Source: Candidatus Poseidoniaceae archaeon
Lineage (GTDB): Archaea > Thermoplasmatota > Poseidoniia > Poseidoniales > Poseidoniaceae
Assembly: GCA_045568435.1 (NCBI GenBank)
Contig: JBJLBB010000001.1
Coordinates: 100,305-164,304 of the forward strand
Length of the DNA: 64,000 nucleotides
Direction: 5' to 3'
The translations under genes and the position numbers were made by a program. The notes below the pieces were generated by a model that made no database searches, was not told the DNA's origin, and saw only the letters and a program-made list of their open reading frames with translations. How positions within the stretch are numbered: position 1 is the stretch's first letter; each line of letters begins with the position of its first letter. Positions 1 through 64,000 of this stretch are shown here, piece after piece.

Positions 1-587
1 TCTAGAATACCTTCTTCTTCACCTAGGTCTGCCAATGCCGCTACATCATCTCTAGTAACTAGTGAATGTGAACCTTTAGGCAATATTGCTTTCAGCCATT
101 GTATAGGTATAATCAAAATTGTAAGTGCTTTAGTCATAACATTGAGAATACGTCCTGCCACTGGTGCTAATTGCTTCCAATATGCTGTTCCAATAGTCTT
201 AGGTATGATTTCCGAAAGGAATAAAACTGCCAATGTCAAAATTATCGAAGCAATAGTCAATGAATCTTCACCGTAAATCATCTGCACTTGAGAACCAACT
301 CCTGCAGCACCCATAGTGTGAGCAATTGTATTCAATGTTAGAATCGCAGTCAAAGGCCTCACTGCATCATCATCTTTTAAATTCGACCATAAATCTCCAA
401 CCTTAGATTTATCTTTTTGTAGTACTGCTATGTATGTATGGGGTATTGAGAGAACAACTGCCTCTAAAATAGAACATAGGAATGAAACTCCTAATGCTAA
501 TGTAATATAGAATACGAGAAGGGCCATACTACCCTCTCCAGTAGCTTCAAATGTACTTTCTATCGACGAAAAAACTGAATTTTGCAT
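1..587 (-). CDS. CNNM/DUF21 (CorC/HlyC-family) membrane protein, 3' part runs off the window start
   Basis: Not in the ORF track. Manual translation from ATG 587 (or 527): ...MALLVFYITLALGVSFLCSILEAVVLS...AILTLNTIAHTMGAAGVG...LFLSEIIPKTIG, which carries the DUF21 hallmarks (SxxEA, LTLNT, EIIPK). Confidence 0.85.
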   Translation of the reverse strand, partial: MQNSVFSSIESTFEATGEGSMALLVFYITLALGVSFLCSILEAVVLSIPHTYIAVLQKDKSKVGDLWSNLKDDDAVRPLTAILTLNTIAHTMGAAGVGSQVQMIYGEDSLTIASIILTLAVLFLSEIIPKTIGTAYWKQLAPVAGRILNVMTKALTILIIPIQWLKAILPKGSHSLVTRDDVAALADLGEEEGIL

Positions 588-731
588 TTGTTTTCTAATT
601 CCCCTGACCGTTCGGATGTAATTTACCCATTGGCGGTGGGTTCTTAAAATGGTGGAATGTAATATATTCTTCATATTCTTGGGGTGAAACTCAAGAAGCG
701 ATAGCGATTGGAGTACTTTGTAGGGGTCTAA

Positions 732-3026
732 ATGCCATCCAATAATGGGGAACATGTCTTGATTTGTGTCGCTTGGCCGTATGCCAACGGCCCACTTCAC
801 CTAGGTCATGTCGCTGGTTGCTATCTTCCACCAGATATCCAAGCGCGCTTTGAAAGAGCAAGAGGAAATAAGGTTCTGATGGTCTCTGGTTCAGATGAAC
901 ACGGGACACCTATTACTGTGACCGCCGAACAGGAAGGAGTCTCACCTCAAGACATAGTAGACAAATTTCATAAAATCAACTCTAAGGCTTTGATTGATCT
1001 TGGATGTTCTTGGGAACCTAATATTGACCCTAGAGGAATTGACTTTGGAGGTTCTCTATTCAACCGAACCTCTGATGATAAGCATAAAGAAATAGTCCGT
1101 GAAAATTTTTCTAATTTATTGGAAGCAGGATTGTTTGAACGTAAAACAATGAAACAATATTATGAAGTTTCCAATGATGGAAATGGACGTTTTCTCCCTG
1201 ACAGGTATGTCGAAGGAACATGTCCAACCTGTTCAGCAGATGGGGCTCGAGGAGACCAATGCGATGAATGCGGTGCTACATATGAGTCAATTGAACTGAT
1301 CAATCCTAAATCAAAAATGAATCCTAATAATCAAATTGAAATCAGAGACACAGACCATTTCTTTTACCGATTAGATTTATTTCAAAAGGCATTGGAACAA
1401 CACGCCGATTCTCGGCAGAAAGTCTGGAAGTCCAATGTTAAGGCTATGACCAAACAATGGCTTGACATGGGACTAAGGCCTAGAGCAGTAACAAGAGATT
1501 TGTCTTGGGGTATCTCATTACCAATGGAAGATTCTGAATGGGATGGTAAGTGTGTTTATGTTTGGTTTGAAGCAGTTCAAGGATATTCTACATGCGCACA
1601 AATTTGGTCATCTAAGTATGCAAATCCTGCAGGGCATCATATGGGCGAAGATGCTTGGAAGAAATGGTGGAATATCGATGAAAACGGAAAAAAACCCAGG
1701 CATTTATATTTCCTTGGCAAAGACAATATTCCTTTCCACACAGTTATTTGGCCAGCATTAATCTTAGGACTCAATCATGCAAAGAATGGTAAAAACTCGA
1801 ATGATGAGATTGAATTGCCAAAGGCAGGGGACATGGCTTTGGAAACCAATGTCCCTGCAATGGAATATTTGATGCTATCAGGTGGTCAATTTTCCAAGTC
1901 AAGAAAGCACGCTGTTTGGCTTCCATCATTCCTTGATAGATTTGATCCTGATACCTTAAGATATTATTTGGGAATAAATATGCCCGAAAATCATGATACA
2001 GATTTCAATTGGCCAGACTTTGTTGAGAAAATAAATAGTGAATTAATCGCAGCTTATGGAAACTTTGTTCATAGAGTTTTGACTCTAGGAGCAAGACTTG
2101 AAGATAATGTGAAATCACCATTGGCAGAATTTGATGATGCGGAAATTACTGCTGAATACAGATTAAAGTTAGAGAAAATCCATGCATCAATTACAGATTC
2201 ATTGACTAAACATCGCTACAAAGAGGCACTCAGATATGTCATGAATGCTGCACAACTTGGCAATCAAATGTTACAAAATGCCACACCTTGGAAATTCCTT
2301 TCAAGTGAATCTAAAGAATCTATAGAAGACTATCAAGTTCAAAGGTATAATTCTTTATCGGCACTATCATTTGGTTGGAGGATAGCACGTTTTATTGCTA
2401 TTACTTCTCAACCTTTCCTACCATTCAGTGCATCAAGGTTATGGAATTCCCTTGGACAAGAAGGGGATGTTAGTCTAGTTGAATGGGATAGTGCTATTGA
2501 TTGGAGTGAAGAGATGACTTGGAACACCGATAAACCCGAACCATTATTCAAAAGGCTAGATTTAGAGGAAATATTAGCCTCTGAGCAAGCATTGGTAGAT
2601 GATAACCAAAGTAACGAACAACCAGGCCATGGTGTAAAAGGTGGCAAAAAGAAAACTAAAGGAGATATAAAAATGACCGAAGAACCCGAAGGAATTGAAT
2701 TTGTTGATTTTGAAACATTCATGAAAGTCGACCTACGAGTTGGTAAAATAACAAGCGTTGAAGACCACCCTAATGCCGATAAATTATATGTTGTCAAATT
2801 AGATGATGGTACCGATAATGGTAGAACTATTTGTGCTGGATTAAAGAATTATTATACAATCGATGAGATGACAGGTAAAACAGTTGTTTTCGTATCAAAT
2901 CTTAAGCCAAGACCACTTAGAGGAATCACATCTGAAGGAATGATGTTAGCAGCTGATGATGGTGAAGGAAATGTCAAATTAATTACCGTCGATGGCGATA
3001 TTGGTACTGGTTCACAAGTACGCTAA
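732..3026 (+). CDS. metG: Methionyl-tRNA synthetase with C-terminal OB-fold (Trbp111-like) domain
   Basis: PYANGPLHLGH (HIGH), Zn knuckles CPTC/CDECG, FSKS (KMSKS), C-terminal DLRVGKI...SEGMMLAA domain. Confidence 0.97.
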   Translation: MPSNNGEHVLICVAWPYANGPLHLGHVAGCYLPPDIQARFERARGNKVLMVSGSDEHGTPITVTAEQEGVSPQDIVDKFHKINSKALIDLGCSWEPNIDPRGIDFGGSLFNRTSDDKHKEIVRENFSNLLEAGLFERKTMKQYYEVSNDGNGRFLPDRYVEGTCPTCSADGARGDQCDECGATYESIELINPKSKMNPNNQIEIRDTDHFFYRLDLFQKALEQHADSRQKVWKSNVKAMTKQWLDMGLRPRAVTRDLSWGISLPMEDSEWDGKCVYVWFEAVQGYSTCAQIWSSKYANPAGHHMGEDAWKKWWNIDENGKKPRHLYFLGKDNIPFHTVIWPALILGLNHAKNGKNSNDEIELPKAGDMALETNVPAMEYLMLSGGQFSKSRKHAVWLPSFLDRFDPDTLRYYLGINMPENHDTDFNWPDFVEKINSELIAAYGNFVHRVLTLGARLEDNVKSPLAEFDDAEITAEYRLKLEKIHASITDSLTKHRYKEALRYVMNAAQLGNQMLQNATPWKFLSSESKESIEDYQVQRYNSLSALSFGWRIARFIAITSQPFLPFSASRLWNSLGQEGDVSLVEWDSAIDWSEEMTWNTDKPEPLFKRLDLEEILASEQALVDDNQSNEQPGHGVKGGKKKTKGDIKMTEEPEGIEFVDFETFMKVDLRVGKITSVEDHPNADKLYVVKLDDGTDNGRTICAGLKNYYTIDEMTGKTVVFVSNLKPRPLRGITSEGMMLAADDGEGNVKLITVDGDIGTGSQVR

Positions 3027-3027
3027 T

Positions 3028-3654
3028 TCAACCTAGTCTGCTACGAACATTTTGAATTGAATCCTTGGATAATATTCTCGATTTTTCTAGAAGTTCTTGA
3101 GATTCATCCGATAAATCCCCTACCATTTCTTCAGGTAGTGAACCAATATTGATGTCGACATTGAACAGCGCACCTTTCACTGCTGCACTAGCCAATAAAG
3201 ATGCCACACCAACATCTGAAACAGCGTTAGCATTTCCCTTATGTGCTAATTCGGGCAGTACTTCCAATAATTCAAAGGCTAATTTAGCAGTTTCCATAGG
3301 CACTAAAGCAGCATTTAGAGTTGCCTTTCTAATCGCATTTCGCCTCTCTTGAATCTCATCATCATTTGATTTAGGCATTCTGAAACATTCCATGACTTTA
3401 TCAAATGAATCACTATCATCCTTTGCTAATTTTCCAGCCTTTGTAAAAATTTTTATCGCTACTGATTGGGCTTTTTCGGCACAATTCCATCCATCCTGCC
3501 ATTTTTCTTTACCAATTGTTAAATCTGCAACCATGCAAGTCAATGCTGCAGCTTGACCCAAGGCGATTGCACTAGCAGTACCTCCTCCGGGGGTAGGTGA
3601 TGATGAAGCCAGAGCAGATTGAAAGTCTCTAAGGCTCATTTCCATCCAATCCAT
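3028..3654 (-). CDS. Formiminotetrahydrofolate cyclodeaminase (FTCD C-terminal domain protein)
   Basis: ASSSPTPGGGTA motif, GNANAVSDVGVA, KGALFNVDIN. Start placed at ATG 3654, just after the ftcD stop (3663 also possible). Confidence 0.9.
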   Translation of the reverse strand: MDWMEMSLRDFQSALASSSPTPGGGTASAIALGQAAALTCMVADLTIGKEKWQDGWNCAEKAQSVAIKIFTKAGKLAKDDSDSFDKVMECFRMPKSNDDEIQERRNAIRKATLNAALVPMETAKLAFELLEVLPELAHKGNANAVSDVGVASLLASAAVKGALFNVDINIGSLPEEMVGDLSDESQELLEKSRILSKDSIQNVRSRLG

Positions 3655-3655
3655 A

Positions 3656-4696
3656 TCATTCATCCCCTCTAAGAGCCCATTCAATGATTCTATTTTCTGC
3701 ATCAAATGATTCAAGATATTCTAGACCTAATCCCTTAATTGCCGAATTCACCAATGACTTTTCATCACTATTTTCCGGATTTTCACTAAACCACAATCCT
3801 GCATCAAGCATAACTTTCAATGGAACTAATCCAACAAGTTCACTACCGAGTAATTCAACTCCATGATCTCCTGCAATAGCCCTGCATGCCTCAAAAGCAA
3901 TATGTAATGGACAGGAATTGACATCCAATAAATTCATTGAAACTTGACTTATTTTATTTGCCTCCATAGTAACACCCATACCTTGGACTTTGGTCAACAT
4001 TCCTGGTATTCTTGTTCTTTTTTGACCCCTTTTAATCAATCTACCCGAACTTCTCACCATAGAACCAATTATCTTAGAGACTCTGGCATCTTTTTCATCA
4101 ACATTAACATTGTATGCAATCAATATGTCTCTAGAACCTATCGTAATACCACCTGATTTTGCAATAGTTGAACTCCATTGCTCAGGGCCAAAATCAGGTA
4201 AGCGTGTATTTTCTGAATGTTTTGTTTCCCCTCCACTCATACGACTTTCTAAACCTTCATATTCACCCTTACGTAATGTCGAAAGTAGAAATCTATCTTC
4301 ATGAGTTGCCGAGTAACCATAAAGGAAAGTTGGTACAGAAAAATCATTTGCAACACGCTTAGCCAAATCCTGTGCATATTTCGTACAATCTTCCATATTA
4401 GCTCCTTCTAGCGGTACAAATGGGCAAACATCTACAACACCGAGTCTTGGATGTTCTCCTTTATGCTCGGCCATGTCAATATTTTCAATGGCTGATTGAA
4501 TTAAATTATACGCAGCCTCTTGAACAGAACTTGGGGAACCGGCAATTGTAATGACTGTCCGGTTATAGTCAGCATCGGGTTCTACACCCAAAACTGAACA
4601 GCCATCGACTTTCCTAGCGGTGGAAACTATTCTTTCGATTTTATCTAAATCTCTACCTTCGGAAATATTTGGAACGCATTCGATTATGGCTGCCAT
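3656..4696 (-). CDS. ftcD: Glutamate formimidoyltransferase
   Basis: IIECVPNISEGR N-terminus, DADYNRTVIT, HKGEHPRLGVVDVCPFVP, VSMNL. ATG 4696 chosen as start. Confidence 0.93.
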   Translation of the reverse strand: MAAIIECVPNISEGRDLDKIERIVSTARKVDGCSVLGVEPDADYNRTVITIAGSPSSVQEAAYNLIQSAIENIDMAEHKGEHPRLGVVDVCPFVPLEGANMEDCTKYAQDLAKRVANDFSVPTFLYGYSATHEDRFLLSTLRKGEYEGLESRMSGGETKHSENTRLPDFGPEQWSSTIAKSGGITIGSRDILIAYNVNVDEKDARVSKIIGSMVRSSGRLIKRGQKRTRIPGMLTKVQGMGVTMEANKISQVSMNLLDVNSCPLHIAFEACRAIAGDHGVELLGSELVGLVPLKVMLDAGLWFSENPENSDEKSLVNSAIKGLGLEYLESFDAENRIIEWALRGDE

Positions 4697-4741
4697 GTAT
4701 GTGTCGTTCAAAAGAAGGACTTTGAACTTAAGTATTGAAAA

Positions 4742-5962
4742 TCAACTGTAAAGGGCTTCTGGGCTATCTTTCAAACCACCGCGACTTTTCTTTAAATTAA
4801 TTCTCTTTATGGATTCCATGATATCTTTTTGACTTATTGATGAACGCTTCTCTCTAATTGCAATCATTCCAGCCTCTACACAAGTCGCCTTCAGTTCCGC
4901 ACCAGAAAATCCACTAGTCTTTTCGACAATTTTTGGAATTTGTATTCTCTTAGTCGACATTTTAGATATATGTAGTTCAATTATGGCTTTACGTCCAACA
5001 TCATCAGGGATAGGGATCTCGATTATTCTATCGAATCTTCCAGGTCGTAATAAGGCATCATCTAGAATATCAGGTCGGTTTGTAGCAGCAATAATTTTTA
5101 CATCTTCCAATGCATCAAAACCATCTAGTTCAGCCAGTAATTGCATCAAAGTCCTTTGTACTTCACGGTCTCCGCTTGTAGAGCCATCTAATCTTTTTGC
5201 TCCGATAGCATCTATTTCATCTAGGAATATAATCGACGGGGATTTTTCTTTGGCAAGAGAAAATAACTCCCTGACCATTCTACCACCTTCTCCAATATAC
5301 TTCTGAGCTAATTCGCTTCCAACCATTCTAATGAATGTCGCTTCCGTATGGTTGGCAACTGCCTTTGCTAGCAGTGTTTTTCCACAACCTGGTGGCCCGA
5401 CTAACAAAATTCCTTTTGGTGGTTGAATACCGACTTTCTTGAAAAGTTCTGGTGAAGTAAGGGGTAATTCAATCGCTTCACGAACAGAATTAACTTGTTC
5501 ATCTAACCCAGCTACAGAATCATAATCTACATCAGGCTTATCAATCATTTCCGCCCCAGTGACCATAGGGTCCCATGCGTCATGAAGAACTTCAATTACA
5601 GCAAGTGTATCTTGGTTTAGAGCAACTCTGACACCTGGCTTCAAAACATCAGATGAAAGCCTTTGGTTTAGTGAAACTTGGAATACGGTGCCATTAGATG
5701 AACGCACAATTCCTCTCTCAAAATCTAATACATCTTCAAGATGACCGATAATCAATGGAGGATTTTTGAGTGAACGAACCTCTTCATCAAGTCGATTTGC
5801 ACGCTTCTTTAGGCTTCTAATTTCAGATTCTAAGTGGGCTCGCTCATTAATCAATGATTGTGCTTCATCATGAAGATTTTTATAATCTTCTTCAAGTTTT
5901 TTCAACTCATCATCAGAAGACTTGTTGACATCACTTGCATTGGACTCGACGTCTGTACTCAT
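4742..5962 (-). CDS. pan: Proteasome-activating nucleotidase (AAA+ ATPase)
   Basis: N-terminal coiled coil, Walker A GPPGCGKT, Walker [30 protein letters not shown]-terminal HbYX (LYS). Confidence 0.95.
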
Positions 5963-6062
5963 GGGAATCAACACTACCAAATGCCAATGATGTATGAACT
6001 CTTCCTTAATTTAATCCCAATGTTCTTGACTCGCCGACTCAACCCTTTAACTGGCGAGGACT

Positions 6063-6551
6063 ATGGCTGATTGTGAATTATGTGGAGCAATGAAGGTTGG
6101 TGTCAAACAAGTTCCAATGGGTAAAACAGTTGTTTCAGCATGCTCTAGATGTGTAGAAAAGATGGGGCTTGCGCCAAAAGAAGTGGCGCCTGGTCTAAAA
6201 ATTGCGCAAAACCGACCGACTACTAATTACTCATCAAATAAGAAGGGCAAGAGTATAATGACAAAGAGTTCTAAAGAGTTGAGTCAAGACTTTTCTTCTA
6301 TTATTTCACAAGCCCGTAAGAAACGTGGATGGAATCATGCCACTTTGGGCAAGAGAATGGCAGAAACAGTGAACGTGATTAAATCAGCTGAGAATGGCAA
6401 GCACCCTACAGATTCGGTTATTAAAAAATTCGAACGTGTATTAGGAATCAATCTTATGGTAGATTCAAAACCTGAAGAAACCAGTCGCCTCTACAAAGAT
6501 AATTCTAGAGGTCTGACTTTAGGCGACTACTTCAACCAAAACGGTGAGTAG
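6063..6551 (+). CDS. mbf1: Archaeal multiprotein bridging factor 1 (Zn ribbon + HTH)
   Basis: CELCG...CSRC Zn ribbon, HTH ending in the TLGD motif; divergent from pan. Confidence 0.85.
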   Translation: MADCELCGAMKVGVKQVPMGKTVVSACSRCVEKMGLAPKEVAPGLKIAQNRPTTNYSSNKKGKSIMTKSSKELSQDFSSIISQARKKRGWNHATLGKRMAETVNVIKSAENGKHPTDSVIKKFERVLGINLMVDSKPEETSRLYKDNSRGLTLGDYFNQNGE

Positions 6552-7094
6552 ATGGAAGATATCAAAGTACATGCCATTTGGTTAGCTCAAGACGACCCAA
6601 AAAAAAACACAGCGGTATTAGCATCTCGGCGTGGCGACTTAAAACTCCATAAAAATCTTCGAAGCATACCGCGAAAAGGGGTAATTTTAGAACCGCTTTG
6701 TGGGAAAATATTTGGCCCTGAAGACCATGAATTACTTACTGTTAAGCACGGTTCACTCGTTGGTTTAGATTGTAGTTGGGCACAAATTGAAAGTAGTGTT
6801 GAAACTGTAATGAAAAGAACTAGACTTGTTCCTAGAATGCTACCATTACTTTTAGCTGCTAATCCGGTTAATTGGGGTAAACCGAGTAAATTGACTACGG
6901 CTGAAGCTCTTGCTGCAGCATTATATCTTACTGGAAGAATTGAGCAAGCGAAAAATGTACTTGGAGCATTTCGATGGGGAAATAGATTCTTTGAACTTAA
7001 TAAAGAACCTCTTGATGCATATCGTATGGCTAAGTCTAGTTCTGAATTAGTAGATCTTCAGTTTGAATTTTTTGACATTGAACATCTGAGGTGA
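6552..7094 (+). CDS. tsr3: 16S rRNA aminocarboxypropyltransferase (DUF367)
   Basis: DDPKKNT, LDCSW, RMLPLLLAANPVNWGKP.KLTTAEA, FRWG..FFELN. Confidence 0.92.
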   Translation: MEDIKVHAIWLAQDDPKKNTAVLASRRGDLKLHKNLRSIPRKGVILEPLCGKIFGPEDHELLTVKHGSLVGLDCSWAQIESSVETVMKRTRLVPRMLPLLLAANPVNWGKPSKLTTAEALAAALYLTGRIEQAKNVLGAFRWGNRFFELNKEPLDAYRMAKSSSELVDLQFEFFDIEHLR

Positions 7095-7098
7095 TATT

Positions 7099-7881
7099 AT
7101 TACCAATACTGAAAAAACCCCAATATCCCGTTGGAATGGTATTTCTACAGAAATTGAAACAGATGAATTAGCTTGTGAAGCATTAATCATTTTAAATTAT
7201 AATGAAACCGTGATTGCTAATTTACTAGGAACTCCTGCAGATATTCATGAATTGATGATAGGCCACCTTGTATGTGAGGGCTATCTAAATTCAAACTTAG
7301 AATTTCTTAAGGAGAGTTTATTTCAAGTTGAATTATCATCAAAAAGTTTCCTTGCAAAAATTTCTTCTGAACAAACAATTACTAATCCAGATAATTCTAA
7401 TCGTTTAGTCACTTCTTCATGTGGGGCTTGTAATAACGATGATTTAGAACAGTTGATTTCTGATTTACCTCTTATTGAAAAAGATATGAGGGCGGTAGAT
7501 TTCGAATCACTCAATCGATTATTCAGTTCAATGAGAGAATTTCAGAAAGGTTTCCAATCAACCGGAGGAATGCATGCAGCAGGAATAACAGATTTAAATG
7601 GTAATTTATTATATGTCATGGAAGATATCGGCAGACATAATGCCGTAGACAAAGTAATTGGTAAAGCATTGAAAGAGGACATAGATATTTCAAAGAGTCA
7701 ATTATTGCTATCCGGTCGATGTGGCTGGGATATTGTTGCTAAGGCAAGTAGATGTGGAGTTCCAAATATTGTTAGTATTGGTGCTTGCTCATCTCTGGCC
7801 GCTAAAGCCGCTAGATACACTGGGGTCCGATTAATTTCATTCCTCAAACCCGATAATGCCGTCATAATCGGCCATAATTAG
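7099..7881 (+). CDS. fdhD: Formate dehydrogenase accessory sulfurtransferase, inferred ATT start
   Basis: SSCGAC, TGGMHAAG, EDIGRHNAVDKVIG, SGR. The FdhD-like N-terminus (DELACE...GTP.DIHELMIGHL.CEG) extends 37 codons upstream of GTG 7210 with no ATG/GTG/TTG and an in-frame stop at 7087. Confidence 0.88.
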   Translation: MTNTEKTPISRWNGISTEIETDELACEALIILNYNETVIANLLGTPADIHELMIGHLVCEGYLNSNLEFLKESLFQVELSSKSFLAKISSEQTITNPDNSNRLVTSSCGACNNDDLEQLISDLPLIEKDMRAVDFESLNRLFSSMREFQKGFQSTGGMHAAGITDLNGNLLYVMEDIGRHNAVDKVIGKALKEDIDISKSQLLLSGRCGWDIVAKASRCGVPNIVSIGACSSLAAKAARYTGVRLISFLKPDNAVIIGHN

Positions 7882-7925
7882 TATTTACAACAGTAAGCCT
7901 TGAAACCCTCGGGCATGAGCGCAAA

Positions 7926-10223
7926 ATGAGGAGCATGAGAAAACCAGTTTCACACAATGTTCCGCTCGACCAAAATCGTCTGCGTTTGACAAAACCCAAA
8001 AAGCAGGCAGCAGGTATTCCAGCAGTTATTTCCTCGGGAAAACATTCATTGAAAAAAATGGGAATTACTCGTACGGTAAAATCCTTGACAATGGTTAATC
8101 AGAAATTAGGTTTTGATTGCCCTGGCTGTGCTTGGCCTGATCCTGAACACCGTACACATTTCGAATTTTGTGAAAATGGTGCTAAGGCTGTTGCTGATGA
8201 AGCAACTAAAGCAAGGGTTGGAGCAGCATTTTTTAGCAAATATTCTATTCAAGATTTGGCTAATAGAAGTGATTATTGGTTAAATAATCAAGGTCGGATT
8301 ACCGAGCCGATGTTTCTTGATAAGAATTCCAATAACTACTCACCTATCTCATGGGACGATGCTTTGTCAAAAATATCTAACAAACTAAACACTCTTAGTA
8401 GCCCTAATAAAGCAGTTTTCTACACATCTGGTAGGACAAGTAATGAGGCTGCTTTTTTATATCAAGCTTTTATTCGTTCTTTTGGAACAAATAATTTACC
8501 TGATTGTTCCAATATGTGCCATGAGTCGAGCGGTAAGGGTCTTGGTTCGACAATAGGAATAGGTAAAGGGACTGTCAGATTAAATGATTTTAACCATAGT
8601 GATTTAATTCTAGTAATCGGTCAAAATCCCGGTACAAACCATCCAAGAATGCTTACTGCACTAAGAGATGCAAAGAAAAAGGGTAGTAAAATCATCCATG
8701 TCAATCCATTGCCAGAGGCTGGACTAGAGCGTTTTAAACATCCACAAGATTATATGAAGTTAGATTTCAAGTCGACTAAGTTATCAGATTATCATTTACA
8801 AGTAAAAATAGGTGGAGATGCGGCCTTAATCAAAGGATTAATCAAGGTACACATCGAATTAGGTGGACTTGATTTAGATTTCATCAATAATTCTACTACG
8901 GGATTCCAATCAATGTGTGAAAATGCTAGAAACACTCCTTGGGACCGAATTGTTCGTGATTCAGGGGTGGACAGGGCACTTATCGAGGAAGTTGGGTCAT
9001 TATGCGCACGTTCTAAAGCAACTATTGCTTGTTGGGCTATGGGTTTAACTCAACATAGAAATGGTGTATCGGTTATCCAGGAAGTTGTTAATTTATTACT
9101 AATTGGAGGTCATGTCGGTCGCAAAGGTGCAGGTTTTTGCCCTGTGCGGGGTCATTCAAATGTACAGGGAGATAGGACAGTTGGAATTTGGGAAGCACCT
9201 AGTGATTCATTCTTGGATAAAATGGAATTGGGACTAAAAGTTGCACTACCTAGAAAACACGGATATGACGTTGTTAATTCAATAAAAGCCATGGATTCTG
9301 GTGAAGTTGATGTTTTCTTCTGTATGGGTGGAAACTTCATTTCCGCAACTCCTGATACCAAATTTACTGCTGATGCACTTTCAAATGTCGATTTGGTTGT
9401 ACAAGTTTCAACTAAATTGAATCGTTCACACGTAGTAACGGGTCGAGAGGCACTAATCTTACCGTGCCTAGGCCGAACAGAATTGGATGTACAACAATCT
9501 GGAGAGCAATTTGTTTCTGTTGAGAATTCTATGGGTATAGTTCACATGTCAAGAGGAAATCTGAAACCTGCTTCTAAGAGCCTTAAGAGTGAACCTTGGA
9601 TTGTTGCAAGTCTGGCTGATAAAACTCTAGAAGAGAGTCCGATTCAATGGCTCGATTTGATAGATTCTTATGATAATATAAGAGATTTAATGAGTGAAAG
9701 CCTGTTTGGATTTGAAGATTATAATTCGCGTGTTAGAGATCAAAATGGTTTCTATCTGCCAAATCCGCCTCGAGATAGTCGAACCTTTGAAACAAATGAT
9801 GGAAAAGCACATTTTACGACTCATAGTCTTCCATCGTTAGATGTTGAAAGCGACCAATATGTAATGATGACTTTGCGCTCACACGACCAATATAACACTA
9901 CTATTTACGGACTTGATGACCGTTATCGGGGAATAAAAGGTAATCGAAGAATTTTGATGATGAATTCATTAGATATGCTTGATAGAAATTGGAAAACACG
10001 TCAAATTATCGATATAACTAGTCATTTTGAAAGTGAAACTAGAGTTTCTAAAAATTGGTTGGTTATACCATATGATATTCCATCCGGCAATATCGCTGCA
10101 TATTTCCCAGAAGCAAATGAATTAGTGCCTTTGAATTCTACTGCTGAACTATCTAATACACCTACCTCGAAGTGGATTGTTTGTTCGCTAGGCGAATCAA
10201 ATAATTCTGATGAGGAGGAATGA
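7926..10223 (+). CDS. FdhF/YdeP-family molybdopterin oxidoreductase
   Basis: GFDCPGCAWPDP, FCENGAKA, SGRTSNEAA, NNLPDCSNMCHESSG, RGHSNVQGDRTVG, TLRSHDQYNTTIYG. Confidence 0.92.
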   Translation: MRSMRKPVSHNVPLDQNRLRLTKPKKQAAGIPAVISSGKHSLKKMGITRTVKSLTMVNQKLGFDCPGCAWPDPEHRTHFEFCENGAKAVADEATKARVGAAFFSKYSIQDLANRSDYWLNNQGRITEPMFLDKNSNNYSPISWDDALSKISNKLNTLSSPNKAVFYTSGRTSNEAAFLYQAFIRSFGTNNLPDCSNMCHESSGKGLGSTIGIGKGTVRLNDFNHSDLILVIGQNPGTNHPRMLTALRDAKKKGSKIIHVNPLPEAGLERFKHPQDYMKLDFKSTKLSDYHLQVKIGGDAALIKGLIKVHIELGGLDLDFINNSTTGFQSMCENARNTPWDRIVRDSGVDRALIEEVGSLCARSKATIACWAMGLTQHRNGVSVIQEVVNLLLIGGHVGRKGAGFCPVRGHSNVQGDRTVGIWEAPSDSFLDKMELGLKVALPRKHGYDVVNSIKAMDSGEVDVFFCMGGNFISATPDTKFTADALSNVDLVVQVSTKLNRSHVVTGREALILPCLGRTELDVQQSGEQFVSVENSMGIVHMSRGNLKPASKSLKSEPWIVASLADKTLEESPIQWLDLIDSYDNIRDLMSESLFGFEDYNSRVRDQNGFYLPNPPRDSRTFETNDGKAHFTTHSLPSLDVESDQYVMMTLRSHDQYNTTIYGLDDRYRGIKGNRRILMMNSLDMLDRNWKTRQIIDITSHFESETRVSKNWLVIPYDIPSGNIAAYFPEANELVPLNSTAELSNTPTSKWIVCSLGESNNSDEEE

Positions 10224-11470
10224 TTTTGCAATCTGGTTATTTCTCCTTTTTTAGGAAGAATTCTAAATTTAGAAGATTTTGGTTCGCTTCAGTCATCTCT
10301 TGGATAGGAGAATGGTTCAATACAATAGCACTTTTCTTTTTGATTTTAGAATACTCGGGCTCGGAATTTTTACTTGGAGTTCTTTTCAGCGTAAGGATGG
10401 CATTATTTGCAATTTCACAACCGATTGTAGGTGTTTTGGCTGACAGAATAAATAGAAAGAAATTGATGATATTCTCTAATGTAATTCAAATTGGACTTGC
10501 ATTAACATTCCTTCTTGTAGATGGTGAGGAAGACATGTGGTGGCTTATCGCAGTCTCCGGAGTAATGATGCTTTCACACGGATTCTATGTTACTGCTGAG
10601 CGTGCTGCTTTACCCAATATAGTCGCTGAGGAAGACTTGCTAACGGCCAATGCTATAGATTCTGCCTCTTGGTCAGCTTCGCTATGTATTGGTGCAATGC
10701 TGGGTGGTATTGTTGTATCTGAGTGGGGTACTGATGTTGCATTCATTTTGGATTCGTTGACATTCGCTATTGGTGCTCTTATTCTCTTGCCAATGAAAAT
10801 ACCACAAACCGTAGATGAAAAACTAAAAGGTCCAATATTTTCCACAGCCATTCAAAATATCAAAACCGGTTGGGATAGAATTAGTAGTGACCCGCGACTT
10901 TTACGATTGGTTTTTGCTAAATCTTCATGGAATCTTGCTGGTGCAGGACTTGCAGGGGTTTTCCTTGTTTTGGCTGGTGGAGATCTTGATGGTTATGGAG
11001 CAGCCTTTGGTTTCGGACTATTCTTTTTCGCTAGAGGTATAGGTACGGGGATAGGTCCTCTAGCAGCAAGGACCTTCTTCAAAGATCAAACAAAGTGGCC
11101 GTCATTAATTGGATTACTTGTATCCTTATCTGGAGTGTTTTATTTCTTCGTCGGAATTTCTCTAGATATGGCACTTCCAATAACTATTGCATTCATTATT
11201 TTAGCACATGCTGCAAGTGGTGCTAATTGGGTTCTTTCTACAGTTTTAACTCAGATGTGGGTTGAAGATGAGGTAAGAGGTAGAGTATTTTCTATGGATA
11301 TGCTTATTTTAGGTGCTTCAGCAACCTTTTCTACGACAATAGCCGGTTTTTTGGTAGAAAGTTATGATTTAGCATTGGATAAGGGGATGATGATTTTCTC
11401 ATTTATTATGATTTTTTCAGGGCTTGTGTTTACATTTTGGAGACCTGACTTGAAGCAAGCGAAGAATTAA
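10220..11470 (+). CDS. MFS transporter
   Basis: About 12 hydrophobic segments, motif A GVLADRINRK, RGRVFS; ATGA overlap with the upstream gene. Confidence 0.88.
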   Translation: MILQSGYFSFFRKNSKFRRFWFASVISWIGEWFNTIALFFLILEYSGSEFLLGVLFSVRMALFAISQPIVGVLADRINRKKLMIFSNVIQIGLALTFLLVDGEEDMWWLIAVSGVMMLSHGFYVTAERAALPNIVAEEDLLTANAIDSASWSASLCIGAMLGGIVVSEWGTDVAFILDSLTFAIGALILLPMKIPQTVDEKLKGPIFSTAIQNIKTGWDRISSDPRLLRLVFAKSSWNLAGAGLAGVFLVLAGGDLDGYGAAFGFGLFFFARGIGTGIGPLAARTFFKDQTKWPSLIGLLVSLSGVFYFFVGISLDMALPITIAFIILAHAASGANWVLSTVLTQMWVEDEVRGRVFSMDMLILGASATFSTTIAGFLVESYDLALDKGMMIFSFIMIFSGLVFTFWRPDLKQAKN

Positions 11471-11512
11471 TTGAATCATAATCCTCAAAGACAATGCAGT
11501 ATAGCGTCACCT

Positions 11513-13543
11513 ATGGGCGATAATGGGTCTTCACTTAGAGATTCAATCTCGTTAGGTATTCCCGACCAATTACCTGAACACCCTGGTCTTGATGATTCGG
11601 TTGACCATGCACCAGATAGGAGACAAGTTTTGAGCCCGAGCGAGAAAAAACTCGCTCTAAAGAATGCTCTCAGATATTTCAGTCGAGAACATCATGAAGT
11701 TCTCGCTCCTGAGTTTCTACAAGAATTAAATTCCTTTGGTAGAATAATTATGAATCGATTTAGACCGACTGAGTATCAAATGAAAGCTCATCCAATTTCG
11801 CATTACCCTGCTAATTCCCTTCAAGCAGCATCAATAATGTTGATGATTCAAAATAATCTCGACCCCGCTGTGGCTCAATTCCCTCATGAGTTAATCACAT
11901 ATGGTGGAAATGGTTCTGTTTTTCAAAACTGGGCACAATACAGATTAACTATGAAGTATCTATCTCAAATGTCAAATGACCAAACTTTGGTAATGTATTC
12001 TGGACATCCAATGGGATTATTCCCTTCTCATCAAAATGCTCCGCGTGTTGTCGTGACTAACGGAATGGTTATTCCAAATTATTCATCGGTCAATGATTAT
12101 GAGAAAATGAATTCCTTGGGAGTCACTCAATATGGTCAAATGACTGCTGGTTCATACATGTACATTGGACCTCAAGGTATTGTTCATGGCACTACTCTAA
12201 CACTACTCAATGCTGCTAGAATACATCTTAATTTAGATCCCGAAAAGGACCTTTCAGGAATTACATTTGTTACTTCAGGTCTTGGAGGGATGTCAGGCGC
12301 TCAAGCAAAAGCCGCAGTAATTGCAGGCGCATCTTCAATAGTGGCCGAAATCAATCCTCATGCAGCAAAAAAGCGACATGAACAGGGTTGGTTGAGTGTA
12401 CTTTCATATGATGTAGATGAAGCCATAGATTTGATGCTAAGCAATGCCGAATCGGGTACTGCAATATCCATTGGATTTGTTGGTAACATTTCGGACTTGT
12501 GGTCAAGATTAGTAGAAAGAAATGTCCATGTAGACTTAGGCAGTGACCAAACTAGCCTTCACAATCCATGGCAAGGCGGATACTTTCCTTCTGGATACAC
12601 TTATGAAGAGTCATCGGATTTAATGTCTAAAGATAGTGATTTGTTTTGTCAAAAGGTACGTGAAACATTACTTGAACACATATCGAGTATTCAGAAAATG
12701 ACCGAACGGGGGATGTATTTCTGGGATTATGGCAATGCGTTTTTATTAGAAGCTTCAAGAGCGGGAGCGGATATTAAAAATCCTGATGGCGGATTTATTT
12801 TCCCTAGTTATGTTGAAGACATTATGGGTCCAATATGTTTTGATTATGGATTTGGACCATTTAGATGGGTTTGCTGCTCAGGGGACCCTGAGGATTTAGA
12901 AACAACGGATAAAATTGCTTGCGATATTTTATCTCAAATGGCTATTGATGCACCAGATACAATTAAACAACAACTCAATGATAATATTAGATGGATTAAG
13001 CAAGCAGGACAAAATAAAATGGTCGTCGGAAGTCAAGCAAGAATCCTCTATGCTAATGATGAAGGCAGGAGAAATATTGCTAGCGCTATGAATGCTGCAA
13101 TTGCAGATGGACGTCTAAAGGGTCCTGTCGTACTTGGTAGAGACCACCATGATGTTTCAGGCACTGATAGTCCATTTAGGGAAACTGCCAATATCTCTGA
13201 TGGTTCTATGTTTACTGCAGATATGGCAGTTCAGAACTTCGTTGGAGATGCCTTTAGAGGTGCAACTTGGATAAGCCTCCACAATGGAGGAGGAGTTGGA
13301 TGGGGAGAGGTTATCAATGGAGGATTTGGTATGCTGATAGATGGCTCCAAGAGTTCGGAAGATAATATTCAATCAATGCTTCACTGGGATGTAAATAATG
13401 GAGTTGCCAGAAGAGCGTGGGCTCGAAATGATGGTGCGATTGAAGCGATTAAGGATGCTATGGACAAAGAACCTAAATTAATAGTCACTTTACCACAAAA
13501 AGCACAAGAGGGTCTTATCGACTCACTATTCACAGGGGAGTGA
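11513..13543 (+). CDS. hutU: Urocanate hydratase (long form)
   Basis: HELITYGGNG, QMTAGSYMYIGPQGIVHGT, GLGGMSGAQ, SDQTSLHN, GRDHHDVSGTDSPFRET. About 676 aa with an N-terminal extension; ATG 11513 preferred over TTG 11471. Confidence 0.95.
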   Translation: MGDNGSSLRDSISLGIPDQLPEHPGLDDSVDHAPDRRQVLSPSEKKLALKNALRYFSREHHEVLAPEFLQELNSFGRIIMNRFRPTEYQMKAHPISHYPANSLQAASIMLMIQNNLDPAVAQFPHELITYGGNGSVFQNWAQYRLTMKYLSQMSNDQTLVMYSGHPMGLFPSHQNAPRVVVTNGMVIPNYSSVNDYEKMNSLGVTQYGQMTAGSYMYIGPQGIVHGTTLTLLNAARIHLNLDPEKDLSGITFVTSGLGGMSGAQAKAAVIAGASSIVAEINPHAAKKRHEQGWLSVLSYDVDEAIDLMLSNAESGTAISIGFVGNISDLWSRLVERNVHVDLGSDQTSLHNPWQGGYFPSGYTYEESSDLMSKDSDLFCQKVRETLLEHISSIQKMTERGMYFWDYGNAFLLEASRAGADIKNPDGGFIFPSYVEDIMGPICFDYGFGPFRWVCCSGDPEDLETTDKIACDILSQMAIDAPDTIKQQLNDNIRWIKQAGQNKMVVGSQARILYANDEGRRNIASAMNAAIADGRLKGPVVLGRDHHDVSGTDSPFRETANISDGSMFTADMAVQNFVGDAFRGATWISLHNGGGVGWGEVINGGFGMLIDGSKSSEDNIQSMLHWDVNNGVARRAWARNDGAIEAIKDAMDKEPKLIVTLPQKAQEGLIDSLFTGE

Positions 13544-13547
13544 AATT

Positions 13548-15092
13548 ATTACTACAATAACTCTTGATGGTAACACGCTATCTTCATCTGAGATTTGGCG
13601 CGTGGCTACTGGTAATGCTGAAGTTGACATCTCCCAAAGTTCTTGGGATAGAATTATCAAATCACGCAAGGTAGTTGAAGATATTTTACAAAGTGGGGAA
13701 ATTGTTTATGGAATCAATACTGGTTTTGGTGCACTAGTAAACCAAACAATTTCCGACAAAGATTTACAACAATTACAAGTTAATCTAATTCGTTCACATG
13801 CCACTGGAATCGGTGAATTAATGTCGAAAGAGTCTGTTAGGGCTATGATGACTGCAAGAATTAATTCATTTGCTAAAGGTTACTCAGGAGTCCACCCTAA
13901 TGTAGTCCAACAATTACTCGACTTCATCAACTTAGACATTACGCCAGCTATACCGCGTATCGGTAGCCTCGGTGCCAGTGGTGATTTAGCACCTCTTTCG
14001 CATATGGCATTAGCATTGATAGGAGAGGGTGAAGTATTAATTGAAGGAAATAAAGTTTCTAAAACTAAAGAGGTTATAGTTGAAAAGGGACTTATACCGC
14101 TAGAATTGGGTGCAAAGGATGGTTTATCGCTAATCAATGGTACAAGTCAAATGTTGAGTTTACTAGTAGAGTCAGAACAAATTCTCTCACAATTACTACC
14201 ACTTGCTGACATCATAATGTGTGCTTCTCTAGAGGCATTCAAAGGAACAGCAGTTCCTGCAGATTCTAGAGTTCATGATGCAAGGCCTCACCCGGGGCAA
14301 AAATTAGTGGCATCTAGAATAAGACAAATCATGTCACAGTCAGAAATACTTGCTAGTCACGCAGATTGTGGTAAAGTGCAAGACCCTTACTCATTTAGGT
14401 GTGCACCACAAGTACATGGGGCAGTAAATGAAAGCCTAATGCAACTAAGGTCGACGTTGGAAATTGAAATCAACAGCACCACAGATAATCCATTAGTGTT
14501 TTTTGATAGTGAAGATGATGAGCAAAAGATTGTTTCTCAAGGTAATTTCCATGGAGAAATATTAGGATTAGTAGCAGATAAAATGTCACTTTCTATCTTT
14601 GAATTGGCTTCTATAAGTGAGAGAAGGATGGATCAATTGCTCGATAATAAGAAAAGTGGACTGCCGCCATTTTTAGCTTCTAACAGCGGTCTTGAATCAG
14701 GACTCATGATTGTACAATATGTCGCAGGTGCGTCCTTGTCTGAACTTCATGGCCATGCAGCACCCAGGACAGCATTCTCAACCAGTACTTCTGCTGGACA
14801 AGAAGACCATGTTAGCATGGGCGCAACTGCCTGTTGGAATTTATTACAAGCAACTCAAAGATTGTCTGAAGTACTTGCTTGCGAACTACTTATTGCTTGC
14901 CAAGCACTGGAATTCGAAAGTTTAAAACCATCACCATTCATCCAATCAATTGTTAAATTAGTGAGAGATATTTCACCAAAAATTGAATCTGATAGATCCA
15001 CTAGTAGTGATTTAATTGCAATTTCTAATTCTCTTAAAGAAGGCGGATGGCTATCTAGAATTGAAGCAGAGAATAGTAGACTTTCTAATTAG
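13548..15092 (+). CDS. hutH: Histidine ammonia-lyase, inferred ATT start
   Basis: VYGINTGFG, MIO-forming GASGDLAPL, QDPYSFRC.PQVHG, GNFHG, QEDHVSMG. The typical N-terminus TITLDGNTLS lies upstream of GTG 13602 with no canonical start codon in frame. Confidence 0.93.
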   Translation: MTTITLDGNTLSSSEIWRVATGNAEVDISQSSWDRIIKSRKVVEDILQSGEIVYGINTGFGALVNQTISDKDLQQLQVNLIRSHATGIGELMSKESVRAMMTARINSFAKGYSGVHPNVVQQLLDFINLDITPAIPRIGSLGASGDLAPLSHMALALIGEGEVLIEGNKVSKTKEVIVEKGLIPLELGAKDGLSLINGTSQMLSLLVESEQILSQLLPLADIIMCASLEAFKGTAVPADSRVHDARPHPGQKLVASRIRQIMSQSEILASHADCGKVQDPYSFRCAPQVHGAVNESLMQLRSTLEIEINSTTDNPLVFFDSEDDEQKIVSQGNFHGEILGLVADKMSLSIFELASISERRMDQLLDNKKSGLPPFLASNSGLESGLMIVQYVAGASLSELHGHAAPRTAFSTSTSAGQEDHVSMGATACWNLLQATQRLSEVLACELLIACQALEFESLKPSPFIQSIVKLVRDISPKIESDRSTSSDLIAISNSLKEGGWLSRIEAENSRLSN

Positions 15093-15960
15093 AGTAATAC
15101 TTTTTCTCTAATTCTTCTATTCCCGTCAATTGTTTAATTCTGAATAGAGTCGTAGAAAGTTCACTTGAATCAATTTCATGTGAATTTTGATATAGATAAT
15201 TCTCCAAATCGACAACACGTCTAACTTTTTCTTCGATTAAACAGTACAACTCATATGCTTGGTTGGTATCATAATTTAATGCTGGTTCAAGTTCTGAAAC
15301 ATCTAATCCCATTCGCCTCCATTGCAGAATTCTTTTGACCAGTAAAGCTTGTGTGAAACCAGTTTGTGGTAGCCTTGAAAGGATGCTCAGTCTAGGTGCG
15401 CCGTCAACTCCTAAGTCAAACTCCATTTGTTCTCTTGGTGATTCTTTTTGAATTGATATATCGGTACTTTCTTCAAATTCCTTGAAATCGGATACAGGAC
15501 TATCCAAATTGATGTGTCGAACAATTTTTTTCATTCTTGAAATCCAAACACTATCAAAACTTAATTCGTCAATCGGAAATATAACTCGAACTTTAGAACC
15601 ATGTAGGCTATCTGATACATCATTGATGAAATTAAGGATGTTTTCTTTGCCATGTAAGTCGATTAACCACTCAAAACCATCTATGATAATTATCGTCTCA
15701 TCGACATTCTTCGATGAAATAATCTCGCGATTGATGGATTCGAGATTTGGTGGCATTGAATATTCAGTATCTCTTTCGGTAAGCCAAAAAAGTTCGATTT
15801 TTGAAATATCTATGTGCTCTAACAATCGCCTAGGGGGCATTCTTGACATTAATTTGAGGTTAAAATCATTATTTTCTAACAACTTATCAGCGATTTCTAG
15901 TAAAGAATCTTGATTCGAAAATGTGATGGAAAAAATGTTCCCTCCTTCAAATTTCATCAT
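15085..15960 (-). CDS. DUF835-domain protein (RecA-like fold) with C-terminal helical extension
   Basis: ELFWLT, IIIIDGFEWL, FINDVSD pattern typical of DUF835. Confidence 0.65.
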   Translation of the reverse strand: MMKFEGGNIFSITFSNQDSLLEIADKLLENNDFNLKLMSRMPPRRLLEHIDISKIELFWLTERDTEYSMPPNLESINREIISSKNVDETIIIIDGFEWLIDLHGKENILNFINDVSDSLHGSKVRVIFPIDELSFDSVWISRMKKIVRHINLDSPVSDFKEFEESTDISIQKESPREQMEFDLGVDGAPRLSILSRLPQTGFTQALLVKRILQWRRMGLDVSELEPALNYDTNQAYELYCLIEEKVRRVVDLENYLYQNSHEIDSSELSTTLFRIKQLTGIEELEKKYYSN

Positions 15961-16060
15961 CGCACCTAATCACCCTAAACCCTTCTTATATTTACATTTC
16001 AACGAGGAAATGCCATGAATGATTATATTCATCAATGATTTGCCTTAGACGGGTGTGAAC

Positions 16061-18229
16061 ATGTCCGACGACAAATCCGATGAAATTCCAATGGCCGAAT
16101 GTGGCTCTTGTAGAGCTGTAATTCCACTAAATTCCGAAGAATGTCCAGAATGTGGAATTAGTTTTTCAGGAGTATCTGATGAATCACTAGGTGAGTGTGG
16201 CGCTTGTAAGGCTTTAGTACCTCTAGATTCAAAGAGCTGTCCAAAGTGTGGAGTTTATTTTGTGGCGGATGACGTAGTTGATGTCCTCAGGAAATGGTTT
16301 GTTGAAACTGGTATAGAAGTTGGCGCTTTATTTTCGAAGATGGATGCCGATAATGATGGCTCAATCGATGCAGAAGAGCTGAAAGATGGGCTATTGAAAC
16401 TTAATTTAGCAGACCTACCTCCTTCTCAAGTCGATAGATTAGTACAAGAATTTGATTCCGATAATGACGGTAAGATCAGTTTGGAAGAGTTGGTATTTAC
16501 TATCACTGGAGAAGAGATAGAATCTATTGAATCCGAAGCCGAAGAATCTACTCAGAAAGAATATTCTGAAAATGTTCTTGTAAGAGTCATGGAGAAGTAT
16601 TCTATTTCTGATAGAGATGCTTTCCTTCTGCATTCACAAGACTATGATTCCAACGATAATGGGTACTTGACTGAGGGCGAATTCAAAGCTGCTGCTGAAG
16701 CATATAGTGAGTCGTCAGAAGAGGAATCCTCCGAACAAGAGTCTGAAGAGCCTGTTACTGAAGAACCTACAGAGGATGTAATTGAAGATTCAAATGAAGT
16801 CAAAGATGAAGATGTTGAAGAAGAATCTACGGAAGAGGATACTACTGAAAAAGCAGAAGTTGAATCTGAAGATGAAAGCGTTGAAGAAGCAGTAGAGGAC
16901 CCTGGAGAAGTTACTGAACAATCACCAATGCACAGACTCGGAGTTGCTGCATCTCAAGGCGGAATGACTATTCGTGAAGTTTTCGAAGCAATGGACTTAG
17001 ACGATGATGGCCTTATAGATGGGCCTGAATTACAAAAGGGTATAGAACAACTTTCAGGGGATAAATTATCACCCACAGAGGTCTTTGAAATACTGAAATC
17101 TCTTGATGAAGATTCCGATGGAAGAGTAAATCCTATGGAATTAGTTAATGCACTAGAATCTCTTGATTTGGATATTAAATCTGATAAATCTGGTGGCATG
17201 AGAGATCCTGTCTCAATATTGATTGAAGCAATGGATGATGCAGGCACAAATCCCGGTAGAGTGTTCAGGCAACTGGATAAGAATGGTGACGGTAACATCA
17301 ATATTAACGAATTACGTTCTGAAGTAGAGTCTTTCATTGAAGAATCCCTGAGTGATGAAGAAATGGACCATCTATTCGAAAGATTGGATGATGATGGAGA
17401 CGGCTTCATCGACATGTATGAATTCATAGAAAATCTGGAAGAATATGAGGATTCTGAAGATGAAGAAACAAGTTTGTCTTCTAAGGTAGAATTCCCTAGT
17501 AAGATGCAATCGCGTATGATGTCGAAGAAATGGAATGATGTTTTCTGGCCATTGATACATGCAGGTTTGTTCATATTCATTGTAATGTGGATAGTTAATG
17601 GTTCATTGGCTCCTTTCGTTAGTGGGGAAGGCGGAAATATCGAGTTAGTTACTGAAACTGGATTGTATGATGATGGTGAAAAGTTATACTTTGAAGGCGA
17701 CATATATCCCTGTGTTGACTCAGTTCAAACCGATGGCTGTAAGAATTCTCTAACTCCTTTAGCAGGTGAATCCTCATCTATGCCAGCAGGATTCTATTGG
17801 GATGGTATATTGTTCATAATACTAGGCAGTTTAGGTTTAGTAAGTTCATTATTTACTCACTTGTCGATAGTTCCAGGCTGGAGAGCCAGAGCCAAAGCAA
17901 TTAGAGATTCCGAAAAAGAGCGTAAAGAAGTTGATGAGGAATCAGAGGATTCCGATGACGATTCACAAGATGAAGAAGAAACCGATGACGAAGAATTGGA
18001 TTCTGATGATGCAGACGATGAATCAGAAGTGGAAGAAATAATTGATGATGAAGAAGTTGAAGATGATGAAATTGATATCGGCTCACATATCGGATTAGTG
18101 CTAGACGACGAAGAAATCTTTGGAGTAATAGTAGAGTTCGATGATGACGAAAATCTAGTGACCATTGAAGAAGACGGAACTGGTGATTTAGTCACTGGTT
18201 ATCAAGATGACATGTTTTTAGAAGATTAA
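16061..18229 (+). CDS. Membrane protein with double Zn ribbon, 7 EF-hand-like loops and acidic linkers
   Basis: CGSC..CPECG..CGAC..CPKCG; loops DADNDGSIDAEE, DSDNDGKISLEE, DSNDNGYLTEGE, DLDDDGLIDGPE, DEDSDGRVNPME, DKNGDGNININE, DDDGDGFIDMYE; two hydrophobic helices. Confidence 0.8.
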   Translation: MSDDKSDEIPMAECGSCRAVIPLNSEECPECGISFSGVSDESLGECGACKALVPLDSKSCPKCGVYFVADDVVDVLRKWFVETGIEVGALFSKMDADNDGSIDAEELKDGLLKLNLADLPPSQVDRLVQEFDSDNDGKISLEELVFTITGEEIESIESEAEESTQKEYSENVLVRVMEKYSISDRDAFLLHSQDYDSNDNGYLTEGEFKAAAEAYSESSEEESSEQESEEPVTEEPTEDVIEDSNEVKDEDVEEESTEEDTTEKAEVESEDESVEEAVEDPGEVTEQSPMHRLGVAASQGGMTIREVFEAMDLDDDGLIDGPELQKGIEQLSGDKLSPTEVFEILKSLDEDSDGRVNPMELVNALESLDLDIKSDKSGGMRDPVSILIEAMDDAGTNPGRVFRQLDKNGDGNININELRSEVESFIEESLSDEEMDHLFERLDDDGDGFIDMYEFIENLEEYEDSEDEETSLSSKVEFPSKMQSRMMSKKWNDVFWPLIHAGLFIFIVMWIVNGSLAPFVSGEGGNIELVTETGLYDDGEKLYFEGDIYPCVDSVQTDGCKNSLTPLAGESSSMPAGFYWDGILFIILGSLGLVSSLFTHLSIVPGWRARAKAIRDSEKERKEVDEESEDSDDDSQDEEETDDEELDSDDADDESEVEEIIDDEEVEDDEIDIGSHIGLVLDDEEIFGVIVEFDDDENLVTIEEDGTGDLVTGYQDDMFLED

Positions 18230-18230
18230 A

Positions 18231-18584
18231 ATGTCTAAAGATAAGTTGGACGCTTTTAGTGACCTTTCAATATGTCCTAATTGTGGATGTATTGATCAAA
18301 AAGGAATCTTCCGATGCCTCGGGTGTGGGACTTTTCACTCTGGAGCTCACCTTGTAGAACGTGATGCGCCTCCAATAACCCAACCTGTAGAGCCCGTAGT
18401 AGTTGAGCCGAGTGCTTACTCTTTAGGACCAAAAGGTGAGATTGTTGATGAAAAGTTTGAGCAAAGCGAAAGTGTACGAGAATGGTCTGGCGGGTCAACC
18501 GATTTTAGTATGGAAGAAGATGATTTGGATGAGAGTTCTATTGAATCAGATAAATCTGATTTACCAAAATCCGAAGAGTTATGA
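18231..18584 (+). CDS. Small acidic Zn-finger protein
   Basis: CPNCG...CLGCG; starts 1 nt after the EF-hand gene stop. Confidence 0.7.
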   Translation: MSKDKLDAFSDLSICPNCGCIDQKGIFRCLGCGTFHSGAHLVERDAPPITQPVEPVVVEPSAYSLGPKGEIVDEKFEQSESVREWSGGSTDFSMEEDDLDESSIESDKSDLPKSEEL

Positions 18585-18654
18585 TTTTTAACTTAACTCC
18601 TTTCAAAAAGCAAATATTATTTGTGCGTTTGAAATAGCACTACTCCTTAAATCA

Positions 18655-18730
18655 TGGTGGGCTCGGAGAGAATTGAACTCTCGATCTTCGCCATGTCAAG
18701 GCGACGTCATAACCCCTAGACCACGAGCCC
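18655..18730 (-). tRNA. tRNA-Val(GAC), CCA encoded
   Basis: Reverse complement GGGCTCGTGGTCTAGGGGTTATGACGTCGCCTTGACATGGCGAAGATCGAGAGTTCAATTCTCTCCGAGCCCACCA; anticodon stem TCGCC/GGCGA with loop TT-GAC-AT; T-loop GTTCAATT. Confidence 0.96.
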
Positions 18731-18755
18731 TAGGAATCCGTCCTAAATCGAGGGT

Positions 18756-18763
18756 GTATTAAA
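18756..18763 (-). promoter_or_regulatory. TATA box of tRNA-Val
   Basis: TTTAATAC on the minus strand, about 26 nt upstream of the mature 5' end. Confidence 0.55.
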
Positions 18764-18779
18764 CCACATCGGTAGGCAA

Positions 18780-18935
18780 TCAACTGACGATCTTAGAGAT
18801 TTTACCAGTGCATCCTTCCTGAGAGCAAAAACCACCCATTCGAACTCTTCCATTTTTCATTTTAATCAAATTACCATTTTTTATTGGACCATAAGTTTTG
18901 CACTTCAAACAGTATCCGGATATTTGTTCTGACAT
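18780..18935 (-). CDS. Small Zn-ribbon protein, DUF5679-like (51 aa)
   Basis: Not in the ORF track. Manual translation MSEQISGYCLKCKTYGPIKNGNLIKMKNGRVRMGGFCSQEGCTGKISKIVS (YCxKC...MKNGR...G.C...C). In-frame ATG at 18956 is an alternative start. Confidence 0.75.
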   Translation of the reverse strand: MSEQISGYCLKCKTYGPIKNGNLIKMKNGRVRMGGFCSQEGCTGKISKIVS

Positions 18936-19154
18936 CAGTATCAAATGGTCGTACATAGTGATTTAATTTGAAACCTTCCTTGAGCTTGGAGTTAAAACCT
19001 CCAAAAAGTCCTAATTATTGCTGTTGAGGGGGTACTTTGGATGCCAAAATCACAATTCCTTGTAATCACATCTCATGCGATGTGCTTCTAAACGCTATGC
19101 TGAGTCGCTGTAAACCTTATTTTATTAGTTTATTAAAAAATGTTTTTTCCACAA

Positions 19155-19182
19155 ATGTCGCATAATGTATGTTATACGACAC
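19155..19182. other. dif-like Xer recombination site (11-6-11)
   Basis: ATGTCGCATAA-TGTATG-TTATACGACAC; inner 10-bp arms form a 9/10 inverted repeat; central 17 nt match 16/17 to E. coli dif; lies in an AT-rich intergenic gap. Confidence 0.7.
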
Positions 19183-19209
19183 ATAGTGTAACTAAAAATT
19201 AGTGAATAA

Positions 19210-19527
19210 TTATGATCTTGTAAAAATATCAGCATCGATGTCGAAAATGCCTACCAATGGAGGGCCAATTAGGCACGATTGAACTCCGCCATCGCTAGTG
19301 TCCAGTTTTTGCTGAGATGATTCTGAAATAGATTTCATTGATTCTCTGTCATCAAAAACCGATTGGAAAATGAATAGAAAATCATCGTCTGAAGATTTGG
19401 CATACCAAGAACGAATACAGCCATCTTGCCGATTTCTAAATTCAACTCTTGATGAAAGCATTCTTTCCAATCGAGCTTCATTACCTGGCTTGGCAGAACA
19501 AACAACTGTTTCTAAAATTCTTGGCAT
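19210..19527 (-). CDS. Antibiotic biosynthesis monooxygenase (ABM)-like dimeric alpha/beta barrel protein
   Basis: AKPGNE..LE..L....QDGCI......DDDFLFIFQSVF pattern; 105 aa. Confidence 0.6.
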   Translation of the reverse strand: MPRILETVVCSAKPGNEARLERMLSSRVEFRNRQDGCIRSWYAKSSDDDFLFIFQSVFDDRESMKSISESSQQKLDTSDGGVQSCLIGPPLVGIFDIDADIFTRS

Positions 19528-19596
19528 GATTTACACTCATTCACTTTTGATAGTCTATTTATATTATTCACTTTTTAATTTGTATTAATTTATTAT

Positions 19597-20886
19597 TCAA
19601 TGCGAGACATATTTGCCCTCAACGATAGTTCCAATGAATGGAGTGTCCGAAGGTCGCGTACACCATGATTCCCAATTATTGGAATCTAATATGTTTAAAT
19701 TAGCCACCGAACCTTCCTCGATACGTCCATGTTTCATTCCACTCGGGTGTGGTGTTGTTTCAGCAGGATTGCGTGTGGAGCATACAAGTGCAACCAAAGG
19801 GTCAACTTTACATCGATTGACTAGTAATGATGAAAGGAAGGGGATACTCAGAATTTGATTATTAGGATTGAAGTCTGAGGCAATCGACCAAATATAATTA
19901 TCTTCAACCATCTTATTGAAATCTGGCCATTCCTCTCCCATTGAATACGGCGTCCCAGGTAAAAACCCAGTATTGACACCTGCAGCATTCATTTTATGCC
20001 TCGCTTCATCATTTGTGTAATGTGCATGGTCTGCACTTTCGACTTTCATTTCTGCAGCTAAGTCTCCACCACCGCCATCAGTAAACTCATCGATATGCAA
20101 CCTCAGATCAAGTCCAGCGTTTTTTGATTGACGCAGGATTTCTTCGGATTCTTCAACATTAAACCAACCAGGTTCACAAAAAACATCTGTAGAGCGTGCT
20201 ATTCCTTGTTCACAAATAGCGGGTAATTGTTCAGATATTAATGACTCGAAATAGTCCTTATGGGTAACTCCCTTTGGGATGGCATGTGCACCAAGCCAAG
20301 TATGGTCCATCGATGGTAAATCGGGGCAAAGAGAGAGTTTTTTGGAAACTTCAAGTAACCTGAGTTCAGTTTCGACATTTAGTCCATAGCCTGATTTTGA
20401 TTCTATATGCGTAGTACCACTTCTAAATGCGGATTTTAGGCGCCTCTTACCTAGATCAAATAATTCCGAGTCTGTTGATTTCCTCGTATGATTTACAGTC
20501 GATACAATCCCTCCTCCCATCGAAGCAATTTCTGAATAACTTTTCCCATTTAACTTCCATCTGACTTCACGGGAACGGTCACCTGACCATATTATGTGAG
20601 AATGAGAGTCGACTAATCCGGGAATGACCGAGCGACCATTTAGTGATACAATTCTATCATTTGATAATAAATTAATATTTGATAAATCCGATAATTCTGT
20701 ATTCGGCTTTCCATATTCTTCGATTAATTCATTTGAATTAGCGATTTTTATTATTTGGTCATTTTCTATAACTATTCCTTTCTCGTAGGCGATTAATGAA
20801 TCTTCATCTTTCATTGCTAATCCTGTCAAAGGGCCGTTTCCTGACAAATGTGCTAGCGGACCAATATCAACTAAAATCGTCCGCAT
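19597..20886 (-). CDS. hutI: Imidazolonepropionase
   Basis: PGLVDSHSH, THIESKSGYGL, LGAHAIP, DVFCEPG, LHIDEF, ASDFNP. Start refined to ATG 20886. Confidence 0.93.
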   Translation of the reverse strand: MRTILVDIGPLAHLSGNGPLTGLAMKDEDSLIAYEKGIVIENDQIIKIANSNELIEEYGKPNTELSDLSNINLLSNDRIVSLNGRSVIPGLVDSHSHIIWSGDRSREVRWKLNGKSYSEIASMGGGIVSTVNHTRKSTDSELFDLGKRRLKSAFRSGTTHIESKSGYGLNVETELRLLEVSKKLSLCPDLPSMDHTWLGAHAIPKGVTHKDYFESLISEQLPAICEQGIARSTDVFCEPGWFNVEESEEILRQSKNAGLDLRLHIDEFTDGGGGDLAAEMKVESADHAHYTNDEARHKMNAAGVNTGFLPGTPYSMGEEWPDFNKMVEDNYIWSIASDFNPNNQILSIPFLSSLLVNRCKVDPLVALVCSTRNPAETTPHPSGMKHGRIEEGSVANLNILDSNNWESWCTRPSDTPFIGTIVEGKYVSH

Positions 20887-20937
20887 AACTGTCGCTAGAT
20901 GCTGAGGGTTCAAGAATAATGTCATATTGGGACATCC

Positions 20938-21954
20938 ATGAGCGGCGATGGATGGACCCTGGGTATTGAGTCGACAGCCCATACATTGTCATTCGGATTG
21001 GTAAATAATGAAGGGATTCCTTTTCCATCAATTTCCGATACAGTAAAGCCCGATAAAGGAGGCATACATCCTCGGCAGGCTGCTGACCATCACAAGGAAG
21101 TAGCACCTGAATTATTTAGAAGAATTCTTTCGGAAAATAATTTACAGCCAACCGACATTTCCAATATTGCATTTTCTCAAGGACCAGGGCTGGGGCCCTG
21201 TCTACGCATTGGGGCATCGATTGCTAGAGGATTATCCAATCGACTAGATGCTCCATTGATCGGAGTTAATCATTGCGTAGCACATATTGAGATTGGAAGG
21301 CAACAATGTGGTTGCGATGACCCGGTTTTACTATATGTTTCTGGAGGAAATACACAAGTTATTGCACGACTCGAAGGACGATATCGTGTCTTAGGCGAAA
21401 CCCTTGACATTGGTATTGGCAATATGCTAGACAAATTTGCACGAGCACAAGGAATTCCATTCCCTGGTGGGCCTGTAATAGAAAAATTGGCAGCTGAATG
21501 GCTTAAAGATAATCCTAATCATGACATGGAAGGTTTAGAATTACCCTATGCTGTTAGGGGAATGGATTTAGCATTCTCCGGAGTCTTAACTGCGGCATTG
21601 AAATTAGTGGAAAATGGGCACTCTTTAGGTTCTGTTTGTTGGTCATTACAAGAGCATGTGTTTTCTGCATGTGTCGAAGTTGCAGAGAGGGCATTATCTC
21701 ACACTGGTAAAACTGAACTTCTTCTTGGAGGGGGTGTTGCTTGTAATAATCGATTACGTTCTATGTGTAGCATTATGTCGCAAGAAAGAGATTCTGAATC
21801 TTTCGCCCCACCTCGAATGTATTGCATCGATAATGGTACAATGATTGCCAGACTTGGTTGGTTAGAGCAACAAGTTGGTAGGATCACCCTGCTAGAGAAG
21901 AGTGCTATTGACCAGTATCTAAGGACAGACCAAACACCAATCACTTGGGCATAA
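20938..21954 (+). CDS. kae1: tRNA N6-threonylcarbamoyltransferase Kae1
   Basis: LGIESTAH, GGIHP..AA.HH, GPGLGPCL, VNHCVAHIE, SGGNTQ, DNGTMIA. Confidence 0.95.
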   Translation: MSGDGWTLGIESTAHTLSFGLVNNEGIPFPSISDTVKPDKGGIHPRQAADHHKEVAPELFRRILSENNLQPTDISNIAFSQGPGLGPCLRIGASIARGLSNRLDAPLIGVNHCVAHIEIGRQQCGCDDPVLLYVSGGNTQVIARLEGRYRVLGETLDIGIGNMLDKFARAQGIPFPGGPVIEKLAAEWLKDNPNHDMEGLELPYAVRGMDLAFSGVLTAALKLVENGHSLGSVCWSLQEHVFSACVEVAERALSHTGKTELLLGGGVACNNRLRSMCSIMSQERDSESFAPPRMYCIDNGTMIARLGWLEQQVGRITLLEKSAIDQYLRTDQTPITWA

Positions 21955-22041
21955 GGCTGATTTAGAAGCCAATGGTTTTAAGAGGTCGTCTTAGGGCTAA
22001 TATTAGGGGAATGCTGTATCGCAGGTAGAAGGAAGAAAGAT

Positions 22042-22884
22042 TTGCCTCTGAACCCTTTTGCGCGCAATGCTGCTGCTGAGAGAAATAAACGCCAAGCTGA
22101 CAGAGCTAATATGCGCAAAAGAGAGGAGTTAGCCACAGCGCAAGCACCTGCAAAACCTCAATCCAAGAATACCAGTAATATTCTAGCAGAAATGCAAAAA
22201 AAAGCCGCAAAGCAATTGCAAAATGACAATATTGTTACTACCGAGGCTGAGCAAAAAGCCGTCCAATTACCAGAGCCAACAATAATCGTCAAGAAAAAAA
22301 TTGATGTTGAAGAAAAAGTTAAGTCTGATATACGCGAAGAACTAAATCGAAAAACAGCAGAGGCCAATAAAAAATATCAAGAAATTGCGTCTAATGTGAC
22401 TGAAGAAACACCTCAAGTTGAATCAATTGCCGTAGAACTAGAAACCTCAGTAGAAGAAATCACTAATGCTGAAGTTGAACTTATAGAAGATAAGCCCACT
22501 TCTGATATCGAAGAAGTTTCCAAGGGTGCAAAAAATGTTTTCAAAACAGTTGAACAGACCAAGAAGCCATCTGTCACAGGTGATCGCCGCAAGCGTAAGC
22601 GTAGAATGGACAAGAAAGGTGGCGGGCGTCAAAAAATGGAAAAGAAACTGAATCGACAAAAGATTTTGGCGTTCAAATATTTTGCCAGAGATTTACTCGA
22701 TGACCCGAATATTCCTGAAGAACACCGATCTAACGTTTTAGGTCAAATTATTGCAAAGGGAGAAAGGACAAGCATAGAATCAGCAATCGAATTCATCAAT
22801 CAAAAACGCGATGAATTAATTCTTACTGAAGAAGTGGCAAAATCACTTATCAGTGAGATAAAAAGTATGACGACAAGAAGGTGA
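22042..22884 (+). CDS. Hypothetical protein, low-complexity N-terminal half and basic helical C-terminal domain
   Basis: 280-codon ORF with TTG start, between kae1 and slyD. Confidence 0.65.
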   Translation: MPLNPFARNAAAERNKRQADRANMRKREELATAQAPAKPQSKNTSNILAEMQKKAAKQLQNDNIVTTEAEQKAVQLPEPTIIVKKKIDVEEKVKSDIREELNRKTAEANKKYQEIASNVTEETPQVESIAVELETSVEEITNAEVELIEDKPTSDIEEVSKGAKNVFKTVEQTKKPSVTGDRRKRKRRMDKKGGGRQKMEKKLNRQKILAFKYFARDLLDDPNIPEEHRSNVLGQIIAKGERTSIESAIEFINQKRDELILTEEVAKSLISEIKSMTTRR

Positions 22885-22888
22885 AAAT

Positions 22889-23392
22889 ATGGTAGAAAAA
22901 ATTAGCAAAGATATGGTAGCAAGCGTACATTATACAGGAACTTTACCCGATAGCGGTGAAATATTTGATTCAAGCGAGGGTCGGGATCCCTTATCATTCT
23001 TAGTTGGTCATGGTCAAATGATACCAGGATTTGAAGAAGAATTAATGGGTGCATCAACTGGTGAAAAAAGAGAATTCACTCTATCACCAGATAAGGCCTA
23101 TGGAGATAGGGAGGAGGAAGCAACTATGAAGATTCCAAGAGCACAATTCGCACAACTCGAACAGTCTGCAAAATTAGAAGTGGGGACACAACTAGTGGCA
23201 CAAATGCCTCATGGACCTGCTCCTTTCACTATAATTGAACTTGATGAAGAATCAGTTACTGCAGATTTTAATCACGCACTAGCTGGTAAAACATTAACAT
23301 TTAATGTCGAAGTTGTAGGCGTAAGATCTGCAACTGATGAGGAAATTCAACACGGCCATGCACATGGAATTAGTGGGCATGCTGAGCATTAA
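22889..23392 (+). CDS. slyD: FKBP-type peptidyl-prolyl isomerase with His-rich tail
   Basis: GHGQMIPGFEE, DFNHALAGKTLTF, C-terminal HGHAHG...HAEH. Confidence 0.92.
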   Translation: MVEKISKDMVASVHYTGTLPDSGEIFDSSEGRDPLSFLVGHGQMIPGFEEELMGASTGEKREFTLSPDKAYGDREEEATMKIPRAQFAQLEQSAKLEVGTQLVAQMPHGPAPFTIIELDEESVTADFNHALAGKTLTFNVEVVGVRSATDEEIQHGHAHGISGHAEH

Positions 23393-23467
23393 CATGCTAA
23401 AACCTGCAATTATGACGGTTGCTGTTGATACAGTAGGCTTGATGAATCGTCAGCACTTGGAACGGCT

Positions 23468-25069
23468 ATGGCTGAACAGCGTCGTGAAGTCTGGGAGACA
23501 CTTTCTGGCATTGATTTACCCATGAATCCAGATCAGGATTCTATGATTCAATCTGGCTCTATTGCGTCAAAAACCCCTAACGCTGGCAGTCCACCCTATA
23601 CTCGGGGGATTTATTCGACAATGTATCGGTCTAGACTTTGGACGATGCGTCAATATGCAGGTTTTTCAAGTGCTAAGGAAACAAATGAACGATTTAAATT
23701 ATTGCTTGGGCGCGGTCAAAAAGGACTTTCAGTCGCTTTTGACTTACCGACTCAATTAGGCCTTGATGCAGACGACGAACTCTCTCTAGGAGAGGTTGGA
23801 AAGGTAGGTGTATCTATTTCTACACTAGACGATATGAGAGAATTATTTGATGGCATTCCATTGGGTAAAGTTAGTACTTCAATGACGATAAACGCTCCTG
23901 CAATGGTGCTTCTAGCGATGTACGCAATAGTTGCTGAAGAACAGGGAGTAAGTATCGATCAAATTCGAGGAACTATTCAAAATGATATTCTCAAAGAATA
24001 TATCGCAAGAGGTACATATGTATTCCCACCAAAACCAAGTATGCGACTTATTACAGATATTTTCTCATATTGTTCTCAAAACATACCAAACTGGAATACA
24101 ATATCTATTTCGGGATATCATATTAGAGAAGCAGGCTGTACTGCTGTTCAAGAAGTAGCATTTACTCTTGCCAATGCTCTAGCTTACGTTGACGCTGCAT
24201 TAGAAGCAGGATTGGACATTGATAGTTTTGCACCAAGACTTTCCTTCTTTTTCAATTGTCATAATGACTTTTTTGAAGAAGCATCGAAGTTTAGAGCAGC
24301 ACGTAAGTTATGGTATGATTTGATGAATGAGAGATATAGCCCAAAACATCCTAAATCAAGTATGCTTAGATTCCATACTCAAGTAGCAGGAGTGAGTCTT
24401 ACTGCCCAACAGCCACTGAACAATATTTCAAGAGTGACAATACAAGCCTTAGCAGCAATTTGTGGTGGAACTCAAAGTCTTCACACGAATTCATATGATG
24501 AAGCAATAGGACTTCCCACTGAAGAGAGTGCCACTATTGCTCTTAGAACTCAACAAATAATTGCTGAAGAAAGTGGTGCTGCTGATGTAGCAGACCCACT
24601 AGGCGGTTCATACCATGTCGAAACACTAACTCAGAAAATCTATGACTTATCGATGGAGCAAATCTCCACTATTGAAAAAATGGGTGGTGCAATGGCGGCG
24701 ATTGAAGAAGGTTGGCAACAAAGAGAGATTCATAATTCAGCTTTCAAGCATTTGAAAGAAGTGGAGAGTGGAGTTAGGAAAATAGTTGGAGTGAACCATG
24801 GTGTGATGGAGGAAAACCTTCAGCATAAACCAATGTCAATCAATGCTGAAGTAGAGAAGAACCAATGTGATAAATTATCTAATTGGAGGGCGAATAGAAG
24901 TCAATCTGAAGTTGATATGGCTTTAGAGGTCATTACAAAAGCTTGTCAGACAGGCGATAACTTATTCCCACTTGTAATGAATGCGCTCAGAGTTGATAGC
25001 ACCCTGGGTGAAATTATGAATTCAATGAAAAAAGAATTTGGTACATGGATGGCCCCTAGTGGATTTTAG
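23468..25069 (+). CDS. mcmA1: Methylmalonyl-CoA mutase, substrate-binding (N-terminal) subunit
   Basis: PYTRGIY..MYR.RLWTMRQYAGF, GLSVAFDLPTQ, GTIQNDILKEY, QSLHTNSYDEA; no B12-binding domain. Confidence 0.93.
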   Translation: MAEQRREVWETLSGIDLPMNPDQDSMIQSGSIASKTPNAGSPPYTRGIYSTMYRSRLWTMRQYAGFSSAKETNERFKLLLGRGQKGLSVAFDLPTQLGLDADDELSLGEVGKVGVSISTLDDMRELFDGIPLGKVSTSMTINAPAMVLLAMYAIVAEEQGVSIDQIRGTIQNDILKEYIARGTYVFPPKPSMRLITDIFSYCSQNIPNWNTISISGYHIREAGCTAVQEVAFTLANALAYVDAALEAGLDIDSFAPRLSFFFNCHNDFFEEASKFRAARKLWYDLMNERYSPKHPKSSMLRFHTQVAGVSLTAQQPLNNISRVTIQALAAICGGTQSLHTNSYDEAIGLPTEESATIALRTQQIIAEESGAADVADPLGGSYHVETLTQKIYDLSMEQISTIEKMGGAMAAIEEGWQQREIHNSAFKHLKEVESGVRKIVGVNHGVMEENLQHKPMSINAEVEKNQCDKLSNWRANRSQSEVDMALEVITKACQTGDNLFPLVMNALRVDSTLGEIMNSMKKEFGTWMAPSGF

Positions 25070-25077
25070 GTGATGTT

Positions 25078-25506
25078 ATGGTTAAGAAAATTTATCTAGA
25101 CCATATTGGAATTGCTACATCTGATTTGAATGAATCTTCAGTTTTCTGGAATTTAATAGGTCTAATTCAAGGCGAAGAGGACGAAATAGTTGAAGACCAA
25201 GGAGTAAAGACAAGATTCTTCGATACTTCGAAAAATAATCCGTCGATAAAATCACCTAAGATCGAATTATTAGAACCTACATCTAGTGATACGCCTATTG
25301 GGAAATTCCTTGATAAAAGGGGCCCTGGGATCCAGCAAATTTGTTTTAGAGTGGAAAATTTACCTGAAATGATATCATTGTTGAAGAATAATGGAGTTTT
25401 AATGATAGATGAGGAGCCACGAATAGGAGCAGGTGGCAAACATATTGCTTTTGTACATCCAAAATCTACTGGAGGCGTTTTAGTAGAACTAACTCAATAT
25501 GATTAA
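25078..25506 (+). CDS. mce: Methylmalonyl-CoA epimerase
   Basis: LDHIGIA, IELLEP, GIQQICFRV, AFVHPKSTGGVLVEL; adjacent to mcmA1. Confidence 0.93.
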   Translation: MVKKIYLDHIGIATSDLNESSVFWNLIGLIQGEEDEIVEDQGVKTRFFDTSKNNPSIKSPKIELLEPTSSDTPIGKFLDKRGPGIQQICFRVENLPEMISLLKNNGVLMIDEEPRIGAGGKHIAFVHPKSTGGVLVELTQYD

Positions 25507-25546
25507 AATCATAACAACCATAATCTACCTAAGGATAAATGATAAC

Positions 25547-25852
25547 ATGCGAACCTGTATCGACCATTTGATTGCCCTTTCCCATATCGACGGACCACGT
25601 GTCAAGAAAGAGGCATCATTCTTATCCACAAGGTTGGAAGCACTGAGAATGAGCAAGAATATTACTAATGATGCTTATCTTGATGCTGGTGCAATACAAG
25701 GAGCATTTGAGATGATTGCACACCTTATTGACATGGGCGTCTCTCAAAAAGAGATACATTCTCAATTAAGACAACAATTAGATCGTGCTAGAAATATTGA
25801 ATTAAAGCATCCTGGATTAAATGATGCCATTGAACAAGGTCGAGCGAGTTGA
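25547..25852 (+). CDS. Hypothetical helical protein
   Basis: ORF fills the gap between mce and the ABC ATPase; ATG 25547 preferred. Confidence 0.6.
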   Translation: MRTCIDHLIALSHIDGPRVKKEASFLSTRLEALRMSKNITNDAYLDAGAIQGAFEMIAHLIDMGVSQKEIHSQLRQQLDRARNIELKHPGLNDAIEQGRAS

Positions 25853-25860
25853 TATGAACT

Positions 25861-26694
25861 ATGTCTAAAACTCTAATGACAATATCCAATGTCTCGAAGA
25901 GTTTTGGTGATGTTGAGGCACTTAGAGAAATTTCTCTTGATATTAATTCAGGAGAAGTAGTTGGACTTGTTGGAAGTAATGGTGCTGGAAAAACAACTTT
26001 GCTCAGATTGATGTCAGGTGTTTACAAACCTAGCAAGGGCACTGTGTGCTTGGATGATGGCACTCCTGTTGATAAGATGCGTCAGAAATTAGGAGTTGTC
26101 CCTGAATCAACCGGCCTGTATTCACGACTTACTGCATGGGAAAATATACGCTATCACAGTAGGATGCATGGTGTGAGTGATGATGATTCATGGAATAGAA
26201 CTTCGAGATTTGCTAAGCATTTGGACATGTTAGAAAATCTTGGACGTCATACCAAGGGATTTTCCAGAGGTATGAAACAAAAGACAGCACTTTTGCGTGC
26301 TTTGGCCCACGGTCCAAGTGTATTGCTACTCGATGAACCAACTGCTGGACTTGATATAACCAGTGCAAGAACAGTTCGCGCACTTGTTAGACAGCTTAGG
26401 GATGAAGGCGGAACAATTGTATATTCTACACATCATTTGGCAGAGGCGGAACAAGTTTGTGATCGAATTATAATTATACACAATGGAGACATTCAAGCTG
26501 ATGGTTCTCCAACTAAGTTACTCGAAGCTACAGATTCTAAAAACTTGGAAGAAGCATATGTTTCACTCACTCAGGAAAAAGCACGCCCGCGTAATGATGA
26601 CTCTGAGTCTGAAGGTAAGTTCACTCGTTGGTGGCGGAGATTATTCACTCCCAAAACACCAAAAACAGTTTCAGGAGATGATTCAAGTGAGTAA
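25861..26694 (+). CDS. ABC transporter ATP-binding subunit (NatA-like)
   Basis: GSNGAGKTT, FSRGMKQK signature, LLLDEPTAGLD, H-loop STHH. Confidence 0.93.
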   Translation: MSKTLMTISNVSKSFGDVEALREISLDINSGEVVGLVGSNGAGKTTLLRLMSGVYKPSKGTVCLDDGTPVDKMRQKLGVVPESTGLYSRLTAWENIRYHSRMHGVSDDDSWNRTSRFAKHLDMLENLGRHTKGFSRGMKQKTALLRALAHGPSVLLLDEPTAGLDITSARTVRALVRQLRDEGGTIVYSTHHLAEAEQVCDRIIIIHNGDIQADGSPTKLLEATDSKNLEEAYVSLTQEKARPRNDDSESEGKFTRWWRRLFTPKTPKTVSGDDSSE

Positions 26695-27907
26695 AGGGTC
26701 ATTCAATAGAGTAAAGTCGATTGCCAAGAAAGAGGTTGTTGAATTTACTAGAGATTGGCGAACAATTATTGCAATTATCGTCATTCCAATACTAATGTTC
26801 CCTCTTTTATTTATTATGTTCCCATTACTACTTGAATCTGAAGCAGCGGAATTAGATTCAATTGTCGTAGATGTAGTCATACAGTCTGATGATAATCCTG
26901 AAACTTTAATACAACAATTCAATTCATCTTCGATTAATATTCTGCAAGAAAATATATCCAGCACACCACCATTATCGGAGCCTGGAGATGATATTGAGAG
27001 GTTGCGGAGTTTATCGATTGATGCTATTTTAAGGGTTGAACAAAGAGATGATGTATGGTATTATGCAATTATACATATTTCGACGTCCGAAAGTTCGAAT
27101 GAAGCGAGAAGTCGTATTATTGAAGGATTGATTGCTTGGGAGAATATTGAGACTGAGCGGATTATTTCAGAACAAGGTCTCGATGTCAATTCGACTCTCA
27201 ACCCGGTTAGATGGGATGGAGATGTTTCTCAAGGAGATGTTGCAACCCAAGGTGAACAGGCTGGAATGGTGTTATCTCTATTTATTCCATTAGTACTAGC
27301 AGTTTGGACTTTTTCAAGTGCCATTCAACCTTCCATTGATATGACGGCAGGTGAGCGAGAAAGAGGTACATTGGAGGCTTTGCTAAGTTTACCATGTACT
27401 AGAAATGAACTTCTATTAGGTAAGTGGCTTGCAGTTGCTACAATTACAGGTGTTGGAGTAATATTACAGATTTTTGGTTTGCTATTTGCAATTGGTTACC
27501 TTGCATCATCTAGCATAATTGGGATACCTGACCTTTCGATGGAGGCTATAATGTTGATAGTAATATCAATAATGTTGTTTGCAGTAATGGTTGTAGCACT
27601 AGAATTAGCTTTAGCCATGCGTTCCCATAGTGTCAAAGAAGCAGGGTCTATCCTCGGGCCCGCAATTATTTTGATAATATTCCCAGCATTATTTACTCAA
27701 GTAATAAATCTTGATGGTGTAGAGAATTTCTGGTTTGCAGTACCTGTAGTAAATGTATTATTAGCACTAAGAGAATTATTGATGGACAGAGTAATTGTTG
27801 AACATATCGCTATTTGGTTTGGAACTTCGCTATTGTATGCATTGTTGGCAGCATACTATGCTGCTAAGCAGTTTGGCCGTGAAGACATAGTTACTAGTCT
27901 ATCATGA
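26687..27907 (+). CDS. ABC-2 permease (NatB-like)
   Basis: TAGERERGTLEALLSLP, GKWLAV, SVKEA; GTG 26687 preceded by GGAGA. Confidence 0.88.
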   Translation: MSKGSFNRVKSIAKKEVVEFTRDWRTIIAIIVIPILMFPLLFIMFPLLLESEAAELDSIVVDVVIQSDDNPETLIQQFNSSSINILQENISSTPPLSEPGDDIERLRSLSIDAILRVEQRDDVWYYAIIHISTSESSNEARSRIIEGLIAWENIETERIISEQGLDVNSTLNPVRWDGDVSQGDVATQGEQAGMVLSLFIPLVLAVWTFSSAIQPSIDMTAGERERGTLEALLSLPCTRNELLLGKWLAVATITGVGVILQIFGLLFAIGYLASSSIIGIPDLSMEAIMLIVISIMLFAVMVVALELALAMRSHSVKEAGSILGPAIILIIFPALFTQVINLDGVENFWFAVPVVNVLLALRELLMDRVIVEHIAIWFGTSLLYALLAAYYAAKQFGREDIVTSLS

Positions 27908-29404
27908 AAATGCCTTGATGGCATCTCTGACAATATCGATTATCATATCGATCTCACCTGATGTTATTCTAAAGTGAGGTGTGAACCTCAAGGCATTAAT
28001 TCCCCCATGTATTACTCCAAGACCACGTCTTCTGCACCAAGGCTCAACAGCATCGAAACCTACTACAGGGAAACGTGATGGGTCTAATTCAGCACTAACT
28101 AGCAACCCAGTTCCTTGGACCTTTGTGATAGTGCCTGGTAATTCCTCGGCTAATTCCTTAAGTTTAGCAACAAACTCAACACCCCTGTCTCTTATGTTAT
28201 TACGCAATTCTGGAGTCATTTGCTCCAACACCGAGACTGCAATCTCTAATGCTCTAGGGTTTGTAGTCATTGTATTTCCATAAATCCCAACAACATACAT
28301 TGATGCTGCTCTATCATTCATTCCTAATACGGACAAAGGATATTGACCAGCATTGATTGCTTTGGACCAAGTTTCAAGGTCAGGAGCTTCAGCATCTTGA
28401 AAACCTTCGTAATCGATAACTGATAAACATCCCTGGCCCCTAATACCTGCTTGAATCGAATCAACTAAAAACATCGAATCATGTTCAAGGGTTAGTTTAC
28501 GGGCTTCATCATAGAACTCTCTAGAGATGCATTGACCAGGATTCCCTTCACCTTGTACTGGTTCTACTGCCAATAATTCGATAAAGAATTTTTCATCGAT
28601 AGAGCGTTGAAATACTTCACGAAGAGATTCAATGTCATTGGCAGGTACTAAGATTAAATTATCGCGGTTTTGGAAACTGGCAAGATTCTTATCATAACCA
28701 GACATACATGAGTGGGATATTTGAGCAGGTCTGTCGGTACGACCGTGGAAACTCCTAACAATAGATACCATCTTGATGGGATATCCATCATATTTAGCAC
28801 CTTTAGAAGTCATTCGATTAGCGTTAACATCAGCTATTCTTAGAGCCACAGTAACAGACTCAGAACCACTATTCATGCAAATAAACTTAGAGAAAGGGCA
28901 ACTGCCTCTAGTATGGCCAAGTTCTGCTTTGAGTGCCTCAGATAATCTCTTCTGACTAAATGAAGGTGTCATTACATTAGCCATGACCCAGTTTTTAGAC
29001 ATAGTTGAAATCACTGAATCTGGTCCATGGCCAGCACCCAACATTCCATATCCTCCATTATCATGGACCACTGCTCCATGCGAAGTCACTATCCAAGGTC
29101 CTTTGGCTGAAAGCGCAACATATGGATTAACAGTTGCTGGGGCATAAAAATTTACAATATCACTTTGAAGTTCATCAACTAATGATTTTTCTTCCATCAT
29201 CATCAGATCACTGCCCATAGAAGTTGCTAATTCCTTATGAGTATCATAACCTTCATTTATAGCAGTCACAAGAGTTTCATCGACTTTACAGAATTGCTTG
29301 ATTATATCGTCAGAAAGTCCAGCGGTATCCATATCACCACTATTTTCCCTTATGGAGTACAACTTTGACATTATCCCGTCAGCGTCAATCATTACTGTCA
29401 TCAA
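27902..29404 (-). CDS. lat: Class III PLP aminotransferase, L-lysine 6-aminotransferase type
   Basis: GPWIV...GAVVHDNGGYGMLG.GH, NSGSE, SFHGRTDRP, EPVQGEG, DSIQAG, TWSKA, YGNTMTTNPRA; colinear, from memory, with Flavobacterium lutescens Lat. Confidence 0.75.
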   Translation of the reverse strand: MMTVMIDADGIMSKLYSIRENSGDMDTAGLSDDIIKQFCKVDETLVTAINEGYDTHKELATSMGSDLMMMEEKSLVDELQSDIVNFYAPATVNPYVALSAKGPWIVTSHGAVVHDNGGYGMLGAGHGPDSVISTMSKNWVMANVMTPSFSQKRLSEALKAELGHTRGSCPFSKFICMNSGSESVTVALRIADVNANRMTSKGAKYDGYPIKMVSIVRSFHGRTDRPAQISHSCMSGYDKNLASFQNRDNLILVPANDIESLREVFQRSIDEKFFIELLAVEPVQGEGNPGQCISREFYDEARKLTLEHDSMFLVDSIQAGIRGQGCLSVIDYEGFQDAEAPDLETWSKAINAGQYPLSVLGMNDRAASMYVVGIYGNTMTTNPRALEIAVSVLEQMTPELRNNIRDRGVEFVAKLKELAEELPGTITKVQGTGLLVSAELDPSRFPVVGFDAVEPWCRRRGLGVIHGGINALRFTPHFRITSGEIDMIIDIVRDAIKAFS

Positions 29405-29477
29405 CCATTCTCCATTGGCGGAGACTATTCAACATTCGCTTTTTGTCATCGTGAATTAATTAAATACTCGAATGAAA

Positions 29478-29516
29478 TAATACTCTAGTATTACTATAGT
29501 AATATTAATTAATACT
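29478..29516. promoter_or_regulatory. Palindrome array, candidate RHH operator
   Basis: TAATACT-CT-AGTATTA (29478-29493), perfect TATTACTATAGTAATA (29489-29504), TATTAATTAATA (29503-29514), directly upstream of the RHH gene. Confidence 0.5.
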
Positions 29517-29533
29517 TAGTGGCAGGATTAGTC

Positions 29534-29713
29534 ATGCCTAAAGTTTCACTTGACATGCCTGCTGAGATTATCGGCGATCTAAGATTACATGTTGGCGATG
29601 AAAGGAAATTCGTTAGCCTAGCCGATGCAATAAGGACTGCCTGTAGAAAATTACTCGACCAATTAGATGACATTGATTCGAGGCATGGAAGAAATAATGG
29701 AGGAGATTTATAA
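29534..29713 (+). CDS. Ribbon-helix-helix (CopG/MetJ-like) regulator
   Basis: MPKVSLDMP beta-ribbon, then helices IIGDLRLHV and SLADAIRTACRKLL; its stop overlaps the folE ATG (TAATG). Confidence 0.75.
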   Translation: MPKVSLDMPAEIIGDLRLHVGDERKFVSLADAIRTACRKLLDQLDDIDSRHGRNNGGDL

Positions 29714-30282
29714 TGACTACAAGAGATGAAGCAATGGAGGCTGTTAGCACTTTACTTTCATATTTAGAAAAGGATTACAAACGTGAAGGACTACTATCAA
29801 CTCCCAAAAGAGTTGTAGATTCTTGGGATGAAATTTTTTCGGGATATAATGAAAACTCAGGTGAGATATTAGATGCGACATTCAATGGAGAAGGGTACGA
29901 TGGTATCGTTTTACTTAGAGATATAGAATTTCATTCGACATGTGAACATCACCTGCAACCATTCAATGGTAGGGCTCATGTTGCATACATACCAGTTGAC
30001 AGAATAGTTGGGATAAGTAAACTATCGAGAATTGTTGATCTACATGCTAAGAGATTGCAAAACCAAGAGCGAATAACAAAAGGAATCGCTGATGACTTAG
30101 AGTCTCACTTATCACCACTTGGTGCTGCAGTAATTATTGAGGCATCACATGGCTGCATGCGATGTAGAGGTGTGAAGAAACAAAATGCTGTAATGACTAC
30201 ATCAGCAATGCGTGGAGTCTTTTTCGATAAGCAAGAGGCAAGACAGGAATTGATGCAGTTGATACAATCAAAACCACTCTGA
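29713..30282 (+). CDS. folE: GTP cyclohydrolase I
   Basis: STCEHHLQPF.G, GISKLSRIV, QNQERIT, HGCMRCRGV. Confidence 0.95.
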   Translation: MTTRDEAMEAVSTLLSYLEKDYKREGLLSTPKRVVDSWDEIFSGYNENSGEILDATFNGEGYDGIVLLRDIEFHSTCEHHLQPFNGRAHVAYIPVDRIVGISKLSRIVDLHAKRLQNQERITKGIADDLESHLSPLGAAVIIEASHGCMRCRGVKKQNAVMTTSAMRGVFFDKQEARQELMQLIQSKPL

Positions 30283-30305
30283 ACAATTAACGTAGAGGGA
30301 TTATT

Positions 30306-30902
30306 ATTACGACCTATCCAATTGTCGAAATTTTTCACTCTGTTCAAGGAGAAGCATATCACATGGGCAAGCCCCATGTTTTTGTACGATTTGGAAATTG
30401 TAATCTAAGATGCGAATGGTGTGACACAAACTTTCTAGAATATGATGAGATGGAGTTGCAAGACATTGTCAAACAGGTCCTTTCATATGGTTGCGAACGA
30501 GTGATATTTACTGGTGGAGAACCATGTCTACAAGATTTAGAAACTATCGGGAATGAATTGAAGAAATATGATCTTAACCTATCTGTTGAAACGAATGGAA
30601 CTATTGATGTCCCCGAGGTTATTGATTGGATATGTGTTTCACCTAAAGATCAATTATATCCAAACACTAAGATATCTCAAACCACAGGTAATGAATTGAA
30701 GGTAGTTTACTGTGGTCAAGACTTATCGATGTATGATAATTTGAAAGGTGGTTTTACACACCTTTACTTACAACCTTGCTATATTGAAAGCATGTCTGTA
30801 GAAGAGAATGGCAAGAACTTCGCACTTGTTGAAGAATTAGTAAAAAATAATCCTGGGTGGAGGTTATCTCTCCAGACTCATAAATGGATGGGGGTAGACT
30901 AA
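30306..30902 (+). CDS. queE: 7-carboxy-7-deazaguanine synthase (radical SAM), inferred ATT start
   Basis: CNLRCEWC, FTGGEP, ETNGT, CVSPK, RLSLQTHK. The conserved IVEIFHSVQGE lies upstream of ATG 30363, with an in-frame stop at 30288 and no ATG/GTG/TTG between. Confidence 0.92.
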   Translation: MTTYPIVEIFHSVQGEAYHMGKPHVFVRFGNCNLRCEWCDTNFLEYDEMELQDIVKQVLSYGCERVIFTGGEPCLQDLETIGNELKKYDLNLSVETNGTIDVPEVIDWICVSPKDQLYPNTKISQTTGNELKVVYCGQDLSMYDNLKGGFTHLYLQPCYIESMSVEENGKNFALVEELVKNNPGWRLSLQTHKWMGVD

Positions 30903-32053
30903 TGAAAATCGCGGTAATGGCTCTCAGCGGAGGAATGGATTCTACATCATTGCTTCTTAGACTCCTAAATGAGGGGTACCAAGTTTACTGCATATCATAT
31001 GAATATGGTCAGAAGCACCGGGTTGAAGTAGATAGGTCGGCACTAAATATTGAGTATTTAAAATCAAAGAATTTTGACGTAGTGCATGAAATTGTAGATT
31101 TACAAGGTGCTATGAGTATATTCAATAGTTCATTGCTTAATGATGAATCTGATGTCCCTGAGGGGCATTATGAAGAGGAACAGATGAAATCAACAGTAGT
31201 TCCAAATCGGAATGCTATTTTTTCTTCGATATTGTATGGATATGCACTCTCAATAGCAGTAAAAAATAATGCAAATGTCAAAATTGCCTTGGGGGTTCAT
31301 TCAGGTGACCATGCAATTTATCCAGATTGTAGACCTCAATTCTATAATGCACTAGAACACGCTTTCCAAATTGGAAATTGGGATAGTGAAAAGGTATCCT
31401 TCGAATTGCCATATATCGATGGTGACAAAAAATCTATTCTTTTAGATGCACTAAAATCATGCGAAGCATTAGAAATTGATTTTGATACAATCTTTTCCAA
31501 TACTAATACCTCATATAATCCAGACTCCGAAGGGAGGAGTTCAGGTAAAAGCGGAGCTGATATTGAGCGTATATTAGCATTCAAAGCAATAGGTCGAGTA
31601 GATCCAGTCGAATATATCGATTCATGGGAAGTAGTACTATCAAACGCGGTGGAAGTTGAAATGCGACATAAAGACGAATATTATCGGGAAAAATTGACTG
31701 AATTGCAATATATTGTGACAAGGCAAGGTGGTACTGAAAGAGCATTTACTGGAATCTATGACAAAGAAAAACGTGATGGTGTTTATCGTTGTATTTGTTG
31801 CGACCATATTTTATTCACATCATCGAATAAATATGATTCAGGTTGTGGCTGGCCAGCATTCCATAGTGAGAGTGAAGATGCTGGAATATTACGGATACCA
31901 GACGATAGTATGGGCATGTTAAGAATTGAAGTTAGATGTTCCAAATGTGATGCACATTTAGGACATGTTTTCGAAGATGGTCCTCGGTCATTTGGTGGCG
32001 AAAGATACTGCATAAATTCAGCATCATTAAATTTCGAGGAGGAATCAATATGA
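30902..32053 (+). CDS. queC: QueC (7-cyano-7-deazaguanine synthase) fused to MsrB (methionine-R-sulfoxide reductase)
   Basis: QueC part: SGGMDS, VPNRN, YPDCRPQF. MsrB part from about M at 31661: GTERAFTG, CICC, GCGWPAF, CSKCDAHLGHVFEDGP, RYCINSAS. No stop codon between them. Confidence 0.92.
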   Translation: MKIAVMALSGGMDSTSLLLRLLNEGYQVYCISYEYGQKHRVEVDRSALNIEYLKSKNFDVVHEIVDLQGAMSIFNSSLLNDESDVPEGHYEEEQMKSTVVPNRNAIFSSILYGYALSIAVKNNANVKIALGVHSGDHAIYPDCRPQFYNALEHAFQIGNWDSEKVSFELPYIDGDKKSILLDALKSCEALEIDFDTIFSNTNTSYNPDSEGRSSGKSGADIERILAFKAIGRVDPVEYIDSWEVVLSNAVEVEMRHKDEYYREKLTELQYIVTRQGGTERAFTGIYDKEKRDGVYRCICCDHILFTSSNKYDSGCGWPAFHSESEDAGILRIPDDSMGMLRIEVRCSKCDAHLGHVFEDGPRSFGGERYCINSASLNFEEESI

Positions 32054-32499
32054 CAACATACATTAGAAGATACGTAGAAACTGACACCGGACACAGAGTC
32101 CCCAATCACAAGAGTAAATGTAAGCATATGCATGGCCATCGATACAGATTTGAAGCCGAAATCGAAGGTGATGTTGTGACTCAGAAAGGTGTTTCTGAGG
32201 AGGGTATGCTAATGGATTTTTCAGATATCAGCGAGATTCTGACAATACATATCCATGATGTAGTCGACCATGCATTTGTGGTCTATCAAGGAGATGAATT
32301 GGCCTTGAGGGCTTTGGAACTAATGGGTGATGGGCATCGAACTGTAATTGTGGATTTCATTCCAACTGCAGAAAATTTAGCTAAATGGGCATTTGAACAG
32401 ATCGAGCCTCTGATTTCTACAGCATATGGAAATAGGTTGAAACTCGTTGCCATGCATGTTCGTGAGACTCCGAAGAGTATTGCTACTTGGCGACCATAA
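32050..32499 (+). CDS. queD: 6-carboxy-5,6,7,8-tetrahydropterin synthase
   Basis: GHR....SKCKHMHGHRY, LMDFS, DH, PTAENLA, RETPKS. Confidence 0.92.
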   Translation: MTTYIRRYVETDTGHRVPNHKSKCKHMHGHRYRFEAEIEGDVVTQKGVSEEGMLMDFSDISEILTIHIHDVVDHAFVVYQGDELALRALELMGDGHRTVIVDFIPTAENLAKWAFEQIEPLISTAYGNRLKLVAMHVRETPKSIATWRP

Positions 32500-33339
32500 T
32501 TATTCTTCTGAATCCGGTTGAATCTTTCTGCGCCTACGACTTATCCATTCTTCATTTCCATCCACGTATTGAAGGGCTGTAGTAGCGTCAAGAATTCCGC
32601 CAATTAATCTTGTTGCCTCGTCTTCAGTTGGCATTGAAAGCATAATTGAACGAACCATGGAATTTTTAAAACTAGATTTTCGCTCTTCATTTCCAGGCAA
32701 TGCCTTAGAAAGTTCATCAATACCTTTGACCAATATATCTCGTAAACTCCCATTTATTGAACGTTCTATTGGCACAATATCGGGTAAACTTTGGTCTTCA
32801 CCTTGATTATTGAGGACTCTAAGTTTGTGTAATTCATAGACAAATGCATTCACTGCATGTGAGAGATTAGCGATAGGATAGCCTTCCCATGTTGGTAAAG
32901 TTGTTAAAAAGTCACACATATCCAACTCATTTGTGGACATACCTTTTCCTTCTTCACCAAAAACCAAGGCTACTTTTCCATTAAATTTGAATATACGCTG
33001 AGAAAACTCCCAAGGATATGTGAAATGGCGGAATGAGGTTTTTGAACCTACTTCTCTCTTACCCGAGGTTCCAACTACAAGTGAGCAATCGCTGATTGAT
33101 TCTTCAAGACTATTGTATACTTCACATTGTTGTAAAATACTTCCTGCATGCTTTGCTCTATTTCTTGCTTCAACATCGAGATGGTCGCATTTTGGATTTA
33201 CTAAACGGAGGTTTTCAAATCCATAGTTGAGCATACTACGGCAAATAGCTCCTAAGTTTCCTGGGTGAGAAGTTCCAATCAAAATGATAACCAATTGATA
33301 ATTACTTTTCGGTAATGGCAGATTTTGTCGATCGCCCAT
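32500..33339 (-). CDS. trmJ: SPOUT RNA methyltransferase, TrmJ/TrmH family
   Basis: HPGNLGAICRSMLNYGF..LRLVNP, ALVFGEEGKGM..EL, NLSHAV. Confidence 0.85.
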   Translation of the reverse strand: MGDRQNLPLPKSNYQLVIILIGTSHPGNLGAICRSMLNYGFENLRLVNPKCDHLDVEARNRAKHAGSILQQCEVYNSLEESISDCSLVVGTSGKREVGSKTSFRHFTYPWEFSQRIFKFNGKVALVFGEEGKGMSTNELDMCDFLTTLPTWEGYPIANLSHAVNAFVYELHKLRVLNNQGEDQSLPDIVPIERSINGSLRDILVKGIDELSKALPGNEERKSSFKNSMVRSIMLSMPTEDEATRLIGGILDATTALQYVDGNEEWISRRRRKIQPDSEE

Positions 33340-33558
33340 TCAATCACCATTTGAACCAATATGCTCAGCGATCCATCTTGGGTCACAAGGCTGATAGATG
33401 AAAAATAGATATCCGCCACTTTCTCTATCGTCCATTACAAGTGAACGCTTTCTAACAGAATACTTATTCTTAAGAAAGTCAATTAATTGTTCTAATTCAT
33501 CCTTACTTTCAGAATGAACGCTGACAGGATGTCTGTCCCAATCTATGCGCACTGACAC
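33340..33558 (-). CDS. Small hypothetical protein in the ribosomal protein operon
   Basis: 72 aa, GTG start after GAGGG; its stop abuts the trmJ ATG. Confidence 0.65.
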   Translation of the reverse strand: MSVRIDWDRHPVSVHSESKDELEQLIDFLKNKYSVRKRSLVMDDRESGGYLFFIYQPCDPRWIAEHIGSNGD

Positions 33559-33570
33559 GCTAAACCCTCA

Positions 33571-33762
33571 CTAATCGACTCTTCTTTGAAGATATCTAGT
33601 GACGTATCCAGCAATCCAGTTTCTAAGTTTCTTTGAATTGACATCGGTCAACTGAGAAACTACAACTTTGTTGTGGTCGAAATCATTTGTGAATTTCTCT
33701 CTATGTTGTTCTACAAGTGTGATGGCTCTGATTTTGATAAAACTCGGTCTAATATTTCCCAT
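33571..33762 (-). CDS. rps17e: 30S ribosomal protein S17e
   Basis: MGNIRPSFIK, F..DFDHNK, SKKLRNWIAGYVTR. Confidence 0.95.
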   Translation of the reverse strand: MGNIRPSFIKIRAITLVEQHREKFTNDFDHNKVVVSQLTDVNSKKLRNWIAGYVTRYLQRRVD

Positions 33763-33767
33763 ACTAT

Positions 33768-34043
33768 TCACTCCTCAAACAATTTTACTTCTATTGGAAA
33801 CTCAGGGTCATCGTGTCTAATCACTTGTAATCGGACTTTACGTGGAGGATTTTCTATACCTCTCGACCATATGTGTTCATTGACGGATGGATCGATGTAA
33901 ACAGTCTCATCTTCAGTTACTTTCAGATGTTGTATTACATGATCTTTGATTATTTGCATTGCTCTTGGAGCGCGCTTGTACCTAGTAATATTCCAAGCAT
34001 GTCTCAAAGGCACTATTAATTCTGATTCGTTAGGTCTTGCCAT
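33768..34043 (-). CDS. rpl31e: 50S ribosomal protein L31e
   Basis: RYKRAPRA, IDPSVNEHIWSRGIENPPRKVRL; SD GAGGTG. Confidence 0.95.
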   Translation of the reverse strand: MARPNESELIVPLRHAWNITRYKRAPRAMQIIKDHVIQHLKVTEDETVYIDPSVNEHIWSRGIENPPRKVRLQVIRHDDPEFPIEVKLFEE

Positions 34044-34054
34044 AATAATACACC

Positions 34055-34210
34055 TCATCGTTGCAGTTTACTGCGTCTCCAGTGATGTCGCTTTGGATGC
34101 GATACTGTATTTCGGTCGGTCTTTAACATGACCCATACAGGGACACGTCTGTTCTGCTTCTGCACCTTCATCAGGCGTATTTTTTTGGCTGCGGGTTTAT
34201 TTCTTGACAT
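34055..34210 (-). CDS. rpl39e: 50S ribosomal protein L39e
   Basis: Not in the ORF track. Manual translation [51 protein letters not shown]. Confidence 0.95.
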
Positions 34211-34224
34211 GTTCGAGCACCTTC

Positions 34225-34584
34225 TCAGATTCTACGGATTGACGCACTATGGCGGCTCTTCGATTGGGATAATAGCAAACTTTTCAGTTGCTCATCAGAC
34301 ATAGGGGGATTAAATGATTTAGATTCATACATATGAATGATACTTTGTTTAATTTGATTACTTCTTTCAGGAGTTGCTAGTGAAATTGTTGCCAAACGAG
34401 ATCTTGCATCCGGGGATAGTAGTTTTTTCATTGCTGAGTCGATTGCCGAATTCTCTATTTGCTTCTTTTGTTCTGCAAATTCAGCCTCAACCTGCTTTGA
34501 TGCTTGTGCTTCAATTTGCTTTTGAAGTTCTAACTTACGTTGATGTCTAAGCATTGCCAATTCATCATCATTTGATGCAGACAT
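34225..34584 (-). CDS. PDCD5/TFAR19-family DNA-binding protein
   Basis: [25 protein letters not shown]-terminus; conserved position after rps19e. Confidence 0.85.
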
Positions 34585-34608
34585 ACTTACCACCTAATTC
34601 ACACCCGA

Positions 34609-35100
34609 TTAATACTTTGAAAGGCCAGGATACATTTCATCTGCCGCTGCTCTGTTAGCATGTGCAATAGAATCTAGTAACTTATGGCCTGCAGGAGTAA
34701 CTCTTCTTCCTGCATAAAGTTGAACTTTGCCATCTTCAGAGTCCACTTCCTTTGTAGGTACTTTTTCTACAAGTCCTGCTTCTTCGAGTTGTTGTAGAGA
34801 AGTTCTAATGATATGTCTAGAAGCAACTCCGGGAGTATTAGGCATAACACCATTATCCTGTGAACCGCCATATGTTTGTGCCAAACTTGTCACACCAACA
34901 GGGCCTTCTCTGGCGACCTTACGCAGTATCGATGCAGTTCTGATAAACCACCAGTTTGACTGAGTAGGTGGCCTTTCACGAGAGGCACCAGTCTTGACAT
35001 AAACAGACCAGTCAGGAGCTTCAATTCCCTTTGTCTCAGACAAATGGTCAGCAAGAGCAGGTATCAATAATTCCGCAGGAATATCGTAAAACGTAGTCAT
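34609..35100 (-). CDS. rps19e: 30S ribosomal protein S19e
   Basis: MTTFYDIPA, VKTGASRERPP...WWFIRTASILRK, IIRTSLQQLEEAG. Confidence 0.95.
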   Translation of the reverse strand: MTTFYDIPAELLIPALADHLSETKGIEAPDWSVYVKTGASRERPPTQSNWWFIRTASILRKVAREGPVGVTSLAQTYGGSQDNGVMPNTPGVASRHIIRTSLQQLEEAGLVEKVPTKEVDSEDGKVQLYAGRRVTPAGHKLLDSIAHANRAAADEMYPGLSKY

Positions 35101-35227
35101 ATAAACACACCAAGCAATTTGCCGACTAAACTCCCCTATATGAAAAGAACGGGTAAAATGCAATACTTCGTATCACCAAAGGCGGAAAAATGCAAGTCTT
35201 GATGAAGGTGTATCATGTGCACTCACC

Positions 35228-36046
35228 ATGCAGAAGGCTTTGGCTCAAAACCCCAATCTTCTCAGAACTCTTTTGGGTCTTTCATTTACCCTGATTTTTA
35301 TTCTCGCTTATGCGGTCTATGGAGCAACAGTGTCGCCTTCTTACTACCTTTACCAAACTGATGCTGTCACTACGACGCACTCTATTGGCGACTCTGAATC
35401 CATTTACGATTCAGATGAAAATACTACTACCTGGTATTGGAATATACCTGCTAACGGAGTTAATTTGACATGGGTCAATCTAACAGCTACGGAATTATCT
35501 GATGACTCCGTTGTTAAATTAATCAATGTAGGCGGACTTTACAGTAATCGATTACTTGGTATCGAAGATGCTGATAAATTCAGTTGTGAAGAATCTTGTT
35601 ATCAAAATACAACTCATGAGGCTGTAAGTGAAGATGGCGATGACGTTACGATATATTCGATGACCACAACAGATCCGGGTAGGCGTAACAACGGCACAGT
35701 ATATGCCAAGTCATTAGAGGATGCAACAGAAAAAGCCAGAGACATTGTCGATTATACCCACTCTCCATCGGCGATAAGAGTTGAGGTAATTGAAAAGGGA
35801 GACAGACAAACTTCACCAACAATAATCCTGACCTCCGTCAATGAAGATTTCGAAAATATTGAGGTGTTCTCAATAGATGCTGGGACTGAATTCTTATGGT
35901 CGCTGGCAGCAGTAATTGGCTGCTTCTCTATGCTATTGATTCCGTCGTTTGGACTCTATTTTGCTTCCAGGGCAAAAGAAAGGAAAAACGAACTAAAATT
36001 AAAGATGGCCGAAGATTCAGTTGATAGTGGGCTTCAAGAAGAATAA
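35228..36046 (+). CDS. Membrane-anchored extracellular protein of unknown function
   Basis: N-terminal TM, acidic beta-rich region, C-terminal TM with basic tail. Confidence 0.65.
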   Translation: MQKALAQNPNLLRTLLGLSFTLIFILAYAVYGATVSPSYYLYQTDAVTTTHSIGDSESIYDSDENTTTWYWNIPANGVNLTWVNLTATELSDDSVVKLINVGGLYSNRLLGIEDADKFSCEESCYQNTTHEAVSEDGDDVTIYSMTTTDPGRRNNGTVYAKSLEDATEKARDIVDYTHSPSAIRVEVIEKGDRQTSPTIILTSVNEDFENIEVFSIDAGTEFLWSLAAVIGCFSMLLIPSFGLYFASRAKERKNELKLKMAEDSVDSGLQEE

Positions 36047-36088
36047 GCGCCATTGCCCTCATATAGATTATATGTTTTGCATTAAACG

Positions 36089-39000
36089 ATGCGCGGGGTG
36101 AAATTTCTATCATTGTTACTTCTCGCAACCTTAGCATTAGCACCATTAGGTCCATTGTCTCAATCAAATCTAGATATTGATATTAAGCAAAACGCATCAA
36201 GTAAATCAACTGGAGTAGATTTGACTGTAAATGATGTCTCGTTTAGTTATCCCTCCACTTCAGAACAACTGAAATATCAAATGTTTTCTTCAAATCACCC
36301 AATCGTAAATTTTGATAAGCCAAAAGACCTATTTGTCGTGGATGCGGTAATCGATGTGCCAATCACAATAGATTTCACAGTGAGTAATTTAGGAACAACA
36401 AGTTCTGGAAACTTCAATGTTATAATTTTAATTTCACACAATGAATATTCTGATTTTGAATTGCATAATGAATCAGTATCACTCAATTCGATAAATGGTG
36501 GTAATTCCGCAACAGGTCAAAAAACAATTACTCCAACTTATTCAGGTAATCATACTTTGCAAATTTTTCCTGTATCGAGTGTAGTTGACGACAATCCGAA
36601 TAATGACGAACTTACAAGGTCATTTACTGTCGCATATAGTTACTTCAATTGTGATGATTTCACAGGGTGGTCGACTGGGACTCAATGGAGTTCAAACAGC
36701 GATACAGCGCTATCGCAAGGCTTTGCTTGTCATGTTGGCAATGGACAATCTTCAACCTATTCAAATAATCTAAATACTGCACTAATAACTCCAACTATGG
36801 ATATGTCTAATGCTGTAGATAATCCTACACGAACCAATGGCATAACTTTCTTTTATACGGGGAGTATATTGACAGGCGATGTAATGAAAATATATGTTAC
36901 AGATAGCAATGGGATTTGGAATGAAATGGCTAGTATTAGTGGAACGATAGACCAAGTATTCACTGATGGTGCTAATTGGCAAACATGGTCTATCAATCAC
37001 GCAGGAGCTCAGTCGCCTCTAATACCGGTGCAACAACAATATTTCCATTCACAAACACAATTCAAATTTGAGTTCACTAGTGATTCAGTAAACAACGATA
37101 TTGGCCTGTGGATGGATGATATAGTCATAGTATACGATCAAAAAGTTAAGCAGAAAGAGTATGGTTTGACTGTAAGCGGTATTTCTTCCAATGGCGCTGT
37201 CCCTGGTTCTTGGGGTAAAGCAACTGTAGAGATGACCAATACTGGAAATATTACTGAAACTTTTACTCCAACAACATCTGGCCTACCTGCGAACTGGAAT
37301 TTATACTATTCAACAACAACTGGGGTTAGTATTAATCCGGCATATGGCATCACATTGATGCCAGGAGAGTCAAAACAGTTTGACATAAACTTCCAACCAG
37401 ACTCTATGGCAAATCAAGGTCTTTACCAAGTAACATTTACTGCTAATTCGAACCAATACAATATGGTCCAGTCTCAACTGAATATGCAATTCCAAGTAAT
37501 CCCTGATAGGATACCAGAAATAATTCTACCTTCCTCAATACCGGGTTGCCAACCTGGTAACACCTGTACGTTTGAGGTAGGCGTTACAAATATTGGTGGA
37601 GCTACTGATGTATTTGATATTCAAATAGACTCTAGTGAACTACCGTTAGGTTGGAGTGTTGCCCTAGCATGGTCTCAGCCGATTAGTGTTCTGTCACAGC
37701 CTGGCATCATAAATGACATTCTAATGACTTACACAGTTCCATCAGATGCACTACCAGATAGTATAGGTAAATTTGATTTGAAAATAATTTCCCAGAATGA
37801 CTCATCGCGCATTGATGTAAGAGAAATAGAACTTACAGCATCGATGATTAGTGATGCATATGTTGAAATGGAACTGGCAAGTTTTTCGTCTAATTGGACC
37901 CTAAATCCGGGAGAAACAAGGGAGATATACTACACGATATGGAATAATGCCTCCAGTCAAGATATCTTTCTACCATCAATTAGTGTTAGAGATTTAGGCC
38001 TATGGGTAATAGAGCAACCAACTCAAACAAACATGGTCATTAATTCAGGAAAACAGTCCATGTTTAGTATTTCTATCACAGCACCTGAGCAATCGCAGGT
38101 AGGTGACGTTTGTCCTAAAATAACACCTGAAATAACTTCGACTAGAAGTGGCTCGGTATTTTCAGGTGTAGAGTTTGATGAAATTGAAGTGTCACGTAGA
38201 GATGACTTGATTATAACTCTAATAGATGAACCTGAAGTATTCAATCCAGGAATACCGAATTTGGTCAATATTGAGATAGAAAATAATGGCAATGGTCCAA
38301 ATGATGCAAATCTGGAATTAATTGGGATACCTAATGATTGGTCTTGGGAATTGTTCTTTGATGGGGAAATTATAAGCAATCCAATCAGTTTATCTGCAAT
38401 ATATGATTTGGATGATGTCAAAGAAATTCAAATCGCAATAACTCCTAATTCAACAACTCTTGCAGGCAGTTTATACCAGTATGTAGCCAAAGTATCTTCA
38501 TACGATGGTACTTTTGACAATAACCAATCCGATAATCAAATCGAATTACAAGCTACGATCTCGACAAATCATAATATTGTAATCAATACTATTGATAGTG
38601 AATTGTTTTCTGGCATTAGCAATACTACATTGGTTAGAGCATCAATACAGAATTTAGGTAATATAGTTGAAAATAATGTATTGATAAGGGCACAAATTAG
38701 TTCACTTGATACAAATCTTCAATTAAATCCATATTTCACAATAGGGGGAAATGGAATAATATTCGAACTTGATGAATTCCATATGTTGAATCTGAATATT
38801 GGGCAAAAATATGATCTTGAAGTTGGATTTATTATCCCTGAAAATACAGAGATTGGAACAAAATTCGTTGTAAACTTCGACGTACAATCGAATAATGGCA
38901 CCGGTTTGATTTTCCAAACCTCTCAAACTATGATTGATGCAAACTATAGGCGGTCAATGGTTGTAGACTTGTATTCACAGAATCTAGAAATTATCGATGA

Positions 39001-39676
39001 AAGTTTAGGCGCTAGAGCGCTGTTAAATTTGACATCAACTTCAACAGTCGATGAAATATACACGATTAAACTGGCTTTGCCAGAAAATTGGCAAGCAGTA
39101 TGTTCGGGAATAATTTTGAGTCCTAATGGAACTTTAATAGAAAATAGCCCTGGATATGTGCAGGAACAATTTACCTCGACATCGTGTGAAATGTATCCAT
39201 TGGATGGTGAAGATTCTGGAGAAGTTGTTTTCAGCATCACAAATGAAGATGGTACATTAATTTGGACTGAATCAAAATCATATACATTTGAGCGAAATAT
39301 TGAAGATTCTTTCAGTCTATCATCTAATATGATTGCTGGTTCAATTGCTGGTGTTCTTGCTATTGCCATATTATCTATAATAATTTTAAAATTTAGAAAT
39401 AATGATGATGAAGTTGGTGAAGAGACAGAAATTATCGCTAAAACAAATTCTGGACCACCCATATCCGGGCCCCCTGTTTCTACATTCCAAGACAACAATA
39501 ATGCTGCGATTACGAATAATCCTGTGCCCAATAATATTATTCAACAACCGACAGATGCTGTGGCATTTAGTGGACCGCCGATTCCTGATACTGGGCTACC
39601 AGTAGGTTGGACACATGAGCAATGGCAATATTATGGACAAAAATACTTAGACAAGTTGAACTCCGGTGGAAACTAA
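36089..39676 (+). CDS. Large secreted surface protein with CARDB/Ig-like repeats, C-terminal TM and conserved-looking tail
   Basis: Signal peptide, repeated N.GN..D motifs (NLG, NTGN, NIGG, NNGNG, NLGN), TM near residue 1085, tail GLPVGWTHEQWQYYGQKYL. Confidence 0.75.
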   Translation: MRGVKFLSLLLLATLALAPLGPLSQSNLDIDIKQNASSKSTGVDLTVNDVSFSYPSTSEQLKYQMFSSNHPIVNFDKPKDLFVVDAVIDVPITIDFTVSNLGTTSSGNFNVIILISHNEYSDFELHNESVSLNSINGGNSATGQKTITPTYSGNHTLQIFPVSSVVDDNPNNDELTRSFTVAYSYFNCDDFTGWSTGTQWSSNSDTALSQGFACHVGNGQSSTYSNNLNTALITPTMDMSNAVDNPTRTNGITFFYTGSILTGDVMKIYVTDSNGIWNEMASISGTIDQVFTDGANWQTWSINHAGAQSPLIPVQQQYFHSQTQFKFEFTSDSVNNDIGLWMDDIVIVYDQKVKQKEYGLTVSGISSNGAVPGSWGKATVEMTNTGNITETFTPTTSGLPANWNLYYSTTTGVSINPAYGITLMPGESKQFDINFQPDSMANQGLYQVTFTANSNQYNMVQSQLNMQFQVIPDRIPEIILPSSIPGCQPGNTCTFEVGVTNIGGATDVFDIQIDSSELPLGWSVALAWSQPISVLSQPGIINDILMTYTVPSDALPDSIGKFDLKIISQNDSSRIDVREIELTASMISDAYVEMELASFSSNWTLNPGETREIYYTIWNNASSQDIFLPSISVRDLGLWVIEQPTQTNMVINSGKQSMFSISITAPEQSQVGDVCPKITPEITSTRSGSVFSGVEFDEIEVSRRDDLIITLIDEPEVFNPGIPNLVNIEIENNGNGPNDANLELIGIPNDWSWELFFDGEIISNPISLSAIYDLDDVKEIQIAITPNSTTLAGSLYQYVAKVSSYDGTFDNNQSDNQIELQATISTNHNIVINTIDSELFSGISNTTLVRASIQNLGNIVENNVLIRAQISSLDTNLQLNPYFTIGGNGIIFELDEFHMLNLNIGQKYDLEVGFIIPENTEIGTKFVVNFDVQSNNGTGLIFQTSQTMIDANYRRSMVVDLYSQNLEIIDESLGARALLNLTSTSTVDEIYTIKLALPENWQAVCSGIILSPNGTLIENSPGYVQEQFTSTSCEMYPLDGEDSGEVVFSITNEDGTLIWTESKSYTFERNIEDSFSLSSNMIAGSIAGVLAIAILSIIILKFRNNDDEVGEETEIIAKTNSGPPISGPPVSTFQDNNNAAITNNPVPNNIIQQPTDAVAFSGPPIPDTGLPVGWTHEQWQYYGQKYLDKLNSGGN

Positions 39677-39846
39677 TGGACTATCCTCCGCTGTGGTATG
39701 CCCTTTGGTTTATGATTTCATTCTGCGGTATTGCGACATGGTATTTGAGGAATTTCACTCAACGAGTGCAATTGACCAGACTAATAGCATTAGTTGGAGT
39801 CGTTTCTATGTTAAGTATGGTATTTTGGACTTTTATTGAATTTTGA
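39676..39846 (+). CDS. Small two-TM membrane protein (56 aa)
   Basis: TAATG overlap with the upstream gene; two hydrophobic helices; its end overlaps the SD of the next gene. Confidence 0.6.
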   Translation: MDYPPLWYALWFMISFCGIATWYLRNFTQRVQLTRLIALVGVVSMLSMVFWTFIEF

Positions 39847-39855
39847 GGAGTTATT

Positions 39856-40344
39856 ATGAAAATAATAGGCATAGAAAACCATCAATGGAAGGATAAATAT
39901 CCCTGTAGACTTCCTGTTTGGTGGGGTAATGTCGGCGAAATTGGAGCTCATCCAAATGTTAGTGGTGTCACTGGTAGAAAAGTGGTTTTAAGAATTGAAA
40001 AAAGATTTACTCGCATTGAGAAATTAATGGCACGTATACTTCGCGCACCAAGAGAGGTTCGTCGCCCATTAGATTCTATGAATAGTGTTCTTTGGGAATT
40101 ATGTAATGGTAAAAATACATTCGCAGAAATTTGCAATTACTTAGATTCCACCTTCCATGAGGACATTGCTCCAGTAGTTGAAAGAACAAAAAGAGGTATT
40201 GAACAATTAAAGAGTCAAAATTTAGTTACTGTATTAGATGATGTATTCAGTGATAAATGGCAGATTGGACGTGGTGTTACGCCTCCAAATCAAAGCCTTG
40301 CACCATTAGACTCAGAACTAAATATCGATGTCGAGGAAGAGTAA
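39856..40344 (+). CDS. PqqD-family (RRE-like winged helix) protein
   Basis: LDSMNSVLWELCNGKNTFAEICNYLDSTF....ERTKRGIEQLKSQNLV matches the PqqD pattern. Confidence 0.6.
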   Translation: MKIIGIENHQWKDKYPCRLPVWWGNVGEIGAHPNVSGVTGRKVVLRIEKRFTRIEKLMARILRAPREVRRPLDSMNSVLWELCNGKNTFAEICNYLDSTFHEDIAPVVERTKRGIEQLKSQNLVTVLDDVFSDKWQIGRGVTPPNQSLAPLDSELNIDVEEE

Positions 40345-41088
40345 TCATTCTCCGGTAGGCTCCCAAACAAGCCTCATTCCAATACCATCGCTTTTTCTAG
40401 TTGATACTGATTTATTTCTCGCAGAACTCCTAGTAGAGTCGCTCTCTGTAAACCAACTACCTCCCCGGTGAACAAACAAATCCTCTGAGTCAACATTGTA
40501 AGCATCCTGTGAAGAAGAATGATTAGAATAGTCCTTTGAATAATTATCCTGGCACCACTCTGAAACATTGCCATAAAGATCCATGATTCCCCAGGGTGTT
40601 GCCTTCTTTTGGCCAACTACTTTAGTGGAAGCACCAGAATTTCCACCATGCCATCCATAATCTCCTAATTCTGAATCTCTATTGCCAAAAAACCACTTAG
40701 ACTGAGTTCCAGACCTCGCAACAAACTCCCATTCGGACTCAGTAGGTAATCGCCAAATTCCAGTTAAGCCCAAGTGCACTTCATCACCATGTAATTCATT
40801 TAATCTGTCAATGAAATTCTTAGCGTCATTCCAAGAAATTCTTTCTACTGGTTGTAATCCTGAACTCCAACCTTCGGTGAATTTAGATGGATTTTCACCC
40901 ATTACTGAGGACCAATGTGCCTGTGTAACTGGTCTTTCACCAATAAAAAAAGGTCTTGATATTTCCACTTCATGGACCGGTTTCTCCCTTTCCAAGCCAT
41001 CGCCAATAAGGTCTCCCATTAGAAATACATCCGGTTCCATTAGAACGTATGTCCCTCCAAAAGAATCTGAAAAGTTTGGCCGACTCAT
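40345..41088 (-). CDS. FGE-sulfatase (SUMF1)-fold protein, probably non-catalytic
   Basis: F.MG, PVHEV, PVERISWNDA, RLPTESEWE, WGIMDLYGNVSEWC, RGGSW; lacks the FGE catalytic Cys pair. Confidence 0.85.
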   Translation of the reverse strand: MSRPNFSDSFGGTYVLMEPDVFLMGDLIGDGLEREKPVHEVEISRPFFIGERPVTQAHWSSVMGENPSKFTEGWSSGLQPVERISWNDAKNFIDRLNELHGDEVHLGLTGIWRLPTESEWEFVARSGTQSKWFFGNRDSELGDYGWHGGNSGASTKVVGQKKATPWGIMDLYGNVSEWCQDNYSKDYSNHSSSQDAYNVDSEDLFVHRGGSWFTESDSTRSSARNKSVSTRKSDGIGMRLVWEPTGE

Positions 41089-41103
41089 GGTTTTTATCAC
41101 CTA

Positions 41104-41634
41104 TTAAGATAATTTATTTGTAGTATCAATAACTGATTCAACAAGTTTTGTTAATCTCTCAATGTGCTCCTTGTCAACTAGATTTCCTTCATCATCAAAT
41201 GCTTCTTTCACTTTACCAATGGCAAGCTGTTCAGGGACAGGCCAAGCATGGAGCCATCTTAGCATAATTCGCATATGATTTAGAGTATTTGAGTTTTGAG
41301 CACCTCCAAGTGTAGACATCAATCCAACCGGTTTTCCTGATATATGCTTACCATATAACCAGTCAAATGTATTTTTCATAGCACCCGACATGGTTCCATG
41401 ATATTCAGGAGATGCTGCTAGAAATGCATCACAACTAGTCGCTAAATCCTGAAACCGCTTGACATTTTCGTTCTCCCAGCATCCTTCTTCGCCAACAATC
41501 GGTAATGGGTCAGTATCTAAATCCCAAAAGATAACTTCTGCACCCTTCTCTTTAGCAATGCCTAGAGCGATGTTTACTAGCAATCCACATTTTGATGTCG
41601 TTCTATACTCACCACTAAGACCTAGTATCTTCAT
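41104..41634 (-). CDS. NADPH-dependent FMN reductase
   Basis: LGLSGEYR, SPEYHGTMSGAMKNTFDW, GKPVG. Confidence 0.88.
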   Translation of the reverse strand: MKILGLSGEYRTTSKCGLLVNIALGIAKEKGAEVIFWDLDTDPLPIVGEEGCWENENVKRFQDLATSCDAFLAASPEYHGTMSGAMKNTFDWLYGKHISGKPVGLMSTLGGAQNSNTLNHMRIMLRWLHAWPVPEQLAIGKVKEAFDDEGNLVDKEHIERLTKLVESVIDTTNKLS

Positions 41635-41733
41635 ATTCTCACCATTTGTACCAAAACAAACCGGTTATTCAATGTAAGTATTTGACCAATCATGGATAAG
41701 CAATGCTTAAGCACGGTAGATGGTGGCTAAAAT

Positions 41734-43905
41734 ATGAACGACATGTATGATGATGACGCTGGTGAAATCGCGGACGATGTAAACAGTGTGGATGACGTCC
41801 AAAACCAAGTTCAATCACAATTGATGATTGGTGAAGAGTGTTCTAAAAATGATGACCCTAAAGGAGCTTTGGCTGCATTCAATAAAGCCATTTCCTTAGA
41901 CCCTTCTTGCGACATGGCTTGGTTTAATCGTGGAGTACTATTAGAGGCCCAGCAAGATGCCAGAGGTGCTAGGCAAGCATTCCAAATTTGCCTTGATGTG
42001 AATCCAAATCATGCACCTGCAACTGCAAATCTATGTATCTTATTGGAACGAATAGGTGATGAAAGTGGAGCATATGAAATGTCTACAAGAGCGTTAGATT
42101 TCTACCCTGGCCATCCTGCAATAATGGAAGTTAGAGAAAGATGTTCAGGTAGTAAAAGTACTAAACCGATGGAACAGATGGCTCAAGTAGTAACAACTGA
42201 TTCTTTCAAAGAAGAAGATATGCAAGAAGCGATGAGTGAAGCAGGATTAGATGATGTCAATGCTGTATTAGAAGAAGCTGTTTACCATGATATGGATGAA
42301 AATAAGAATCTAGATATCGATGAACTCCGCTCCGCAGCAGAAGTTGTTGCTGCTACAGAAAACATTCAAGAGAAAATAGAACTTGTGCAACCCGTTACGC
42401 AATCAATACCTCAAGAACAAGATATAATAGTTCAAGAAGATAGTAAAGTAGAACCAACAATGAATACTGTCGATTTGGATGCATTGGTAGAAGAAGCAAC
42501 ACAATTGATCCGTATTGGAGACCCTGCATCAGGTTTGAAAACATTAAAACCATATCTGAAAAATGAGGCGGCAAACCATGCACCATCTTGGAGAATCGCC
42601 GGAGGTGCAATGGCTAGATTAGATCTTGATGAACATGCCATCTCTGCATTAGAACATGCACAAAAATTAGACCCCTCAAGTGCTAAGGGATGGTTCAATC
42701 TAGGGTCAGTAAAGCAGCGGTTAGGATATCTTGAAGATGCTGGAACATGCTATGCCAACGCTCTACGTGAAGACCCCAATTACATCAAACCTGCAATAAA
42801 ATGGAGTGAAAGTTCTAGAGAAATTAATGATATTGAAGGATATCTAACAGCTGCTACAGTTGTAGTTACATTACAGCCAGACAATCCAATAAGAATGGAG
42901 TTAGTTATTACCTTAATCGAACTTGCTGAGGGAGAATCTGAAGTCTTAGAATTGGCCAGTGGTCTGCCACCAACAATCCCTGCTGGGCCAGAATTAGCCG
43001 CCAATGCCTTGGCACTACTTGGGGAAGGACAATCAGAACTCCATGCAAGAGCACATTCCGCAATGAATAATCATGTTGAATCAGTCACTGTATGGAAAGC
43101 ATTGATTCAAACTGAAAAGAATAATCCAATTCTTTGGCGCGGACTATCTAAATCACTCAAGGCAGCAGGTGATATCGAAACATCAGAAAGATGTAGGATG
43201 AAAGCCGATGCTCTGGATCAAGTAGGCGCTGTAGTAGAAAATAACGTTGCTGAAACTGTTGAGATTACTAATCCAACTAACCAAGTAACTGAAACCGTTG
43301 CACCAGATGCACCTAATCTAGAACAGCAGAATTCTGCTAATGAATTGCTACTAACGCCTGTAGAGCGACAGCAAGAGGTTGTTGCAGAGGTAGAATCAAA
43401 CCCACAAGTTGATTTGGCAAAAGCAGCATTAGATGTTCAACAAAATTCGTTGGTATCAGAACAATTCAAAAATCCAGTGTCAAACTCAATAGCAAACCAA
43501 GATATATCTTGGTACAACCAAGGAGTAGCATTGATTGAAGCAGGTAAATATAGTGAAGCATTATCATGTTTTGATAGAGCGCTGCCTTCATTTGCTAATG
43601 ATGATGAAATGGTAATTAGAATCTTGAATGGTAGAGGGAATGCATTTTATTATTTAGAAAACTATCCAGCATGTGTTGAATCATACCATCAAGCAATGCT
43701 GATTAGACCTGAGGATGTAAGAGGTAAAACTCTGTACAATATGGGTACAGCATACGCAGAGATGGAAAGGTATCAAGATTCTATAAAATGTTTCGAACAG
43801 GCAATTCCGCGTGGATTAAATAAGGAAGAAATAAAGAGAACTAAAGACCAAATTCGTCGATGTAACATTCTATTGAAAGAGCAAATTAAGAAGCAAAAGA
43901 CTTGA
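41734..43905 (+). CDS. Tetratricopeptide repeat protein
   Basis: Several TPR blocks (AWFNRGV, GWFNLG, WYNQGV, LYNMG) separated by acidic linkers. Confidence 0.85.
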   Translation: MNDMYDDDAGEIADDVNSVDDVQNQVQSQLMIGEECSKNDDPKGALAAFNKAISLDPSCDMAWFNRGVLLEAQQDARGARQAFQICLDVNPNHAPATANLCILLERIGDESGAYEMSTRALDFYPGHPAIMEVRERCSGSKSTKPMEQMAQVVTTDSFKEEDMQEAMSEAGLDDVNAVLEEAVYHDMDENKNLDIDELRSAAEVVAATENIQEKIELVQPVTQSIPQEQDIIVQEDSKVEPTMNTVDLDALVEEATQLIRIGDPASGLKTLKPYLKNEAANHAPSWRIAGGAMARLDLDEHAISALEHAQKLDPSSAKGWFNLGSVKQRLGYLEDAGTCYANALREDPNYIKPAIKWSESSREINDIEGYLTAATVVVTLQPDNPIRMELVITLIELAEGESEVLELASGLPPTIPAGPELAANALALLGEGQSELHARAHSAMNNHVESVTVWKALIQTEKNNPILWRGLSKSLKAAGDIETSERCRMKADALDQVGAVVENNVAETVEITNPTNQVTETVAPDAPNLEQQNSANELLLTPVERQQEVVAEVESNPQVDLAKAALDVQQNSLVSEQFKNPVSNSIANQDISWYNQGVALIEAGKYSEALSCFDRALPSFANDDEMVIRILNGRGNAFYYLENYPACVESYHQAMLIRPEDVRGKTLYNMGTAYAEMERYQDSIKCFEQAIPRGLNKEEIKRTKDQIRRCNILLKEQIKKQKT

Positions 43906-43915
43906 AGGCGATTAA

Positions 43916-45271
43916 ATGAGAAATTCTAACGAACAGGTGATTGAAAAATTCACTGAGGCTGGATTAGAGGAGAAACATGCGAAATTGATTATTGATTTAG
44001 CATGCAACCCGCCGTCAAAAGCTAGTGAAATCGGCAAGAGAGTTGGGGTATCGCGAATGGATGCATATAATTCACTGCGTAAATTGCAAGAGCAAGGACT
44101 AGTAAAGGCTACTTTAGATAAACCAATCCGGTTTTTTGGAATGAGAATCGAAGAAGTATTCCAACAAATTATTAGAATAAAAGAAATGGATTTACGTCGA
44201 ATACAACATAATTTAGAAAATTTAAGTTCGAATTCTGAAATAGCAATAATGTCTGTTGACCAAACATCGGATGAAGATACATTCTCTGTACTGAAAGATA
44301 GGCATACAATAATGGCTACTATAGAATCAGTAGTTGCAGAATCAGAAGAGCAAATTTGGTTACTTCTCGGCAAATGGGGGATTTTGCATATGCTACGCTC
44401 TGGGGCAAAAAAGGCGATAGAAGAAGCCATTAGTCGTGGAGTTAAAATAAAAGTTGTTGCTTCAATTGACAAAAAAACAATTAGATTTTTTGATTCCCTG
44501 GATGACCAAATTGAGATACGCCATCATGAAGATTTCAATCTTAACGGAGTTTTTGTTGATGGAGAGGTTGGCATACAATTTGTTAACACCGAAGATTCGC
44601 CAACAGGACGCGGTAAAGATGATACTGCAATACTAATAGAATCTGAAATGCTATTGAATGCTCTGAGTGGATTGCTTAAGATTCAATGGGAAGCAGCAAA
44701 GTCTTACAGTTCAATTAGAAGTAAAATATTAGATGGAGTTATGACTGAACCGCTTAAACTAATTTTAGGTGAGGGTTCTTTCTATGAAAATTTCCGGAAA
44801 ACTCTACTGGCTGGCATGTCAAGGCAGTCTACAAGTAATGTTATGTTGCGAAAAAATGGTTCCGAAATTAATTTTGGTAATGATTTAGAACGTGAATCAT
44901 TATCTGCGCTTGGAATTGACTCTTCAATTCTATTCGAACATGTAGGTGGCAGAATTGGGCAAGAAATTACAGTAAAATTGCAGCACATAAAAGATGATTT
45001 GGAATTTTGGGATGCCATTATCCAAGAATGGAGTGAGATGGGAATGGGAGAAATTGAAATCAGTGAATTTCCTCCAACAAAAATTATTGTAAAAAATAGT
45101 TCAGCATGTAGTGGCAGTCCAAGTACTTCGAAGTTCCTTTGTAACATAGACGAGAGTGTTTTGAGTGGCATACTACTAGAACGCCATGGACGCAAGGTAT
45201 CTGCTAGTAAACGAGAATGTATAGATACCAATAATAGTTCTTGCTTTTATGAAATAATCTTTGAAGAGTGA
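43916..45271 (+). CDS. TrmB-family regulator with C-terminal V4R-like domain
   Basis: wHTH ASEIGKRVGVSRMDAYNSLRKLQEQGLV, PLD-like effector domain (RGVKIKV, IRH), C-terminal GMGEIE...C...LC...EC......C.YEI. Confidence 0.78.
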   Translation: MRNSNEQVIEKFTEAGLEEKHAKLIIDLACNPPSKASEIGKRVGVSRMDAYNSLRKLQEQGLVKATLDKPIRFFGMRIEEVFQQIIRIKEMDLRRIQHNLENLSSNSEIAIMSVDQTSDEDTFSVLKDRHTIMATIESVVAESEEQIWLLLGKWGILHMLRSGAKKAIEEAISRGVKIKVVASIDKKTIRFFDSLDDQIEIRHHEDFNLNGVFVDGEVGIQFVNTEDSPTGRGKDDTAILIESEMLLNALSGLLKIQWEAAKSYSSIRSKILDGVMTEPLKLILGEGSFYENFRKTLLAGMSRQSTSNVMLRKNGSEINFGNDLERESLSALGIDSSILFEHVGGRIGQEITVKLQHIKDDLEFWDAIIQEWSEMGMGEIEISEFPPTKIIVKNSSACSGSPSTSKFLCNIDESVLSGILLERHGRKVSASKRECIDTNNSSCFYEIIFEE

Positions 45272-45325
45272 AACTTTGATGAAAAACAAGCACAGGTTCA
45301 TAGGTGAGAACCTGATAGCATAGTC

Positions 45326-45706
45326 ATGGATTGTGGAACTTGTGAGACCAGTTCTCCTTTAGAGATGCATAAACCCGAAGTTGTTGATGTCAATTTATCA
45401 ATTTCAGACAATGCTGTAAAGATGTTGGGTGATGCATTTGGCGAGGACCGTTCTATGGCTTTACTTGTAGGAGTACTTTCCGGTGGTTGTTCTGGATATA
45501 TGTATGACTTACAGATTGTAGAAAATACTGATGTTGATTGCCAAGAAATCAATATTGATGGTTTTAGAGTACTTATTCCTAATTCATCTAGCCACCTTCT
45601 AAATGGGATTCAAATTGACTATGAAGATCGTCTTATGGGCGGTGGATTCAAAATTATCAACCCTAATGCTGAATCTTCCTGTGGCTGTGGAGAATCTTTT
45701 TCTTGA
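45326..45706 (+). CDS. A-type Fe-S carrier (IscA/HesB family)
   Basis: GGCSGYMY, NPNAESSCGCGESF. Confidence 0.93.
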   Translation: MDCGTCETSSPLEMHKPEVVDVNLSISDNAVKMLGDAFGEDRSMALLVGVLSGGCSGYMYDLQIVENTDVDCQEINIDGFRVLIPNSSSHLLNGIQIDYEDRLMGGGFKIINPNAESSCGCGESFS

Positions 45707-45715
45707 GGACTTATT

Positions 45716-46420
45716 ATGCCCAAAGCGGCATTTAGTGACTGTTATGTCACAATATGGAGAGGTGGAGATTGCCTCACTTTCTTGGACGGTTTGAGTTCTA
45801 ATCAAATCGTTAATTTAAAGGAAAATCAGGTAATTCAAAGTTCAATTCTGGATAAAAATGCCAAAATCATTGACTTTGTTACAATATTGCACTTAGGTGG
45901 ATTTTTAGCAATCGTTGGACATGAAAATAACTTTCAAACAATGTTAGACTTTGTTACTCCCAAAATTTTGCAAAGTGATGTGAGTATTACTGATATTACT
46001 AAACTAAATGATGTCGCGATTATTTTCGATGAAGATAATTCGATTCCAATAGCTACCTGTCAAACCATTGATGAAGTCACATATGCGAGAATTAGGCCAA
46101 ATTTGACATATTGTATTGCAGGGAAAAAGGTAAATTTTGGTGGCGATAAGATGGGTGATGACTTCCATGAATGGAGAATTACTAATCTCATTCCTTGGTA
46201 TGAATATGAAATTAATTCTAAATCAATACCTTACTCTTGTGGACTAAACCAATATGTTCATGATTCCAAAGGGTGTTTTACAGGTCAGGAAATATTAACT
46301 AGAATGCGCACTAGAAATCGCGGAATCAAAATTCTAAAGTGTATTATGAATTCTGATGTTACTAAAGAGAAAGTTACAACAAAGGGCCTTGAAAAGTCCC
46401 TAGTTATTGTCAATCAATAA
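45716..46420 (+). CDS. YgfZ/Iba57-like folate-binding Fe-S maturation factor
   Basis: KGCFTGQEILTRM matches the KGC(Y/F)xGQE signature; G.D...FL.GL.SN N-terminus. Confidence 0.8.
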   Translation: MPKAAFSDCYVTIWRGGDCLTFLDGLSSNQIVNLKENQVIQSSILDKNAKIIDFVTILHLGGFLAIVGHENNFQTMLDFVTPKILQSDVSITDITKLNDVAIIFDEDNSIPIATCQTIDEVTYARIRPNLTYCIAGKKVNFGGDKMGDDFHEWRITNLIPWYEYEINSKSIPYSCGLNQYVHDSKGCFTGQEILTRMRTRNRGIKILKCIMNSDVTKEKVTTKGLEKSLVIVNQ

Positions 46421-47352
46421 CCAAGAAGTTCGGTAAGTTGCGATTTGTAAAAGTTTCCTGAACCTTGCAAACTTGACAATTCTTCTTCTGTCAAGTCTAA
46501 TTCAATTATTCTCTCAATCCCACCTGCACCAAGTATTACTGGCACACCAATGTAAACATCACTCAAGCCATATTGGCCAGTGAGGTATGCAGAGGCAGGA
46601 ATCATTCTCTTTCGATCATTCAATACAGCCTCTGCCATAATGGCAGCTGCTGAGCCAGGAGCGTAAAATGCAGAACCTCTTTCAAGAAGTTTGACAATTT
46701 CTCCACCACCAGAAGCAGTTCTCTTACAAATAGCATCGATTGTTTCTTCATCTAGTAAATGTGTAATTGAAATTCCACCAACTGTAGTGAAACGAGGTAA
46801 TGGGACCATGGTATCCCCATGCCCACCTAGAACCATTGCATGAACGTCTTCTTCTGAGCAACCAATCGCATCTGCTACAAAGTGTGTCATTCTAGCACTA
46901 TCCAAGACTCCAGCCTGTCCACAAACACGATTTGCAGGGAATCCAGTTACTTTTTGCATATGATAAGTCATCAAATCAAGTGGATTTGTCACCATAATTA
47001 TTGTTGAGTCCGGAGCATGTTGTTTTATTCCTTCACCAACTTGTTTAACAATGCCTGCGTTTTTAGCGATTAAATCCTCACGAGTCATTCCGGGTTGGCG
47101 TGGGAATCCAGATGTCACAACTACCACTTCAGCACCAGCGATATCAGAATAATCAGAGGTCCCAGTAAGGTTTCCATCATAATTTAGAACTTGGCCATTT
47201 TGAGACATATCAAGAGCCTTACCTTTGGCAAAACCTTCATAGATATCTAGTAAAACAATATCACCTAACTTTTTCTGTGCCAAAACAAATGCGCAAGTTG
47301 CACCGACATTTCCCGCGCCAATAACTGCAATTTTTCTTCTCGAACCGCTCAT
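46414..47352 (-). CDS. mdh: Malate dehydrogenase (LDH-like)
   Basis: IGAGNVG, GFPRQPGMTREDL, NPLD, LDSAR, GGHGDTMVP, GGGEIV. Confidence 0.95.
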   Translation of the reverse strand: MSGSRRKIAVIGAGNVGATCAFVLAQKKLGDIVLLDIYEGFAKGKALDMSQNGQVLNYDGNLTGTSDYSDIAGAEVVVVTSGFPRQPGMTREDLIAKNAGIVKQVGEGIKQHAPDSTIIMVTNPLDLMTYHMQKVTGFPANRVCGQAGVLDSARMTHFVADAIGCSEEDVHAMVLGGHGDTMVPLPRFTTVGGISITHLLDEETIDAICKRTASGGGEIVKLLERGSAFYAPGSAAAIMAEAVLNDRKRMIPASAYLTGQYGLSDVYIGVPVILGAGGIERIIELDLTEEELSSLQGSGNFYKSQLTELLGY

Positions 47353-47521
47353 AACTAATCCTCGTTATAATGGCCGTATAGTCGGCCGTCCATAAGTAAC
47401 ATGGTTGGCTAGATATATTTTTGATAGGTCAAAAATTTGTTTTCAAGCGTCTTATCTAAAAACCCCCTCTCATTGGCATCAAATGAGCCCCAAGGTTTTG
47501 CGGCTTGTGAGGTGTAAATCT

Positions 47522-48685
47522 ATGCGAATTGGCGTCCCTAAAGAACCAGATAATGAAGCGAGAGTTGCTATTGTTCCTGGAAGTATGAAGAAATTGATTA
47601 AGGCTGGATTTGAGGTTCTAGTAGAAAAGGGCGCAGGGGTTAGTGCTAACTACTCAGATTCTCAATATGAAGACCTTGGTGCTAAACTAGTTTCTAGAAA
47701 AGAAGCCCTTGAATGTGAAAATGTTATTTGCATTAATTTCCCTGGACTTGATTCAATAAAGAGTGGCACCAATCTAACTTGTGTATCCGATCCTTTTAGA
47801 AACCCTGAAAATGTCAAATCTTGTCTTGAGGCAAAAGTAACATTGATGTCGATGGACATGATTCCTAGGAGACTATCTAGGGCTCAATCTATGGACGTTA
47901 ATTCGAGTCAAGATAATCTAGCTGGATACAAGGCGGTACTATTAGGAGCAGCAAATGTTCCTCGAGGTATTCCTATGATGACAACATCTGCTGGAACAGT
48001 TAGGCCTGCAAAGGTTGTCGTCATGGGCAGCGGAGTTGCTGGACTTCAAGCAATTGCAACCGCTAAGAGATTAGGCGCTGTTGTATATGCATCTGACGTT
48101 AGGAAATCAGCAGCTGAACAAATAGAATCTGTTGGTGGAAGATTCATTGAAGTTGATGGTATGGATGACTTTGAAGACGAATCGGGATATGCAAAACCGT
48201 TGACTCCAGAATTTATTCAAAAGGTAAACGATACAGTTTGTGGTGTTGCAATGGATGCTGACATCATAGTTACTACTGCTAGAATATTTGGCCGACCAGC
48301 ACCAATAACAGTTCCTACTAGTGCTGTTAATCAATTCAAATCAGGTGCTGTAGTGGTAGATATGAATGCTGATGTTGGAGGTAACTGCGAAAGTACTGTT
48401 GCTGGTGAAATAATTACTACTGAAAATGGAGTTATCATTGTTGGAACTTCAAATTTACCAGGCACATTAGCAAACACTGCAAGTATGCTTTATTCAAATA
48501 ATCTTACGACATTTATTACATCACTTGTCGATGAAGGAAAAGTTGTAATCTCACAAGATGATGATATATTGGTTGGAGCACCAGAAGGTTCTGATTTCTA
48601 TGTTGGTGGAATGGGCGGTGTTTTGATCTGCGAAAATGGAGAAATTCACCATAAGCAAACAAGACTAGCAGGGGTGATTGAATGA
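47522..48685 (+). CDS. pntA: NAD(P) transhydrogenase alpha1 (domain I)
   Basis: MRIGVPKE, RAQSMDV.SSQ.NLAGYKAV, MMTTSAGTVRPAKV, GVAGLQAIATAKRLGA, GGNCE. Confidence 0.93.
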   Translation: MRIGVPKEPDNEARVAIVPGSMKKLIKAGFEVLVEKGAGVSANYSDSQYEDLGAKLVSRKEALECENVICINFPGLDSIKSGTNLTCVSDPFRNPENVKSCLEAKVTLMSMDMIPRRLSRAQSMDVNSSQDNLAGYKAVLLGAANVPRGIPMMTTSAGTVRPAKVVVMGSGVAGLQAIATAKRLGAVVYASDVRKSAAEQIESVGGRFIEVDGMDDFEDESGYAKPLTPEFIQKVNDTVCGVAMDADIIVTTARIFGRPAPITVPTSAVNQFKSGAVVVDMNADVGGNCESTVAGEIITTENGVIIVGTSNLPGTLANTASMLYSNNLTTFITSLVDEGKVVISQDDDILVGAPEGSDFYVGGMGGVLICENGEIHHKQTRLAGVIE

Positions 48686-48993
48686 CGCCGGAATTATTGA
48701 TTGGAAGTTTAACATTATTTGTATTATCTATTTTCTTAGGATTTGAACTGATTACTAAAGTTCCAGCAACTTTACACACGCCCTTGATGAGTGGTGCAAA
48801 CGCGATTTCTGGAATAAGTATTGTAGGTGCATTGATCGGTTCAAATGTGGCCTATAATGCCGGTGATACTGTTTTCTCAGGAATTCTAGCATTTGTTGCA
48901 GTAGTTTTAGCCATGATAAACGTGGTTGGTGGATTTATGGTGACAAATCGTATGTTGAACATGATTGCTGGAAGAAAGAGAGGAGGTGCTTGA
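48682..48993 (+). CDS. NAD(P) transhydrogenase alpha2 (membrane part)
   Basis: LHTPLMSGANAISGI, NVVGGF.VTNRML. Confidence 0.92.
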   Translation: MTPELLIGSLTLFVLSIFLGFELITKVPATLHTPLMSGANAISGISIVGALIGSNVAYNAGDTVFSGILAFVAVVLAMINVVGGFMVTNRMLNMIAGRKRGGA

Positions 48994-48994
48994 A

Positions 48995-50416
48995 ATGGAG
49001 TTTGGAGATTGGACTTCAATGGGATATCTGCTATCTGCGGCACTATTCATTTTTGGATTAAAGAAACTTGGTCATCCAAGAACCGCACCTCGCGGTAATC
49101 AATTGGGTGCACTTGGTATGCTTGTTGCTGTTCTAACCACAGTACTCGATATGCATCTTGAGGGTGGAGCACAATGGACATTGGTTATTGCTGGATTGAT
49201 TATAGGTTCACTTATTGGTTACTGGATGGCTGTTAAAGTTGAAATGACTGGAATGCCAGAATTAGTTGCTTTATTCAATGGCTTTGGTGGAGCAGCATCT
49301 GCATTAGTAGCACTTTCAGAAGTTTGGACTTATCTTGAAGGTGCTGAAGTCCCAACAGGACTTAAGTTGACTGTAACAATGGTCGCTGCTGGATTATCTG
49401 CAGTTGTGGGCTGGATGACTTTAACCGGTTCAATCCTAGCAATGTACAAACTCAAAGGTGGAGTCAGCGTATTTGGCAAGTGGATAAAAACTCCAACATG
49501 GGGACCAAGTTGGCTTAATGGTGTCAAAATTTTGCTTCTAATATCCGCTGCTGTATTGATCTACCTAAGCATTGATGACCCAACCAATAAACAATACATA
49601 TACGGTTTGATTGGAATATCTGCTTTGCTAGGAATCATTCTTGTTTTACCAATTGGCGGCGCAGATATGCCTGTAGTAGTTTCTCTACTAAATTCTCTTT
49701 CAGGAATTGCAGCAGCATTTACCGGATTTATAATCAATAACTCTGTATTAATTGTAGCAGGTTCTTTAGTAGGTGCATCAGGATTAATTCTAACATTCAT
49801 CATGTGCAAAGCAATGAATAGAACACTTCTAGATGTTCTTTTCAAATCATTTGGTGGTAGTGGAGAAAAGCAATCTCTTACAAGAACTAAAATTGGTTCA
49901 GATTCCGATGAAGTCGCAATGATGTTGGACGGTGCACAGAAAGTAATAATTGTCCCCGGATATGGAATGGCTGTATCACAATGCCAACATCAAGTTAAGG
50001 AATTTGCTGACCTAATGAAGGAAAAATTTGGAACCGAAGTAAATTATGCTATTCACCCTGTTGCAGGAAGAATGCCTGGTCACATGAATGTACTTTTAGC
50101 GGAAGCAAATGTGCCATATGAGCAACTGATTGAAATGGATGAAATCAATCCTGAATTCCCTGATTGTGATGTTGCCTTAGTTATTGGTGCCAACGATACG
50201 ACAAATCCTGCAGCAAGGTCTGGAGAGGGACCATTGGCTGGTATGCCGATTATCGATGCTGATATGGCTAGAACTGTAGTAATTGTCAAGCGTTCACTAT
50301 CAGTTGGATATGCTGGAGTTGACAACGATCTATTTTACATGGATAAAACCATGATGCTATTTGGCGATGGAAAGAAAATGATTACAGAACTGAATAACTC
50401 TATTAAAGAGATTTAG
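48995..50416 (+). CDS. pntB: NAD(P) transhydrogenase beta subunit
   Basis: MTGMPELVALFNGFGG, PIGGADMPVV, CKAMNR, PGYGMAV, HPVAGRMPGHMNVLLAEA, IGAND. Confidence 0.95.
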   Translation: MEFGDWTSMGYLLSAALFIFGLKKLGHPRTAPRGNQLGALGMLVAVLTTVLDMHLEGGAQWTLVIAGLIIGSLIGYWMAVKVEMTGMPELVALFNGFGGAASALVALSEVWTYLEGAEVPTGLKLTVTMVAAGLSAVVGWMTLTGSILAMYKLKGGVSVFGKWIKTPTWGPSWLNGVKILLLISAAVLIYLSIDDPTNKQYIYGLIGISALLGIILVLPIGGADMPVVVSLLNSLSGIAAAFTGFIINNSVLIVAGSLVGASGLILTFIMCKAMNRTLLDVLFKSFGGSGEKQSLTRTKIGSDSDEVAMMLDGAQKVIIVPGYGMAVSQCQHQVKEFADLMKEKFGTEVNYAIHPVAGRMPGHMNVLLAEANVPYEQLIEMDEINPEFPDCDVALVIGANDTTNPAARSGEGPLAGMPIIDADMARTVVIVKRSLSVGYAGVDNDLFYMDKTMMLFGDGKKMITELNNSIKEI

Positions 50417-50473
50417 AGATTAAAATAAGCAATGTTCAAAGGCATGCAATAGTTGGAATCTAATGGTGAGGTT

Positions 50474-51427
50474 ATGTTGCGACGTTCTCCACAACTACTG
50501 ATTCTGTTGTTTACAGCCCTCCTTATTGCTCCTGTACTGGCTATGCCAGGCGGCCCGCCATGGGAAAATGCCGATGGTCTAATTGTTGAAAATGGTTGTT
50601 CATGTCACGGTGGAGGTGCACCTTCGACAGAAGTTGTTGTGTCAATTTCTGGTGTACCTAGAGCATATGAGACTGGGGAAACATATAATTTTACGATCAG
50701 TCTTCAACATGCAACAAATTCCGAAGGTGGATACCTGCTTTGGGATTATAATTCAGGAAATTTGACTCCTGGAGAGGGTAGCGTAAGTGTTCCTGAAGAA
50801 CCTGGGGCAGTTTCACAAAGTGCTGTAGGTAATGATTGGGAAGTATTCTGGACTGCTCCTGACACCGATATTGGTGAAGTTAGTTTCCAATTAGTAGGTA
50901 ATGCTGTGAATGGAAATGGCCAATTTGATGAGGGAGATTTATGGAACATCTTGTCATTTTCGATCAGTGCGCCGGGAACTACATATCAAGATGATGATGA
51001 ATCCCTAGCAGTAAGAACAATCAGTGTTGGTGATTATGAATCTTTATTCGTTGCAACGGAAAACCCAGAAGCAATTGAGGCGCAGAGGCAAGAAGAGATT
51101 GCTGAAGATTTCTTCAACAATGGTAATCTATTCTATTGGACAACCTTGGCAATAATCATTGTTGGTGCTGTAATTCAAGGAGAGTTCTATGAAAGAAAGT
51201 TTGGTGGCGGACCACCTCACCTAGACATGAGATTAGCAGTCCCTCAGGGAGTTCGAAGAGGATTTTTAGCCGCTGGTTTGACATTGTTATTTGGCTGGTC
51301 ATTAGACTCCGGGCAATCTTGGGGTGTTATTCTTCTCTGTTTGATGATAATGCTTTGGGCTATCTTTGGAGTTTACCGTACAATAGTCCAAGCAAGAGCG
51401 CCAAAACAATATACTGATTTGGTCTAA
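50474..51427 (+). CDS. Reeler/choice-of-anchor-V-like secreted domain with C-terminal membrane domain
   Basis: Signal peptide MLRRSPQLL..., GCSCHGG, W.V.WTAP....G.V.FQ.VGNAVNGNG, three C-terminal TMs. Confidence 0.6.
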   Translation: MLRRSPQLLILLFTALLIAPVLAMPGGPPWENADGLIVENGCSCHGGGAPSTEVVVSISGVPRAYETGETYNFTISLQHATNSEGGYLLWDYNSGNLTPGEGSVSVPEEPGAVSQSAVGNDWEVFWTAPDTDIGEVSFQLVGNAVNGNGQFDEGDLWNILSFSISAPGTTYQDDDESLAVRTISVGDYESLFVATENPEAIEAQRQEEIAEDFFNNGNLFYWTTLAIIIVGAVIQGEFYERKFGGGPPHLDMRLAVPQGVRRGFLAAGLTLLFGWSLDSGQSWGVILLCLMIMLWAIFGVYRTIVQARAPKQYTDLV

Positions 51428-51445
51428 AACCAATGAGGATATATC

Positions 51446-52762
51446 ATGAGCTTGCAACTAGAGCAAGATGCTCAAGTTCCAATTCAAACGCATATTGATG
51501 AATTTTCATCAAGATTTGCTATAATGATTTTCATCTGGATAGTGACTTCAATAATTTGGATAACTAATATTGATTCGATATTAGAAAAGGTGATACATGT
51601 TATCGACCCGTGTGTTGGAGAATGTACTAATTTGTATAATCCAGCAAAATGGAGCGAGATAAGGTGGTTGAGTGGGGCACTATTAGGATTCATTACACTT
51701 ATTCCATTATTTATTTACCAAGTATTTACGTTTTCACGCCCGGGAATGATGAAAAAAGAGGCTAATTGGTTACTAACATGGCTAGTATTGGGTTCTATTG
51801 CTTTCATAGTGAATATCATCCTAACCATCTTTCTATTTATCCCATATTTATTTGAAATTGGACATAATAACCACGTAAATTTGGGCTTTGTTGCAAAATA
51901 TGATGTCGTAGCAATGCTGACAATGGCAATGGCGGTAATTTGGATTGAAGTTTTGGTAATCTCAGGCGTTTTTGCATTGGTGACTGCTGGAACTAATGGA
52001 TTAATGCATGAAGGCAATTCCAGATGGTGGAGATTGAGAGTTCATGGAATAATTTCTATGCTGATATTACTTTCCTTCTATGGTCAATTTACCCTATCTA
52101 TTTCACTAATGGCGATAAGTTACACATCGATAGAAATTATATCAATACCATGGATTAGAGCAAAATCCAATTTACATATTTCAAGTCCTACTATCTTTGA
52201 TGAATTTGGAATTACAAGAAAAATACTCTTTGCACAATGTGAGTGTGATAATGATTATAATTTGCCAAACGACTTCACAACTAGTAATGCTTTCATATCG
52301 TTCAAATCAATTTGTACAAGTAAGAATGAAAAAGAAAAACTTTACGAAATCATAGAGACAAATAAATTTACTGACTTTTTCATATTTGGATGTAATTCTA
52401 ATATTTTGAATAGTCAGATTGAAAATAATCTTTTCATCTCGAAATGTAAATTGAGATTAGAAATGTCATCACATAATCCTAAATTATTTAATGACTTAGA
52501 GCATTATGCTAACAATACTAATTTATTGATTTCCTCGATTACCGACCCATGGAATATTGAACAATCAGTAAGAAAAATGATTGAGATTGTTAGAATGAAT
52601 AAAGGAGAAAGATATATCATCAAAATAAATAATGGAGAGTCAATTGATCACGTTAAAATTGATGGTAATCATTCAGTATTACATATACGTCAAGACAGCA
52701 AGAACATTTTGATTAAAGAACTCGAATCTCTCGGTTGTAAATACACATTAGTGGAATCATGA
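51446..52762 (+). CDS. tatC: TatC-like translocase subunit with long C-terminal soluble extension
   Basis: HIDEFSSRF (H..ELR.R-like), YQVFTFSRPGMMKKE (YQ.W.FI.PGL..hE-like), about 6 TMs, then about 190 soluble residues. Confidence 0.65.
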   Translation: MSLQLEQDAQVPIQTHIDEFSSRFAIMIFIWIVTSIIWITNIDSILEKVIHVIDPCVGECTNLYNPAKWSEIRWLSGALLGFITLIPLFIYQVFTFSRPGMMKKEANWLLTWLVLGSIAFIVNIILTIFLFIPYLFEIGHNNHVNLGFVAKYDVVAMLTMAMAVIWIEVLVISGVFALVTAGTNGLMHEGNSRWWRLRVHGIISMLILLSFYGQFTLSISLMAISYTSIEIISIPWIRAKSNLHISSPTIFDEFGITRKILFAQCECDNDYNLPNDFTTSNAFISFKSICTSKNEKEKLYEIIETNKFTDFFIFGCNSNILNSQIENNLFISKCKLRLEMSSHNPKLFNDLEHYANNTNLLISSITDPWNIEQSVRKMIEIVRMNKGERYIIKINNGESIDHVKIDGNHSVLHIRQDSKNILIKELESLGCKYTLVES

Positions 52763-52801
52763 TTACCAAGATTTCAAACATGTTTGCCCTTAGCGTCAAA
52801 C

Positions 52802-54898
52802 ATGCACCCGCGAGTTAGCGCAGTATTTGCTGCCATTTTGATGCTCGTAGGAATTCTATCACTGAGTTTCGAGGAAAGAATTGATGATTGGGTCAAAGAT
52901 AATTCTATACAAATTGAAAAAGATGAAATTGAATTGCTTGGAATGCAAGAGACTGAACATTGGCCAGTACTGATTGTCGATTTTGATGCAGGAAACAGCA
53001 ATTGGGGTTCGGATGAGGCAAATGATATACTAATTCCAAGAGCCTCAGAATATGTAAACCAATTAAGTTCATCATCAACCAATCTCAACATTGATGTATA
53101 CTCCTCGATTACAATCCCAGAATATTCGATGCAATATTATGGCTCTGATTATGGAATTCAAAGAGACTCATCAGAAGATGGCACACATTTACCAATGCTT
53201 CTTGCAAAGGAAGTCGTAAATGAGCAAATAGATTTAGTGGAATGGGATAAATATGACCTTGATGGAGATGGTTGGGTAGATAGACTACTGATACTACATA
53301 CATCAATTGGTCAAGAGGAAGGTGGGGATTCAAATCGGATATGGAGTCATTTTACAAACTTTGATGATTCTATTAGTTTGCCAGGAGACTTGAAAATAGC
53401 TCATTACACAATGGCTAGTTTGGCGACTGGAGAGAGTGGTTTTGGAACTATAATGCATGAGATGTTGCATCAATTAGGCGCATACGACCTATATCCATCA
53501 CATGGTAGCATCAATCAACATCCATGGAAAGGTGTTGGAGATTGGGATATCATGGCAAATGGTAATTGGAATGGAGGAGGTAAATGGCCAGCAATACCTA
53601 CCGCCTCAACAGTTGCTGAAATTGGAGTAAATACCTCATTGGAAATTGATAATGGATGGATGGAAAATCAAAACTGTATTGGACCGAGTTTGGTTTTGGA
53701 ATCAATTAGTAGAGGTGGAAATTCATTGAAAATACAAGTTGATGAATATGAATATGTTTGGATAGAATATAGAGATGATTTTGGCTTTGACTCATACCTA
53801 CCAGGTTCAGGAGTTCTAGTGACATATCAAGATCTTAGCGCAGGTAATTTAGAACACAATGAATTGAATGCCAATCCAGATAGGCCTTACTTAGTAGTCA
53901 TAGAAGCTGATGGTAATAATGGGCTAAGAACAGGAACTAGTGATGGAGAGCAAAGTGATTTATTCACCAATGGAACAAGTTTTGGTAATACTGGAATACT
54001 TATTCGTGACCATGATGGAATATTAATTCCATGGACTGCTGAAATAGAGATAACTGATAGAACATATGTAAATTTAACATCTACAAATTGTGAACCTATG
54101 TTCACTATTGATGCACCCAACTATGGAGCTTCATTGCTTCCTAATGAACCGATGGAAGTAATTATCACATCCGAGCAAAATTGTAACCTAACAATTGACT
54201 TATCATCTAGCGATGGCAGAATTTTGTTAACTAATTCTACTCGAATTAATATTGATGAAGTTACAAATGTTGAACTTTATTTCTCTAGCCCTGGTAGTTC
54301 AAACTCAGAGTCAATGGTTTCCGGAATTATTGAATGTGGTGAGTCAATGTATGACTTAGAAACAAAAATATTGACAATATCTCGTAGACCAGTCGAAAGT
54401 AGTTTTAGTTCAGAGATAGATGCCTACACATCATCAAAAATAGCAATACCAATTGATAGTGAAGGTAATGGTATGCAGAGATTTTCTGCAGAAGTCGACG
54501 GAGCATTATCTAGAATAGCTACTATTGAAAGTCAATTGGATTTAGAAGGTAATGATGAGATTGTTGTGTCAATTGACCCCAAAGGACTTCTCGCACCAAA
54601 TATGCTGGTTAAAGGAGAGATTGTAATATTTGACACGTCTGGGGAAAAATGGTTTATTGAAGTAGAATTAACTGCCCAAAACGAGGATTCGAATGGTTTT
54701 CAAAAACTTACAACACCTGGTCGAGCGATAGGAATCGCCTCGATTTTAGCATCGCTATGGGTAATTCTTGGAATCCGTGAAAAGTCTTCTTCCAAGCCCG
54801 AGATAGATAAAATATCAATAGAAGATAATAATCAGGGAACTTCTCAAACATCTATCACAGAACATGAATTGGATGTATGGGGAAGACCTTTAGATTAA
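52802..54898 (+). CDS. M6-family (immune inhibitor A-like) metalloprotease, membrane anchored
   Basis: DLDGDGWVD, IWSH, HEMLHQLGAYDLY (HExxH..G..DLY), GDWDIMANG.W; C-terminal TM. Confidence 0.88.
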   Translation: MHPRVSAVFAAILMLVGILSLSFEERIDDWVKDNSIQIEKDEIELLGMQETEHWPVLIVDFDAGNSNWGSDEANDILIPRASEYVNQLSSSSTNLNIDVYSSITIPEYSMQYYGSDYGIQRDSSEDGTHLPMLLAKEVVNEQIDLVEWDKYDLDGDGWVDRLLILHTSIGQEEGGDSNRIWSHFTNFDDSISLPGDLKIAHYTMASLATGESGFGTIMHEMLHQLGAYDLYPSHGSINQHPWKGVGDWDIMANGNWNGGGKWPAIPTASTVAEIGVNTSLEIDNGWMENQNCIGPSLVLESISRGGNSLKIQVDEYEYVWIEYRDDFGFDSYLPGSGVLVTYQDLSAGNLEHNELNANPDRPYLVVIEADGNNGLRTGTSDGEQSDLFTNGTSFGNTGILIRDHDGILIPWTAEIEITDRTYVNLTSTNCEPMFTIDAPNYGASLLPNEPMEVIITSEQNCNLTIDLSSSDGRILLTNSTRINIDEVTNVELYFSSPGSSNSESMVSGIIECGESMYDLETKILTISRRPVESSFSSEIDAYTSSKIAIPIDSEGNGMQRFSAEVDGALSRIATIESQLDLEGNDEIVVSIDPKGLLAPNMLVKGEIVIFDTSGEKWFIEVELTAQNEDSNGFQKLTTPGRAIGIASILASLWVILGIREKSSSKPEIDKISIEDNNQGTSQTSITEHELDVWGRPLD

Positions 54899-54899
54899 T

Positions 54900-56006
54900 C
54901 TAATCCTTACCTGGAGACCAGCGCTCAACCTGCATAAATCGCCAATTAGAATCATTTTTTATTGCACATACCCATTTTTTGTGAACGCCTTCTGCTAAAC
55001 GAATAGATAAGCATGCACTTTCCCATGTTTTAGCTAATTCATCACCAGTTTGTAATAACCAAGGGGCATGTGATTTAGATACTTCGTCATCATATATTCT
55101 CCATCTAGAGCCAAATTTAAAACCCGGTCGAAGTATTAATCCTCGGTTGATTAAATTATCATAAAGCCGATAATCCTCGGGAATATTTTCATTATTGATC
55201 ATCTTTTCTAGCCATATACCCTCTTCTTTCCTTAGATTTATGCCAGATAAGTGCTCTACTCCAATCGAATTCAATGGCCAACTTTCCACAATAGGCATAT
55301 GATATCCTGATTTGGTTTCAATCTTAGAATCCCACATTTTCGAAATTAAATCTATTTCACCATTTGAAAGTTCATTCCAAACTTTCTGTGAACCTACCGG
55401 TTCGATGAAACTCACCCTGTACATGGTAACTTCCATTTCCTCGTCGATAATGAATATATCAGACTTACAATTCAAATTTTCGACTTGCTCTGCCCAATTA
55501 AATATTTCAAACCAATCTAAATTTTCAAAGGTCCAAAACCATCGAACATGCGATACTGGTTGGGATTTAAATTGAGATTGATTTCTTTTCCATTTTAATG
55601 CGAAAATACCTGATGATAATTGGTGGTCTGAAATATTCGAGCAAGGAATTACAATTTCTCCACCGGACCTAGCGGTATCAAATATTACAGCCTTAGCTAA
55701 TAAATCTGAATCTTTCTCTATTTCATTTTCAAACCAGTCATCGCTTGGAAGAGGCATATGTCGGTGCCAATTACAAAAAAGTATCTCCATAGGAGAAAGA
55801 ATGATTCCATCCTCACCCCTTAGAGGAACGCCAAGGCCACTCTTTTGAAACAATCTTGCAGATAAAGGCGGTTTAATCAACCAACCAGATTCATGCATAA
55901 TTGGTTTGTCATGAGGAGTCTTTGGTGCAGCATTTGAGGTGATACTTATGCCCAGCGGACGCCTAGTTCTTTGACGCGGTGTGAACTTTCGAGCATGGCG
56001 CGCCAT
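54900..56006 (-). CDS. endA: tRNA-intron endonuclease (alpha2 type)
   Basis: C-terminal GFKFGSRWRIY..SHAPWL..IRLAEGVHKK with Tyr/His/Lys triad; degenerate N-terminal repeat. Confidence 0.85.
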   Translation of the reverse strand: MARHARKFTPRQRTRRPLGISITSNAAPKTPHDKPIMHESGWLIKPPLSARLFQKSGLGVPLRGEDGIILSPMEILFCNWHRHMPLPSDDWFENEIEKDSDLLAKAVIFDTARSGGEIVIPCSNISDHQLSSGIFALKWKRNQSQFKSQPVSHVRWFWTFENLDWFEIFNWAEQVENLNCKSDIFIIDEEMEVTMYRVSFIEPVGSQKVWNELSNGEIDLISKMWDSKIETKSGYHMPIVESWPLNSIGVEHLSGINLRKEEGIWLEKMINNENIPEDYRLYDNLINRGLILRPGFKFGSRWRIYDDEVSKSHAPWLLQTGDELAKTWESACLSIRLAEGVHKKWVCAIKNDSNWRFMQVERWSPGKD

Positions 56007-56078
56007 ACCTGTGCGTCATTATTGATGCATTTGAGTTGAACGGATGATATTACTATGTGCTAGTTATGCTAGGAAGTT

Positions 56079-57050
56079 ATGGGTCATACTATGGTTGATG
56101 GTTTTCTTGGCACTTTGACCACGGAACAAAGAACACTTTTGCATTTGTCAGACAATAAACTTCCTAAGAACCAATGGGAAGCACCAGCATCACTAACTCA
56201 AGCGGGTATTTCTGCTGCGGTACATGTTCAGAGAAAACATGTACCAAGAACTCTAAAAAGATTAGAAAATAATGGTCACGTAGATGTTACCAATCGGCAT
56301 GTACCAGGTGCTAAGCAAAGAAGGAAAGTATACAGTTTAACTAACCTAGGAAGAGAAATTTCTGTAGAATTAAGAAAACAAATATTAGTATTAGAAATTA
56401 CCAAAAGAGGTGAAGTAATGAAATTGAGTTCACTAATTAAGACAAGTGATAAGATTCTAGACCTATTATCTCACATTGATGAAAAAATGGTCTACCATGA
56501 TTCAGCAGTAATATCTCCGGTATCAAATCCTGAAGGGGAAGCTTCGCTAGATGCGCAAGCGGGTGAGCAACTGGTGAAGCGCATGTTTGCAAGGGCGTGG
56601 GAAGATGGTAAAATTACAAAGGATGAACAACAATTAATTTCTGAAGTAGTTCAATTTCTTGGAATGCACCCTGAACGAGTGATGCGTTTGTCTGAACAGG
56701 CCCGTAAAGAGCAAAATATACCACCTCCTGAAGAAATATATCTTGACATGTTACGTCAGGCTCTAATTGATGACTCTATTATAGAAGAAGAAATAGTTTT
56801 ACTAGACACCTTTAGAGTTGCATTTGGCATAGATATACAAACTCATGAGAGATTGCTAAAGGAAGCTAAGAAAGAACCGGTTTATCCTCAAAATATTCAA
56901 ACTTATCATGACACATTGATCACTGCAATGGATGACGGAGTAATTACTGAAGATGAGAGTGCAATGCTTGCAACATTGAGAAAATCCCTCGACGTTAGTG
57001 ACGGTGAACATGCCAGTTTACTAGCAAAAATTCGCGACAGGCTAAAATGA
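56079..57050 (+). CDS. Winged-HTH protein with repeated TerB-like helical units
   Basis: LTQAGISAAV.VQRKHVPRTLKRLE..GHV...RKVY.LT; repeats DGKITKDEQQLI, DDSIIEEEIVLL, DDGVITEDESAML. Confidence 0.65.
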   Translation: MGHTMVDGFLGTLTTEQRTLLHLSDNKLPKNQWEAPASLTQAGISAAVHVQRKHVPRTLKRLENNGHVDVTNRHVPGAKQRRKVYSLTNLGREISVELRKQILVLEITKRGEVMKLSSLIKTSDKILDLLSHIDEKMVYHDSAVISPVSNPEGEASLDAQAGEQLVKRMFARAWEDGKITKDEQQLISEVVQFLGMHPERVMRLSEQARKEQNIPPPEEIYLDMLRQALIDDSIIEEEIVLLDTFRVAFGIDIQTHERLLKEAKKEPVYPQNIQTYHDTLITAMDDGVITEDESAMLATLRKSLDVSDGEHASLLAKIRDRLK

Positions 57051-57082
57051 AGAATCATACAGCGTATACATGAGGGAATGAA

Positions 57083-58144
57083 ATGGGGATGACAGATGAA
57101 GAAGTCGTACTTCACGATAATTTAAATTCCTTAAAGACGAATTTGAAAAAAGTAGAGACCGGAAAAATCGTCTTGATTGGCGATATAATGCTTGACTGCT
57201 ATATACATGGTTTTGCAAATAATCTAAACTCTAGAGCACCGGTTCCTGTCATTCGTGAAACTAGAAGAGAGGAAGATGTCGGCGCTGCTGCACACGTAGC
57301 AAGAGGATTGGAGTCTATGGGTTTTGAGAGCCAAATTTTTGGTGTAATCGGAGATGACAGAGCAGGATTGAGTATTCTTGAATTTCTTGAAGAAGAAGGA
57401 GTTTCTACAGATGGAATTGGCATCGTTGAAGGTCGAAAAACAACTGTTAAAACACGTCTTTTGGCAACTCGGGAAAGTTTAGTTCAAGGAGAACAACTAC
57501 TTCTTCGATGGGATGTTGAAGATGACCAAAACATTCCGGATGAAGCAATTAAGGCGATATATGAACAAGCGATTGAACAATTGAAAGATTCATTCACAGT
57601 AATACTTTCTGACTATGGCCAAGGAGTAGTTAATGATGAAGGAGTAGATAGTATAATTAAATCTGCTAAATCAAAGAATATTCCTATAATTGCAGACCCT
57701 AAACTTACTGGACTACATAGAACACATGGCGTGGATTGGATTGTTTTTCAATCTAGAGGTTTTGAACTAATGAGGAGAAGAATTGGAGAAACATCAGATG
57801 ATTCAGCAGCAAAAAATCTCATTCAGACATATGATTGGAAGCATTTAGTTGTATTATCTGGAGAAAATGGAGTCACTATCTATTCTGCTGATGAAGAGAC
57901 AGTTCATGCCCCTTGTACTTTGGGTGAATTACGCCAAATGATTGGTTTAATCGATGCAGCAGTGGTAGCGATTGCAATATCGATTTCGAATGATTTAGAT
58001 GTCAATAATACGGCAATTCTAACAAATGCTGCATGTGAATGTATACTTGGTGCAGAACAAACCGATTCCTTTGTACTTAGCCGTGAAGACTTAGTCAATA
58101 GAATTGGAGAAATCGCTTGGAATTTACAAGTTTCCAAACGCTAG
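57083..58144 (+). CDS. PfkB/RfaE (HldA-like) sugar kinase homologue with degenerate ATP motif
   Basis: IGDIMLDCY, APVPV, GAAAHVA, TTVKTR, ILSDYGQG, ADPK; GAGD replaced by GLID. Confidence 0.78.
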   Translation: MGMTDEEVVLHDNLNSLKTNLKKVETGKIVLIGDIMLDCYIHGFANNLNSRAPVPVIRETRREEDVGAAAHVARGLESMGFESQIFGVIGDDRAGLSILEFLEEEGVSTDGIGIVEGRKTTVKTRLLATRESLVQGEQLLLRWDVEDDQNIPDEAIKAIYEQAIEQLKDSFTVILSDYGQGVVNDEGVDSIIKSAKSKNIPIIADPKLTGLHRTHGVDWIVFQSRGFELMRRRIGETSDDSAAKNLIQTYDWKHLVVLSGENGVTIYSADEETVHAPCTLGELRQMIGLIDAAVVAIAISISNDLDVNNTAILTNAACECILGAEQTDSFVLSREDLVNRIGEIAWNLQVSKR

Positions 58145-58152
58145 GTGATAAT

Positions 58153-58650
58153 ATGAGCGCATGGACGCGTCCAACAACTGCAGACATAGGTTTGCGAGTT
58201 TTTTCTTCAAGTCTGGATAAATTATTTTGTGAAACAACTACAGGTATGCAAAATTTACTGATGACAACTGATTCCAAAGATAATCTAAATTCAATAATTA
58301 GGCATAGTTCACAATGGAATGTATCACTTAGAAAGAATGGTACTTCAGATTATGAGATTTTACTAATGAAATGGTTGGAAGAGGTCTTATACAGAAATGA
58401 AGTTCATGAAGAATTTTTATGTGAATTACAGATAATGATTTTTGATGATGATGAATATCTAAATTGTAATGCACAAGTTGACTGGGTTGATAGTAAGTTG
58501 GTTGAAAAAGGAGTTGAAATTAAAGCTGTCACTTCACATGAATTAATTATAGAACAATTGAAAGAAAATCAAGAACTCAGTAGCAAATGGGAAGAAGTTC
58601 CTTCATTCGTTGGGCCTGGATGGTATTGTGATATAGTATTCGACATCTAA
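58153..58650 (+). CDS. Archease
   Basis: TADIG, WLEEVLY, EIKAVTSH, C-terminal IVFDI; SD AGGTGA + 4 nt + ATG. Confidence 0.88.
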   Translation: MSAWTRPTTADIGLRVFSSSLDKLFCETTTGMQNLLMTTDSKDNLNSIIRHSSQWNVSLRKNGTSDYEILLMKWLEEVLYRNEVHEEFLCELQIMIFDDDEYLNCNAQVDWVDSKLVEKGVEIKAVTSHELIIEQLKENQELSSKWEEVPSFVGPGWYCDIVFDI

Positions 58651-58883
58651 TTATCAGTCGAATATCTCAACCTAATTCCGATCCAAAAACCAATTGTATT
58701 AACTATCAAATCTGATATTTTATTGATATTAGATTCAATAGCAAAATCATATGGAAGATATAATTCCAAGACTTCCCAGCCAACTGAAACGACTAGAAAT
58801 GCAATCCAATTAGTGGAAATAAATCTTCCAATAAAAGACCACATCAGAAAGTGACCTAGTGAATACAAATTGAGTACTGACAA
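58647..58883 (-). CDS. Small membrane protein
   Basis: TTG start after GGTGA; GHFLMW, GWEVLE, ESNINKISDL..N..GFW.G; three hydrophobic segments. Confidence 0.6.
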   Translation of the reverse strand: MSVLNLYSLGHFLMWSFIGRFISTNWIAFLVVSVGWEVLELYLPYDFAIESNINKISDLIVNTIGFWIGIRLRYSTDN

Positions 58884-58893
58884 AAAATCACCG

Positions 58894-59190
58894 AAGTGGG
58901 AGGTCCAAGGGTGGACGCTCGTTTCTCAAGGCTAAATCCATACACTTTCTCCATCCCGCTACCCCACAGCACCCATGGCCCTGAGTAGGGCTGCTCCGTT
59001 CCCGGCCTGACCTGATTCCCCAGTTATTCAATTCCCGTTTCCCTCCGGATACGGTTCATGACACCCGAGTCATGTGGGGGCGAGACATCAACGTCCGCGC
59101 ACAGGAACCAAGAGACCGCTTTCGCCGCCCCAAGGAGTTCAGTCTACCATAAAGACGATTTGTAATACAGGGTACGCCTAGCTCCCCACC
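58894..59190 (-). ncRNA. ffs: Signal recognition particle RNA (archaeal 7S)
   Basis: GC-rich, ORF-free ~297 nt; SRP54-binding helix 8 CAGGTCAGGCCGGGAACGGAGCAGCC at 59014-58989; 5' GGTGGGGAG can pair with 3' CTCCCACTT; AAATATA TATA-like box about 25-30 nt upstream. Confidence 0.9.
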
Positions 59191-59257
59191 TATCCCGCTT
59201 ACCGGTCACCACAGGTATATTTGAACGGAACGGTTGTTAAACCAAATTTAGAATTAG

Positions 59258-59635
59258 TCATTCTTCGTATTTTGAGGGGCAGGATGTCTTGATAATATCT
59301 GCTTCAAGGAAATATTCACCATCTGAAAATCTCAAAATACCTTGGGCATAAACTGTTCGGTTATCATCTAACCCATTAGAAACTGAAGCATCGATGTATT
59401 CAATGGTGATATTAGAATTGGAACCATGCAGAATAAAGACCATCGAATTATTATCTATACTTCCATCGAGTACTTCACCACGGATGGAAATCTCTTCGTC
59501 GATAAATTGTTCTGGCGATTCCATTACTTCATCAACAGTCCGTGTTGGTTCAGGTGCTTCTATAATTATAACACCAATTAATCCAATAGTAATTATTGCT
59601 CCAACGATTAAGAGTCTATTTTTACGTGAAAACAA
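59258..59635 (-). CDS. ccmE: CcmE-like cytochrome c maturation protein (CxxxY type)
   Basis: N-terminal TM, OB-fold (ISIRGEV..GS, V.AQG), C-terminal IKTSCPSKY. Confidence 0.82.
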   Translation of the reverse strand: MFSRKNRLLIVGAIITIGLIGVIIIEAPEPTRTVDEVMESPEQFIDEEISIRGEVLDGSIDNNSMVFILHGSNSNITIEYIDASVSNGLDDNRTVYAQGILRFSDGEYFLEADIIKTSCPSKYEE

Positions 59636-60772
59636 TCAATCCACTCCCTCGGTTTTGTGAGATAAACCTACTGCATCTTCAATGGAAGAGAGTCCATATT
59701 GATTCAATTTTTTATGAAGACCATTAACAATTGATTTTGTAAGTCCTGCCCCTTCAAAAACAAAACCACTGTAAGCTTGAATCAATGTTGCACCCGCAGT
59801 TATTTTCTCCCATGCATCATCTGCATTCATTATTCCGCCCACTCCAATTATAGGCCAATTTCCGTCTGTAATACGGTATATTTTTTTGATGAATTCTGTC
59901 GAGAGATTGTTTAGAGGTTTACCACTCATACCACCTTTTTGTCCAAATATTTTCTCCTCGGACTGCGAATTAGGCTCAGGGCGTGTAGTAGTGGTATTAG
60001 TTGCCACAATACCATCACAACCACTTGCAATAGCAGTTTTTACTACTAACTCGAGTTGGTCATCGTTAAGTTCAGGAGCAATTTTTACCAAAATTGGTTT
60101 AGAATCAATATTATTTTCTGCAGCCATTTTTTTGTTAACTTCTTGACATGCAGAAATTATTTTTGATAACTCCTCATCGTTTTGGAGTTCTCTTAAGTTT
60201 GGGGTATTGGGTGATGAGACATTGATCACAAAAACGTCACCATAAATCCATAATCGTTTGAAAGTTGTCGAATAATCATCAGATGATTTATCTAAAGGTG
60301 TCAATTTAGATTTGCCCAAATTAACCCAAAGAGGTACATTGGGCCTTCCAAATTTATCGAAGTGTCTTTTCAGATTTGCTGCTGTCTTTTCAGAACCAGG
60401 ATTATTGAATCCCATTCTGTTAACTAGAGACTTGGAAGAACCCGAACGGAACATTCTCGGTTTAGGATTGCCCAGTTGTTCTAATTCTGTGATACCACCA
60501 ATTTCAATAAATCCAAGACCTAAATTCTCCCAACCTCTTAGAGCCTCGGCTTTCTTATCCATACCTGCTGCTAAACCTAATGGATGAGGGTATTGAGAAC
60601 CCAAAAACTGAACTGGAAGTGATTTATTAGGGTTGTACAAAATTCTAAGAGGAAGTCTTGTCAAAGGGTTAGATGAGAGTAATTTAAGCAATTTAATGGT
60701 TCTTGAATGGGCACGCTCAGAATCTTGAAGCGCCAAAATCGGACGCCCAAAGAGCCTAAATCCTAGTCCCAT
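59636..60772 (-). CDS. pyrD: Quinone-dependent dihydroorotate dehydrogenase (class 2)
   Basis: GLAAGMDK, QLGNPKPRMFR, NRMGFNNPG, NLGKSK, INVSSPNTPNLR, LVKIAP, GGMSG. Confidence 0.95.
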   Translation of the reverse strand: MGLGFRLFGRPILALQDSERAHSRTIKLLKLLSSNPLTRLPLRILYNPNKSLPVQFLGSQYPHPLGLAAGMDKKAEALRGWENLGLGFIEIGGITELEQLGNPKPRMFRSGSSKSLVNRMGFNNPGSEKTAANLKRHFDKFGRPNVPLWVNLGKSKLTPLDKSSDDYSTTFKRLWIYGDVFVINVSSPNTPNLRELQNDEELSKIISACQEVNKKMAAENNIDSKPILVKIAPELNDDQLELVVKTAIASGCDGIVATNTTTTRPEPNSQSEEKIFGQKGGMSGKPLNNLSTEFIKKIYRITDGNWPIIGVGGIMNADDAWEKITAGATLIQAYSGFVFEGAGLTKSIVNGLHKKLNQYGLSSIEDAVGLSHKTEGVD

Positions 60773-60792
60773 GATTAACTCACATCAACGGT

Positions 60793-61263
60793 ATGCTTCA
60801 AGACTTGCGCTTGCATGGCCATGCTATGCGCATGGATAACGACCTTTGGCCTGTCGTGAGAGAATCTGCGCGAAGAGTATTGCGTTTGGAGAATATTTCA
60901 ATTAAATTGCCTCATAATTTAAAGTCAAGTTTCCAAGAATTGTGTGATGAAATATCACAACATATACCATCGAGGTTAATTTTCCCAGAAGCAGAATTCG
61001 GAGAATGGGAATCAATAGAAATTAAACTACGAGAACCTGAAAATGATTTAACAGAAGTGATAGTAGTTATTGGTATGATTGAACCAGATGAAAATATATG
61101 TTGGATAGAATACGATATTAATCAAGGCTGGAAATGGTTACTAGAATCATGCTATGACTTGCTAGAAGCTGGATACCCTGGTTGTGTAGGTTGTGGTGGT
61201 CCAAATTCGGAAGAGCCTTGGAATGAACAAGATTATCGTTCAAAAAGAAAATTACTTGATTGA
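60793..61263 (+). CDS. Hypothetical acidic protein with C-terminal CxxC
   Basis: 156 aa; GYPGCVGCGG near the C-terminus. Confidence 0.6.
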   Translation: MLQDLRLHGHAMRMDNDLWPVVRESARRVLRLENISIKLPHNLKSSFQELCDEISQHIPSRLIFPEAEFGEWESIEIKLREPENDLTEVIVVIGMIEPDENICWIEYDINQGWKWLLESCYDLLEAGYPGCVGCGGPNSEEPWNEQDYRSKRKLLD

Positions 61264-61367
61264 AAAGTTGTTAAATTATTTCGCAAGTTTTTCTACAGAT
61301 ACTAAAGTATCTGGGGTAAATTCATCTTAAGAGAGGGTTCAAGTACGCTCGGCTATCGGGGCTAACC

Positions 61368-64000
61368 ATGGCAATTATTGTGATAGCGGAGAAACCAAGT
61401 GTCGCAAATGATATTGCTAATGTTTTAGGAATCAGTAAAAAAACTGACACACACTGGGATAGTGATGAGATAAAAGTCACATGGGCAGTAGGCCATTTAT
61501 TGCAATTAAAGTATATGGATGATTATGATGCTGATTTTAAGGATTGGAGAAAAACAGTTGATAGATTACCGTATATTCCTGAAGAATTTCAATACAAGCC
61601 GATCGGTGGTAGAAATAAAAAACAATTACAAGCAATTATCAAACTAATAAAGGATAAATCAACTACCGAAGTAGTAAATGCATGTGATGCTGCTAGAGAA
61701 GGGGAATTAATTTTTAGAACCATCATGCACCACAGTAAATCGAAGAGTAAAACTACTCGAATGTGGCTTCAATCGATGACAAAAGATTCTATTCAAACCG
61801 CATGGGACGGTAGACAACCTGGCGAAAATTACTCCTCACTGATGGATGCAGCATATTCACGCTCAGAATCAGATTGGGTAATTGGAATGAATGGTTCACG
61901 TATTGCAAATTCATTCCTTCCTAAAAAGAGGAATGAGAAAACAGCGATTTCCCTTGGACGTGTTCAAACCGCTACACTTGCTATGATTGTAGATCATGAA
62001 ATTATAATTCTTTCACATGTACCTGTTCCATATTGGCAACTAAATGCATCATTCAAGTCCGGTGATTGTAATTGGGATGCAAGATGGGAAAGAAACGGTC
62101 ACAAAGATGATGATGAAAGACCAGAATATAAATCTCATAGAATTATTGAAGAAGATGAATTTAAGAGATTGAGTGAACTGTTAAACTCTAACAAAGAAGC
62201 TAAGATTTCCCAAACAGATAGGGAACATAAGGAGAAGTCGCCACTTAATTATGATTTGACTAGTTTACAACGTTCTGCAAATAATATGTGGTCTTGGTCA
62301 GCAAGACGAACATTGAGAACTGCACAAGATTTGTATGATAAATTTAAATTAACAACTTATCCAAGGACAGACTCAAAGTACCTACCTGAAAATATGGACA
62401 AGGAAGTCGACAAAATTATTCGTCAAATCGGTGCACAAGATGACTATAATACATTTAGTCAAACTTTGGTAAAGAATGGTCTTGTTAATGTAAAAAGAAA
62501 TTATAATAATGCAAAAGTAAGCGACCACTATGCAATCATTCCAACTGGGAAAATTCCTGACATGCAGATGAGTGATGATCACAAAAAACTGTATGACTTG
62601 ATTGTGAGAAATTTCATCTCGTCTTGGTATCCTGAAGCAGTATGGAATGTTGCCAAGAGAGAAGCTAAAATTGAATCTGAATCTTTTTTCAAAGAAGTTC
62701 GAACAATTAAAACTCCAGGGTGGAGAGAAGTTCAACCAAAGAAATCTGATGCGCCTGAAGGTTGGGGCAATTTATCAGGTAATCCATGTGATGGGACAAT
62801 GACTAGTCATGAATTCAAAGAAGAAAAATCAAAGCCGAAAGGAAGACTGAAAGAAGCTGGATTACTAAGATTGATGGAGCATGCAGGTCGTAAACTCGAA
62901 AGTGATGAAATGGCTGAGGCAATGAAAGAAAAAGGCTTAGGAACTCCAGCCACCAGAGCGGAAACAATAGAGAAATTGATTGATAGAGATTACATCAGAC
63001 GTGCCAAGGCAGGAACTATATCTGCAACACCGCATGGAATTAGAATTATAGATATTCTACGAAGAATACCTGTCGAATGGATTACATCTGCAGAATTAAC
63101 TGGGGAAATGGAAGCATCCCTAATCGAAGTACAGAAAGGTAATACAACCAAAAAAGAATTTATGGACAACATCATAGAGAAAACCACATCTTTAGTTGAA
63201 AAAATTCGTGACCATGATAGAGCAATTTTGTATGAAAATGAATCTTCAATAGGCCCTTGTCCAAAATGTAGTGCCGATGTTAATGAGACCGTTTTATCAT
63301 ATATTTGCTGTGAAAACAAAGGTCGTGATGAGGGATGTTCATTCGTATTTTGGAAAGACACTAGTGGTCGATGGTTTGACCGAACAACTGCATCTAGGTT
63401 AATGGAAAACAAAGAAATTGACGAACTTCATGGGTTCTTTGGCAGAAATGGTGAGCCTTATGTTAATTCTGTATCCCTTTCTGATGAAGGAAAGGTCGCA
63501 TCTAAAAATGGCGGCGAGACAAAATCTAGTGATACTGATGAGGAACTATGTGGATGTCCGGTTTGTACTCATGGTACAATAAGAATCAATTCTACTATGT
63601 ATGCATGTGACAATGAAGATTGTGGGTTTAGAGGATTATCTCATCAAATGTGTAAAAGAGATATTACCAAAGATGAGGCAAAAGAAATCTTGACTCAAGG
63701 GAAATCAACACTTCTAGAGGATTTCACTTCTAAAAAAGGTAGACCATTCAATGCATTCCTTGTGTTGGATAAAAATAGAGTGAAATTTGAATTCCCACCG
63801 CGTGAAGCAGCATCTGATGCTCGTAAATTTGAAGTCGAACCTGGAGTTGTAGCAATTTGTCCAAAGACCAAAGTTGAAATTGTGGAGACTGAAACATTTT
63901 ACCAACCAGCAACAGTTGGAACTGATTGTTCAATCCAAATTTCAAGAGAGATCTCCAAGAGAGTAATCACTAGAGATGAGGCAAAATTACTGGTTGAAAA
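61368..64000 (+). CDS. Type IA DNA topoisomerase, bacterial TopB (topo III)-like, truncated by the window end
   Basis: Not in the ORF track. Manual reading IAEKPSVA, VTWAVGHL, VVNACDAAREGELIFR, SLGRVQT, catalytic TTYPRTDS, GLGTPATRAETIEKL, then Zn-ribbon and FTSKKGRPFNAFL-type repeats. Confidence 0.92.
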   Translation, partial: MAIIVIAEKPSVANDIANVLGISKKTDTHWDSDEIKVTWAVGHLLQLKYMDDYDADFKDWRKTVDRLPYIPEEFQYKPIGGRNKKQLQAIIKLIKDKSTTEVVNACDAAREGELIFRTIMHHSKSKSKTTRMWLQSMTKDSIQTAWDGRQPGENYSSLMDAAYSRSESDWVIGMNGSRIANSFLPKKRNEKTAISLGRVQTATLAMIVDHEIIILSHVPVPYWQLNASFKSGDCNWDARWERNGHKDDDERPEYKSHRIIEEDEFKRLSELLNSNKEAKISQTDREHKEKSPLNYDLTSLQRSANNMWSWSARRTLRTAQDLYDKFKLTTYPRTDSKYLPENMDKEVDKIIRQIGAQDDYNTFSQTLVKNGLVNVKRNYNNAKVSDHYAIIPTGKIPDMQMSDDHKKLYDLIVRNFISSWYPEAVWNVAKREAKIESESFFKEVRTIKTPGWREVQPKKSDAPEGWGNLSGNPCDGTMTSHEFKEEKSKPKGRLKEAGLLRLMEHAGRKLESDEMAEAMKEKGLGTPATRAETIEKLIDRDYIRRAKAGTISATPHGIRIIDILRRIPVEWITSAELTGEMEASLIEVQKGNTTKKEFMDNIIEKTTSLVEKIRDHDRAILYENESSIGPCPKCSADVNETVLSYICCENKGRDEGCSFVFWKDTSGRWFDRTTASRLMENKEIDELHGFFGRNGEPYVNSVSLSDEGKVASKNGGETKSSDTDEELCGCPVCTHGTIRINSTMYACDNEDCGFRGLSHQMCKRDITKDEAKEILTQGKSTLLEDFTSKKGRPFNAFLVLDKNRVKFEFPPREAASDARKFEVEPGVVAICPKTKVEIVETETFYQPATVGTDCSIQISREISKRVITRDEAKLLVE

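Follow-up and report, generated by a model that had tools for sequence, protein, structure and literature searches.

In Escherichia coli, the genes infC and pcnB are translated from AUU start codons. In both cases AUU is the sole start of a normal gene, follows a Shine-Dalgarno (SD) sequence, limits translation and is conserved among relatives, and the archaeal genes treated here appear to share these properties. The AUU of infC acts as an autoregulatory sensor because its product IF3 itself polices AUU. Conserved AUU and AUA starts with an extended SD are also found in Staphylococcus aureus, where their output is about 10% of that of AUG (PMC13009471). The genes cvfC1 (AUU), ccpN (AUA) and infC (AUA) of this bacterium combine an AUH start (AUU, AUA or AUC) with a long SD at a short fixed spacing (PMC13009471), a geometry which recurs in the archaeal fdhD gene with the longest SD of the DNA analysed here. 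However, the evidence from S. aureus, a bacterium, came from retapamulin ribosome profiling and reporters (PMC13009471), whereas the present starts are inferred from sequence. Furthermore, cvfC1 heads its operon, while the present genes are coupled and internal, and two of them, hutH and queE, have no extended contiguous SD.

For Archaea, the start codons listed in a review of translation initiation are only AUG, GUG and UUG (PMC7531240), and the initiation factor aIF1 discriminates against AUU on the archaeal 30S subunit in vitro (PMC4705826). An ATT start has been proposed for the Asgard archaeal tubulin gene atubA (PMC13394414). As in the present cases, the protein deposited for this archaeal MAG gene is truncated, and an upstream ATT at a plausible ribosome-binding-site distance restores a conserved N-terminal strand. 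The proposal for atubA concerns one gene in one genome and was drawn from fold completeness (PMC13394414), whereas the ATT codons described here are conserved across many genomes and occur in several genes.

The window, i.e. the whole stretch of 64,000 nucleotides that was analysed, belongs to an uncultured marine Candidatus Poseidoniaceae archaeon and contains about 58 genes, fewer than the 65 or so of a preliminary description. That description had proposed AUU initiation for three of them. The best explanation of the data, with a probability of about 0.82, is that fdhD, hutH and queE are indeed translated from SD-anchored AUU codons at positions 7099, 13548 and 30306.

Proposed start regions of fdhD, hutH and queE

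The start regions read GAGGTGA-TATT-ATT-ACC in fdhD (ATT at 7099–7101), GGAGTGA-AATT-ATT-ACT in hutH (ATT at 13548–13550) and GAGGGAT-TATT-ATT-ACG in queE (ATT at 30306–30308), all on the + strand and exactly as first described. Each is preceded by an in-frame stop codon, namely TGA 7087–7089 in fdhD, TAG 13482–13484 in hutH and TAA 30288–30290 in queE, leaving three, 21 and five codons, respectively, between stop and ATT. The first canonical in-frame codon (ATG, GTG or TTG) is located inside the conserved protein in all three genes: GTG 7210 (codon 38) in fdhD, GTG 13602 (codon 19) in hutH and ATG 30363 (codon 20) in queE. In hutH, the frame contains no canonical codon at all from TAG 13482 to GTG 13602. 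All three ATT codons align with the canonical Met-1 of the orthologues.

Re-annotated from ATT, fdhD (7099..7881, + strand) encodes a formate dehydrogenase accessory sulfurtransferase of 260 aa matching PF02634 and TIGR00129. The hutH gene (13548..15092, + strand) encodes a histidine ammonia-lyase of 514 aa which matches TIGR01225 and PRK09367 above the cut-offs from model position 1–2, and queE (30306..30902, + strand) a 7-carboxy-7-deazaguanine synthase of 198 aa matching TIGR04508 from model position 1. The N-terminal sequences expected under an AUU start would be (M)TTITLDGNTLSSSEIWR for HutH, (M)TTYPIVEIFHSVQGEAYHMGK for QueE and of the TPISR/WNGISTEIETDELACEALIILNYNETVIANLLGTPADIHELMIGHLVCEGYLNSNLEFLK type for FdhD.

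The SD motif of fdhD, GAGGTGAT (7088..7095, + strand), overlaps the TGA stop (7092–7094) of the upstream Tsr3-like gene. It is a contiguous match of eight bases to the anti-SD complement, the maximal run, and only ten of 128,000 window positions reach such a length, the anti-SD being deduced from motif enrichment and general archaeal knowledge. Runs of at least five bases precede 15 of 53 canonical starts in comparison to 1.7% of all window positions, which shows that the genome does use SD sequences. The contiguous match comprises only four bases in hutH and queE, where seven of eight bases match if one bulge is allowed, the spacing being unchanged. The SD-like GGGGAGTGA of hutH (13535..13543, + strand) overlaps the hutU stop TGA (13541–13543) and is kept as CAGGGGAGTGA in all ingroup loci; the SD-like GAGGGAT of queE (30295..30301, + strand) matches GAGGTGAT with the T skipped. 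An aligned spacer of 4 nt separates the motif from ATT in all three genes. The same geometry is present in the ATG genes mce (AGGTGA-TGTT-ATG at 25078) and archease (AGGTGA-TAAT-ATG at 58153), in agreement with the preliminary description.

The mere frequency of an SD followed by ATT was rejected as evidence, since five-base SD matches with a following ATT occur at chance level (29 sites in the window). Beyond chance are the position of the ATT codons, right behind an in-frame stop at a family N-terminus, and the conservation across species.

Conservation and possible role of ATT in fdhD and hutH

In fdhD, the proposed start codon is ATT in 9/9 ingroup genomes and the aligned codon is ATG in at least five outgroup loci; in hutH, ATT is found in 8/8 ingroup genomes and ATG in 14 outgroup loci. 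The outgroups with ATG are more distant Poseidoniaceae. ATT in fdhD is documented in more than 16 different genomes, and TGAGGTGA is kept in all ingroup fdhD loci. Only 35–53% of the codons at conserved residues are identical among the ingroup genomes, whose synonymous sites are saturated, and as a background for the start codon just two of 33 internal conserved Ile columns of the ingroup alignment consist entirely of ATT. The identity of the start codon therefore goes beyond that of an ordinary Ile codon in fdhD and hutH, which does not hold for queE. SD, spacing and ATT are the only elements conserved between relatives at the two sites, and a comparison at this depth provides good support for ATT as the sole conserved candidate start across a clade of species. 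In some ingroup genomes, a TTG or ATG in the hutH frame lies farther upstream, where it overlaps hutU, so that a longer product is possible in those genomes alone. Outgroup hutU-hutH pairs show the classical ATGA overlap.

The shared ATT-ATT-ACN context with Thr as second residue, to which attention had first been drawn, varies in relatives. There, the start is preceded by ATT, TTT, AAT, TAT, CTC, ATA or AAA and followed by ACC, TCA, CCA, AGC, AGT, ACT, TCT or TCG as second codon. The second residue is mostly Ser or Thr, yet the AUH-started priS, tsr3 and DUF835 genes and the fdhD gene of locus L119 break even this rule, and a Thr2 signal was rejected.

Each of the three genes is an internal cistron of a predicted operon. 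The SD, in the form GAGGTGAT in fdhD and in a one-base-bulged version in hutH and queE, would pair with the 3' end of the 16S rRNA and set AUU in the P site at a spacing of 4 nt after GGTGA, the same as in AUG genes of the genome. The initiator Met-tRNA would then read AUU with a third-position mismatch, and the protein would begin with Met, not Ile. As this weak pairing is normally opposed by aIF1, an output below the AUG level is to be expected. The UGA of the preceding gene is part of the SD in fdhD and hutH and only 4 nt away from AUU, and terminating ribosomes probably reinitiate there, which would offset the weak codon. The long persistence of ATT in these two genes, and not of ATG, ATA or ATC, suggests selection for a fixed low translation rate.

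An autoregulatory role of the infC type is unsupported. Unlike infC, the genes encode FdhD, HutH and QueE, none of which is an initiation factor that discriminates AUU, and in Archaea this fidelity factor is aIF1 rather than IF3. The sensing of initiation fidelity considered in the preliminary description consequently finds no basis. Unlike both infC and pcnB, the present genes are internal cistrons, with the stop of the preceding gene only 4 nt away in the case of fdhD and hutH. Translational coupling by termination-reinitiation has reportedly been described in Archaea by Huber et al. 2019. In Haloferax volcanii, termination-reinitiation is 40–60% efficient at 13–14 nt and abolished at about 22 nt, and distances up to +10 nt are treated as predicting coupling (PMC10666635). 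In the described arrangement, co-directional genes have at most 10 nt from stop to start, and the last part of the upstream gene contains the SD; fdhD and hutH (both +4 nt) resemble it, and queE (+23 nt) departs from it. However, the coupling described uses ATG or GTG, typically in ATGA or TGATG overlaps, whereas the proposed restart codon here is an ATT 4 nt after the stop. Three candidate RNA runs of unknown library type yielded fragmentary contigs only (depth 2–9), which are uninformative about transcript starts, and one contig of such a library type extends across the junction of hutU and hutH.

Among the alternatives, the one that survives best accepts the use of AUU and denies it a regulatory role. 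Coupled reinitiation may be nearly codon-blind, and under tight coupling to the upstream cistron, near-neutral ATG-to-ATT changes would accumulate by AT-biased mutation in a genome of 38% GC (36–41% in the window). The distances from the upstream stop fit this explanation (+4 nt in fdhD and hutH, +9 nt in priS of L122 and L126, an overlap in fdhD of L119), and so does the turnover of start codons among ATG, GTG, TTG, ATT, ATA and ATC, with ATG regained or retained at or beside the site in L044 and L053. However, a neutral process predicts a mixture of ATT, ATA, ATC and ATG at saturated divergence, while the observed ATT is invariant (9/9 and 8/8). In addition, the upstream stop and the queE ATT are 23 nt apart, a distance which abolishes reinitiation in H. 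volcanii. A purely neutral origin is regarded as clearly less probable than a maintained AUU start.

The recent ATT of queE and the skipped N-terminal codons

More than 100 Poseidoniales homologues of QueE have 198 aa, with Met-1 at the position of the queE ATT. This ATT is identical in nine independent assemblies that all belong to a single species-level cluster (about 99% nucleotide identity), and the nearest relatives (85–86% amino-acid identity) have ATG. Judged from these alignments, it is a recent single-base ATG-to-ATT change fixed in one species. The three ATT starts accordingly do not go back to a single event, those of fdhD and hutH being old and clade-wide and that of queE being recent and confined to one species; at the aligned position, ingroup orthologues carry ATT in the first two genes but not in the third.

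For queE only, the change may have been slightly harmful or inactivating and fixed by drift, the gene then being a hypomorph or early pseudogene. The restriction of ATT to a single species-level cluster with ATG in its nearest relatives is in line with this idea, as are the weak SD, the stop 23 nt upstream and the low-coverage contig L032, which has three amino-acid changes within the N-terminal 19 codons. The other eight of the nine assemblies, which come from different samples, keep the amino acids of these codons unchanged, however, and where the window departs from a codon shared by the two relatives, every change is synonymous. Moreover, the other genes of the folE-queE-queC-queD operon are intact and the SD-like motif with its 4-nt spacing is present. 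Fixation by drift is thus considered rather improbable.

A translation start at GTG 7210, GTG 13602 and ATG 30363, with the N-terminal segments simply missing, would correspond to standard gene-caller output (P0121 with 179 aa, P0241 with 223 aa and P0005 with 504 aa). But the skipped segments are conserved as protein: their amino acids are kept across species despite many synonymous changes, and they belong to solved folds. Position 2 of the HutH profile PRK09367 corresponds to residue 3 counted from ATT, position 5 of the FdhD profile PRK00724 to residue 5 and position 1 of the QueE profile TIGR04508 to residue 6. FdhD residues 20–37, which would be lost with a start at GTG 7210, align to residues 33–50 of E. 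coli FdhD (4PDE), and QueE residues 3–23 align to residues 22–42 of the solved QueE structure 4NJG. The family-conserved N-termini noticed at first sight upstream of any ATG, GTG or TTG are thereby confirmed. In contrast, the downstream canonical codons occupy non-homologous positions in different species, the offset of the first one varying from 15 to 38 codons among fdhD orthologues, and they are without SD motifs. Such downstream starts are very unlikely.

Still less credible is a recoding event, by frameshift or stop readthrough from the upstream gene, which would produce fusion proteins. The upstream stop precedes ATT by only 4 nt in fdhD and hutH, and no stop interrupts the hutH frame over the 21 codons preceding ATT. 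However, a slippery heptamer leading from the upstream gene into the frame of fdhD, hutH or queE was not found, and nowhere does an open path coincide with a recoding site. A frameshift fusion is impossible in queE because the stop in its frame (TAA 30288) follows the folE stop (30280–30282). In fdhD, the shift would be confined to one codon between TGA 7087–7089 and TGA 7092–7094; furthermore, L047 has a second in-frame stop upstream, and the outgroups have separate genes with ATG. Finally, sequencing or assembly errors of ATG can be dismissed almost entirely, as no support for them was found and fdhD 7096–7101 and hutH 13545–13550 are variant-free in assembled contigs from four runs of four studies (2014–2024, depth 20–40), the nine independent queE assemblies agree, and the fdhD ATT recurs in more than 16 different genomes.

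Candidate AUH starts in other Poseidoniales genes and consequences for annotation

A wider scan covered 1.66 Mb of Poseidoniales DNA; the automatic detection of start columns was noisy for DUF835, proteasome-ATPase-like and EF-hand genes, which were inspected by hand or left out. Further independent AUH candidates are priS with ATT (L122, L126), tsr3 with ATA and an eight-base SD (L087), DUF835 with ATC (L004) and a second fdhD with ATT (L119). They share the SD and spacing geometry of fdhD, hutH and queE. Other ATT starts were detected neither by the leader scan of the window nor in the table of orthologue start codons, and the remaining orthologous starts checked in the clade are all ATG, GTG or TTG. 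Apparent ATT starts in kae1 and in a small gene at 19527 were traced to ATG starts that lie one to three codons away. The ATG/GTG/ATA variation of the MFS gene at 10220 is better explained by a TTG two codons downstream with correct SD spacing, and this gene was therefore left out of the AUH count.

The independent priS, tsr3, DUF835 and fdhD cases suggest a broader tolerance of AUH starts in Poseidoniales. The lineage-wide non-canonical initiation signal of the preliminary description is thereby supported only in part, a single shared context being unsupported. One may speculate that start stringency is relaxed or re-tuned in Poseidoniales, and that AUU, AUA and AUC behind a strong GGTGAT-type SD near an upstream stop form a regular heritable class of starts, comprising about 0.3–5% of the genes including essential ones (primase small subunit) and kept by selection as a setter of operon dosage. 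Changes in aIF1 or in the recognition of the initiator tRNA might underlie such a class, the existence of which is at present doubtful. Natural AUU starts maintained near strong SDs and upstream stops would be useful for studying the balance of SD anchoring, reinitiation and codon proofreading in Archaea, and they would offer a system for asking how weak starts set protein ratios within operons.

The predicted truncation by standard gene callers is evident in existing models, with 218–245 aa for FdhD, 179 aa for QueE and 504 aa for HutH. Dozens of public FdhD, HutH and QueE clusters from marine group II archaea have a wrong N-terminus, some being 11–42 residues short, and callers limited to ATG, GTG and TTG will make the same mistake whenever a further genome from this group, which is abundant in the ocean, is annotated. 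Attempts to predict the structures of the truncated proteins, or to express them, would probably fail. Public models also over-extend HutH to 523–536 aa, and some clusters are extended by out-of-frame reading of the upstream gene.

Reading frames and Shine-Dalgarno context of fdhD, hutH and queE

Re-reading of the window gave the sequences of all three sites exactly as in the preliminary description. In fdhD an in-frame TGA (7087-89) is followed by GGT GAT ATT ATT ACC with the start candidate ATT at 7099, and the first in-frame ATG, GTG or TTG is GTG 7210, 37 codons past this ATT. The hutH frame contains no canonical start (ATG, GTG or TTG) from TAG 13482-84 to GTG 13602 and reads ATT ATT ACT at 13545-13553. 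In queE, TAA 30288-90 precedes CGT AGA GGG ATT ATT ATT ACG (candidate ATT at 30306) and the first canonical codon is ATG 30363. Curated family models begin a few residues from the ATT in all three proteins: family-model alignment places position 2 of PRK09367 at residue 3 of HutH, position 5 of PRK00724 at residue 5 of FdhD and position 1 of TIGR04508 at residue 6 of QueE. A canonical start deletes QueE residues 3-23, aligned to residues 22-42 of the solved structure 4NJG and including the EIFxSxQGE segment, as well as FdhD residues 20-37, aligned to residues 33-50 of E. coli FdhD (4PDE). The archaeal identity of the window is indicated by an archaeal SRP RNA (58894-59200, minus strand), which together with a tRNA-Val(GAC) (18655-18730, minus strand) is the only RNA gene detected; homologues are assigned by name to the Poseidoniaceae or the Poseidoniales (marine group II).

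An assembly error, for which a check had been proposed, is not borne out for fdhD and hutH: in this comparison of assembled contigs, those of four runs from four studies (depth 20-40) agree with the window at both sites (7096-7101, 13545-13550), and the variant closest to them is a synonymous C>T at 13601. Fusion by frameshifting or readthrough is restricted to a single codon in fdhD; in queE it is ruled out by the order of stops.

Shine-Dalgarno (SD) runs of at least 5 occur at 1.7% and runs of at least 4 at 9.3% of all window positions, and precede 15/53 and 27/53 of the canonical starts, respectively; the genome therefore uses SDs. The same survey recovered the register noted earlier at starts (GGTGA, 4 nt, start codon). 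An SD-like pentamer with ATT is found at 29 sites in the window, so that the combination alone is unremarkable. The fdhD ATT has the longest possible SD match, GAGGTGAT, reached at only 10 positions in 128 kb, and the SDs of hutH (GGGGAGTGA) and queE (GAGGGAT) match at 7/8 bases only with one base bulged. The real evidence is comparative and does not lie in the co-occurrence of SD and ATT.

Conservation of the ATT codons among relatives

A HutH scan of species-representative genomes gave 22 Poseidoniales loci, each also with fdhD about 6.5 kb upstream, and additional contigs were gathered via look-ups of homologous proteins. ATT is present at the aligned start codon of both genes in every genome of the ingroup (79-97% identity in HutH, 52-99% in FdhD). 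For fdhD these are the window and loci L001, L021, L041, L042, L045, L046, L047 and L048, for hutH the window, L001, L021, L041, L042, L043, L045 and L046. A scan of metagenome contigs added 80 loci, of which those of the ingroup clade also have ATT in fdhD. More distant Poseidoniaceae (HutH 62-67%, FdhD about 45%) possess ATG at exactly the aligned codon in both genes. The ingroup DNA is deeply diverged, with 35-53% identical codons at conserved residues, and just 2/33 internal columns with isoleucine in all species are ATT throughout; at this depth an ordinary isoleucine codon should have changed back and forth between ATT, ATA and ATC, and the two start columns did not.

The TGA three codons upstream is found in the fdhD frame of every ingroup genome. 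The window, L045 and L046 lack any canonical codon upstream of the hutH ATT. Where other genomes possess one, gene callers choose a TTG or ATG whose position changes from genome to genome and which falls within hutU read out of frame. Downstream canonical codons are also located at differing positions between species. Judged from these alignments, ATT is the sole conserved start candidate for fdhD and hutH. Reversion to ATG is possible, since one locus (L053) has ATG at the fdhD start behind the same SD, and the codon pair before and at the hutH start is ATG ATT in L044 (920-940) and ATT ATT in its close relative L021 (9990-10010), a difference that looks like start-codon turnover under way. 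The L044 ATG lies 1 nt past the SD and is perhaps poorly placed.

Public HutH models are affected in two ways. Seven of them (P0001, P0003, P0004, P0007-P0010; 523-536 aa; region of window 13482-13550) begin at a chance TTG or ATG, their first 10-22 residues being an out-of-frame read of the hutU end, and P0005 and P0006 are cut short at an internal leucine codon. Both types are artefacts of disregarding ATT. In hutU itself, an in-frame stretch of 24 codons (72 bases; window 12085-12158) is missing from contigs of two sequencing runs (X25, X27), either through a deletion present in part of the population or through faulty assembly.

In more than 100 Poseidoniales QueE proteins (198 aa) the N-terminus is M-x-x-YPIVEIFHSVQGE; that of the window is I-T-T-YPIVEIFHSVQGE, its ATT 30306 lying beneath the M. 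This ATT is limited to one cluster of about 99% nucleotide identity, in which it was found in nine contigs assembled independently from different samples; ATG takes its place in the closest relatives, at 85-86% amino-acid identity. In the 19 codons from ATT to the internal ATG, all window-specific changes at positions where both relatives agree are synonymous. The ATG-to-ATT change is recent and fixed in the species; that ATT functions as a start is less well supported here than in fdhD and hutH. A low-coverage assembly of the same species (L032:9929-10000, corresponding to window 30291-30362) carries T3P, F10Y and S12Y within these 19 codons, with the remaining 179 residues identical to the window, representing either error or relaxed constraint in the strain. 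The product of the gene after queE (30884-32053) combines QueC with a SelR/MsrB methionine-sulfoxide-reductase domain (PF06508 + PF01641), a fusion kept in relatives.

Candidate AUH starts in other Poseidoniales genes

ATT-ATT-ACN with threonine as second residue had been proposed as a lineage-wide signal. Among relatives the preceding codon is ATT, TTT, AAT, TAT, CTC, ATA or AAA and the second codon ACC, TCA, CCA, AGC, AGT, ACT, TCT or TCG; the tandem ATT and the ACN/threonine are therefore traits of the window genome and not a signal. Position 2 is often, not in all cases, serine or threonine.

In the window and its orthologues there was no other non-canonical start, all others checked being ATG, GTG or TTG, and no further case came to light among the additional genes in the 8 kb by which locus L049, of this species, reaches beyond the upstream end of the window. 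A start-column analysis of 1,393 ORFs from 113 Poseidoniales loci (1.66 Mb), checked by hand, revealed further independent AUH candidates in priS, tsr3, fdhD and DUF835. The primase small subunit gene priS reads TGA GGT GGT ACN ATT TCN GGN TGG in two loci (L122:4545-4590, L126:1983-2030) which differ at synonymous sites and hence are distinct genomes. The motif TGAGGTGGT contains the in-frame TGA, three codons before the ATT, and the next canonical codon lies 19 codons downstream, past the conserved GWARFAHRF motif; in about 35 further Poseidoniales orthologues the start is ATG, GTG or TTG at the position of this ATT. A distant fdhD (L119:14740-14790; 44% identical) reads GGTGATGTAA ATT AAT TCC at the aligned start. 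This start comes after an in-frame TAA and shares bases with the stop of tsr3; its relatives have GTG at the aligned codon, and this ATT is of an origin independent of the window clade. In DUF835 (L004:11545-12444, minus strand, start near 12414) ATC ATC follows GGGGTGAG. The frame has a TAA ten codons before this point and no canonical codon until 77 codons downstream; orthologues have ATG or TTG at the codon, behind a conserved GGGGTGA. The site is likewise non-canonical in three other DUF835 loci, being ATC in L007 and L005 and ATA in L003, but these possess an in-frame ATG upstream. The tsr3 gene (Ribo_biogen_C) of L087 (14158-14748) is a candidate with ATA behind a perfect AGAGGTGAT at the usual spacing, where the closest relatives have ATG (L086, L078) or TTG (L079); it is known from a single contig, so that an error is possible.

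Putative AUH starts amount to about 0.3-0.6% of gene instances, leaving out the three families that guided sampling, and to 3 of about 58 genes in the window itself. An ancestral reconstruction for closely related prokaryotes counted one switch to AUU in 61,358 AUG starts (PMC5622118), a figure only indicative here because the evolutionary depths are not comparable. The sequence observation is confirmed and its interpretation holds in part: AUU initiation at the three genes is supported, the shared signal falls away and a lineage-wide tendency to AUH starts is plausible.

At the MFS transporter gene (window 10220-10228) the sequence is GAGGAGGA-ATG-ATT-TTG. The ATG adjoins the SD and varies among relatives (ATG, GTG, ATA, GTA), TTG 10226 is conserved with the proper 4-nt spacing, and the start may be this TTG.

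Proposed initiation at a near-cognate codon

In Bacteria, AUU starts are established for infC and pcnB. In contrast to the feedback of the infC type, fdhD, hutH and queE encode no initiation factor and so do not represent an infC-like device. A further bacterial AUU start is that of S. aureus cvfC1 (PMC13009471). For Archaea, a review of initiation lists only AUG, GUG and UUG (PMC7531240), the one proposal of an AUU start concerns an Asgard tubulin gene and was based on the completeness of the fold (PMC13394414), and near-cognate sites in the ribosome profiling of H. volcanii were not considered further, as they might be false positives (PMC7261190). On the use of start codons in marine group II our literature search yielded no publication. 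The genes described here would be naturally conserved archaeal AUU starts, documented by comparative genomics only. They have a clear practical effect on the annotation of an abundant group of ocean Archaea and offer a system useful for the study of archaeal start-codon fidelity.

A model in which the SD anchors initiation at a near-cognate codon is best supported. Pairing of SD and anti-SD would hold AUU in the P site, where the initiator tRNA could pair at 2/3 positions, a pairing disfavoured by aIF1 (PMC4705826). Conserved AUU/AUA starts with extended SDs in S. aureus yield about 10% of the AUG output (PMC13009471). In fdhD, hutH, priS (L122/L126) and the L119 fdhD the upstream stop is at most 10 nt away or overlaps the start. 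Termination-reinitiation in H. volcanii retains an efficiency of 40-60% at 13-14 nt and no longer occurs at about 22 nt, and distances up to +10 nt are treated as predictive of coupling (PMC10666635); by this analogy, the terminating ribosome could plausibly reinitiate on the spot and so compensate for the weak codon. The queE start lies +23 nt from the upstream stop and would need independent initiation. Since ATT has long been invariant, with ATG one mutation off and ATA and ATC synonymous in elongation, selection appears to act on the codon itself, most simply, as we infer, for a fixed low translation rate of these cistrons.

Follow-up and report, generated by a model that had tools for sequence, protein, structure and literature searches.

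The stretch of DNA analysed here (64 kb, hereafter the window) contains an archaeal SRP RNA, as detected with Rfam, and is therefore assigned to an archaeon. Its close relatives are Poseidoniales MAGs, and proteins with an antibiotic biosynthesis monooxygenase-like (ABM) domain identical to the one encoded in the window were found on TARA and other marine contigs, which places the window in a marine Group II (Poseidoniales) genome. The genes surrounding the site described below are of the housekeeping type and comprise hutH, hutU and hutI as well as genes for a formiminotransferase, Kae1, MetRS, a proteasome ATPase and others. The histidine-utilisation set, consisting of formiminotransferase-cyclodeaminase, urocanase, histidine ammonia-lyase and an imidazolonepropionase-like amidohydrolase, is dispersed around the site (window 3028-4711, 11471-15092 and 19597-20982). 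No Orc1/Cdc6 gene was detected among the 40 window ORFs scanned with Pfam.

The site itself lies within a non-coding gap of 253 bp between two ORFs at 18780-18956 and 19210-19527, and the only ORFs that overlap it encode 42 aa or less. On one side, the ABM-domain gene (19210-19527, minus strand; Pfam PF03992, E = 5e-07) ends with its stop codon 28 nt before the site. On the other side, about 219 nt further on, follows the probable start of a small zinc-ribbon gene on the minus strand with a match to DUF5679 too weak to pass the family cut-off (18780-18935; Pfam PF18930, E = 7e-4), for which the ATG at 18935 is the likely true start. Downstream of the DUF5679-like gene, a tRNA-Val(GAC) gene was found at 18655-18730 on the minus strand by ARAGORN and by Rfam (RF00005, 66 bits). 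Apart from this tRNA and chance-level matches, Rfam searches across the intergenic region returned nothing at the gathering threshold or at E values up to 5. The DUF5679-like protein of 50 aa is unusually conserved, with 21 of 47 alignment columns invariant and a consensus reading VEGFCLKCKTYGPIKDG..NGRTRMAGFCSQ.GCTGKISKIVS.

The candidate dif site, ATGTCGCATAATGTATGTTATACGACAC, occupies positions 19155-19182 and can be written as ATGTCGCATAA-TGTATG-TTATACGACAC. An earlier note on this DNA had proposed a dif-like 11-6-11 architecture for it, and this was borne out. The left arm, ATGTCGCATAA, lies at 19155-19165 and is the presumed half-site for one XerA monomer; the spacer TGTATG of 6 bp, presumably the region of strand exchange, lies at 19166-19171; and the right arm, TTATACGACAC, lies at 19172-19182. 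The right arm is an inverted copy of the left one, as had been claimed, with nine of the 11 arm positions complementary and two mismatched. The similarities to known sites given in the same note were likewise reproduced: 16 of the 17 central positions match E. coli dif (18/28 over the whole site in register), and the 22-nt core is identical to loxP at 20 of 22 positions. When up to three mismatches were tolerated, exactly one copy of the site was found in the 64-kb window, and the site was also the sole window match to CGYATAA-N6-TTATRCG with up to two mismatches. Inverted repeats of the 11-6-11 type with at least 9/11 pairing, however, occur 13 times in the window, and first-order Markov simulations predicted 12.9 ± 3.5. 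Such repeats are thus present at chance level, and the bare symmetry of the site proves nothing. The significance of the site is in its match to the dif consensus and in its conservation across genomes, not in its symmetry.

Conservation was assessed by scanning one genome per GTDB species with the pattern GTCGYATAA-N6-TTATRCGAC, which was found in at least 119 stretches, and in at least 51 Poseidoniales MAGs. Each of these MAGs, which are incomplete, contains one match when the strict pattern is counted, and in all of them the match sits between the ABM and DUF5679 orthologues; among the matches listed from this strict-pattern scan, none from Poseidoniales lay outside this synteny. The conserved gene order reads HAL-DUF835-EF-hand-p117-DUF5679-[site]-ABM-HutI-Kae1, and the tRNA-Val gene is part of the conserved neighbourhood as well. 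The spacing ranges from 15 to 50 nt between the ABM stop codon and the site and from 180 to 240 nt between the site and the DUF5679-like gene. The ABM proteins of most scanned Poseidoniales MAGs share only 40-55% identity with that of the window. The 11th arm positions, which were outside the search pattern, are also kept as T and A in these MAGs. Within the bounds set by the strict pattern and the incomplete MAGs, the site thus occurs once per MAG, the best evidence here for one copy in each genome, and it is conserved throughout the order; these are the two properties for which the earlier note had suggested a check.

Since a scan with the motif itself is subject to ascertainment bias, a second, bait-free sample of 80 metagenome loci was collected by alignment to the DUF5679 protein alone, which removes this bias. 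Of these loci, all 69 with at least 300 nt of upstream sequence carry the site within it, and 182-239 nt separate the site from the protein core. Counted over 18 arm positions, 62 of the 69 have no arm mismatch, five have one and two show mirror-image changes. The information content, computed over the 65 unique sequences from these loci, is close to 2 bits per position in the arms GTCG-Y-ATAA and TTAT-R-CGAC, with about 1 bit at the Y/R position, and falls to 0.3-1.2 bits in the spacer and to 0-0.5 bits in the flank on the DUF5679 side. The outer 11th position is a T in the left arm of 44/65 sequences and an A in the right arm of 59/65. The spacer differs by clade while the arms are fixed: TGTATG/CATACA, TGTGAG, GGTAAG, TGGTAG and CGTACA were found, among others.

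Within the window's species, four metagenome populations show polymorphism in the flanks (19132-19152 and 19182), and no variant was called in the core at 19156-19181. The C>T polymorphism at 19182, present in natural populations and as the variant in locus L006, renders the outer pair symmetric. Apart from allelic bubbles in the flanks, the Logan contigs from the four metagenomes showed only joins from other organisms that share the tRNA; a recombination junction in the spacer was not among them. On a Logan contig from one marine metagenome (run X4), the end of the tRNA-Val gene is joined directly to the start of a dif-like core (18731 / 19156) and the DUF5679-like gene is skipped. This contig probably stems from a different organism, whose tRNA-Val gene adjoins a dif-like site.

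Several loci depart from the common arrangement. In many loci the asymmetric core GTCGCATAA-TGTATG-TTATACGAC reads as its exact reverse complement while the genes on either side are the same. This reverse-complement form occurs in the window's clade (L055, L106 and L155-L157) and in a second clade, as can be seen by comparing window 19155-19182 with L078:5044-5067. In one sublineage (L224:5-28 and L228:813-836) each arm carries three mirrored changes, giving TGGCTGATAA-N6-TTATCAGCCA with a spacer of the usual family; this variant looks like a switch in recognition specificity. Locus L228 is without the ABM gene and has retained the site, from which we conclude that the site is not an appendage of the ABM gene. 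Finally, on the MAG contig L069 two inverted Kae1-HutI-ABM-site modules stand face to face (sites at L069:2504-2527 and L069:3170-3195) with tRNA-Val and the DUF5679-like gene between them, and the second site is degenerate (TTCGTATAA-CCCCGA-TTATACGCA). This arrangement is either a true inverted duplication or a chimeric co-assembly.

Between the site and the DUF5679-like gene (window 18957-19154, read in the minus-strand sense), two more non-coding blocks are common to about 110 Poseidoniales loci. In the window they lie at about 19089-19103 and about 19001-19040, again in the minus-strand sense. One block, CGCAGT-N4-CGTTT, is found 45-85 nt from the site; the other consists of AAGTA together with a run of five to seven G or C and is followed by a T-run. 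Some lineages have the block with the G/C run as AAGTAGGGGGG, whereas other lineages have the reverse complement of this sequence. Neither block matched Rfam.

Outside the Poseidoniales, the motif was found next to genes for Xer recombinases. In four archaeal MAGs from other lineages (L016, L049, which is a Methanoperedens, L085 and L119) the same motif precedes, by 16-70 nt, a gene for a tyrosine recombinase of about 275 aa, for which the best match among solved structures is XerA of Pyrococcus abyssi (4a8e, E = 6.5e-48), followed by XerA of Thermoplasma acidophilum (5hxy). About eight bacterial loci have a Xer-like gene beside the motif. Since the motif adjoins Xer genes in archaea and in bacteria, we attribute the motif class to Xer core sites across domains. 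On the other side of the site, L016 (2081-2506) and L119 (6635-7060) encode the same 142-aa protein (MKK/EIFIKEKQ.NIIL.LG.KSPQNILDICKKTD...), which could be a conserved partner of the xerA/dif module. A near-identical symmetric 24-mer, often of the form ATGTCGCATAA-N6-TTATGCGACAT, is present in MAGs of CPR/Patescibacteria (Saccharibacteria, Berkelbacteria and Moranbacteria) and of Bdellovibrionales (L011, L018, L027, L036, L037, L044, L048, L051, L063, L099 and others; L019, L024, L041, L087, L094 and L128). Presumably these 24-mers are the symmetric-arm dif sites of those bacteria.

In Poseidoniales themselves (Marine Group II, MGII), hmmsearch over all ORFs detected no recombinase gene near the site, neither in the 64-kb window nor in the at least 51 Poseidoniales loci. 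Homology searches with a profile of the four xerA-linked recombinases and with the T. acidophilum XerA sequence as queries gave only proteins of Methanoperedens, DPANN and Thermoplasmatales among the 120 matches listed, and no MGII XerA. At the level of annotation, the search for xerA that the earlier note had recommended did find the gene in one MGII MAG, in which "Tyrosine recombinase XerA, xerA_1" is listed with PF00589 and arCOG01241 (PMC9723583, supplement). According to one table of this annotation, the best match of xerA_1 is MG2_0055 of the MG-II genome of Iverson (PMC9723583). The gene adjacent to the site, hutI, is MG2_1144, and xerA would therefore lie far from the site in MGII. At the xerA locus of Thermoplasma volcanium no palindromic ATAA-N6-TTAT site was found nearby.

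In archaea, xerA and dif have been described both next to each other and apart, and with an annotated xerA gene that is not adjacent to the site the Poseidoniales would resemble the Thermococcales. With the dif sites of Pyrococcus abyssi, Thermococcus kodakarensis and Saccharolobus solfataricus and with dif2 of Thermoplasma acidophilum, the Poseidoniales site shares the length of 28 bp, the 11-6-11 layout and the TAA-N6-TTA core, the sites of Thermococcales, Sulfolobus and Thermoplasma being compared here by architecture and core and not letter by letter. The TAA-N6-TTA core is the most conserved feature of the archaeal dif sites reported (PMC11840125). Further features held in common with archaeal dif are the intergenic position, the single copy and the conservation among relatives, and the archaeal dif/XerA system, with a single homomeric recombinase and no FtsK, would also be shared. 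In its outer arm, GTCGYATAA, the Poseidoniales site is closer to dif of the bacterial or CPR type and to the xerA-linked sites of Methanoperedens and of Methanofastidiosia-like and DPANN-like MAGs. The sites of the four archaeal xerA/dif modules belong to the same class, GTCG[C/T]ATAA-N6-TTAT[G/A]CGAC, including spacers of the TGTA type. There, however, the site is 16-70 nt from xerA, whereas the Poseidoniales site has no recombinase gene within 8-64 kb; since the site lies so closely upstream of xerA in these four modules, autoregulation is possible in them.

Bacterial dif sites (E. coli dif with XerC/XerD and, in systems with a single recombinase, difSL with XerS and difH with XerH) have the same 11-6-11 architecture, and the string CGCATAATGTAT.TTAT is shared with E. 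coli dif. The E. coli site has a distinct XerD arm, whereas in Poseidoniales the right arm copies the left one. A second difference is that bacterial dif sits at a skew inversion and none was seen at the Poseidoniales site in the window. Archaea are without FtsK/KOPS control. The likeness to loxP/Cre of phage P1 lies in a homomeric tyrosine recombinase, symmetric arms and an asymmetric spacer, and the TGTATG of the spacer falls within the 20/22 identity. In contrast, loxP has arms of 13 bp and a spacer of 8 bp and belongs to a phage/plasmid system. The resemblance to loxP is thus at the level of sequence class and is not one of membership.

The earlier note expected the site to mark the terminus region, and this expectation was not confirmed. 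In the window, neither GC skew nor GC3/AT3 by strand and by side switched convincingly at the site, and a clear change of skew or of gene orientation was not apparent at 19.2 kb. A change-point scan of four-fold sites gave a weak and broad AT-skew optimum at 18-27 kb with a polarity unlike that of a classical terminus. We count these skew analyses neither for nor against a terminus. In CM001443.1 (2,064,136 bp) the site is at position 1,269,044, and rough linear scaling of the locus tags places two Orc1/Cdc6 genes near 0.70 and 1.76 Mb. The site would then be roughly midway between them, which depends on several assumptions and serves only as a lead. A location of dif in the region of fork convergence is typical of Thermococcales and not of Sulfolobales; Duggin et al. 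in 2011 reportedly placed Sulfolobus dif outside the fork-fusion zones. A position at the terminus is thus not a strictly defining property of archaeal dif.

Different functions were considered for an element with these properties. A dimeric transcription factor controlling the ABM or the DUF5679-like gene could use it as an operator, which would be conserved together with the local regulon. The strictly conserved position between the same two genes in Poseidoniales loci would agree with such an operator, and fixed arms around a variable spacer, as well as the mirrored changes in L224 and L228, are also typical of sites bound by homodimeric regulators. However, the site comes after the stop codon of ABM, and about 190-220 nt separate it from the promoter-like block that follows downstream, immediately in front of the DUF5679 start codon; in L228 the site was kept after the loss of ABM. 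Many similar copies upstream of genes, taken by the earlier note as the mark of an operator, were not seen: there is one copy per MAG in at least 51 MAGs and no second one in the 64 kb of the window, so that no regulon pattern emerges. In other phyla the contexts of the motif are unrelated and only a Xer recombinase gene recurs next to it, and the 18/28 match to the bacterial dif consensus also speaks against an operator, which we consider quite unlikely. A recombination site of the Xer or integrase type could on the other hand have a main role other than dimer resolution, as an attB or as a landmark bound by XerA, for example an SMC boundary. Integrating elements exploit dif-like sites in bacteria (PMC5357621), and in several euryarchaea the boundaries of SMC domains fall in dif regions, yet the boundary of T. 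kodakarensis is independent of dif or XerA (PMC11840125). The motif class is carried by 25 viral contigs of IMG/VR, among which a matching viral attP was looked for as the earlier note had suggested; MGII genes, however, are present on 0/25, and the contigs inspected resemble ordinary tailed phages with helicase, methyltransferase and tail-fibre genes. Contigs or scaffolds break at or beside the site in L006, L007, L102, L114 and L229, but in the sample of 80 loci contigs ended within about 250 nt of the site in 11 cases, which is close to the random expectation, and assembly breaks were therefore rejected as evidence of recombination. We infer that a 24-28-mer common to co-occurring species can itself break assemblies. 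No element flanked by two sites was found in about 120 Poseidoniales loci, all of which show the same two neighbours except for L228 without ABM, short-read assemblies making this weak evidence. The idea of an integration hotspot, also put forward in the earlier note, thus found no counterpart in flanking duplicated sites, inserted elements or an MGII-linked viral attP, and we regard a main role as attB or landmark as very unlikely.

A hairpin in RNA or DNA, selected for its structure and acting as terminator or stabiliser of the ABM mRNA or as a cruciform, would explain why the site is found 15-50 nt past the ABM stop codon and is followed by T-runs. Read on the gene-sense (minus) strand of the window, the two mismatches between the arms turn into G-U pairs, a 48-nt RNA from the window folds at -15.2 kcal/mol (z = -4.1), and the changes in the arms of L224 and L228 keep the pairing. 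In many lineages, however, the asymmetric site points the other way with respect to the genes, and in L078, where the gene-sense strand has a C-A mismatch, the RNA folds no better than shuffled sequences (z = -1.65). No covariation was found between the variable Y and R positions (Fisher p = 0.18), and the sequence of the arms, beyond their pairing, is invariant where ABM is about 45% identical. In addition, L228 retains the site without an ABM gene to terminate, and no Rfam family reached or approached its gathering score. The occurrence in both orientations, the independence of Y and R and the invariant arms argue for a site in double-stranded DNA that a symmetric protein recognises and not for a hairpin, and selection for a folded structure appears highly improbable to us. 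The existence of 13 comparable repeats in the window when 12.9 are expected would allow for a chance palindrome devoid of function. Such a palindrome is refuted by the conservation data, since 67 of the 69 independently sampled orthologous loci have at most one arm mismatch in the midst of unconserved flanks and the site occurs once in each of at least 51 MAGs; the probability left to it is close to nil.

We therefore return to the reading as a recombination site. The 28-bp element is probably the XerA-type dif site of the Poseidoniales chromosome, an assignment made from comparative sequence data. The same sequence adjoins xerA genes in other archaea, and the site is for this reason very probably a XerA dimer-resolution site. 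The core of the earlier proposal, a dif-like site for a single homomeric Xer recombinase, is in this way supported by the single match per MAG, the conservation throughout the order and the linkage to xerA elsewhere, and at the level of annotation by the xerA gene listed for MGII. In the literature searched no paper on dif or XerA in Poseidoniales was found, in line with the statement in the earlier note that no dif had been described for the lineage. The probable Poseidoniales dif is thus undescribed in that literature, yet it is an expected member of the archaeal dif/XerA system.

By analogy with this system, two monomers of the single Xer recombinase XerA would bind the two arms, T-GTCG-Y-ATAA and its inverse, which are 11 bp long and nearly identical. 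A dimer formed through the fusion of sister chromosomes by homologous recombination would carry two directly repeated copies of the site, and these could synapse as a XerA tetramer. The strands would be cut at the borders of the 6-bp spacer, as at the sites of other tyrosine recombinases, and strand exchange through a Holliday junction would resolve the dimer into monomers. The binding of MGII XerA, the positions of cleavage and the role of the site in dimer resolution are predicted here from the related systems.

The 28-mer, the two conserved non-coding blocks and the adjacent DUF5679-like protein may further be imagined to form an order-specific dif module with accessory control, which we consider unlikely on present evidence. 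If true, such a module would supply directionality, timing or the boundary of a chromosome domain, as FtsK/KOPS does in bacteria, and the repeated changes in the orientation of the core against its neighbours would be a mark left by XerA acting in vivo.

Poseidoniales are uncultured and among the most abundant archaea of the surface ocean, and to our knowledge nothing is known about the replication and segregation of their chromosome. A dif site would provide a fixed single-copy landmark by which MAG assemblies of this order can be oriented and checked, and a reference point for mapping origins and zones of fork convergence through metagenome coverage. The 28-mer is a ready substrate for a heterologously expressed MGII XerA, and the mirror-image arm variant of one sublineage, together with the C/T wobble in the arms, may serve as natural experiments on how XerA reads its site. 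Finally, the Poseidoniales site is nearly identical to CPR-bacterial dif and to the core of loxP, which points to a narrow sequence space within which recombinases of the Xer/Cre type operate.

Follow-up and report, generated by a model that had tools for sequence, protein, structure and literature searches.

A probable AUU start codon for queE in a marine Poseidoniales archaeon, with candidate near-cognate starts in other genes

The window analysed here is a stretch of 64,000 nt (G000:C1:100305-164304) from the 2.1-Mb, 40% G+C genome of a Poseidoniaceae archaeon (G000) derived from marine metagenomes. It contains a compact set of genes of the preQ0 pathway, in which folE, queE, queC (fused to SelR) and queD are adjacent to each other. 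The features of this region that are needed below are the following:

29713-30282, + strand: folE (GTP cyclohydrolase I), an ORF with PF01227 found on the identical gene in eight assemblies; its stop codon TGA is at 30280-30282
30288-30290, + strand: TAA in the queE frame, closing this frame upstream (read from the sequence)
30294-30299, + strand: AGAGGG, a Shine-Dalgarno (SD)-like box with the core GAGG at 30295-30298, 4 nt from ATT 30306 in the register of the 16S rRNA tail
30300-30308, + strand: three tandem in-frame ATT codons, the third of which (30306-30308) is the proposed AUU start; ATG is found here in G011, G019 and L270-L273
30306-30902, + strand: proposed full-length queE (7-carboxy-7-deazaguanine synthase), 198 codons plus a TAA stop
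30309-30362, + strand: conserved QueE N-terminus TTYPIVEIFHSVQGEAYH, identified by profile and PDB alignments and in 29 orthologues, omitted in every gene call
30363-30365, + strand: internal ATG (Met20), the first canonical start and the one chosen by gene callers, leading to a 179-aa product
30903-32053, + strand: queC fused to an MsrB/SelR domain (PF06508 and PF01641), with its ATG directly after the queE stop (TAATG)
32050-32499, + strand: queD (6-carboxytetrahydropterin synthase, PTPS family; PF01242), overlapping queC by ATGA

The fusion of queC to a C-terminal MsrB/SelR domain (methionine sulfoxide reductase B) was observed in most of the independent assemblies examined, and a small ORF of 64 aa (29519-29713) that ends at the folE start with an ATAATGA overlap is likewise present in the independent assemblies examined.

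In the ORF listing, queE begins at 30363 and comprises 179 aa. Upstream of this position, its frame reads TAA (30288) CGT AGA GGG ATT (30300) ATT (30303) ATT (30306) ACG ACC TAT CCA ATT GTC GAA ATT, followed by TTT CAC TCT GTT CAA GGA GAA GCA TAT CAC and the ATG at 30363. Direct reading of the sequence agreed with the earlier note that ATG, GTG and TTG are absent between TAA 30288 and ATG 30363, where none of the 24 codons is canonical. A TTG at 30322 was considered and rejected as a start, as it lies out of frame and opens a frame of 27 codons only. Such a run is not rare in itself, since ATG, GTG and TTG make up 4.8% of in-frame codons and 19-24 codons without a canonical start triplet are expected in 31-39% of such stretches; it matters here because the encoded content is the N-terminus of QueE. 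Because the in-frame TAA at 30288 follows the folE stop, a ribosome slipping from the folE frame into that of queE would be stopped at this codon, which excludes a frameshift fusion with folE, an explanation that the earlier note had already discarded. The same note had placed the start context 23 nt behind the folE stop, and this distance is exact for the third ATT at 30306 (30283-30305) but does not apply to the AGAGGG box, which begins 11 nt after that stop.

The upstream stretch contributes to the recognition of the protein as QueE. The alignment with the QueE profile TIGR04508 begins at profile position 1, corresponding to the Y of YPIVEIF, and the score rose by 21 bits, from 121.8 to 142.8, once the upstream stretch was added. 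The alignment with B. multivorans QueE (PDB 4NJG) begins at native residue 2 of that protein and spans residues 3-197 of the query and 22-229 of the chain (E = 8.5e-27), and QueE of E. coli (PDB 6NHL) aligned likewise (E = 7.8e-23). The TIGR04508 and 4NJG alignments bear out the claim, made before any database search, that the QueE hallmark motif is encoded upstream of the ATG, and the similarity is full-length, with QGE and FVRF (containing the substrate-binding Arg) aligned with the solved structures. Compared with known QueE proteins (4NJG from B. multivorans, 6NHL from E. coli, 5TH5 from B. subtilis, and TIGR04508), the archaeal protein has in common QGE, the Arg of FVRF, GGEP, QTHKW, the radical-SAM motif CxxxCxxC (CNLRCEWC in the translation; PF04055 scored 44.5 bits, with a cut-off of 29.5) and the gene order folE-queE-queC-queD. 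It differs from them in lacking a canonical start codon, in the short CxxxCxxC spacing in place of the Cx14CxxC of the best-matching model, and in scores below the curated cut-offs: the best TIGR04508 score, 142.8 bits, compares with a cut-off of 240, and all five NCBIfam QueE models remained below theirs. The top profile matches were all QueE models, and the nearest non-QueE match was MoaA with only 35.7 bits.

The 19 residues missing from the 179-residue form include the Q and E (Q13 and E15) of the substrate-binding QGE motif. According to the residue roles described for QueE (PMC11142719, PMC5347944), the substrate contacts in the E. coli enzyme are Q13, E15 and R27, and the E15A substitution destabilises the protein (PMC11142719). 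Overexpressed Q13A and E15A variants still yielded Q-tRNA (PMC11142719), so individual side chains of the N-terminus are not an absolute requirement. Because these single mutants kept Q-tRNA, inactivity of the truncated 179-residue QueE is likely rather than proven.

When 40 related genomes were searched in all six frames, 36 proved to contain queE, and for the 29 loci that were oriented we read the codons upstream of YPIVEIF. The N-terminal TTYPIVEIFHSVQGEAYH region is kept in all 29 orthologues. ATG, GTG or TTG is located 2-4 codons before YPIVEIF or further upstream in these 29 orthologues and in the four L270-L273 contigs, with G026 and G035 as the exceptions; in genomes of other families, the canonical start lies 2-4 codons before the Tyr of YPIVEIF. 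Most same-genus queE genes begin ~23 codons earlier and have an extra N-terminal peptide. This peptide of ~20 residues (M..C..SGD.PVD..TDLA) was seen in L014-L030 and is absent from G000, G011, G019 and the other families. The queE start reads AAT ATG GCA ACA TAT in G011, AAT ATG TCT GTC TAT in G019 and TTATT ATG CCT ACT TAT on the four contigs L270-L273, which belong to an 85%-identical metagenomic relative; the ATG of the latter stands 23 nt after the folE TGA and behind TTATT, both exactly as at ATT 30306. Hence, the nucleotide-level alignment of orthologues, which the earlier note had proposed as a check, placed an ATG precisely at the position of ATT 30306 in G011, G019 and the 85%-identical relative, and ATT 30306 is therefore the orthologous start position.

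Furthermore, the codons between this position and ATG 30363 show mostly silent changes. Among codons 2-19, there are 8 synonymous and 1 non-synonymous differing codons in comparison with L270 and 11 synonymous and 2 non-synonymous ones in comparison with G011, and within the species all three changes upstream of ATG 30363 in L199 are synonymous, including an ATC at 30306. Thus, the stretch continues to evolve in the manner of a coding sequence. The Met at 30363 is common to the closest relatives only and is replaced by T, S or A in more distant orthologues. The earlier note had allowed that the truncated protein might turn out to be the conserved form; instead, it is the full-length form that is conserved in every relative. 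The ATT would have arisen from an ancestral ATG by a G-to-T change of the third base, presumably after the split from the closest sequenced relatives, and it is present in all examined assemblies of the species.

Several other queE loci deserve mention in their own right. The queE gene of G026 (L010, G026:C2), a genome of another family, reads TGA GGT GAG CAA CTG ACC CAA ACC TAC and has no canonical start codon ahead of YPIVEIF; G040 (L011) has TTG at the place of this CTG, and G026 represents a second, independent near-cognate start in queE. In G035, CTG is found at the start place together with a GTG 11 codons before the Tyr. The gene of G019 (L093, G019:C3:155580-156170) has its ATG start and is split over three frames with internal stops, being either a pseudogene or affected by assembly indel errors. 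Among the 150-residue cluster members, P0015 was considered as another start-less lineage; its contigs carry ATG ATG AAT TAT CCC, which traces the missing start to a poor gene call. No record was found for the cluster member P0008.

We then compared the ribosome-binding context of the possible starts. The 3′ end of the 16S rRNA is GGATCACCTCCT, and its tail GGAGGTGA sets the register. The spacing, counted between the A of the GGTGA-aligned position and the start, was determined for the genes whose SD match spans 5 nt or more, and genome-wide it peaks sharply at 4 nt (171/402 genes). The sites in queE compare as follows:

ATT 30306: GAGG (match of only 4 nt), register 4, which is the genome mode and a functional spacing
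ATT 30303: GAGG (4 nt), register 1
ATG 30363: AGGAG (5 nt), register 7, suboptimal

Across the genome, SD boxes were not significantly enriched at in-frame ATT codons that precede the first canonical start (5/296 against a background of 0.9%), and ATT could not be told apart from other codons; the test is diluted too far, an SD being absent from about half of the genes. The case for the putative ATT starts rests on homology rather than on SD statistics. An unusual initiator tRNA was also considered and set aside, as aragorn found two CAT tRNAs, one Ile-GAT tRNA and nothing odd.

The orthologous ATG position and the SD register support the reading, first put forward from the letters of the sequence, that queE starts at ATT 30306 upstream of the sole ATG. 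Thus, queE is probably translated from a near-cognate AUU, most likely ATT 30306, and its product would be a full-length QueE of 198 residues. ATT 30300 and ATT 30303 are possible alternate start candidates, and the ATC at 30306 in L199 weighs against regarding the choice among the three codons as settled, with 30306 being the most likely one. The predicted N-terminal tryptic peptide of the AUU-started protein is (M)TTYPIVEIFHSVQGEAYHMGK, and a product from ATG 30363 would begin with MGKPHVF.

Alternatively, translation could start only at ATG 30363, yielding a 179-residue QueE without strand 1 and QGE, which would be a loss-of-function or strongly hypomorphic form encoded by a decaying gene. 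This ATG is the sole canonical start and has AGGAG 7 nt upstream in an SD register, but the AGGAG arises from the codons for Q-G-E, is not conserved and is destroyed in L199 (GGA to GGC) without consequence, and the Met itself is lost in more distant orthologues. AUU is a weak start in E. coli, with ~0.3% of the activity of ATG according to a value that PMC10666635 cites from Hecht 2017; against this stand the intact remainder of queE and the intact folE-queE-queC-queD operon in every assembly, as well as the 19 upstream codons, with synonymous changes only within the species and ratios of 8:1 and 11:2 against relatives. The frame changes and stops that break queE in the closest genome, G019, could point to decay, but they resemble the indel errors common in these assemblies, and the lost Q13 and E15 bind the substrate, with E15A destabilising E. 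coli QueE (PMC11142719). We consider it unlikely that ATG 30363 is the only start. With an AGGAG of its own, spaced suboptimally but within a usable range, this ATG may also give rise to a truncated product.

A use of both starts would combine a minor amount of active full-length QueE from the AUU with more of the truncated form from AUG 30363, the latter having no role or a separate one. There is an SD-like box at each site, and isoforms are conceivable in view of the second, non-catalytic function of QueE in E. coli (PMC11142719); however, conservation is lacking for both the internal Met and its SD, and a radical-SAM barrel without its first strand would be unlikely to fold, which makes this arrangement rather improbable.

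The sequence of the start region itself is well supported. Eight independent assemblies, originating from eight places among Tara Oceans and other ENA metagenomes, two GenBank MAGs and one Logan assembly, carry GAGGG ATT ATT ATT ACG, save for L199 with ATT ATT ATC, and the ATG at 30306 that the earlier note had named as a possible outcome occurs in none of them. In the assembly collection, 99 blocks contain exactly this 179-residue product, NCBI entries included, whereas QueE forms of this species with 198, 199 or 200 residues are absent from a collection of 15 billion proteins. A motif-driven misreading of ATTATGAC as ATTATTAC was rejected, since ATTATGAC occurs 130 times in the genome and independent assemblies agree. 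Although many genes of the assembly are split and 34 ORFs match G009 proteins in their interior only, it is exceedingly improbable that an ATG was turned into ATT by an error of sequencing or assembly, given the base-for-base agreement of eight independent assemblies that stem from different projects and samples, that the 179-aa call recurs in the 99 blocks, and that the errors seen in the genome are indels, not substitutions. These 34 ORFs were found genome-wide, have no nearby canonical start and match longer G009 proteins as expected for frameshift-split genes.

We also surveyed all 1731 ORFs of G000 against the same-genus genome G009, at first for the first 790 kb and later for the whole genome; the very close G019, syntenic over 120 kb, was dropped as comparator because intergenic DNA aligns as well and the HSP extension is uninformative. 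Four further genes of G000 have homology-supported ATT starts, namely fdhD, hutH, g0|438 and g0|752, of which g0|438 and g0|752 emerged from the G009 survey, and hutH, g0|438 and g0|752 have them in common with sister species as ATT or ATC:

7099-7881 of the window, + strand: fdhD with the proposed ATT start at 7099, GAGGTGA TATT ATT ACC; first canonical start 37 codons downstream
13548-15092 of the window, + strand: hutH with the proposed ATT start at 13548, GGGGAGTGA AATT ATT ACT, 4 nt after the hutU stop
C1:165713 of G000: g0|752, GGTGA TTTT ATT; first canonical start 103 codons downstream
C2:46818 of G000: g0|438, TGA ATT TCA

At the fdhD start place, G019 and G011 read TGA GGT GAx AAx ATG where G000 has TGA GGT GAT ATT ATT ACC. 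The start of hutH is ATT also in G019 (ATT ATT TCA) and G011 (TTT ATT TCG) and ATG in all other relatives; this agreement of three separately assembled species argues strongly that the hutH ATT would work as a start codon. Hence, by the G019 and G011 alignments, the other two of the three AUU cases singled out by the earlier note, fdhD and hutH, hold as well. The start codon of g0|752 is ATT in G019, ATG in G011 and ATC in G003, G004 and G008, and that of g0|438 is ATT in G019, ATC in G011 and ATG, GTG or TTG in 27 others. The SD register is 4 in all five strong ATT cases (queE, fdhD, hutH, g0|438 and g0|752). The predicted N-terminal peptides are (M)TNTEK... for fdhD and (M)ITTITLDGNTLSSSEIWR or (M)TTITLDGNTLSSSEIWR for hutH. 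Weaker candidates are ATT in g0|1046 and g0|201, ATA in g0|578 and CTG in g0|1183, each with a canonical start a few codons downstream, and near-cognate start candidates amount to ~9 of 1441 comparable genes (0.6%). It is an evenly balanced question whether this genus of marine group II (Poseidoniales-type) archaea tolerates and keeps near-cognate working starts in ~0.3-0.6% of its genes, with AUU/AUC in this species and its sisters and CUG/AUC in G009.

Some further observations concern G000 and G009. Of the five ATT starts with good support, four are confined to 58 kb of a single contig and share one strand (C1:107403, 113852, 130610 and 165713), a clustering that is less extreme once the weaker candidates are added (four on C2 and one at C1:607326). 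The candidates in G009 comprise three or four CTG codons, one of them behind AGGAGG in register 4, and two ATC codons, at places where G000 has ATG (C1:52669 on the + strand; C2:564492, C3:56355, C1:87744 and C1:191765 on the - strand). In g0|880 (21982-22881 of the window, + strand), a conserved GE..I.G.RRKKD is encoded upstream of the first canonical start (TTG, codon 21); G019 and G009 have TTG where G000 reads ATA or TTA, and the SD register does not fit. The ORF g0|1019 (G000 C2:494721, - strand) consists of ATG, 7 codons, an in-frame TAA and then 152 codons without ATG, GTG or TTG, 128 of which match a G009 membrane protein at 58% identity; possible explanations are a nonsense mutation, read-through of the stop codon and an error.

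The position of these starts behind upstream genes invites comparison with the archaeal coupling by termination-reinitiation (Huber et al. 2019; PMC10666635), which likewise operates in tight operons. In Haloferax volcanii, termination-reinitiation was abolished at a distance of 22-23 nt (PMC10666635), and because the folE-queE gap has this size, reinitiation from folE to queE appears unlikely. Likewise, when reinitiation pairs are taken as genes with an overlap or a gap of at most ~10 nt (PMC10666635), folE-queE with its 23 nt falls outside this range and tsr3-fdhD and hutU-hutH, with a 4-nt gap each, fall within it. The ATT starts of fdhD and hutH, 4 nt after the upstream stop and with the SD box overlapping this stop, resemble reinitiation coupling in archaea, and such coupling is plausible for both genes. 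The arrangement of queE differs from it by its wider gap, so SD-led initiation is the better model for queE.

AUU starts are established in bacteria, and ATT is a permitted start codon in NCBI translation table 11. At the AUU starts of E. coli infC, encoding IF3, and pcnB, encoding poly(A) polymerase I, the initiator Met-tRNA pairs with AUU despite the mismatch at the third base. As in these two genes, a conserved protein of our archaeon appears to begin at an AUU behind an SD box, related species have AUG or another canonical start at this place, and low expression is expected. Unlike infC and pcnB, queE resides in an archaeal host, where the start is selected by aIF1 and aIF2 rather than by IF3; it encodes a tRNA-modification enzyme and shows no sign of autoregulation; its start lies in a run of three ATTs in a lineage that has several such starts, some of them conserved across species; and its AUU start is predicted from sequence. 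In the proposed mechanism, the 30S subunit would be placed by the GAGG box at the optimal register of this genome, the initiator Met-tRNA would pair with AUU in the same mismatched manner and the protein would begin with Met. The tandem ATTs may give extra in-frame chances of initiation. The output would probably be much lower than from AUG; as a radical-SAM enzyme, QueE is required in no more than catalytic amounts, and the gene could represent a low-expression allele.

A literature search joining Poseidoniales with start codons found nothing, and one on AUU start codons and archaea found no archaeal AUU start in the parts of the sources that were available; an archaeal ribosome-profiling study left out near-cognate starts as possible false positives (PMC7261190). 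What is less ordinary here is the archaeal host, the presence of several near-cognate starts conserved across species and the fact that public catalogues hold the clipped protein only. Clipped N-termini also affect fdhD, hutH and others. Gene callers clip these proteins, and the clipped enzymes are thereby passed on to predictions of pathways and structures in abundant ocean archaea. The AUU and AUC starts that are found across species provide a comparative handle on near-cognate initiation in archaea, and, if they are weak, they would mark operon-internal genes with translationally lowered expression. If the genus-wide pattern is true, start-codon selection, presumably via aIF1, would be looser than assumed for archaea, or, alternatively, near-cognate starts would be a deliberate low-expression setting for certain operon-internal genes; standard gene callers would then systematically truncate such proteins in ocean metagenome catalogues.

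Follow-up and report, generated by a model that had tools for sequence, protein, structure and literature searches.

Canonical QueC proteins, represented by those of Escherichia coli (P0AG67) and Bacillus subtilis (3BL5), fall into 'Cluster 1' of family PF06508 in a 2026 family survey (PMC13329287). The survey treats the cysteine motif C(x)8CxxCxxC as the hallmark of QueC and zinc as required, and is the source of the further motif set YxQxHxxE, VPxRN, YPDC and an essential tyrosine (PMC13329287). The zinc-containing MsrB enzymes are known in stand-alone form (E. coli, 6SYM) and as a domain of Neisseria meningitidis PilB (3HCG). In the MsrA-MsrB proteins of Streptococcus pneumoniae, Helicobacter pylori and Treponema denticola, and in the Trx-MsrA-MsrB protein PilB, MsrB is likewise one module joined by a short connector (PMC2713860, PMC8000184). 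The modules combined in these proteins share a substrate class or recycle each other, which gives such fusions an evident rationale. On the QueC side, a comparable archaeal protein is Gat-QueC of Crenarchaeota, reportedly described by Phillips et al. in 2012 as a QueC-like domain preceded by a glutamine amidotransferase; it is a QueC-family fusion of deazaguanine/archaeosine metabolism, in which the N-terminal partner is said to supply nitrogen within the same pathway. Our literature search found no paper on a fusion of QueC with MsrB, in keeping with an earlier note on the DNA studied here, whose author knew of none.

Poseidoniales, which belong to the most abundant archaea of surface seawater, have not been cultured, and conserved oddities of their genomes are therefore among the few handles on their physiology. 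Here we describe such a case, a queC::msrB gene fusion in a stretch of 64,000 nucleotides (the window) from a Candidatus Poseidoniaceae archaeon; all features given below lie on its forward strand. One open reading frame (30884..32053) spans both domains, with no stop codon between them. The start codon ATG at 30902, which is backed by orthologues and by the overlap with the queE stop, yields a protein of 383 amino acids (30902..32053 with the stop). Both domains are recognized by Pfam: QueC (PF06508) at residues 4-230 with E=1.3e-40, and SelR/MsrB (PF01641) at residues 265-379 with E=7.8e-47. The earlier note had read these coordinates as an in-frame QueC::MsrB fusion, and we confirm that the fusion is real. 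Structures of the known Msr fusions (3E0M, 7E43 and 5FA9) are found among the structure matches, and the fusion protein has no PMSR or Trx Pfam match that would indicate a partner of the MsrAB/PilB type. In contrast to MsrAB and PilB, the partner of MsrB is here an enzyme of nucleobase biosynthesis. The arrangement also differs from that of Gat-QueC, since the added partner is C-terminal and belongs to an unrelated process.

The QueC-type domain (residues 1 to about 256, 30902..31669) was delimited by Pfam, by motifs invariant in 76 fused orthologues and by Foldseek. It resembles canonical QueC in its fold, its catalytic motifs and its queD, queE and folE partners. It scores 139.6 bits against PF06508 (cut-off 22), and its AF2 model matches B. 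subtilis QueC (3BL5) with a TMt of 0.78 in Foldseek. The PP-loop S9-G-G-M-D-S14 (30926-30943) and the QueC motifs Y35GQKHRVE42, V100PNRN104 and Y140PDC143 are all present and invariant in the 76 fused orthologues, as is Y205, the equivalent of the essential E. coli Y189, which lies next to the first cysteine position. Unlike canonical QueC, the domain carries an insertion of about 20 residues around 'PEGHYEEEQMK', is followed by MsrB at its C-terminus, and scores 131.2 bits against the NCBIfam equivalog TIGR00364, below the cut-off of 150.3. The most striking difference concerns the zinc site. Alignment with E. coli QueC and with cysteine-containing homologues places S204, S214, S217 and D220 (31511..31561) at the four cysteine positions of C(x)8CxxCxxC, so that S/S/S/D replaces all four ligands; the close cysteine-containing homologue P0122 reads 'NTNTCYNPDKEGRSCGKCGSCQER' where the window protein reads 'NTNTSYNPDSEGRSSGKSGADIER'. 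Since every cysteine ligand is replaced, we treat the domain as a variant without zinc and not as a canonical QueC member. The earlier note spoke of a 'full QueC' and overlooked the missing zinc-binding cysteines that are the hallmark of the family.

The substitution is identical in 80 of 80 related loci, fused or not, and the nearest 50%-identity clusters of the subfamily comprise 13 zinc-free and 14 cysteine-containing ones, which makes the two kinds close relatives. The same subfamily includes the QueC of Flavobacterium phage vB_FspM_immuto (QQO91946.1, 42% identity), which reads 'PEGHYAEDNMKATVVPNRN' and has no cysteine at the zinc positions; unlike the window fusion it is a stand-alone gene without MsrB, and it presumably serves deazaguanine modification of viral DNA or tRNA. 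The idea that the zinc site of MsrB is a structural substitute for the zinc lost from QueC was ruled out by the unfused zinc-free QueCs of MGIII, MGIIb and this phage.

The MsrB domain (residues about 257-383, 31670..32050) is supported by Pfam (PF01641, 158.5 bits, cut-off 24.9), NCBIfam (TIGR00357, 167.2 bits, cut-off 113.05), a PDB match and Foldseek. Its identity to E. coli MsrB is 56-57% (57% to 6SYM over 122 residues, E=4e-41), and its AF2 model superimposes on 6SYM with a TMt of 0.87 and an rmsd of 1.2 A. It shares with stand-alone zinc MsrB the two CxxC pairs, GCGWP and RYCINS: the zinc-site pairs are C297/C300 (31790-31801) and C346/C349 (31937-31948), G314CGWP318 (31841-31855), which is followed by A-F, holds the recycling cysteine C315, and R368-Y-C370-I-N372-S (32003-32020) contains the catalytic C370. 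All of these cysteines are invariant, as are H352 and H355. The catalytic, recycling and histidine-pair roles are those that we take to follow from published MsrB enzymology. The MsrB half is apparently catalytically complete, judging by its motifs, which the earlier note had listed correctly. What it lacks, compared with a stand-alone MsrB, is a start codon of its own, and the last helix of QueC passes into the first one of MsrB.

The fusion gene forms part of a maximally compact operon, in the order small ORF-folE-queE-queC::msrB-queD. GTP cyclohydrolase I (FolE) catalyzes the first step towards preQ0; its gene (29713..30282; PF01227, 5.4e-67; FolE NF006825, 235 bits, above cut-off) is preceded by the Shine-Dalgarno (SD) sequence GGAGGAG, 7 nt upstream. 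The queE gene (30363..30902) encodes a short radical-SAM 7-carboxy-7-deazaguanine synthase of 179 residues (Radical_SAM, 1.8e-11), whose top NCBIfam match is QueE TIGR04508 with 122 bits, below the cut-off of 240; it is kept in 80 of 80 loci. Its stop overlaps the start of the fusion gene (TAATG), and the stop of the fusion gene in turn overlaps the start of queD (ATGA). The latter (32050..32499; PTPS, 6e-26; QueD TIGR03367, 81 bits with a cut-off of 89) encodes 6-carboxytetrahydropterin synthase and has the SD sequence GAGGAGG, 7 nt upstream. A scan of 29000-33500 with Rfam returned no riboswitch or RNA family, only a chance miRNA match (E=0.8), and a scan for bacterial-type promoters and terminators, with models unsuited to an archaeon, showed no enrichment over shuffled sequences.

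The fusion is restricted to the Poseidoniales lineage and common to most of Marine Group II (MGII). It occurs in the same operon in 63 of 80 species-level Poseidoniales/MGIII genomes, including single-cell genomes (L011, L032, L034 and L044), and each of the best 120 database matches carries both Pfam domains. A domain-architecture search confined the whole fusion to one 50%-identity cluster among 1.84 billion representative proteins. In other taxa neither QueC-MsrB nor MsrB-QueC turned up, and matches above about 238 bits outside the MGII cluster and its fragments were QueC-only. The fused state persists over family-level divergence (identities of 59-100%), and only one re-split is apparent. 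Compared with the genome L028, dN/dS is 0.05 for QueC and 0.07 for MsrB, indicating strong purifying selection on both halves, and dN at the junction is 0.

A minority of relatives carry the two genes split or lack msrB, which answers in part to the unlinked genes in relatives that the earlier note had named as evidence against its reading. In two species (L056 and L065) queC and msrB are separated by TAA, one codon and ATG, in the same frame; the L056 form has four extra residues relative to the window protein, and its stop is not in register with R255. In nine MGIIb and six MGIII species queD follows queC with no msrB, and here too QueC is of the same subfamily and lies in the same operon. 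The fused forms themselves come in two types, 14 linker residues apart. In a neighbour-joining tree of concatenated FolE, QueE and QueC, the msrB-less MGIIb clade was monophyletic in 60 of 60 bootstraps and nested among carriers, the carriers were monophyletic in only 1 of 60, and the split form fell inside the long-linker forms. This nesting implies that loss or detachment of MsrB need not have cost the pathway. In a QueC-only neighbour-joining tree, by contrast, the same clade is sister to all carriers, an order that the three-protein tree rejects, and since the two orders differ we claim no firm direction of events.

Taken together, the evidence favours two independent activities over a new coupled mechanism, and we regard it as reasonably probable that the product is a bifunctional protein in which two enzymes act independently on one chain. 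The N-terminal domain would be a QueC-type ATP-dependent synthase, a zinc-free variant, converting 7-carboxy-7-deazaguanine to preQ0 and thereby completing the folE-queD-queE-queC route to the archaeosine precursor for tRNA. The C-terminal domain would be an ordinary two-cysteine zinc MsrB, which reduces protein methionine-R-sulfoxide and is recycled by thioredoxin. As to the origin, we infer that msrB was placed between queC and queD in an ancestor within the Poseidoniales lineage, in an operon whose stops and starts overlap, and that the intervening stop codon was lost. The split, msrB-less and variable-linker relatives point to independent domains joined in this way in a tightly packed operon, and the occurrence of QueC without MsrB in the six MGIII and nine MGIIb species likewise argues for independence of the domains. 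The gain would be no new reaction; instead, MsrB would necessarily be transcribed and translated together with a biosynthetic operon that the cell needs at all times. Bacterial QueC is a dimer, so the fusion probably dimerises MsrB as well. Given relatives with loss, re-splitting and variable linkers, the fusion probably reflects operon compaction and not a shared pathway, and queC::msrB therefore stands as a caution for guilt-by-association methods.

Against this reading stand the retention of the fusion over family-level divergence, the differing order of events in the QueC-only tree, and the structure predicted for the junction (residues 242-275, 31625..31726), delimited by the AF2 model and the alignment of fused forms. 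Helices are modelled at 242-264 and 267-275 with pLDDT of about 88-94 and a whole-protein pTM of 0.78, so that in the prediction the last helix of QueC passes directly into the first helix of MsrB and no linker has been inserted. Unfused QueC orthologues end at the equivalent of residues 254-260, and the fusion point thus corresponds to the natural QueC C-terminus followed by the MsrB N-terminus, a point in favour of independent domains. The confident continuous helix hints at a fixed mutual orientation, which would fit a coupled function.

Such coupling, which the earlier note had proposed as protection of QueE, QueD and QueC by MsrB or as a redox tie, would mean that MsrB keeps methionines of QueC (M12 in the SGGMDS ATP loop, M95 in a poorly ordered loop before VPNRN) or of QueE/QueD reduced, or that it links preQ0 supply to thioredoxin or the redox state in oxic, sunlit water. 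The long life of the fusion, the constraint on both parts and the rigid helix of the model are consistent with this, M12 and M95 are invariant in the 76 fused orthologues, and the zinc-free QueC can be read as hardening against oxidation. However, the unfused QueC proteins of MGIII and MGIIb equally have M12, M95 and the zinc-free motif, and these features must therefore be older than the fusion or independent of it. The split and msrB-less operons also argue against coupling, as does the 360-aa form of the fusion, in which 14 junction residues are deleted relative to the long form; in a helical connector, this change would shift the MsrB domain by about 2 nm. The oxygen sensitivity of QueE is that of its Fe-S cluster, which MsrB cannot repair, and neither the GCFW motif of MsrA nor the WCxPC motif of thioredoxin appears in any frame of the window. 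We therefore consider coupling unlikely. Still more doubtful is a working redox module in which QueC would have discarded an oxidation-prone Cys4-zinc site and be kept active in sunlit oxic water by the tethered MsrB, which would re-reduce M12 and M95 (the latter in the lid loop); if it existed, the redox state of thioredoxin would govern how much archaeosine precursor is supplied and, through it, the stability of tRNA.

The loss of the zinc site raises the question of whether the QueC-like domain still makes preQ0. It might go no further than the amide intermediate (ADG), carry out a different ligation driven by ATP, or have no role except that of a scaffold or dimerisation module for MsrB. 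All four ligands are replaced in a motif that the 2026 survey holds to be a hallmark of a zinc-requiring enzyme (PMC13329287), the TIGR00364 score is below cut-off, and PDB sequence matches to the domain end at residues 151-176. Against this, SGGxDS, YxQxHxxE, VPxRN, YPDC and the essential tyrosine are retained and invariant, the low dN/dS of the domain speaks for maintained function, and the folE-queE-queC-queD operon is complete, with no second QueC candidate within the loci of about 13 kb each. The close relationship of zinc-free and cysteine-containing QueCs within one subfamily also argues against a change of reaction, which we hold to be improbable; the zinc-free domain most likely works like QueC. 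By itself it may be a new form of the enzyme that works without the metal so far held to be required. For the role of the zinc site, the subfamily amounts to a natural experiment; the 2026 survey still counts this site as defining and required (PMC13329287).

A further alternative is that free MsrB is also or mainly produced, from an internal start or by cleavage, in which case no true fusion would exist among the proteins. The internal start suggested by the earlier note does exist in the window, with GGTGG 8 nt upstream of ATG 31661-31663 (M254), and SD-like sequences are used by other genes of the operon. However, M254 is restricted to the window and its closest relatives, L002 and L028, other long-linker forms having I, R, E, L and other residues at this position, and the short fused forms have no methionine before the MsrB core. 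GGTGG is moreover weaker than the sequences preceding folE and queD, and molecule ends do not pile up in the two short metatranscriptome contigs available, of which one covers the domain junction (31555-31704) and the other msrB-queD. We consider this alternative very improbable. The two contigs are compatible with co-transcription; DNA carry-over is possible, and they contain no 5'-end information.

That the fusion is an artefact, be it a stop lost by sequencing or assembly error, as the earlier note had envisaged if it proved unique to this assembly, or a chimeric contig, can practically be dismissed, since four independent assemblies and at least 20 runs share the identical sequence, the same architecture recurs in hundreds of database clusters and in 63 species genomes, single-cell ones among them, and the junction itself is under purifying selection. 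Specifically, the region 31400-31900 shows zero differences across contigs assembled from four public runs that are independent of one another and belong to different studies (2014-2024). Among reads of three 2026 runs, sampled at about 3%, one pair flanked 31646-31756 without covering it.

Current annotation conceals the fusion: in NCBI the fusion proteins bear the name 'MsrB' alone, and in JGI they are listed solely as '7-cyano-7-deazaguanine synthase'. A pathway reconstruction working from a single name will count one of the two functions, preQ0/archaeosine synthesis or methionine-sulfoxide repair, as absent from MGII. The small ORF that opens the gene cluster (29519..29713) encodes 64 residues from GTG, or probably 59 from ATG 29534, and its stop overlaps the folE start. 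It has no match in Pfam or PDB. In tblastn, 78 of 80 related loci have it immediately 5' of folE, with identities of 65-97%, and its strand-helix-helix pattern, with the fold judged by eye only, looks ribbon-helix-helix-like.

The queC::msrB gene (30884/30902..32053, +) forms one uninterrupted open reading frame: no stop codon separates its two halves, as the earlier note had proposed. From the ATG at 30902, which overlaps the queE stop codon (TAATG) and gives an N-terminus in agreement with the 'MK.AVMALSGG' of orthologues, it encodes 383 aa. In Pfam, QueC (PF06508) matches aa 4-230 (E=1.3e-40) and SelR/MsrB (PF01641) matches aa 265-379 (E=7.8e-47). In NCBIfam, the MsrB model TIGR00357 reaches 167 bits and exceeds its cut-off of 113, while the QueC model TIGR00364 remains at 131 bits, under its cut-off of 150. 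The MsrB domain shares 57% identity with E. coli MsrB 6SYM (E=4e-41), and all the MsrB motifs named in the earlier note are present: the CxxC pairs C297/C300 and C346/C349, GCGWPAF (nt 31841 on) and RYCINS (nt 32003 on). The sole correction to that observation is that the internal Met, ATG 31661, is residue 254 of the fusion.

The gene belongs to a compact, co-directional cluster. A small conserved ORF of 64 aa (29519-29713, +) is followed by folE (29713-30282, +), queE (30363-30902, +), queC::msrB and queD (32050-32499, +), the last four being assigned by Pfam/NCBIfam. Adjacent genes overlap at three of the four junctions (TAATG, TAATG, ATGA), and SD-like sequences precede folE, queE, queC and queD. 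No Rfam family was found in or around the cluster. Convergent to it downstream lie a SpoU-type methyltransferase (Pfam) and the ribosomal proteins L31e/L39e, recognised by eye in the translations.

The fusion is genuine and not an assembly artefact. The 2.1-kb region recurs nearly word for word in at least 20 public runs of marine metagenomes, drawn from no fewer than seven studies, and positions 31400-31900 are identical, with no substitutions or gaps, in contigs of four of these runs (different studies, 2014-2024), so the junction is not peculiar to one assembly. Metatranscriptome contigs cross the domain boundary (31555-31704) and the msrB-queD junction (31887-32085), which is weak evidence of expression given that DNA carry-over is possible. 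The best 120 matches in a collection of 5.8 billion proteins all carry both Pfam domains, at 67-100% identity and 376-399 aa, except for one 323-aa fragment. NCBI names such proteins 'MsrB [Candidatus Poseidoniaceae / Thalassarchaeaceae / Poseidoniales archaeon]', and JGI names them '7-cyano-7-deazaguanine synthase'.

The prevalence of the fusion, which the earlier note had proposed to check in MGII, was assessed with one genome per GTDB species; 185 relatives were obtained, and the best 80 were read locus by locus. All of these are Poseidoniales (MGII) or MGIII, except one contig labelled Phycisphaerae. Four states were seen, the rest of the operon being constant. The gene is fused in 63 of the 80 loci, four single-cell genomes among them, either as in the window (379-385 aa) or in a shorter form (360-365 aa) in which 14 connector residues are deleted and 'ALKAQLRHYVMKENGTE' joins the last QueC helix straight to MsrB. 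Two species (loci L056 and L065) have a split arrangement, with queC (255 aa), TAA, one codon and the ATG of msrB in the same frame. Finally, nine MGIIb and six MGIII species have queD immediately after queC (255-259 aa), and no msrB is present within about 6 kb. The contig labelled 'Phycisphaerae bacterium MED703' (L045, NZFX01000056.1) has the whole MGII-type operon, fused gene included, at 69% QueC identity; it almost certainly comes from Poseidoniales and was mis-binned. The architecture is confined to Poseidoniales, since only one cluster (P0011) among 1.84 billion 50%-identity representatives contains the full fusion. Any second fusion of both families would score above about 238 bits, and all other matches in that range were QueC-only or fragments of MGII proteins.

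Several close metagenomic QueC homologues have other additions: an intein-like insertion of about 400 aa after 'GIHSGDH' and before YPDC, with C...HN boundaries (P0122, 658 aa; P0123, 734 aa), an N-terminal Cys/His-rich HNH-like region (P0134, 456 aa), or unassigned C-terminal tails of 90-120 aa (P0127 and P0130, 358 and 367 aa). These are probably viral or mobile-element copies.

Both halves are maintained as working proteins, because dN/dS against L028, the nearest relative with unsaturated dS, is low in QueC (0.05) and MsrB (0.07); in the connector it is 0. The catalytic and zinc residues of MsrB are invariant in 76 fused orthologues, and its AF2 model can be overlaid on E. coli MsrB with an rmsd of 1.2 A (TMt 0.87). 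The QueC domain (TMt 0.78 against B. subtilis QueC) retains the SGGMDS PP-loop, YxQxHxxE, VPxRN, YPDC and the Tyr found essential previously (PMC13329287). Canonical QueC is defined by a zinc-binding C(x)8CxxCxxC, and a 2026 family survey still treats this motif as defining (PMC13329287). In the fusion, S204, S214, S217 and D220 (31511-31561) occupy the four Cys positions, as seen in the alignment with E. coli QueC and, residue for residue, against the close Cys-containing homologue P0122 ('NTNTCYNPDKEGRSCGKCGSCQER' versus 'NTNTSYNPDSEGRSSGKSGADIER' in the window). We therefore class the domain as a zinc-free variant, which most likely works like QueC. The substitution is common to all 80 MGII/MGIII loci (L002-L081), unfused QueCs included. 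Of the nearest 50%-identity clusters whose motif can be read, 13 lack the zinc site (S-x-S/T-D) and 14 have four Cys; sister clusters within the same subfamily keep CCCC. Zinc-free QueCs also occur in metagenomic clusters P0121, P0123-P0125, P0127 and P0129, and in the best cultured-phage match, Flavobacterium phage immuto (42% identity; L082:3992-4873). The divergent C-terminal part of QueC probably explains both the sub-threshold equivalog score and the MsrB-only NCBI name.

The protein would probably, though by no means surely, carry two independent activities on one chain. An intrinsic coupling of QueC and MsrB, as in the suggested protection of QueE/QueD/QueC by MsrB, seems unlikely to us. 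The AF2 pTM (0.78) and the long time for which the fusion has been kept speak for some coupling, but a fusion, once made, is not easily undone: a stop, a ribosome-binding site and a start would all be needed together. Other observations speak against an obligatory partnership. In MGIII and one MGIIb clade, the same operon has a QueC of this subfamily that functions with no MsrB, and the two genes have separated again in two species. AF2 predicts the connector as one unbroken helix (aa 242-264 and 267-275, pLDDT about 90), in which the 14-residue deletion would change both the position and the orientation of MsrB with respect to QueC, a change that an exact arrangement of the two domains could not accommodate. 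Unfused QueCs also have the zinc-free motif, as well as M12 and M95, the candidate targets of repair. Nor is the internal start proposed for free MsrB conserved: the window shares M254 with just two of the best 80 loci, L002 and L028. No MsrA, thioredoxin or second MsrB motif was found in any frame of the 64-kb window.

Unfused QueCs terminate at the equivalent of residues 254-260 ('...EMRT*', '...HKEKI*', '...EQEM*'), and stand-alone and split MsrBs start just before 'L..LQY.VT...GTE'. These ends coincide with the fusion point, so the fusion joins natural termini without an added linker, as would follow if the stop codon separating adjacent genes were lost. In a QueC-only NJ tree rooted on MGIII, the msrB-less MGIIb clade is sister to all carriers. 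In a FolE+QueE+QueC tree (631 columns) that clade is monophyletic in 60/60 bootstraps and nested among short-linker carriers, the carriers are monophyletic in only 1/60, and the split form falls among long-linker forms. In the more likely history the genes fused once, early, in the MGII stem, with a single later loss and a single re-split; its direction is not firm, as these are simple distance trees of operon proteins.

No mention of a QueC-MsrB/SelR fusion was found in the full-text literature searched or in the 2026 QueC survey; the proteins are already public, with both Pfam domains but one-sided names. The fusion is a new, lineage-specific architecture of two well-known enzymes, probably without a new mechanism. 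It helps the annotation of a globally abundant uncultured archaeal order and is a caution for fusion-based inference of function; as a biochemical lead, the zinc-free QueC lends itself better to testing.

Other features of the operon deserve mention. The ORF directly upstream of folE (59-64 aa, 65-97% identity) is present in 78 of 80 MGII/MGIII loci, its stop overlapping the folE start. Neither Pfam nor the PDB has a match for it; by eye, its order of strand, helix and helix resembles a ribbon-helix-helix, so it may regulate the preQ0 operon. The spacer upstream (~29478-29512) contains AT-rich palindromes, e.g. TAATACT-CT-AGTATTA. QueE is unusually short (179 aa), a length kept in all related loci; it begins about 17 residues into QueE profiles and falls far under every NCBIfam QueE cut-off (122 bits versus 240). 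In several fused lineages (L004, L030, L040, L043 and L044, ~7160-7560 each; L035-L038, L046) the gene that follows queC::msrB matches the window's QueD at no more than 28-30% identity, or has no QueD match, which suggests replacement by a divergent PTPS-family paralogue or another gene.

Elsewhere in the window (38.6% G+C), a 724-aa protein (16055-18229, +) combines several EF-hand pairs (E=1.7e-33) with an N-terminal double-zinc-ribbon match that falls below threshold (26 bits versus a 27-bit cut-off), an unusual calcium-binding architecture for an archaeon. Other genes (732-15092, 20938-25069, 47405-50416) encode MetRS with a tRNA-binding domain, a molybdopterin oxidoreductase, Kae1/TsaD, urocanase and histidine ammonia-lyase (histidine degradation), methylmalonyl-CoA mutase and the PntA/PntB transhydrogenase, a content that fits a heterotrophic Poseidoniales genome.
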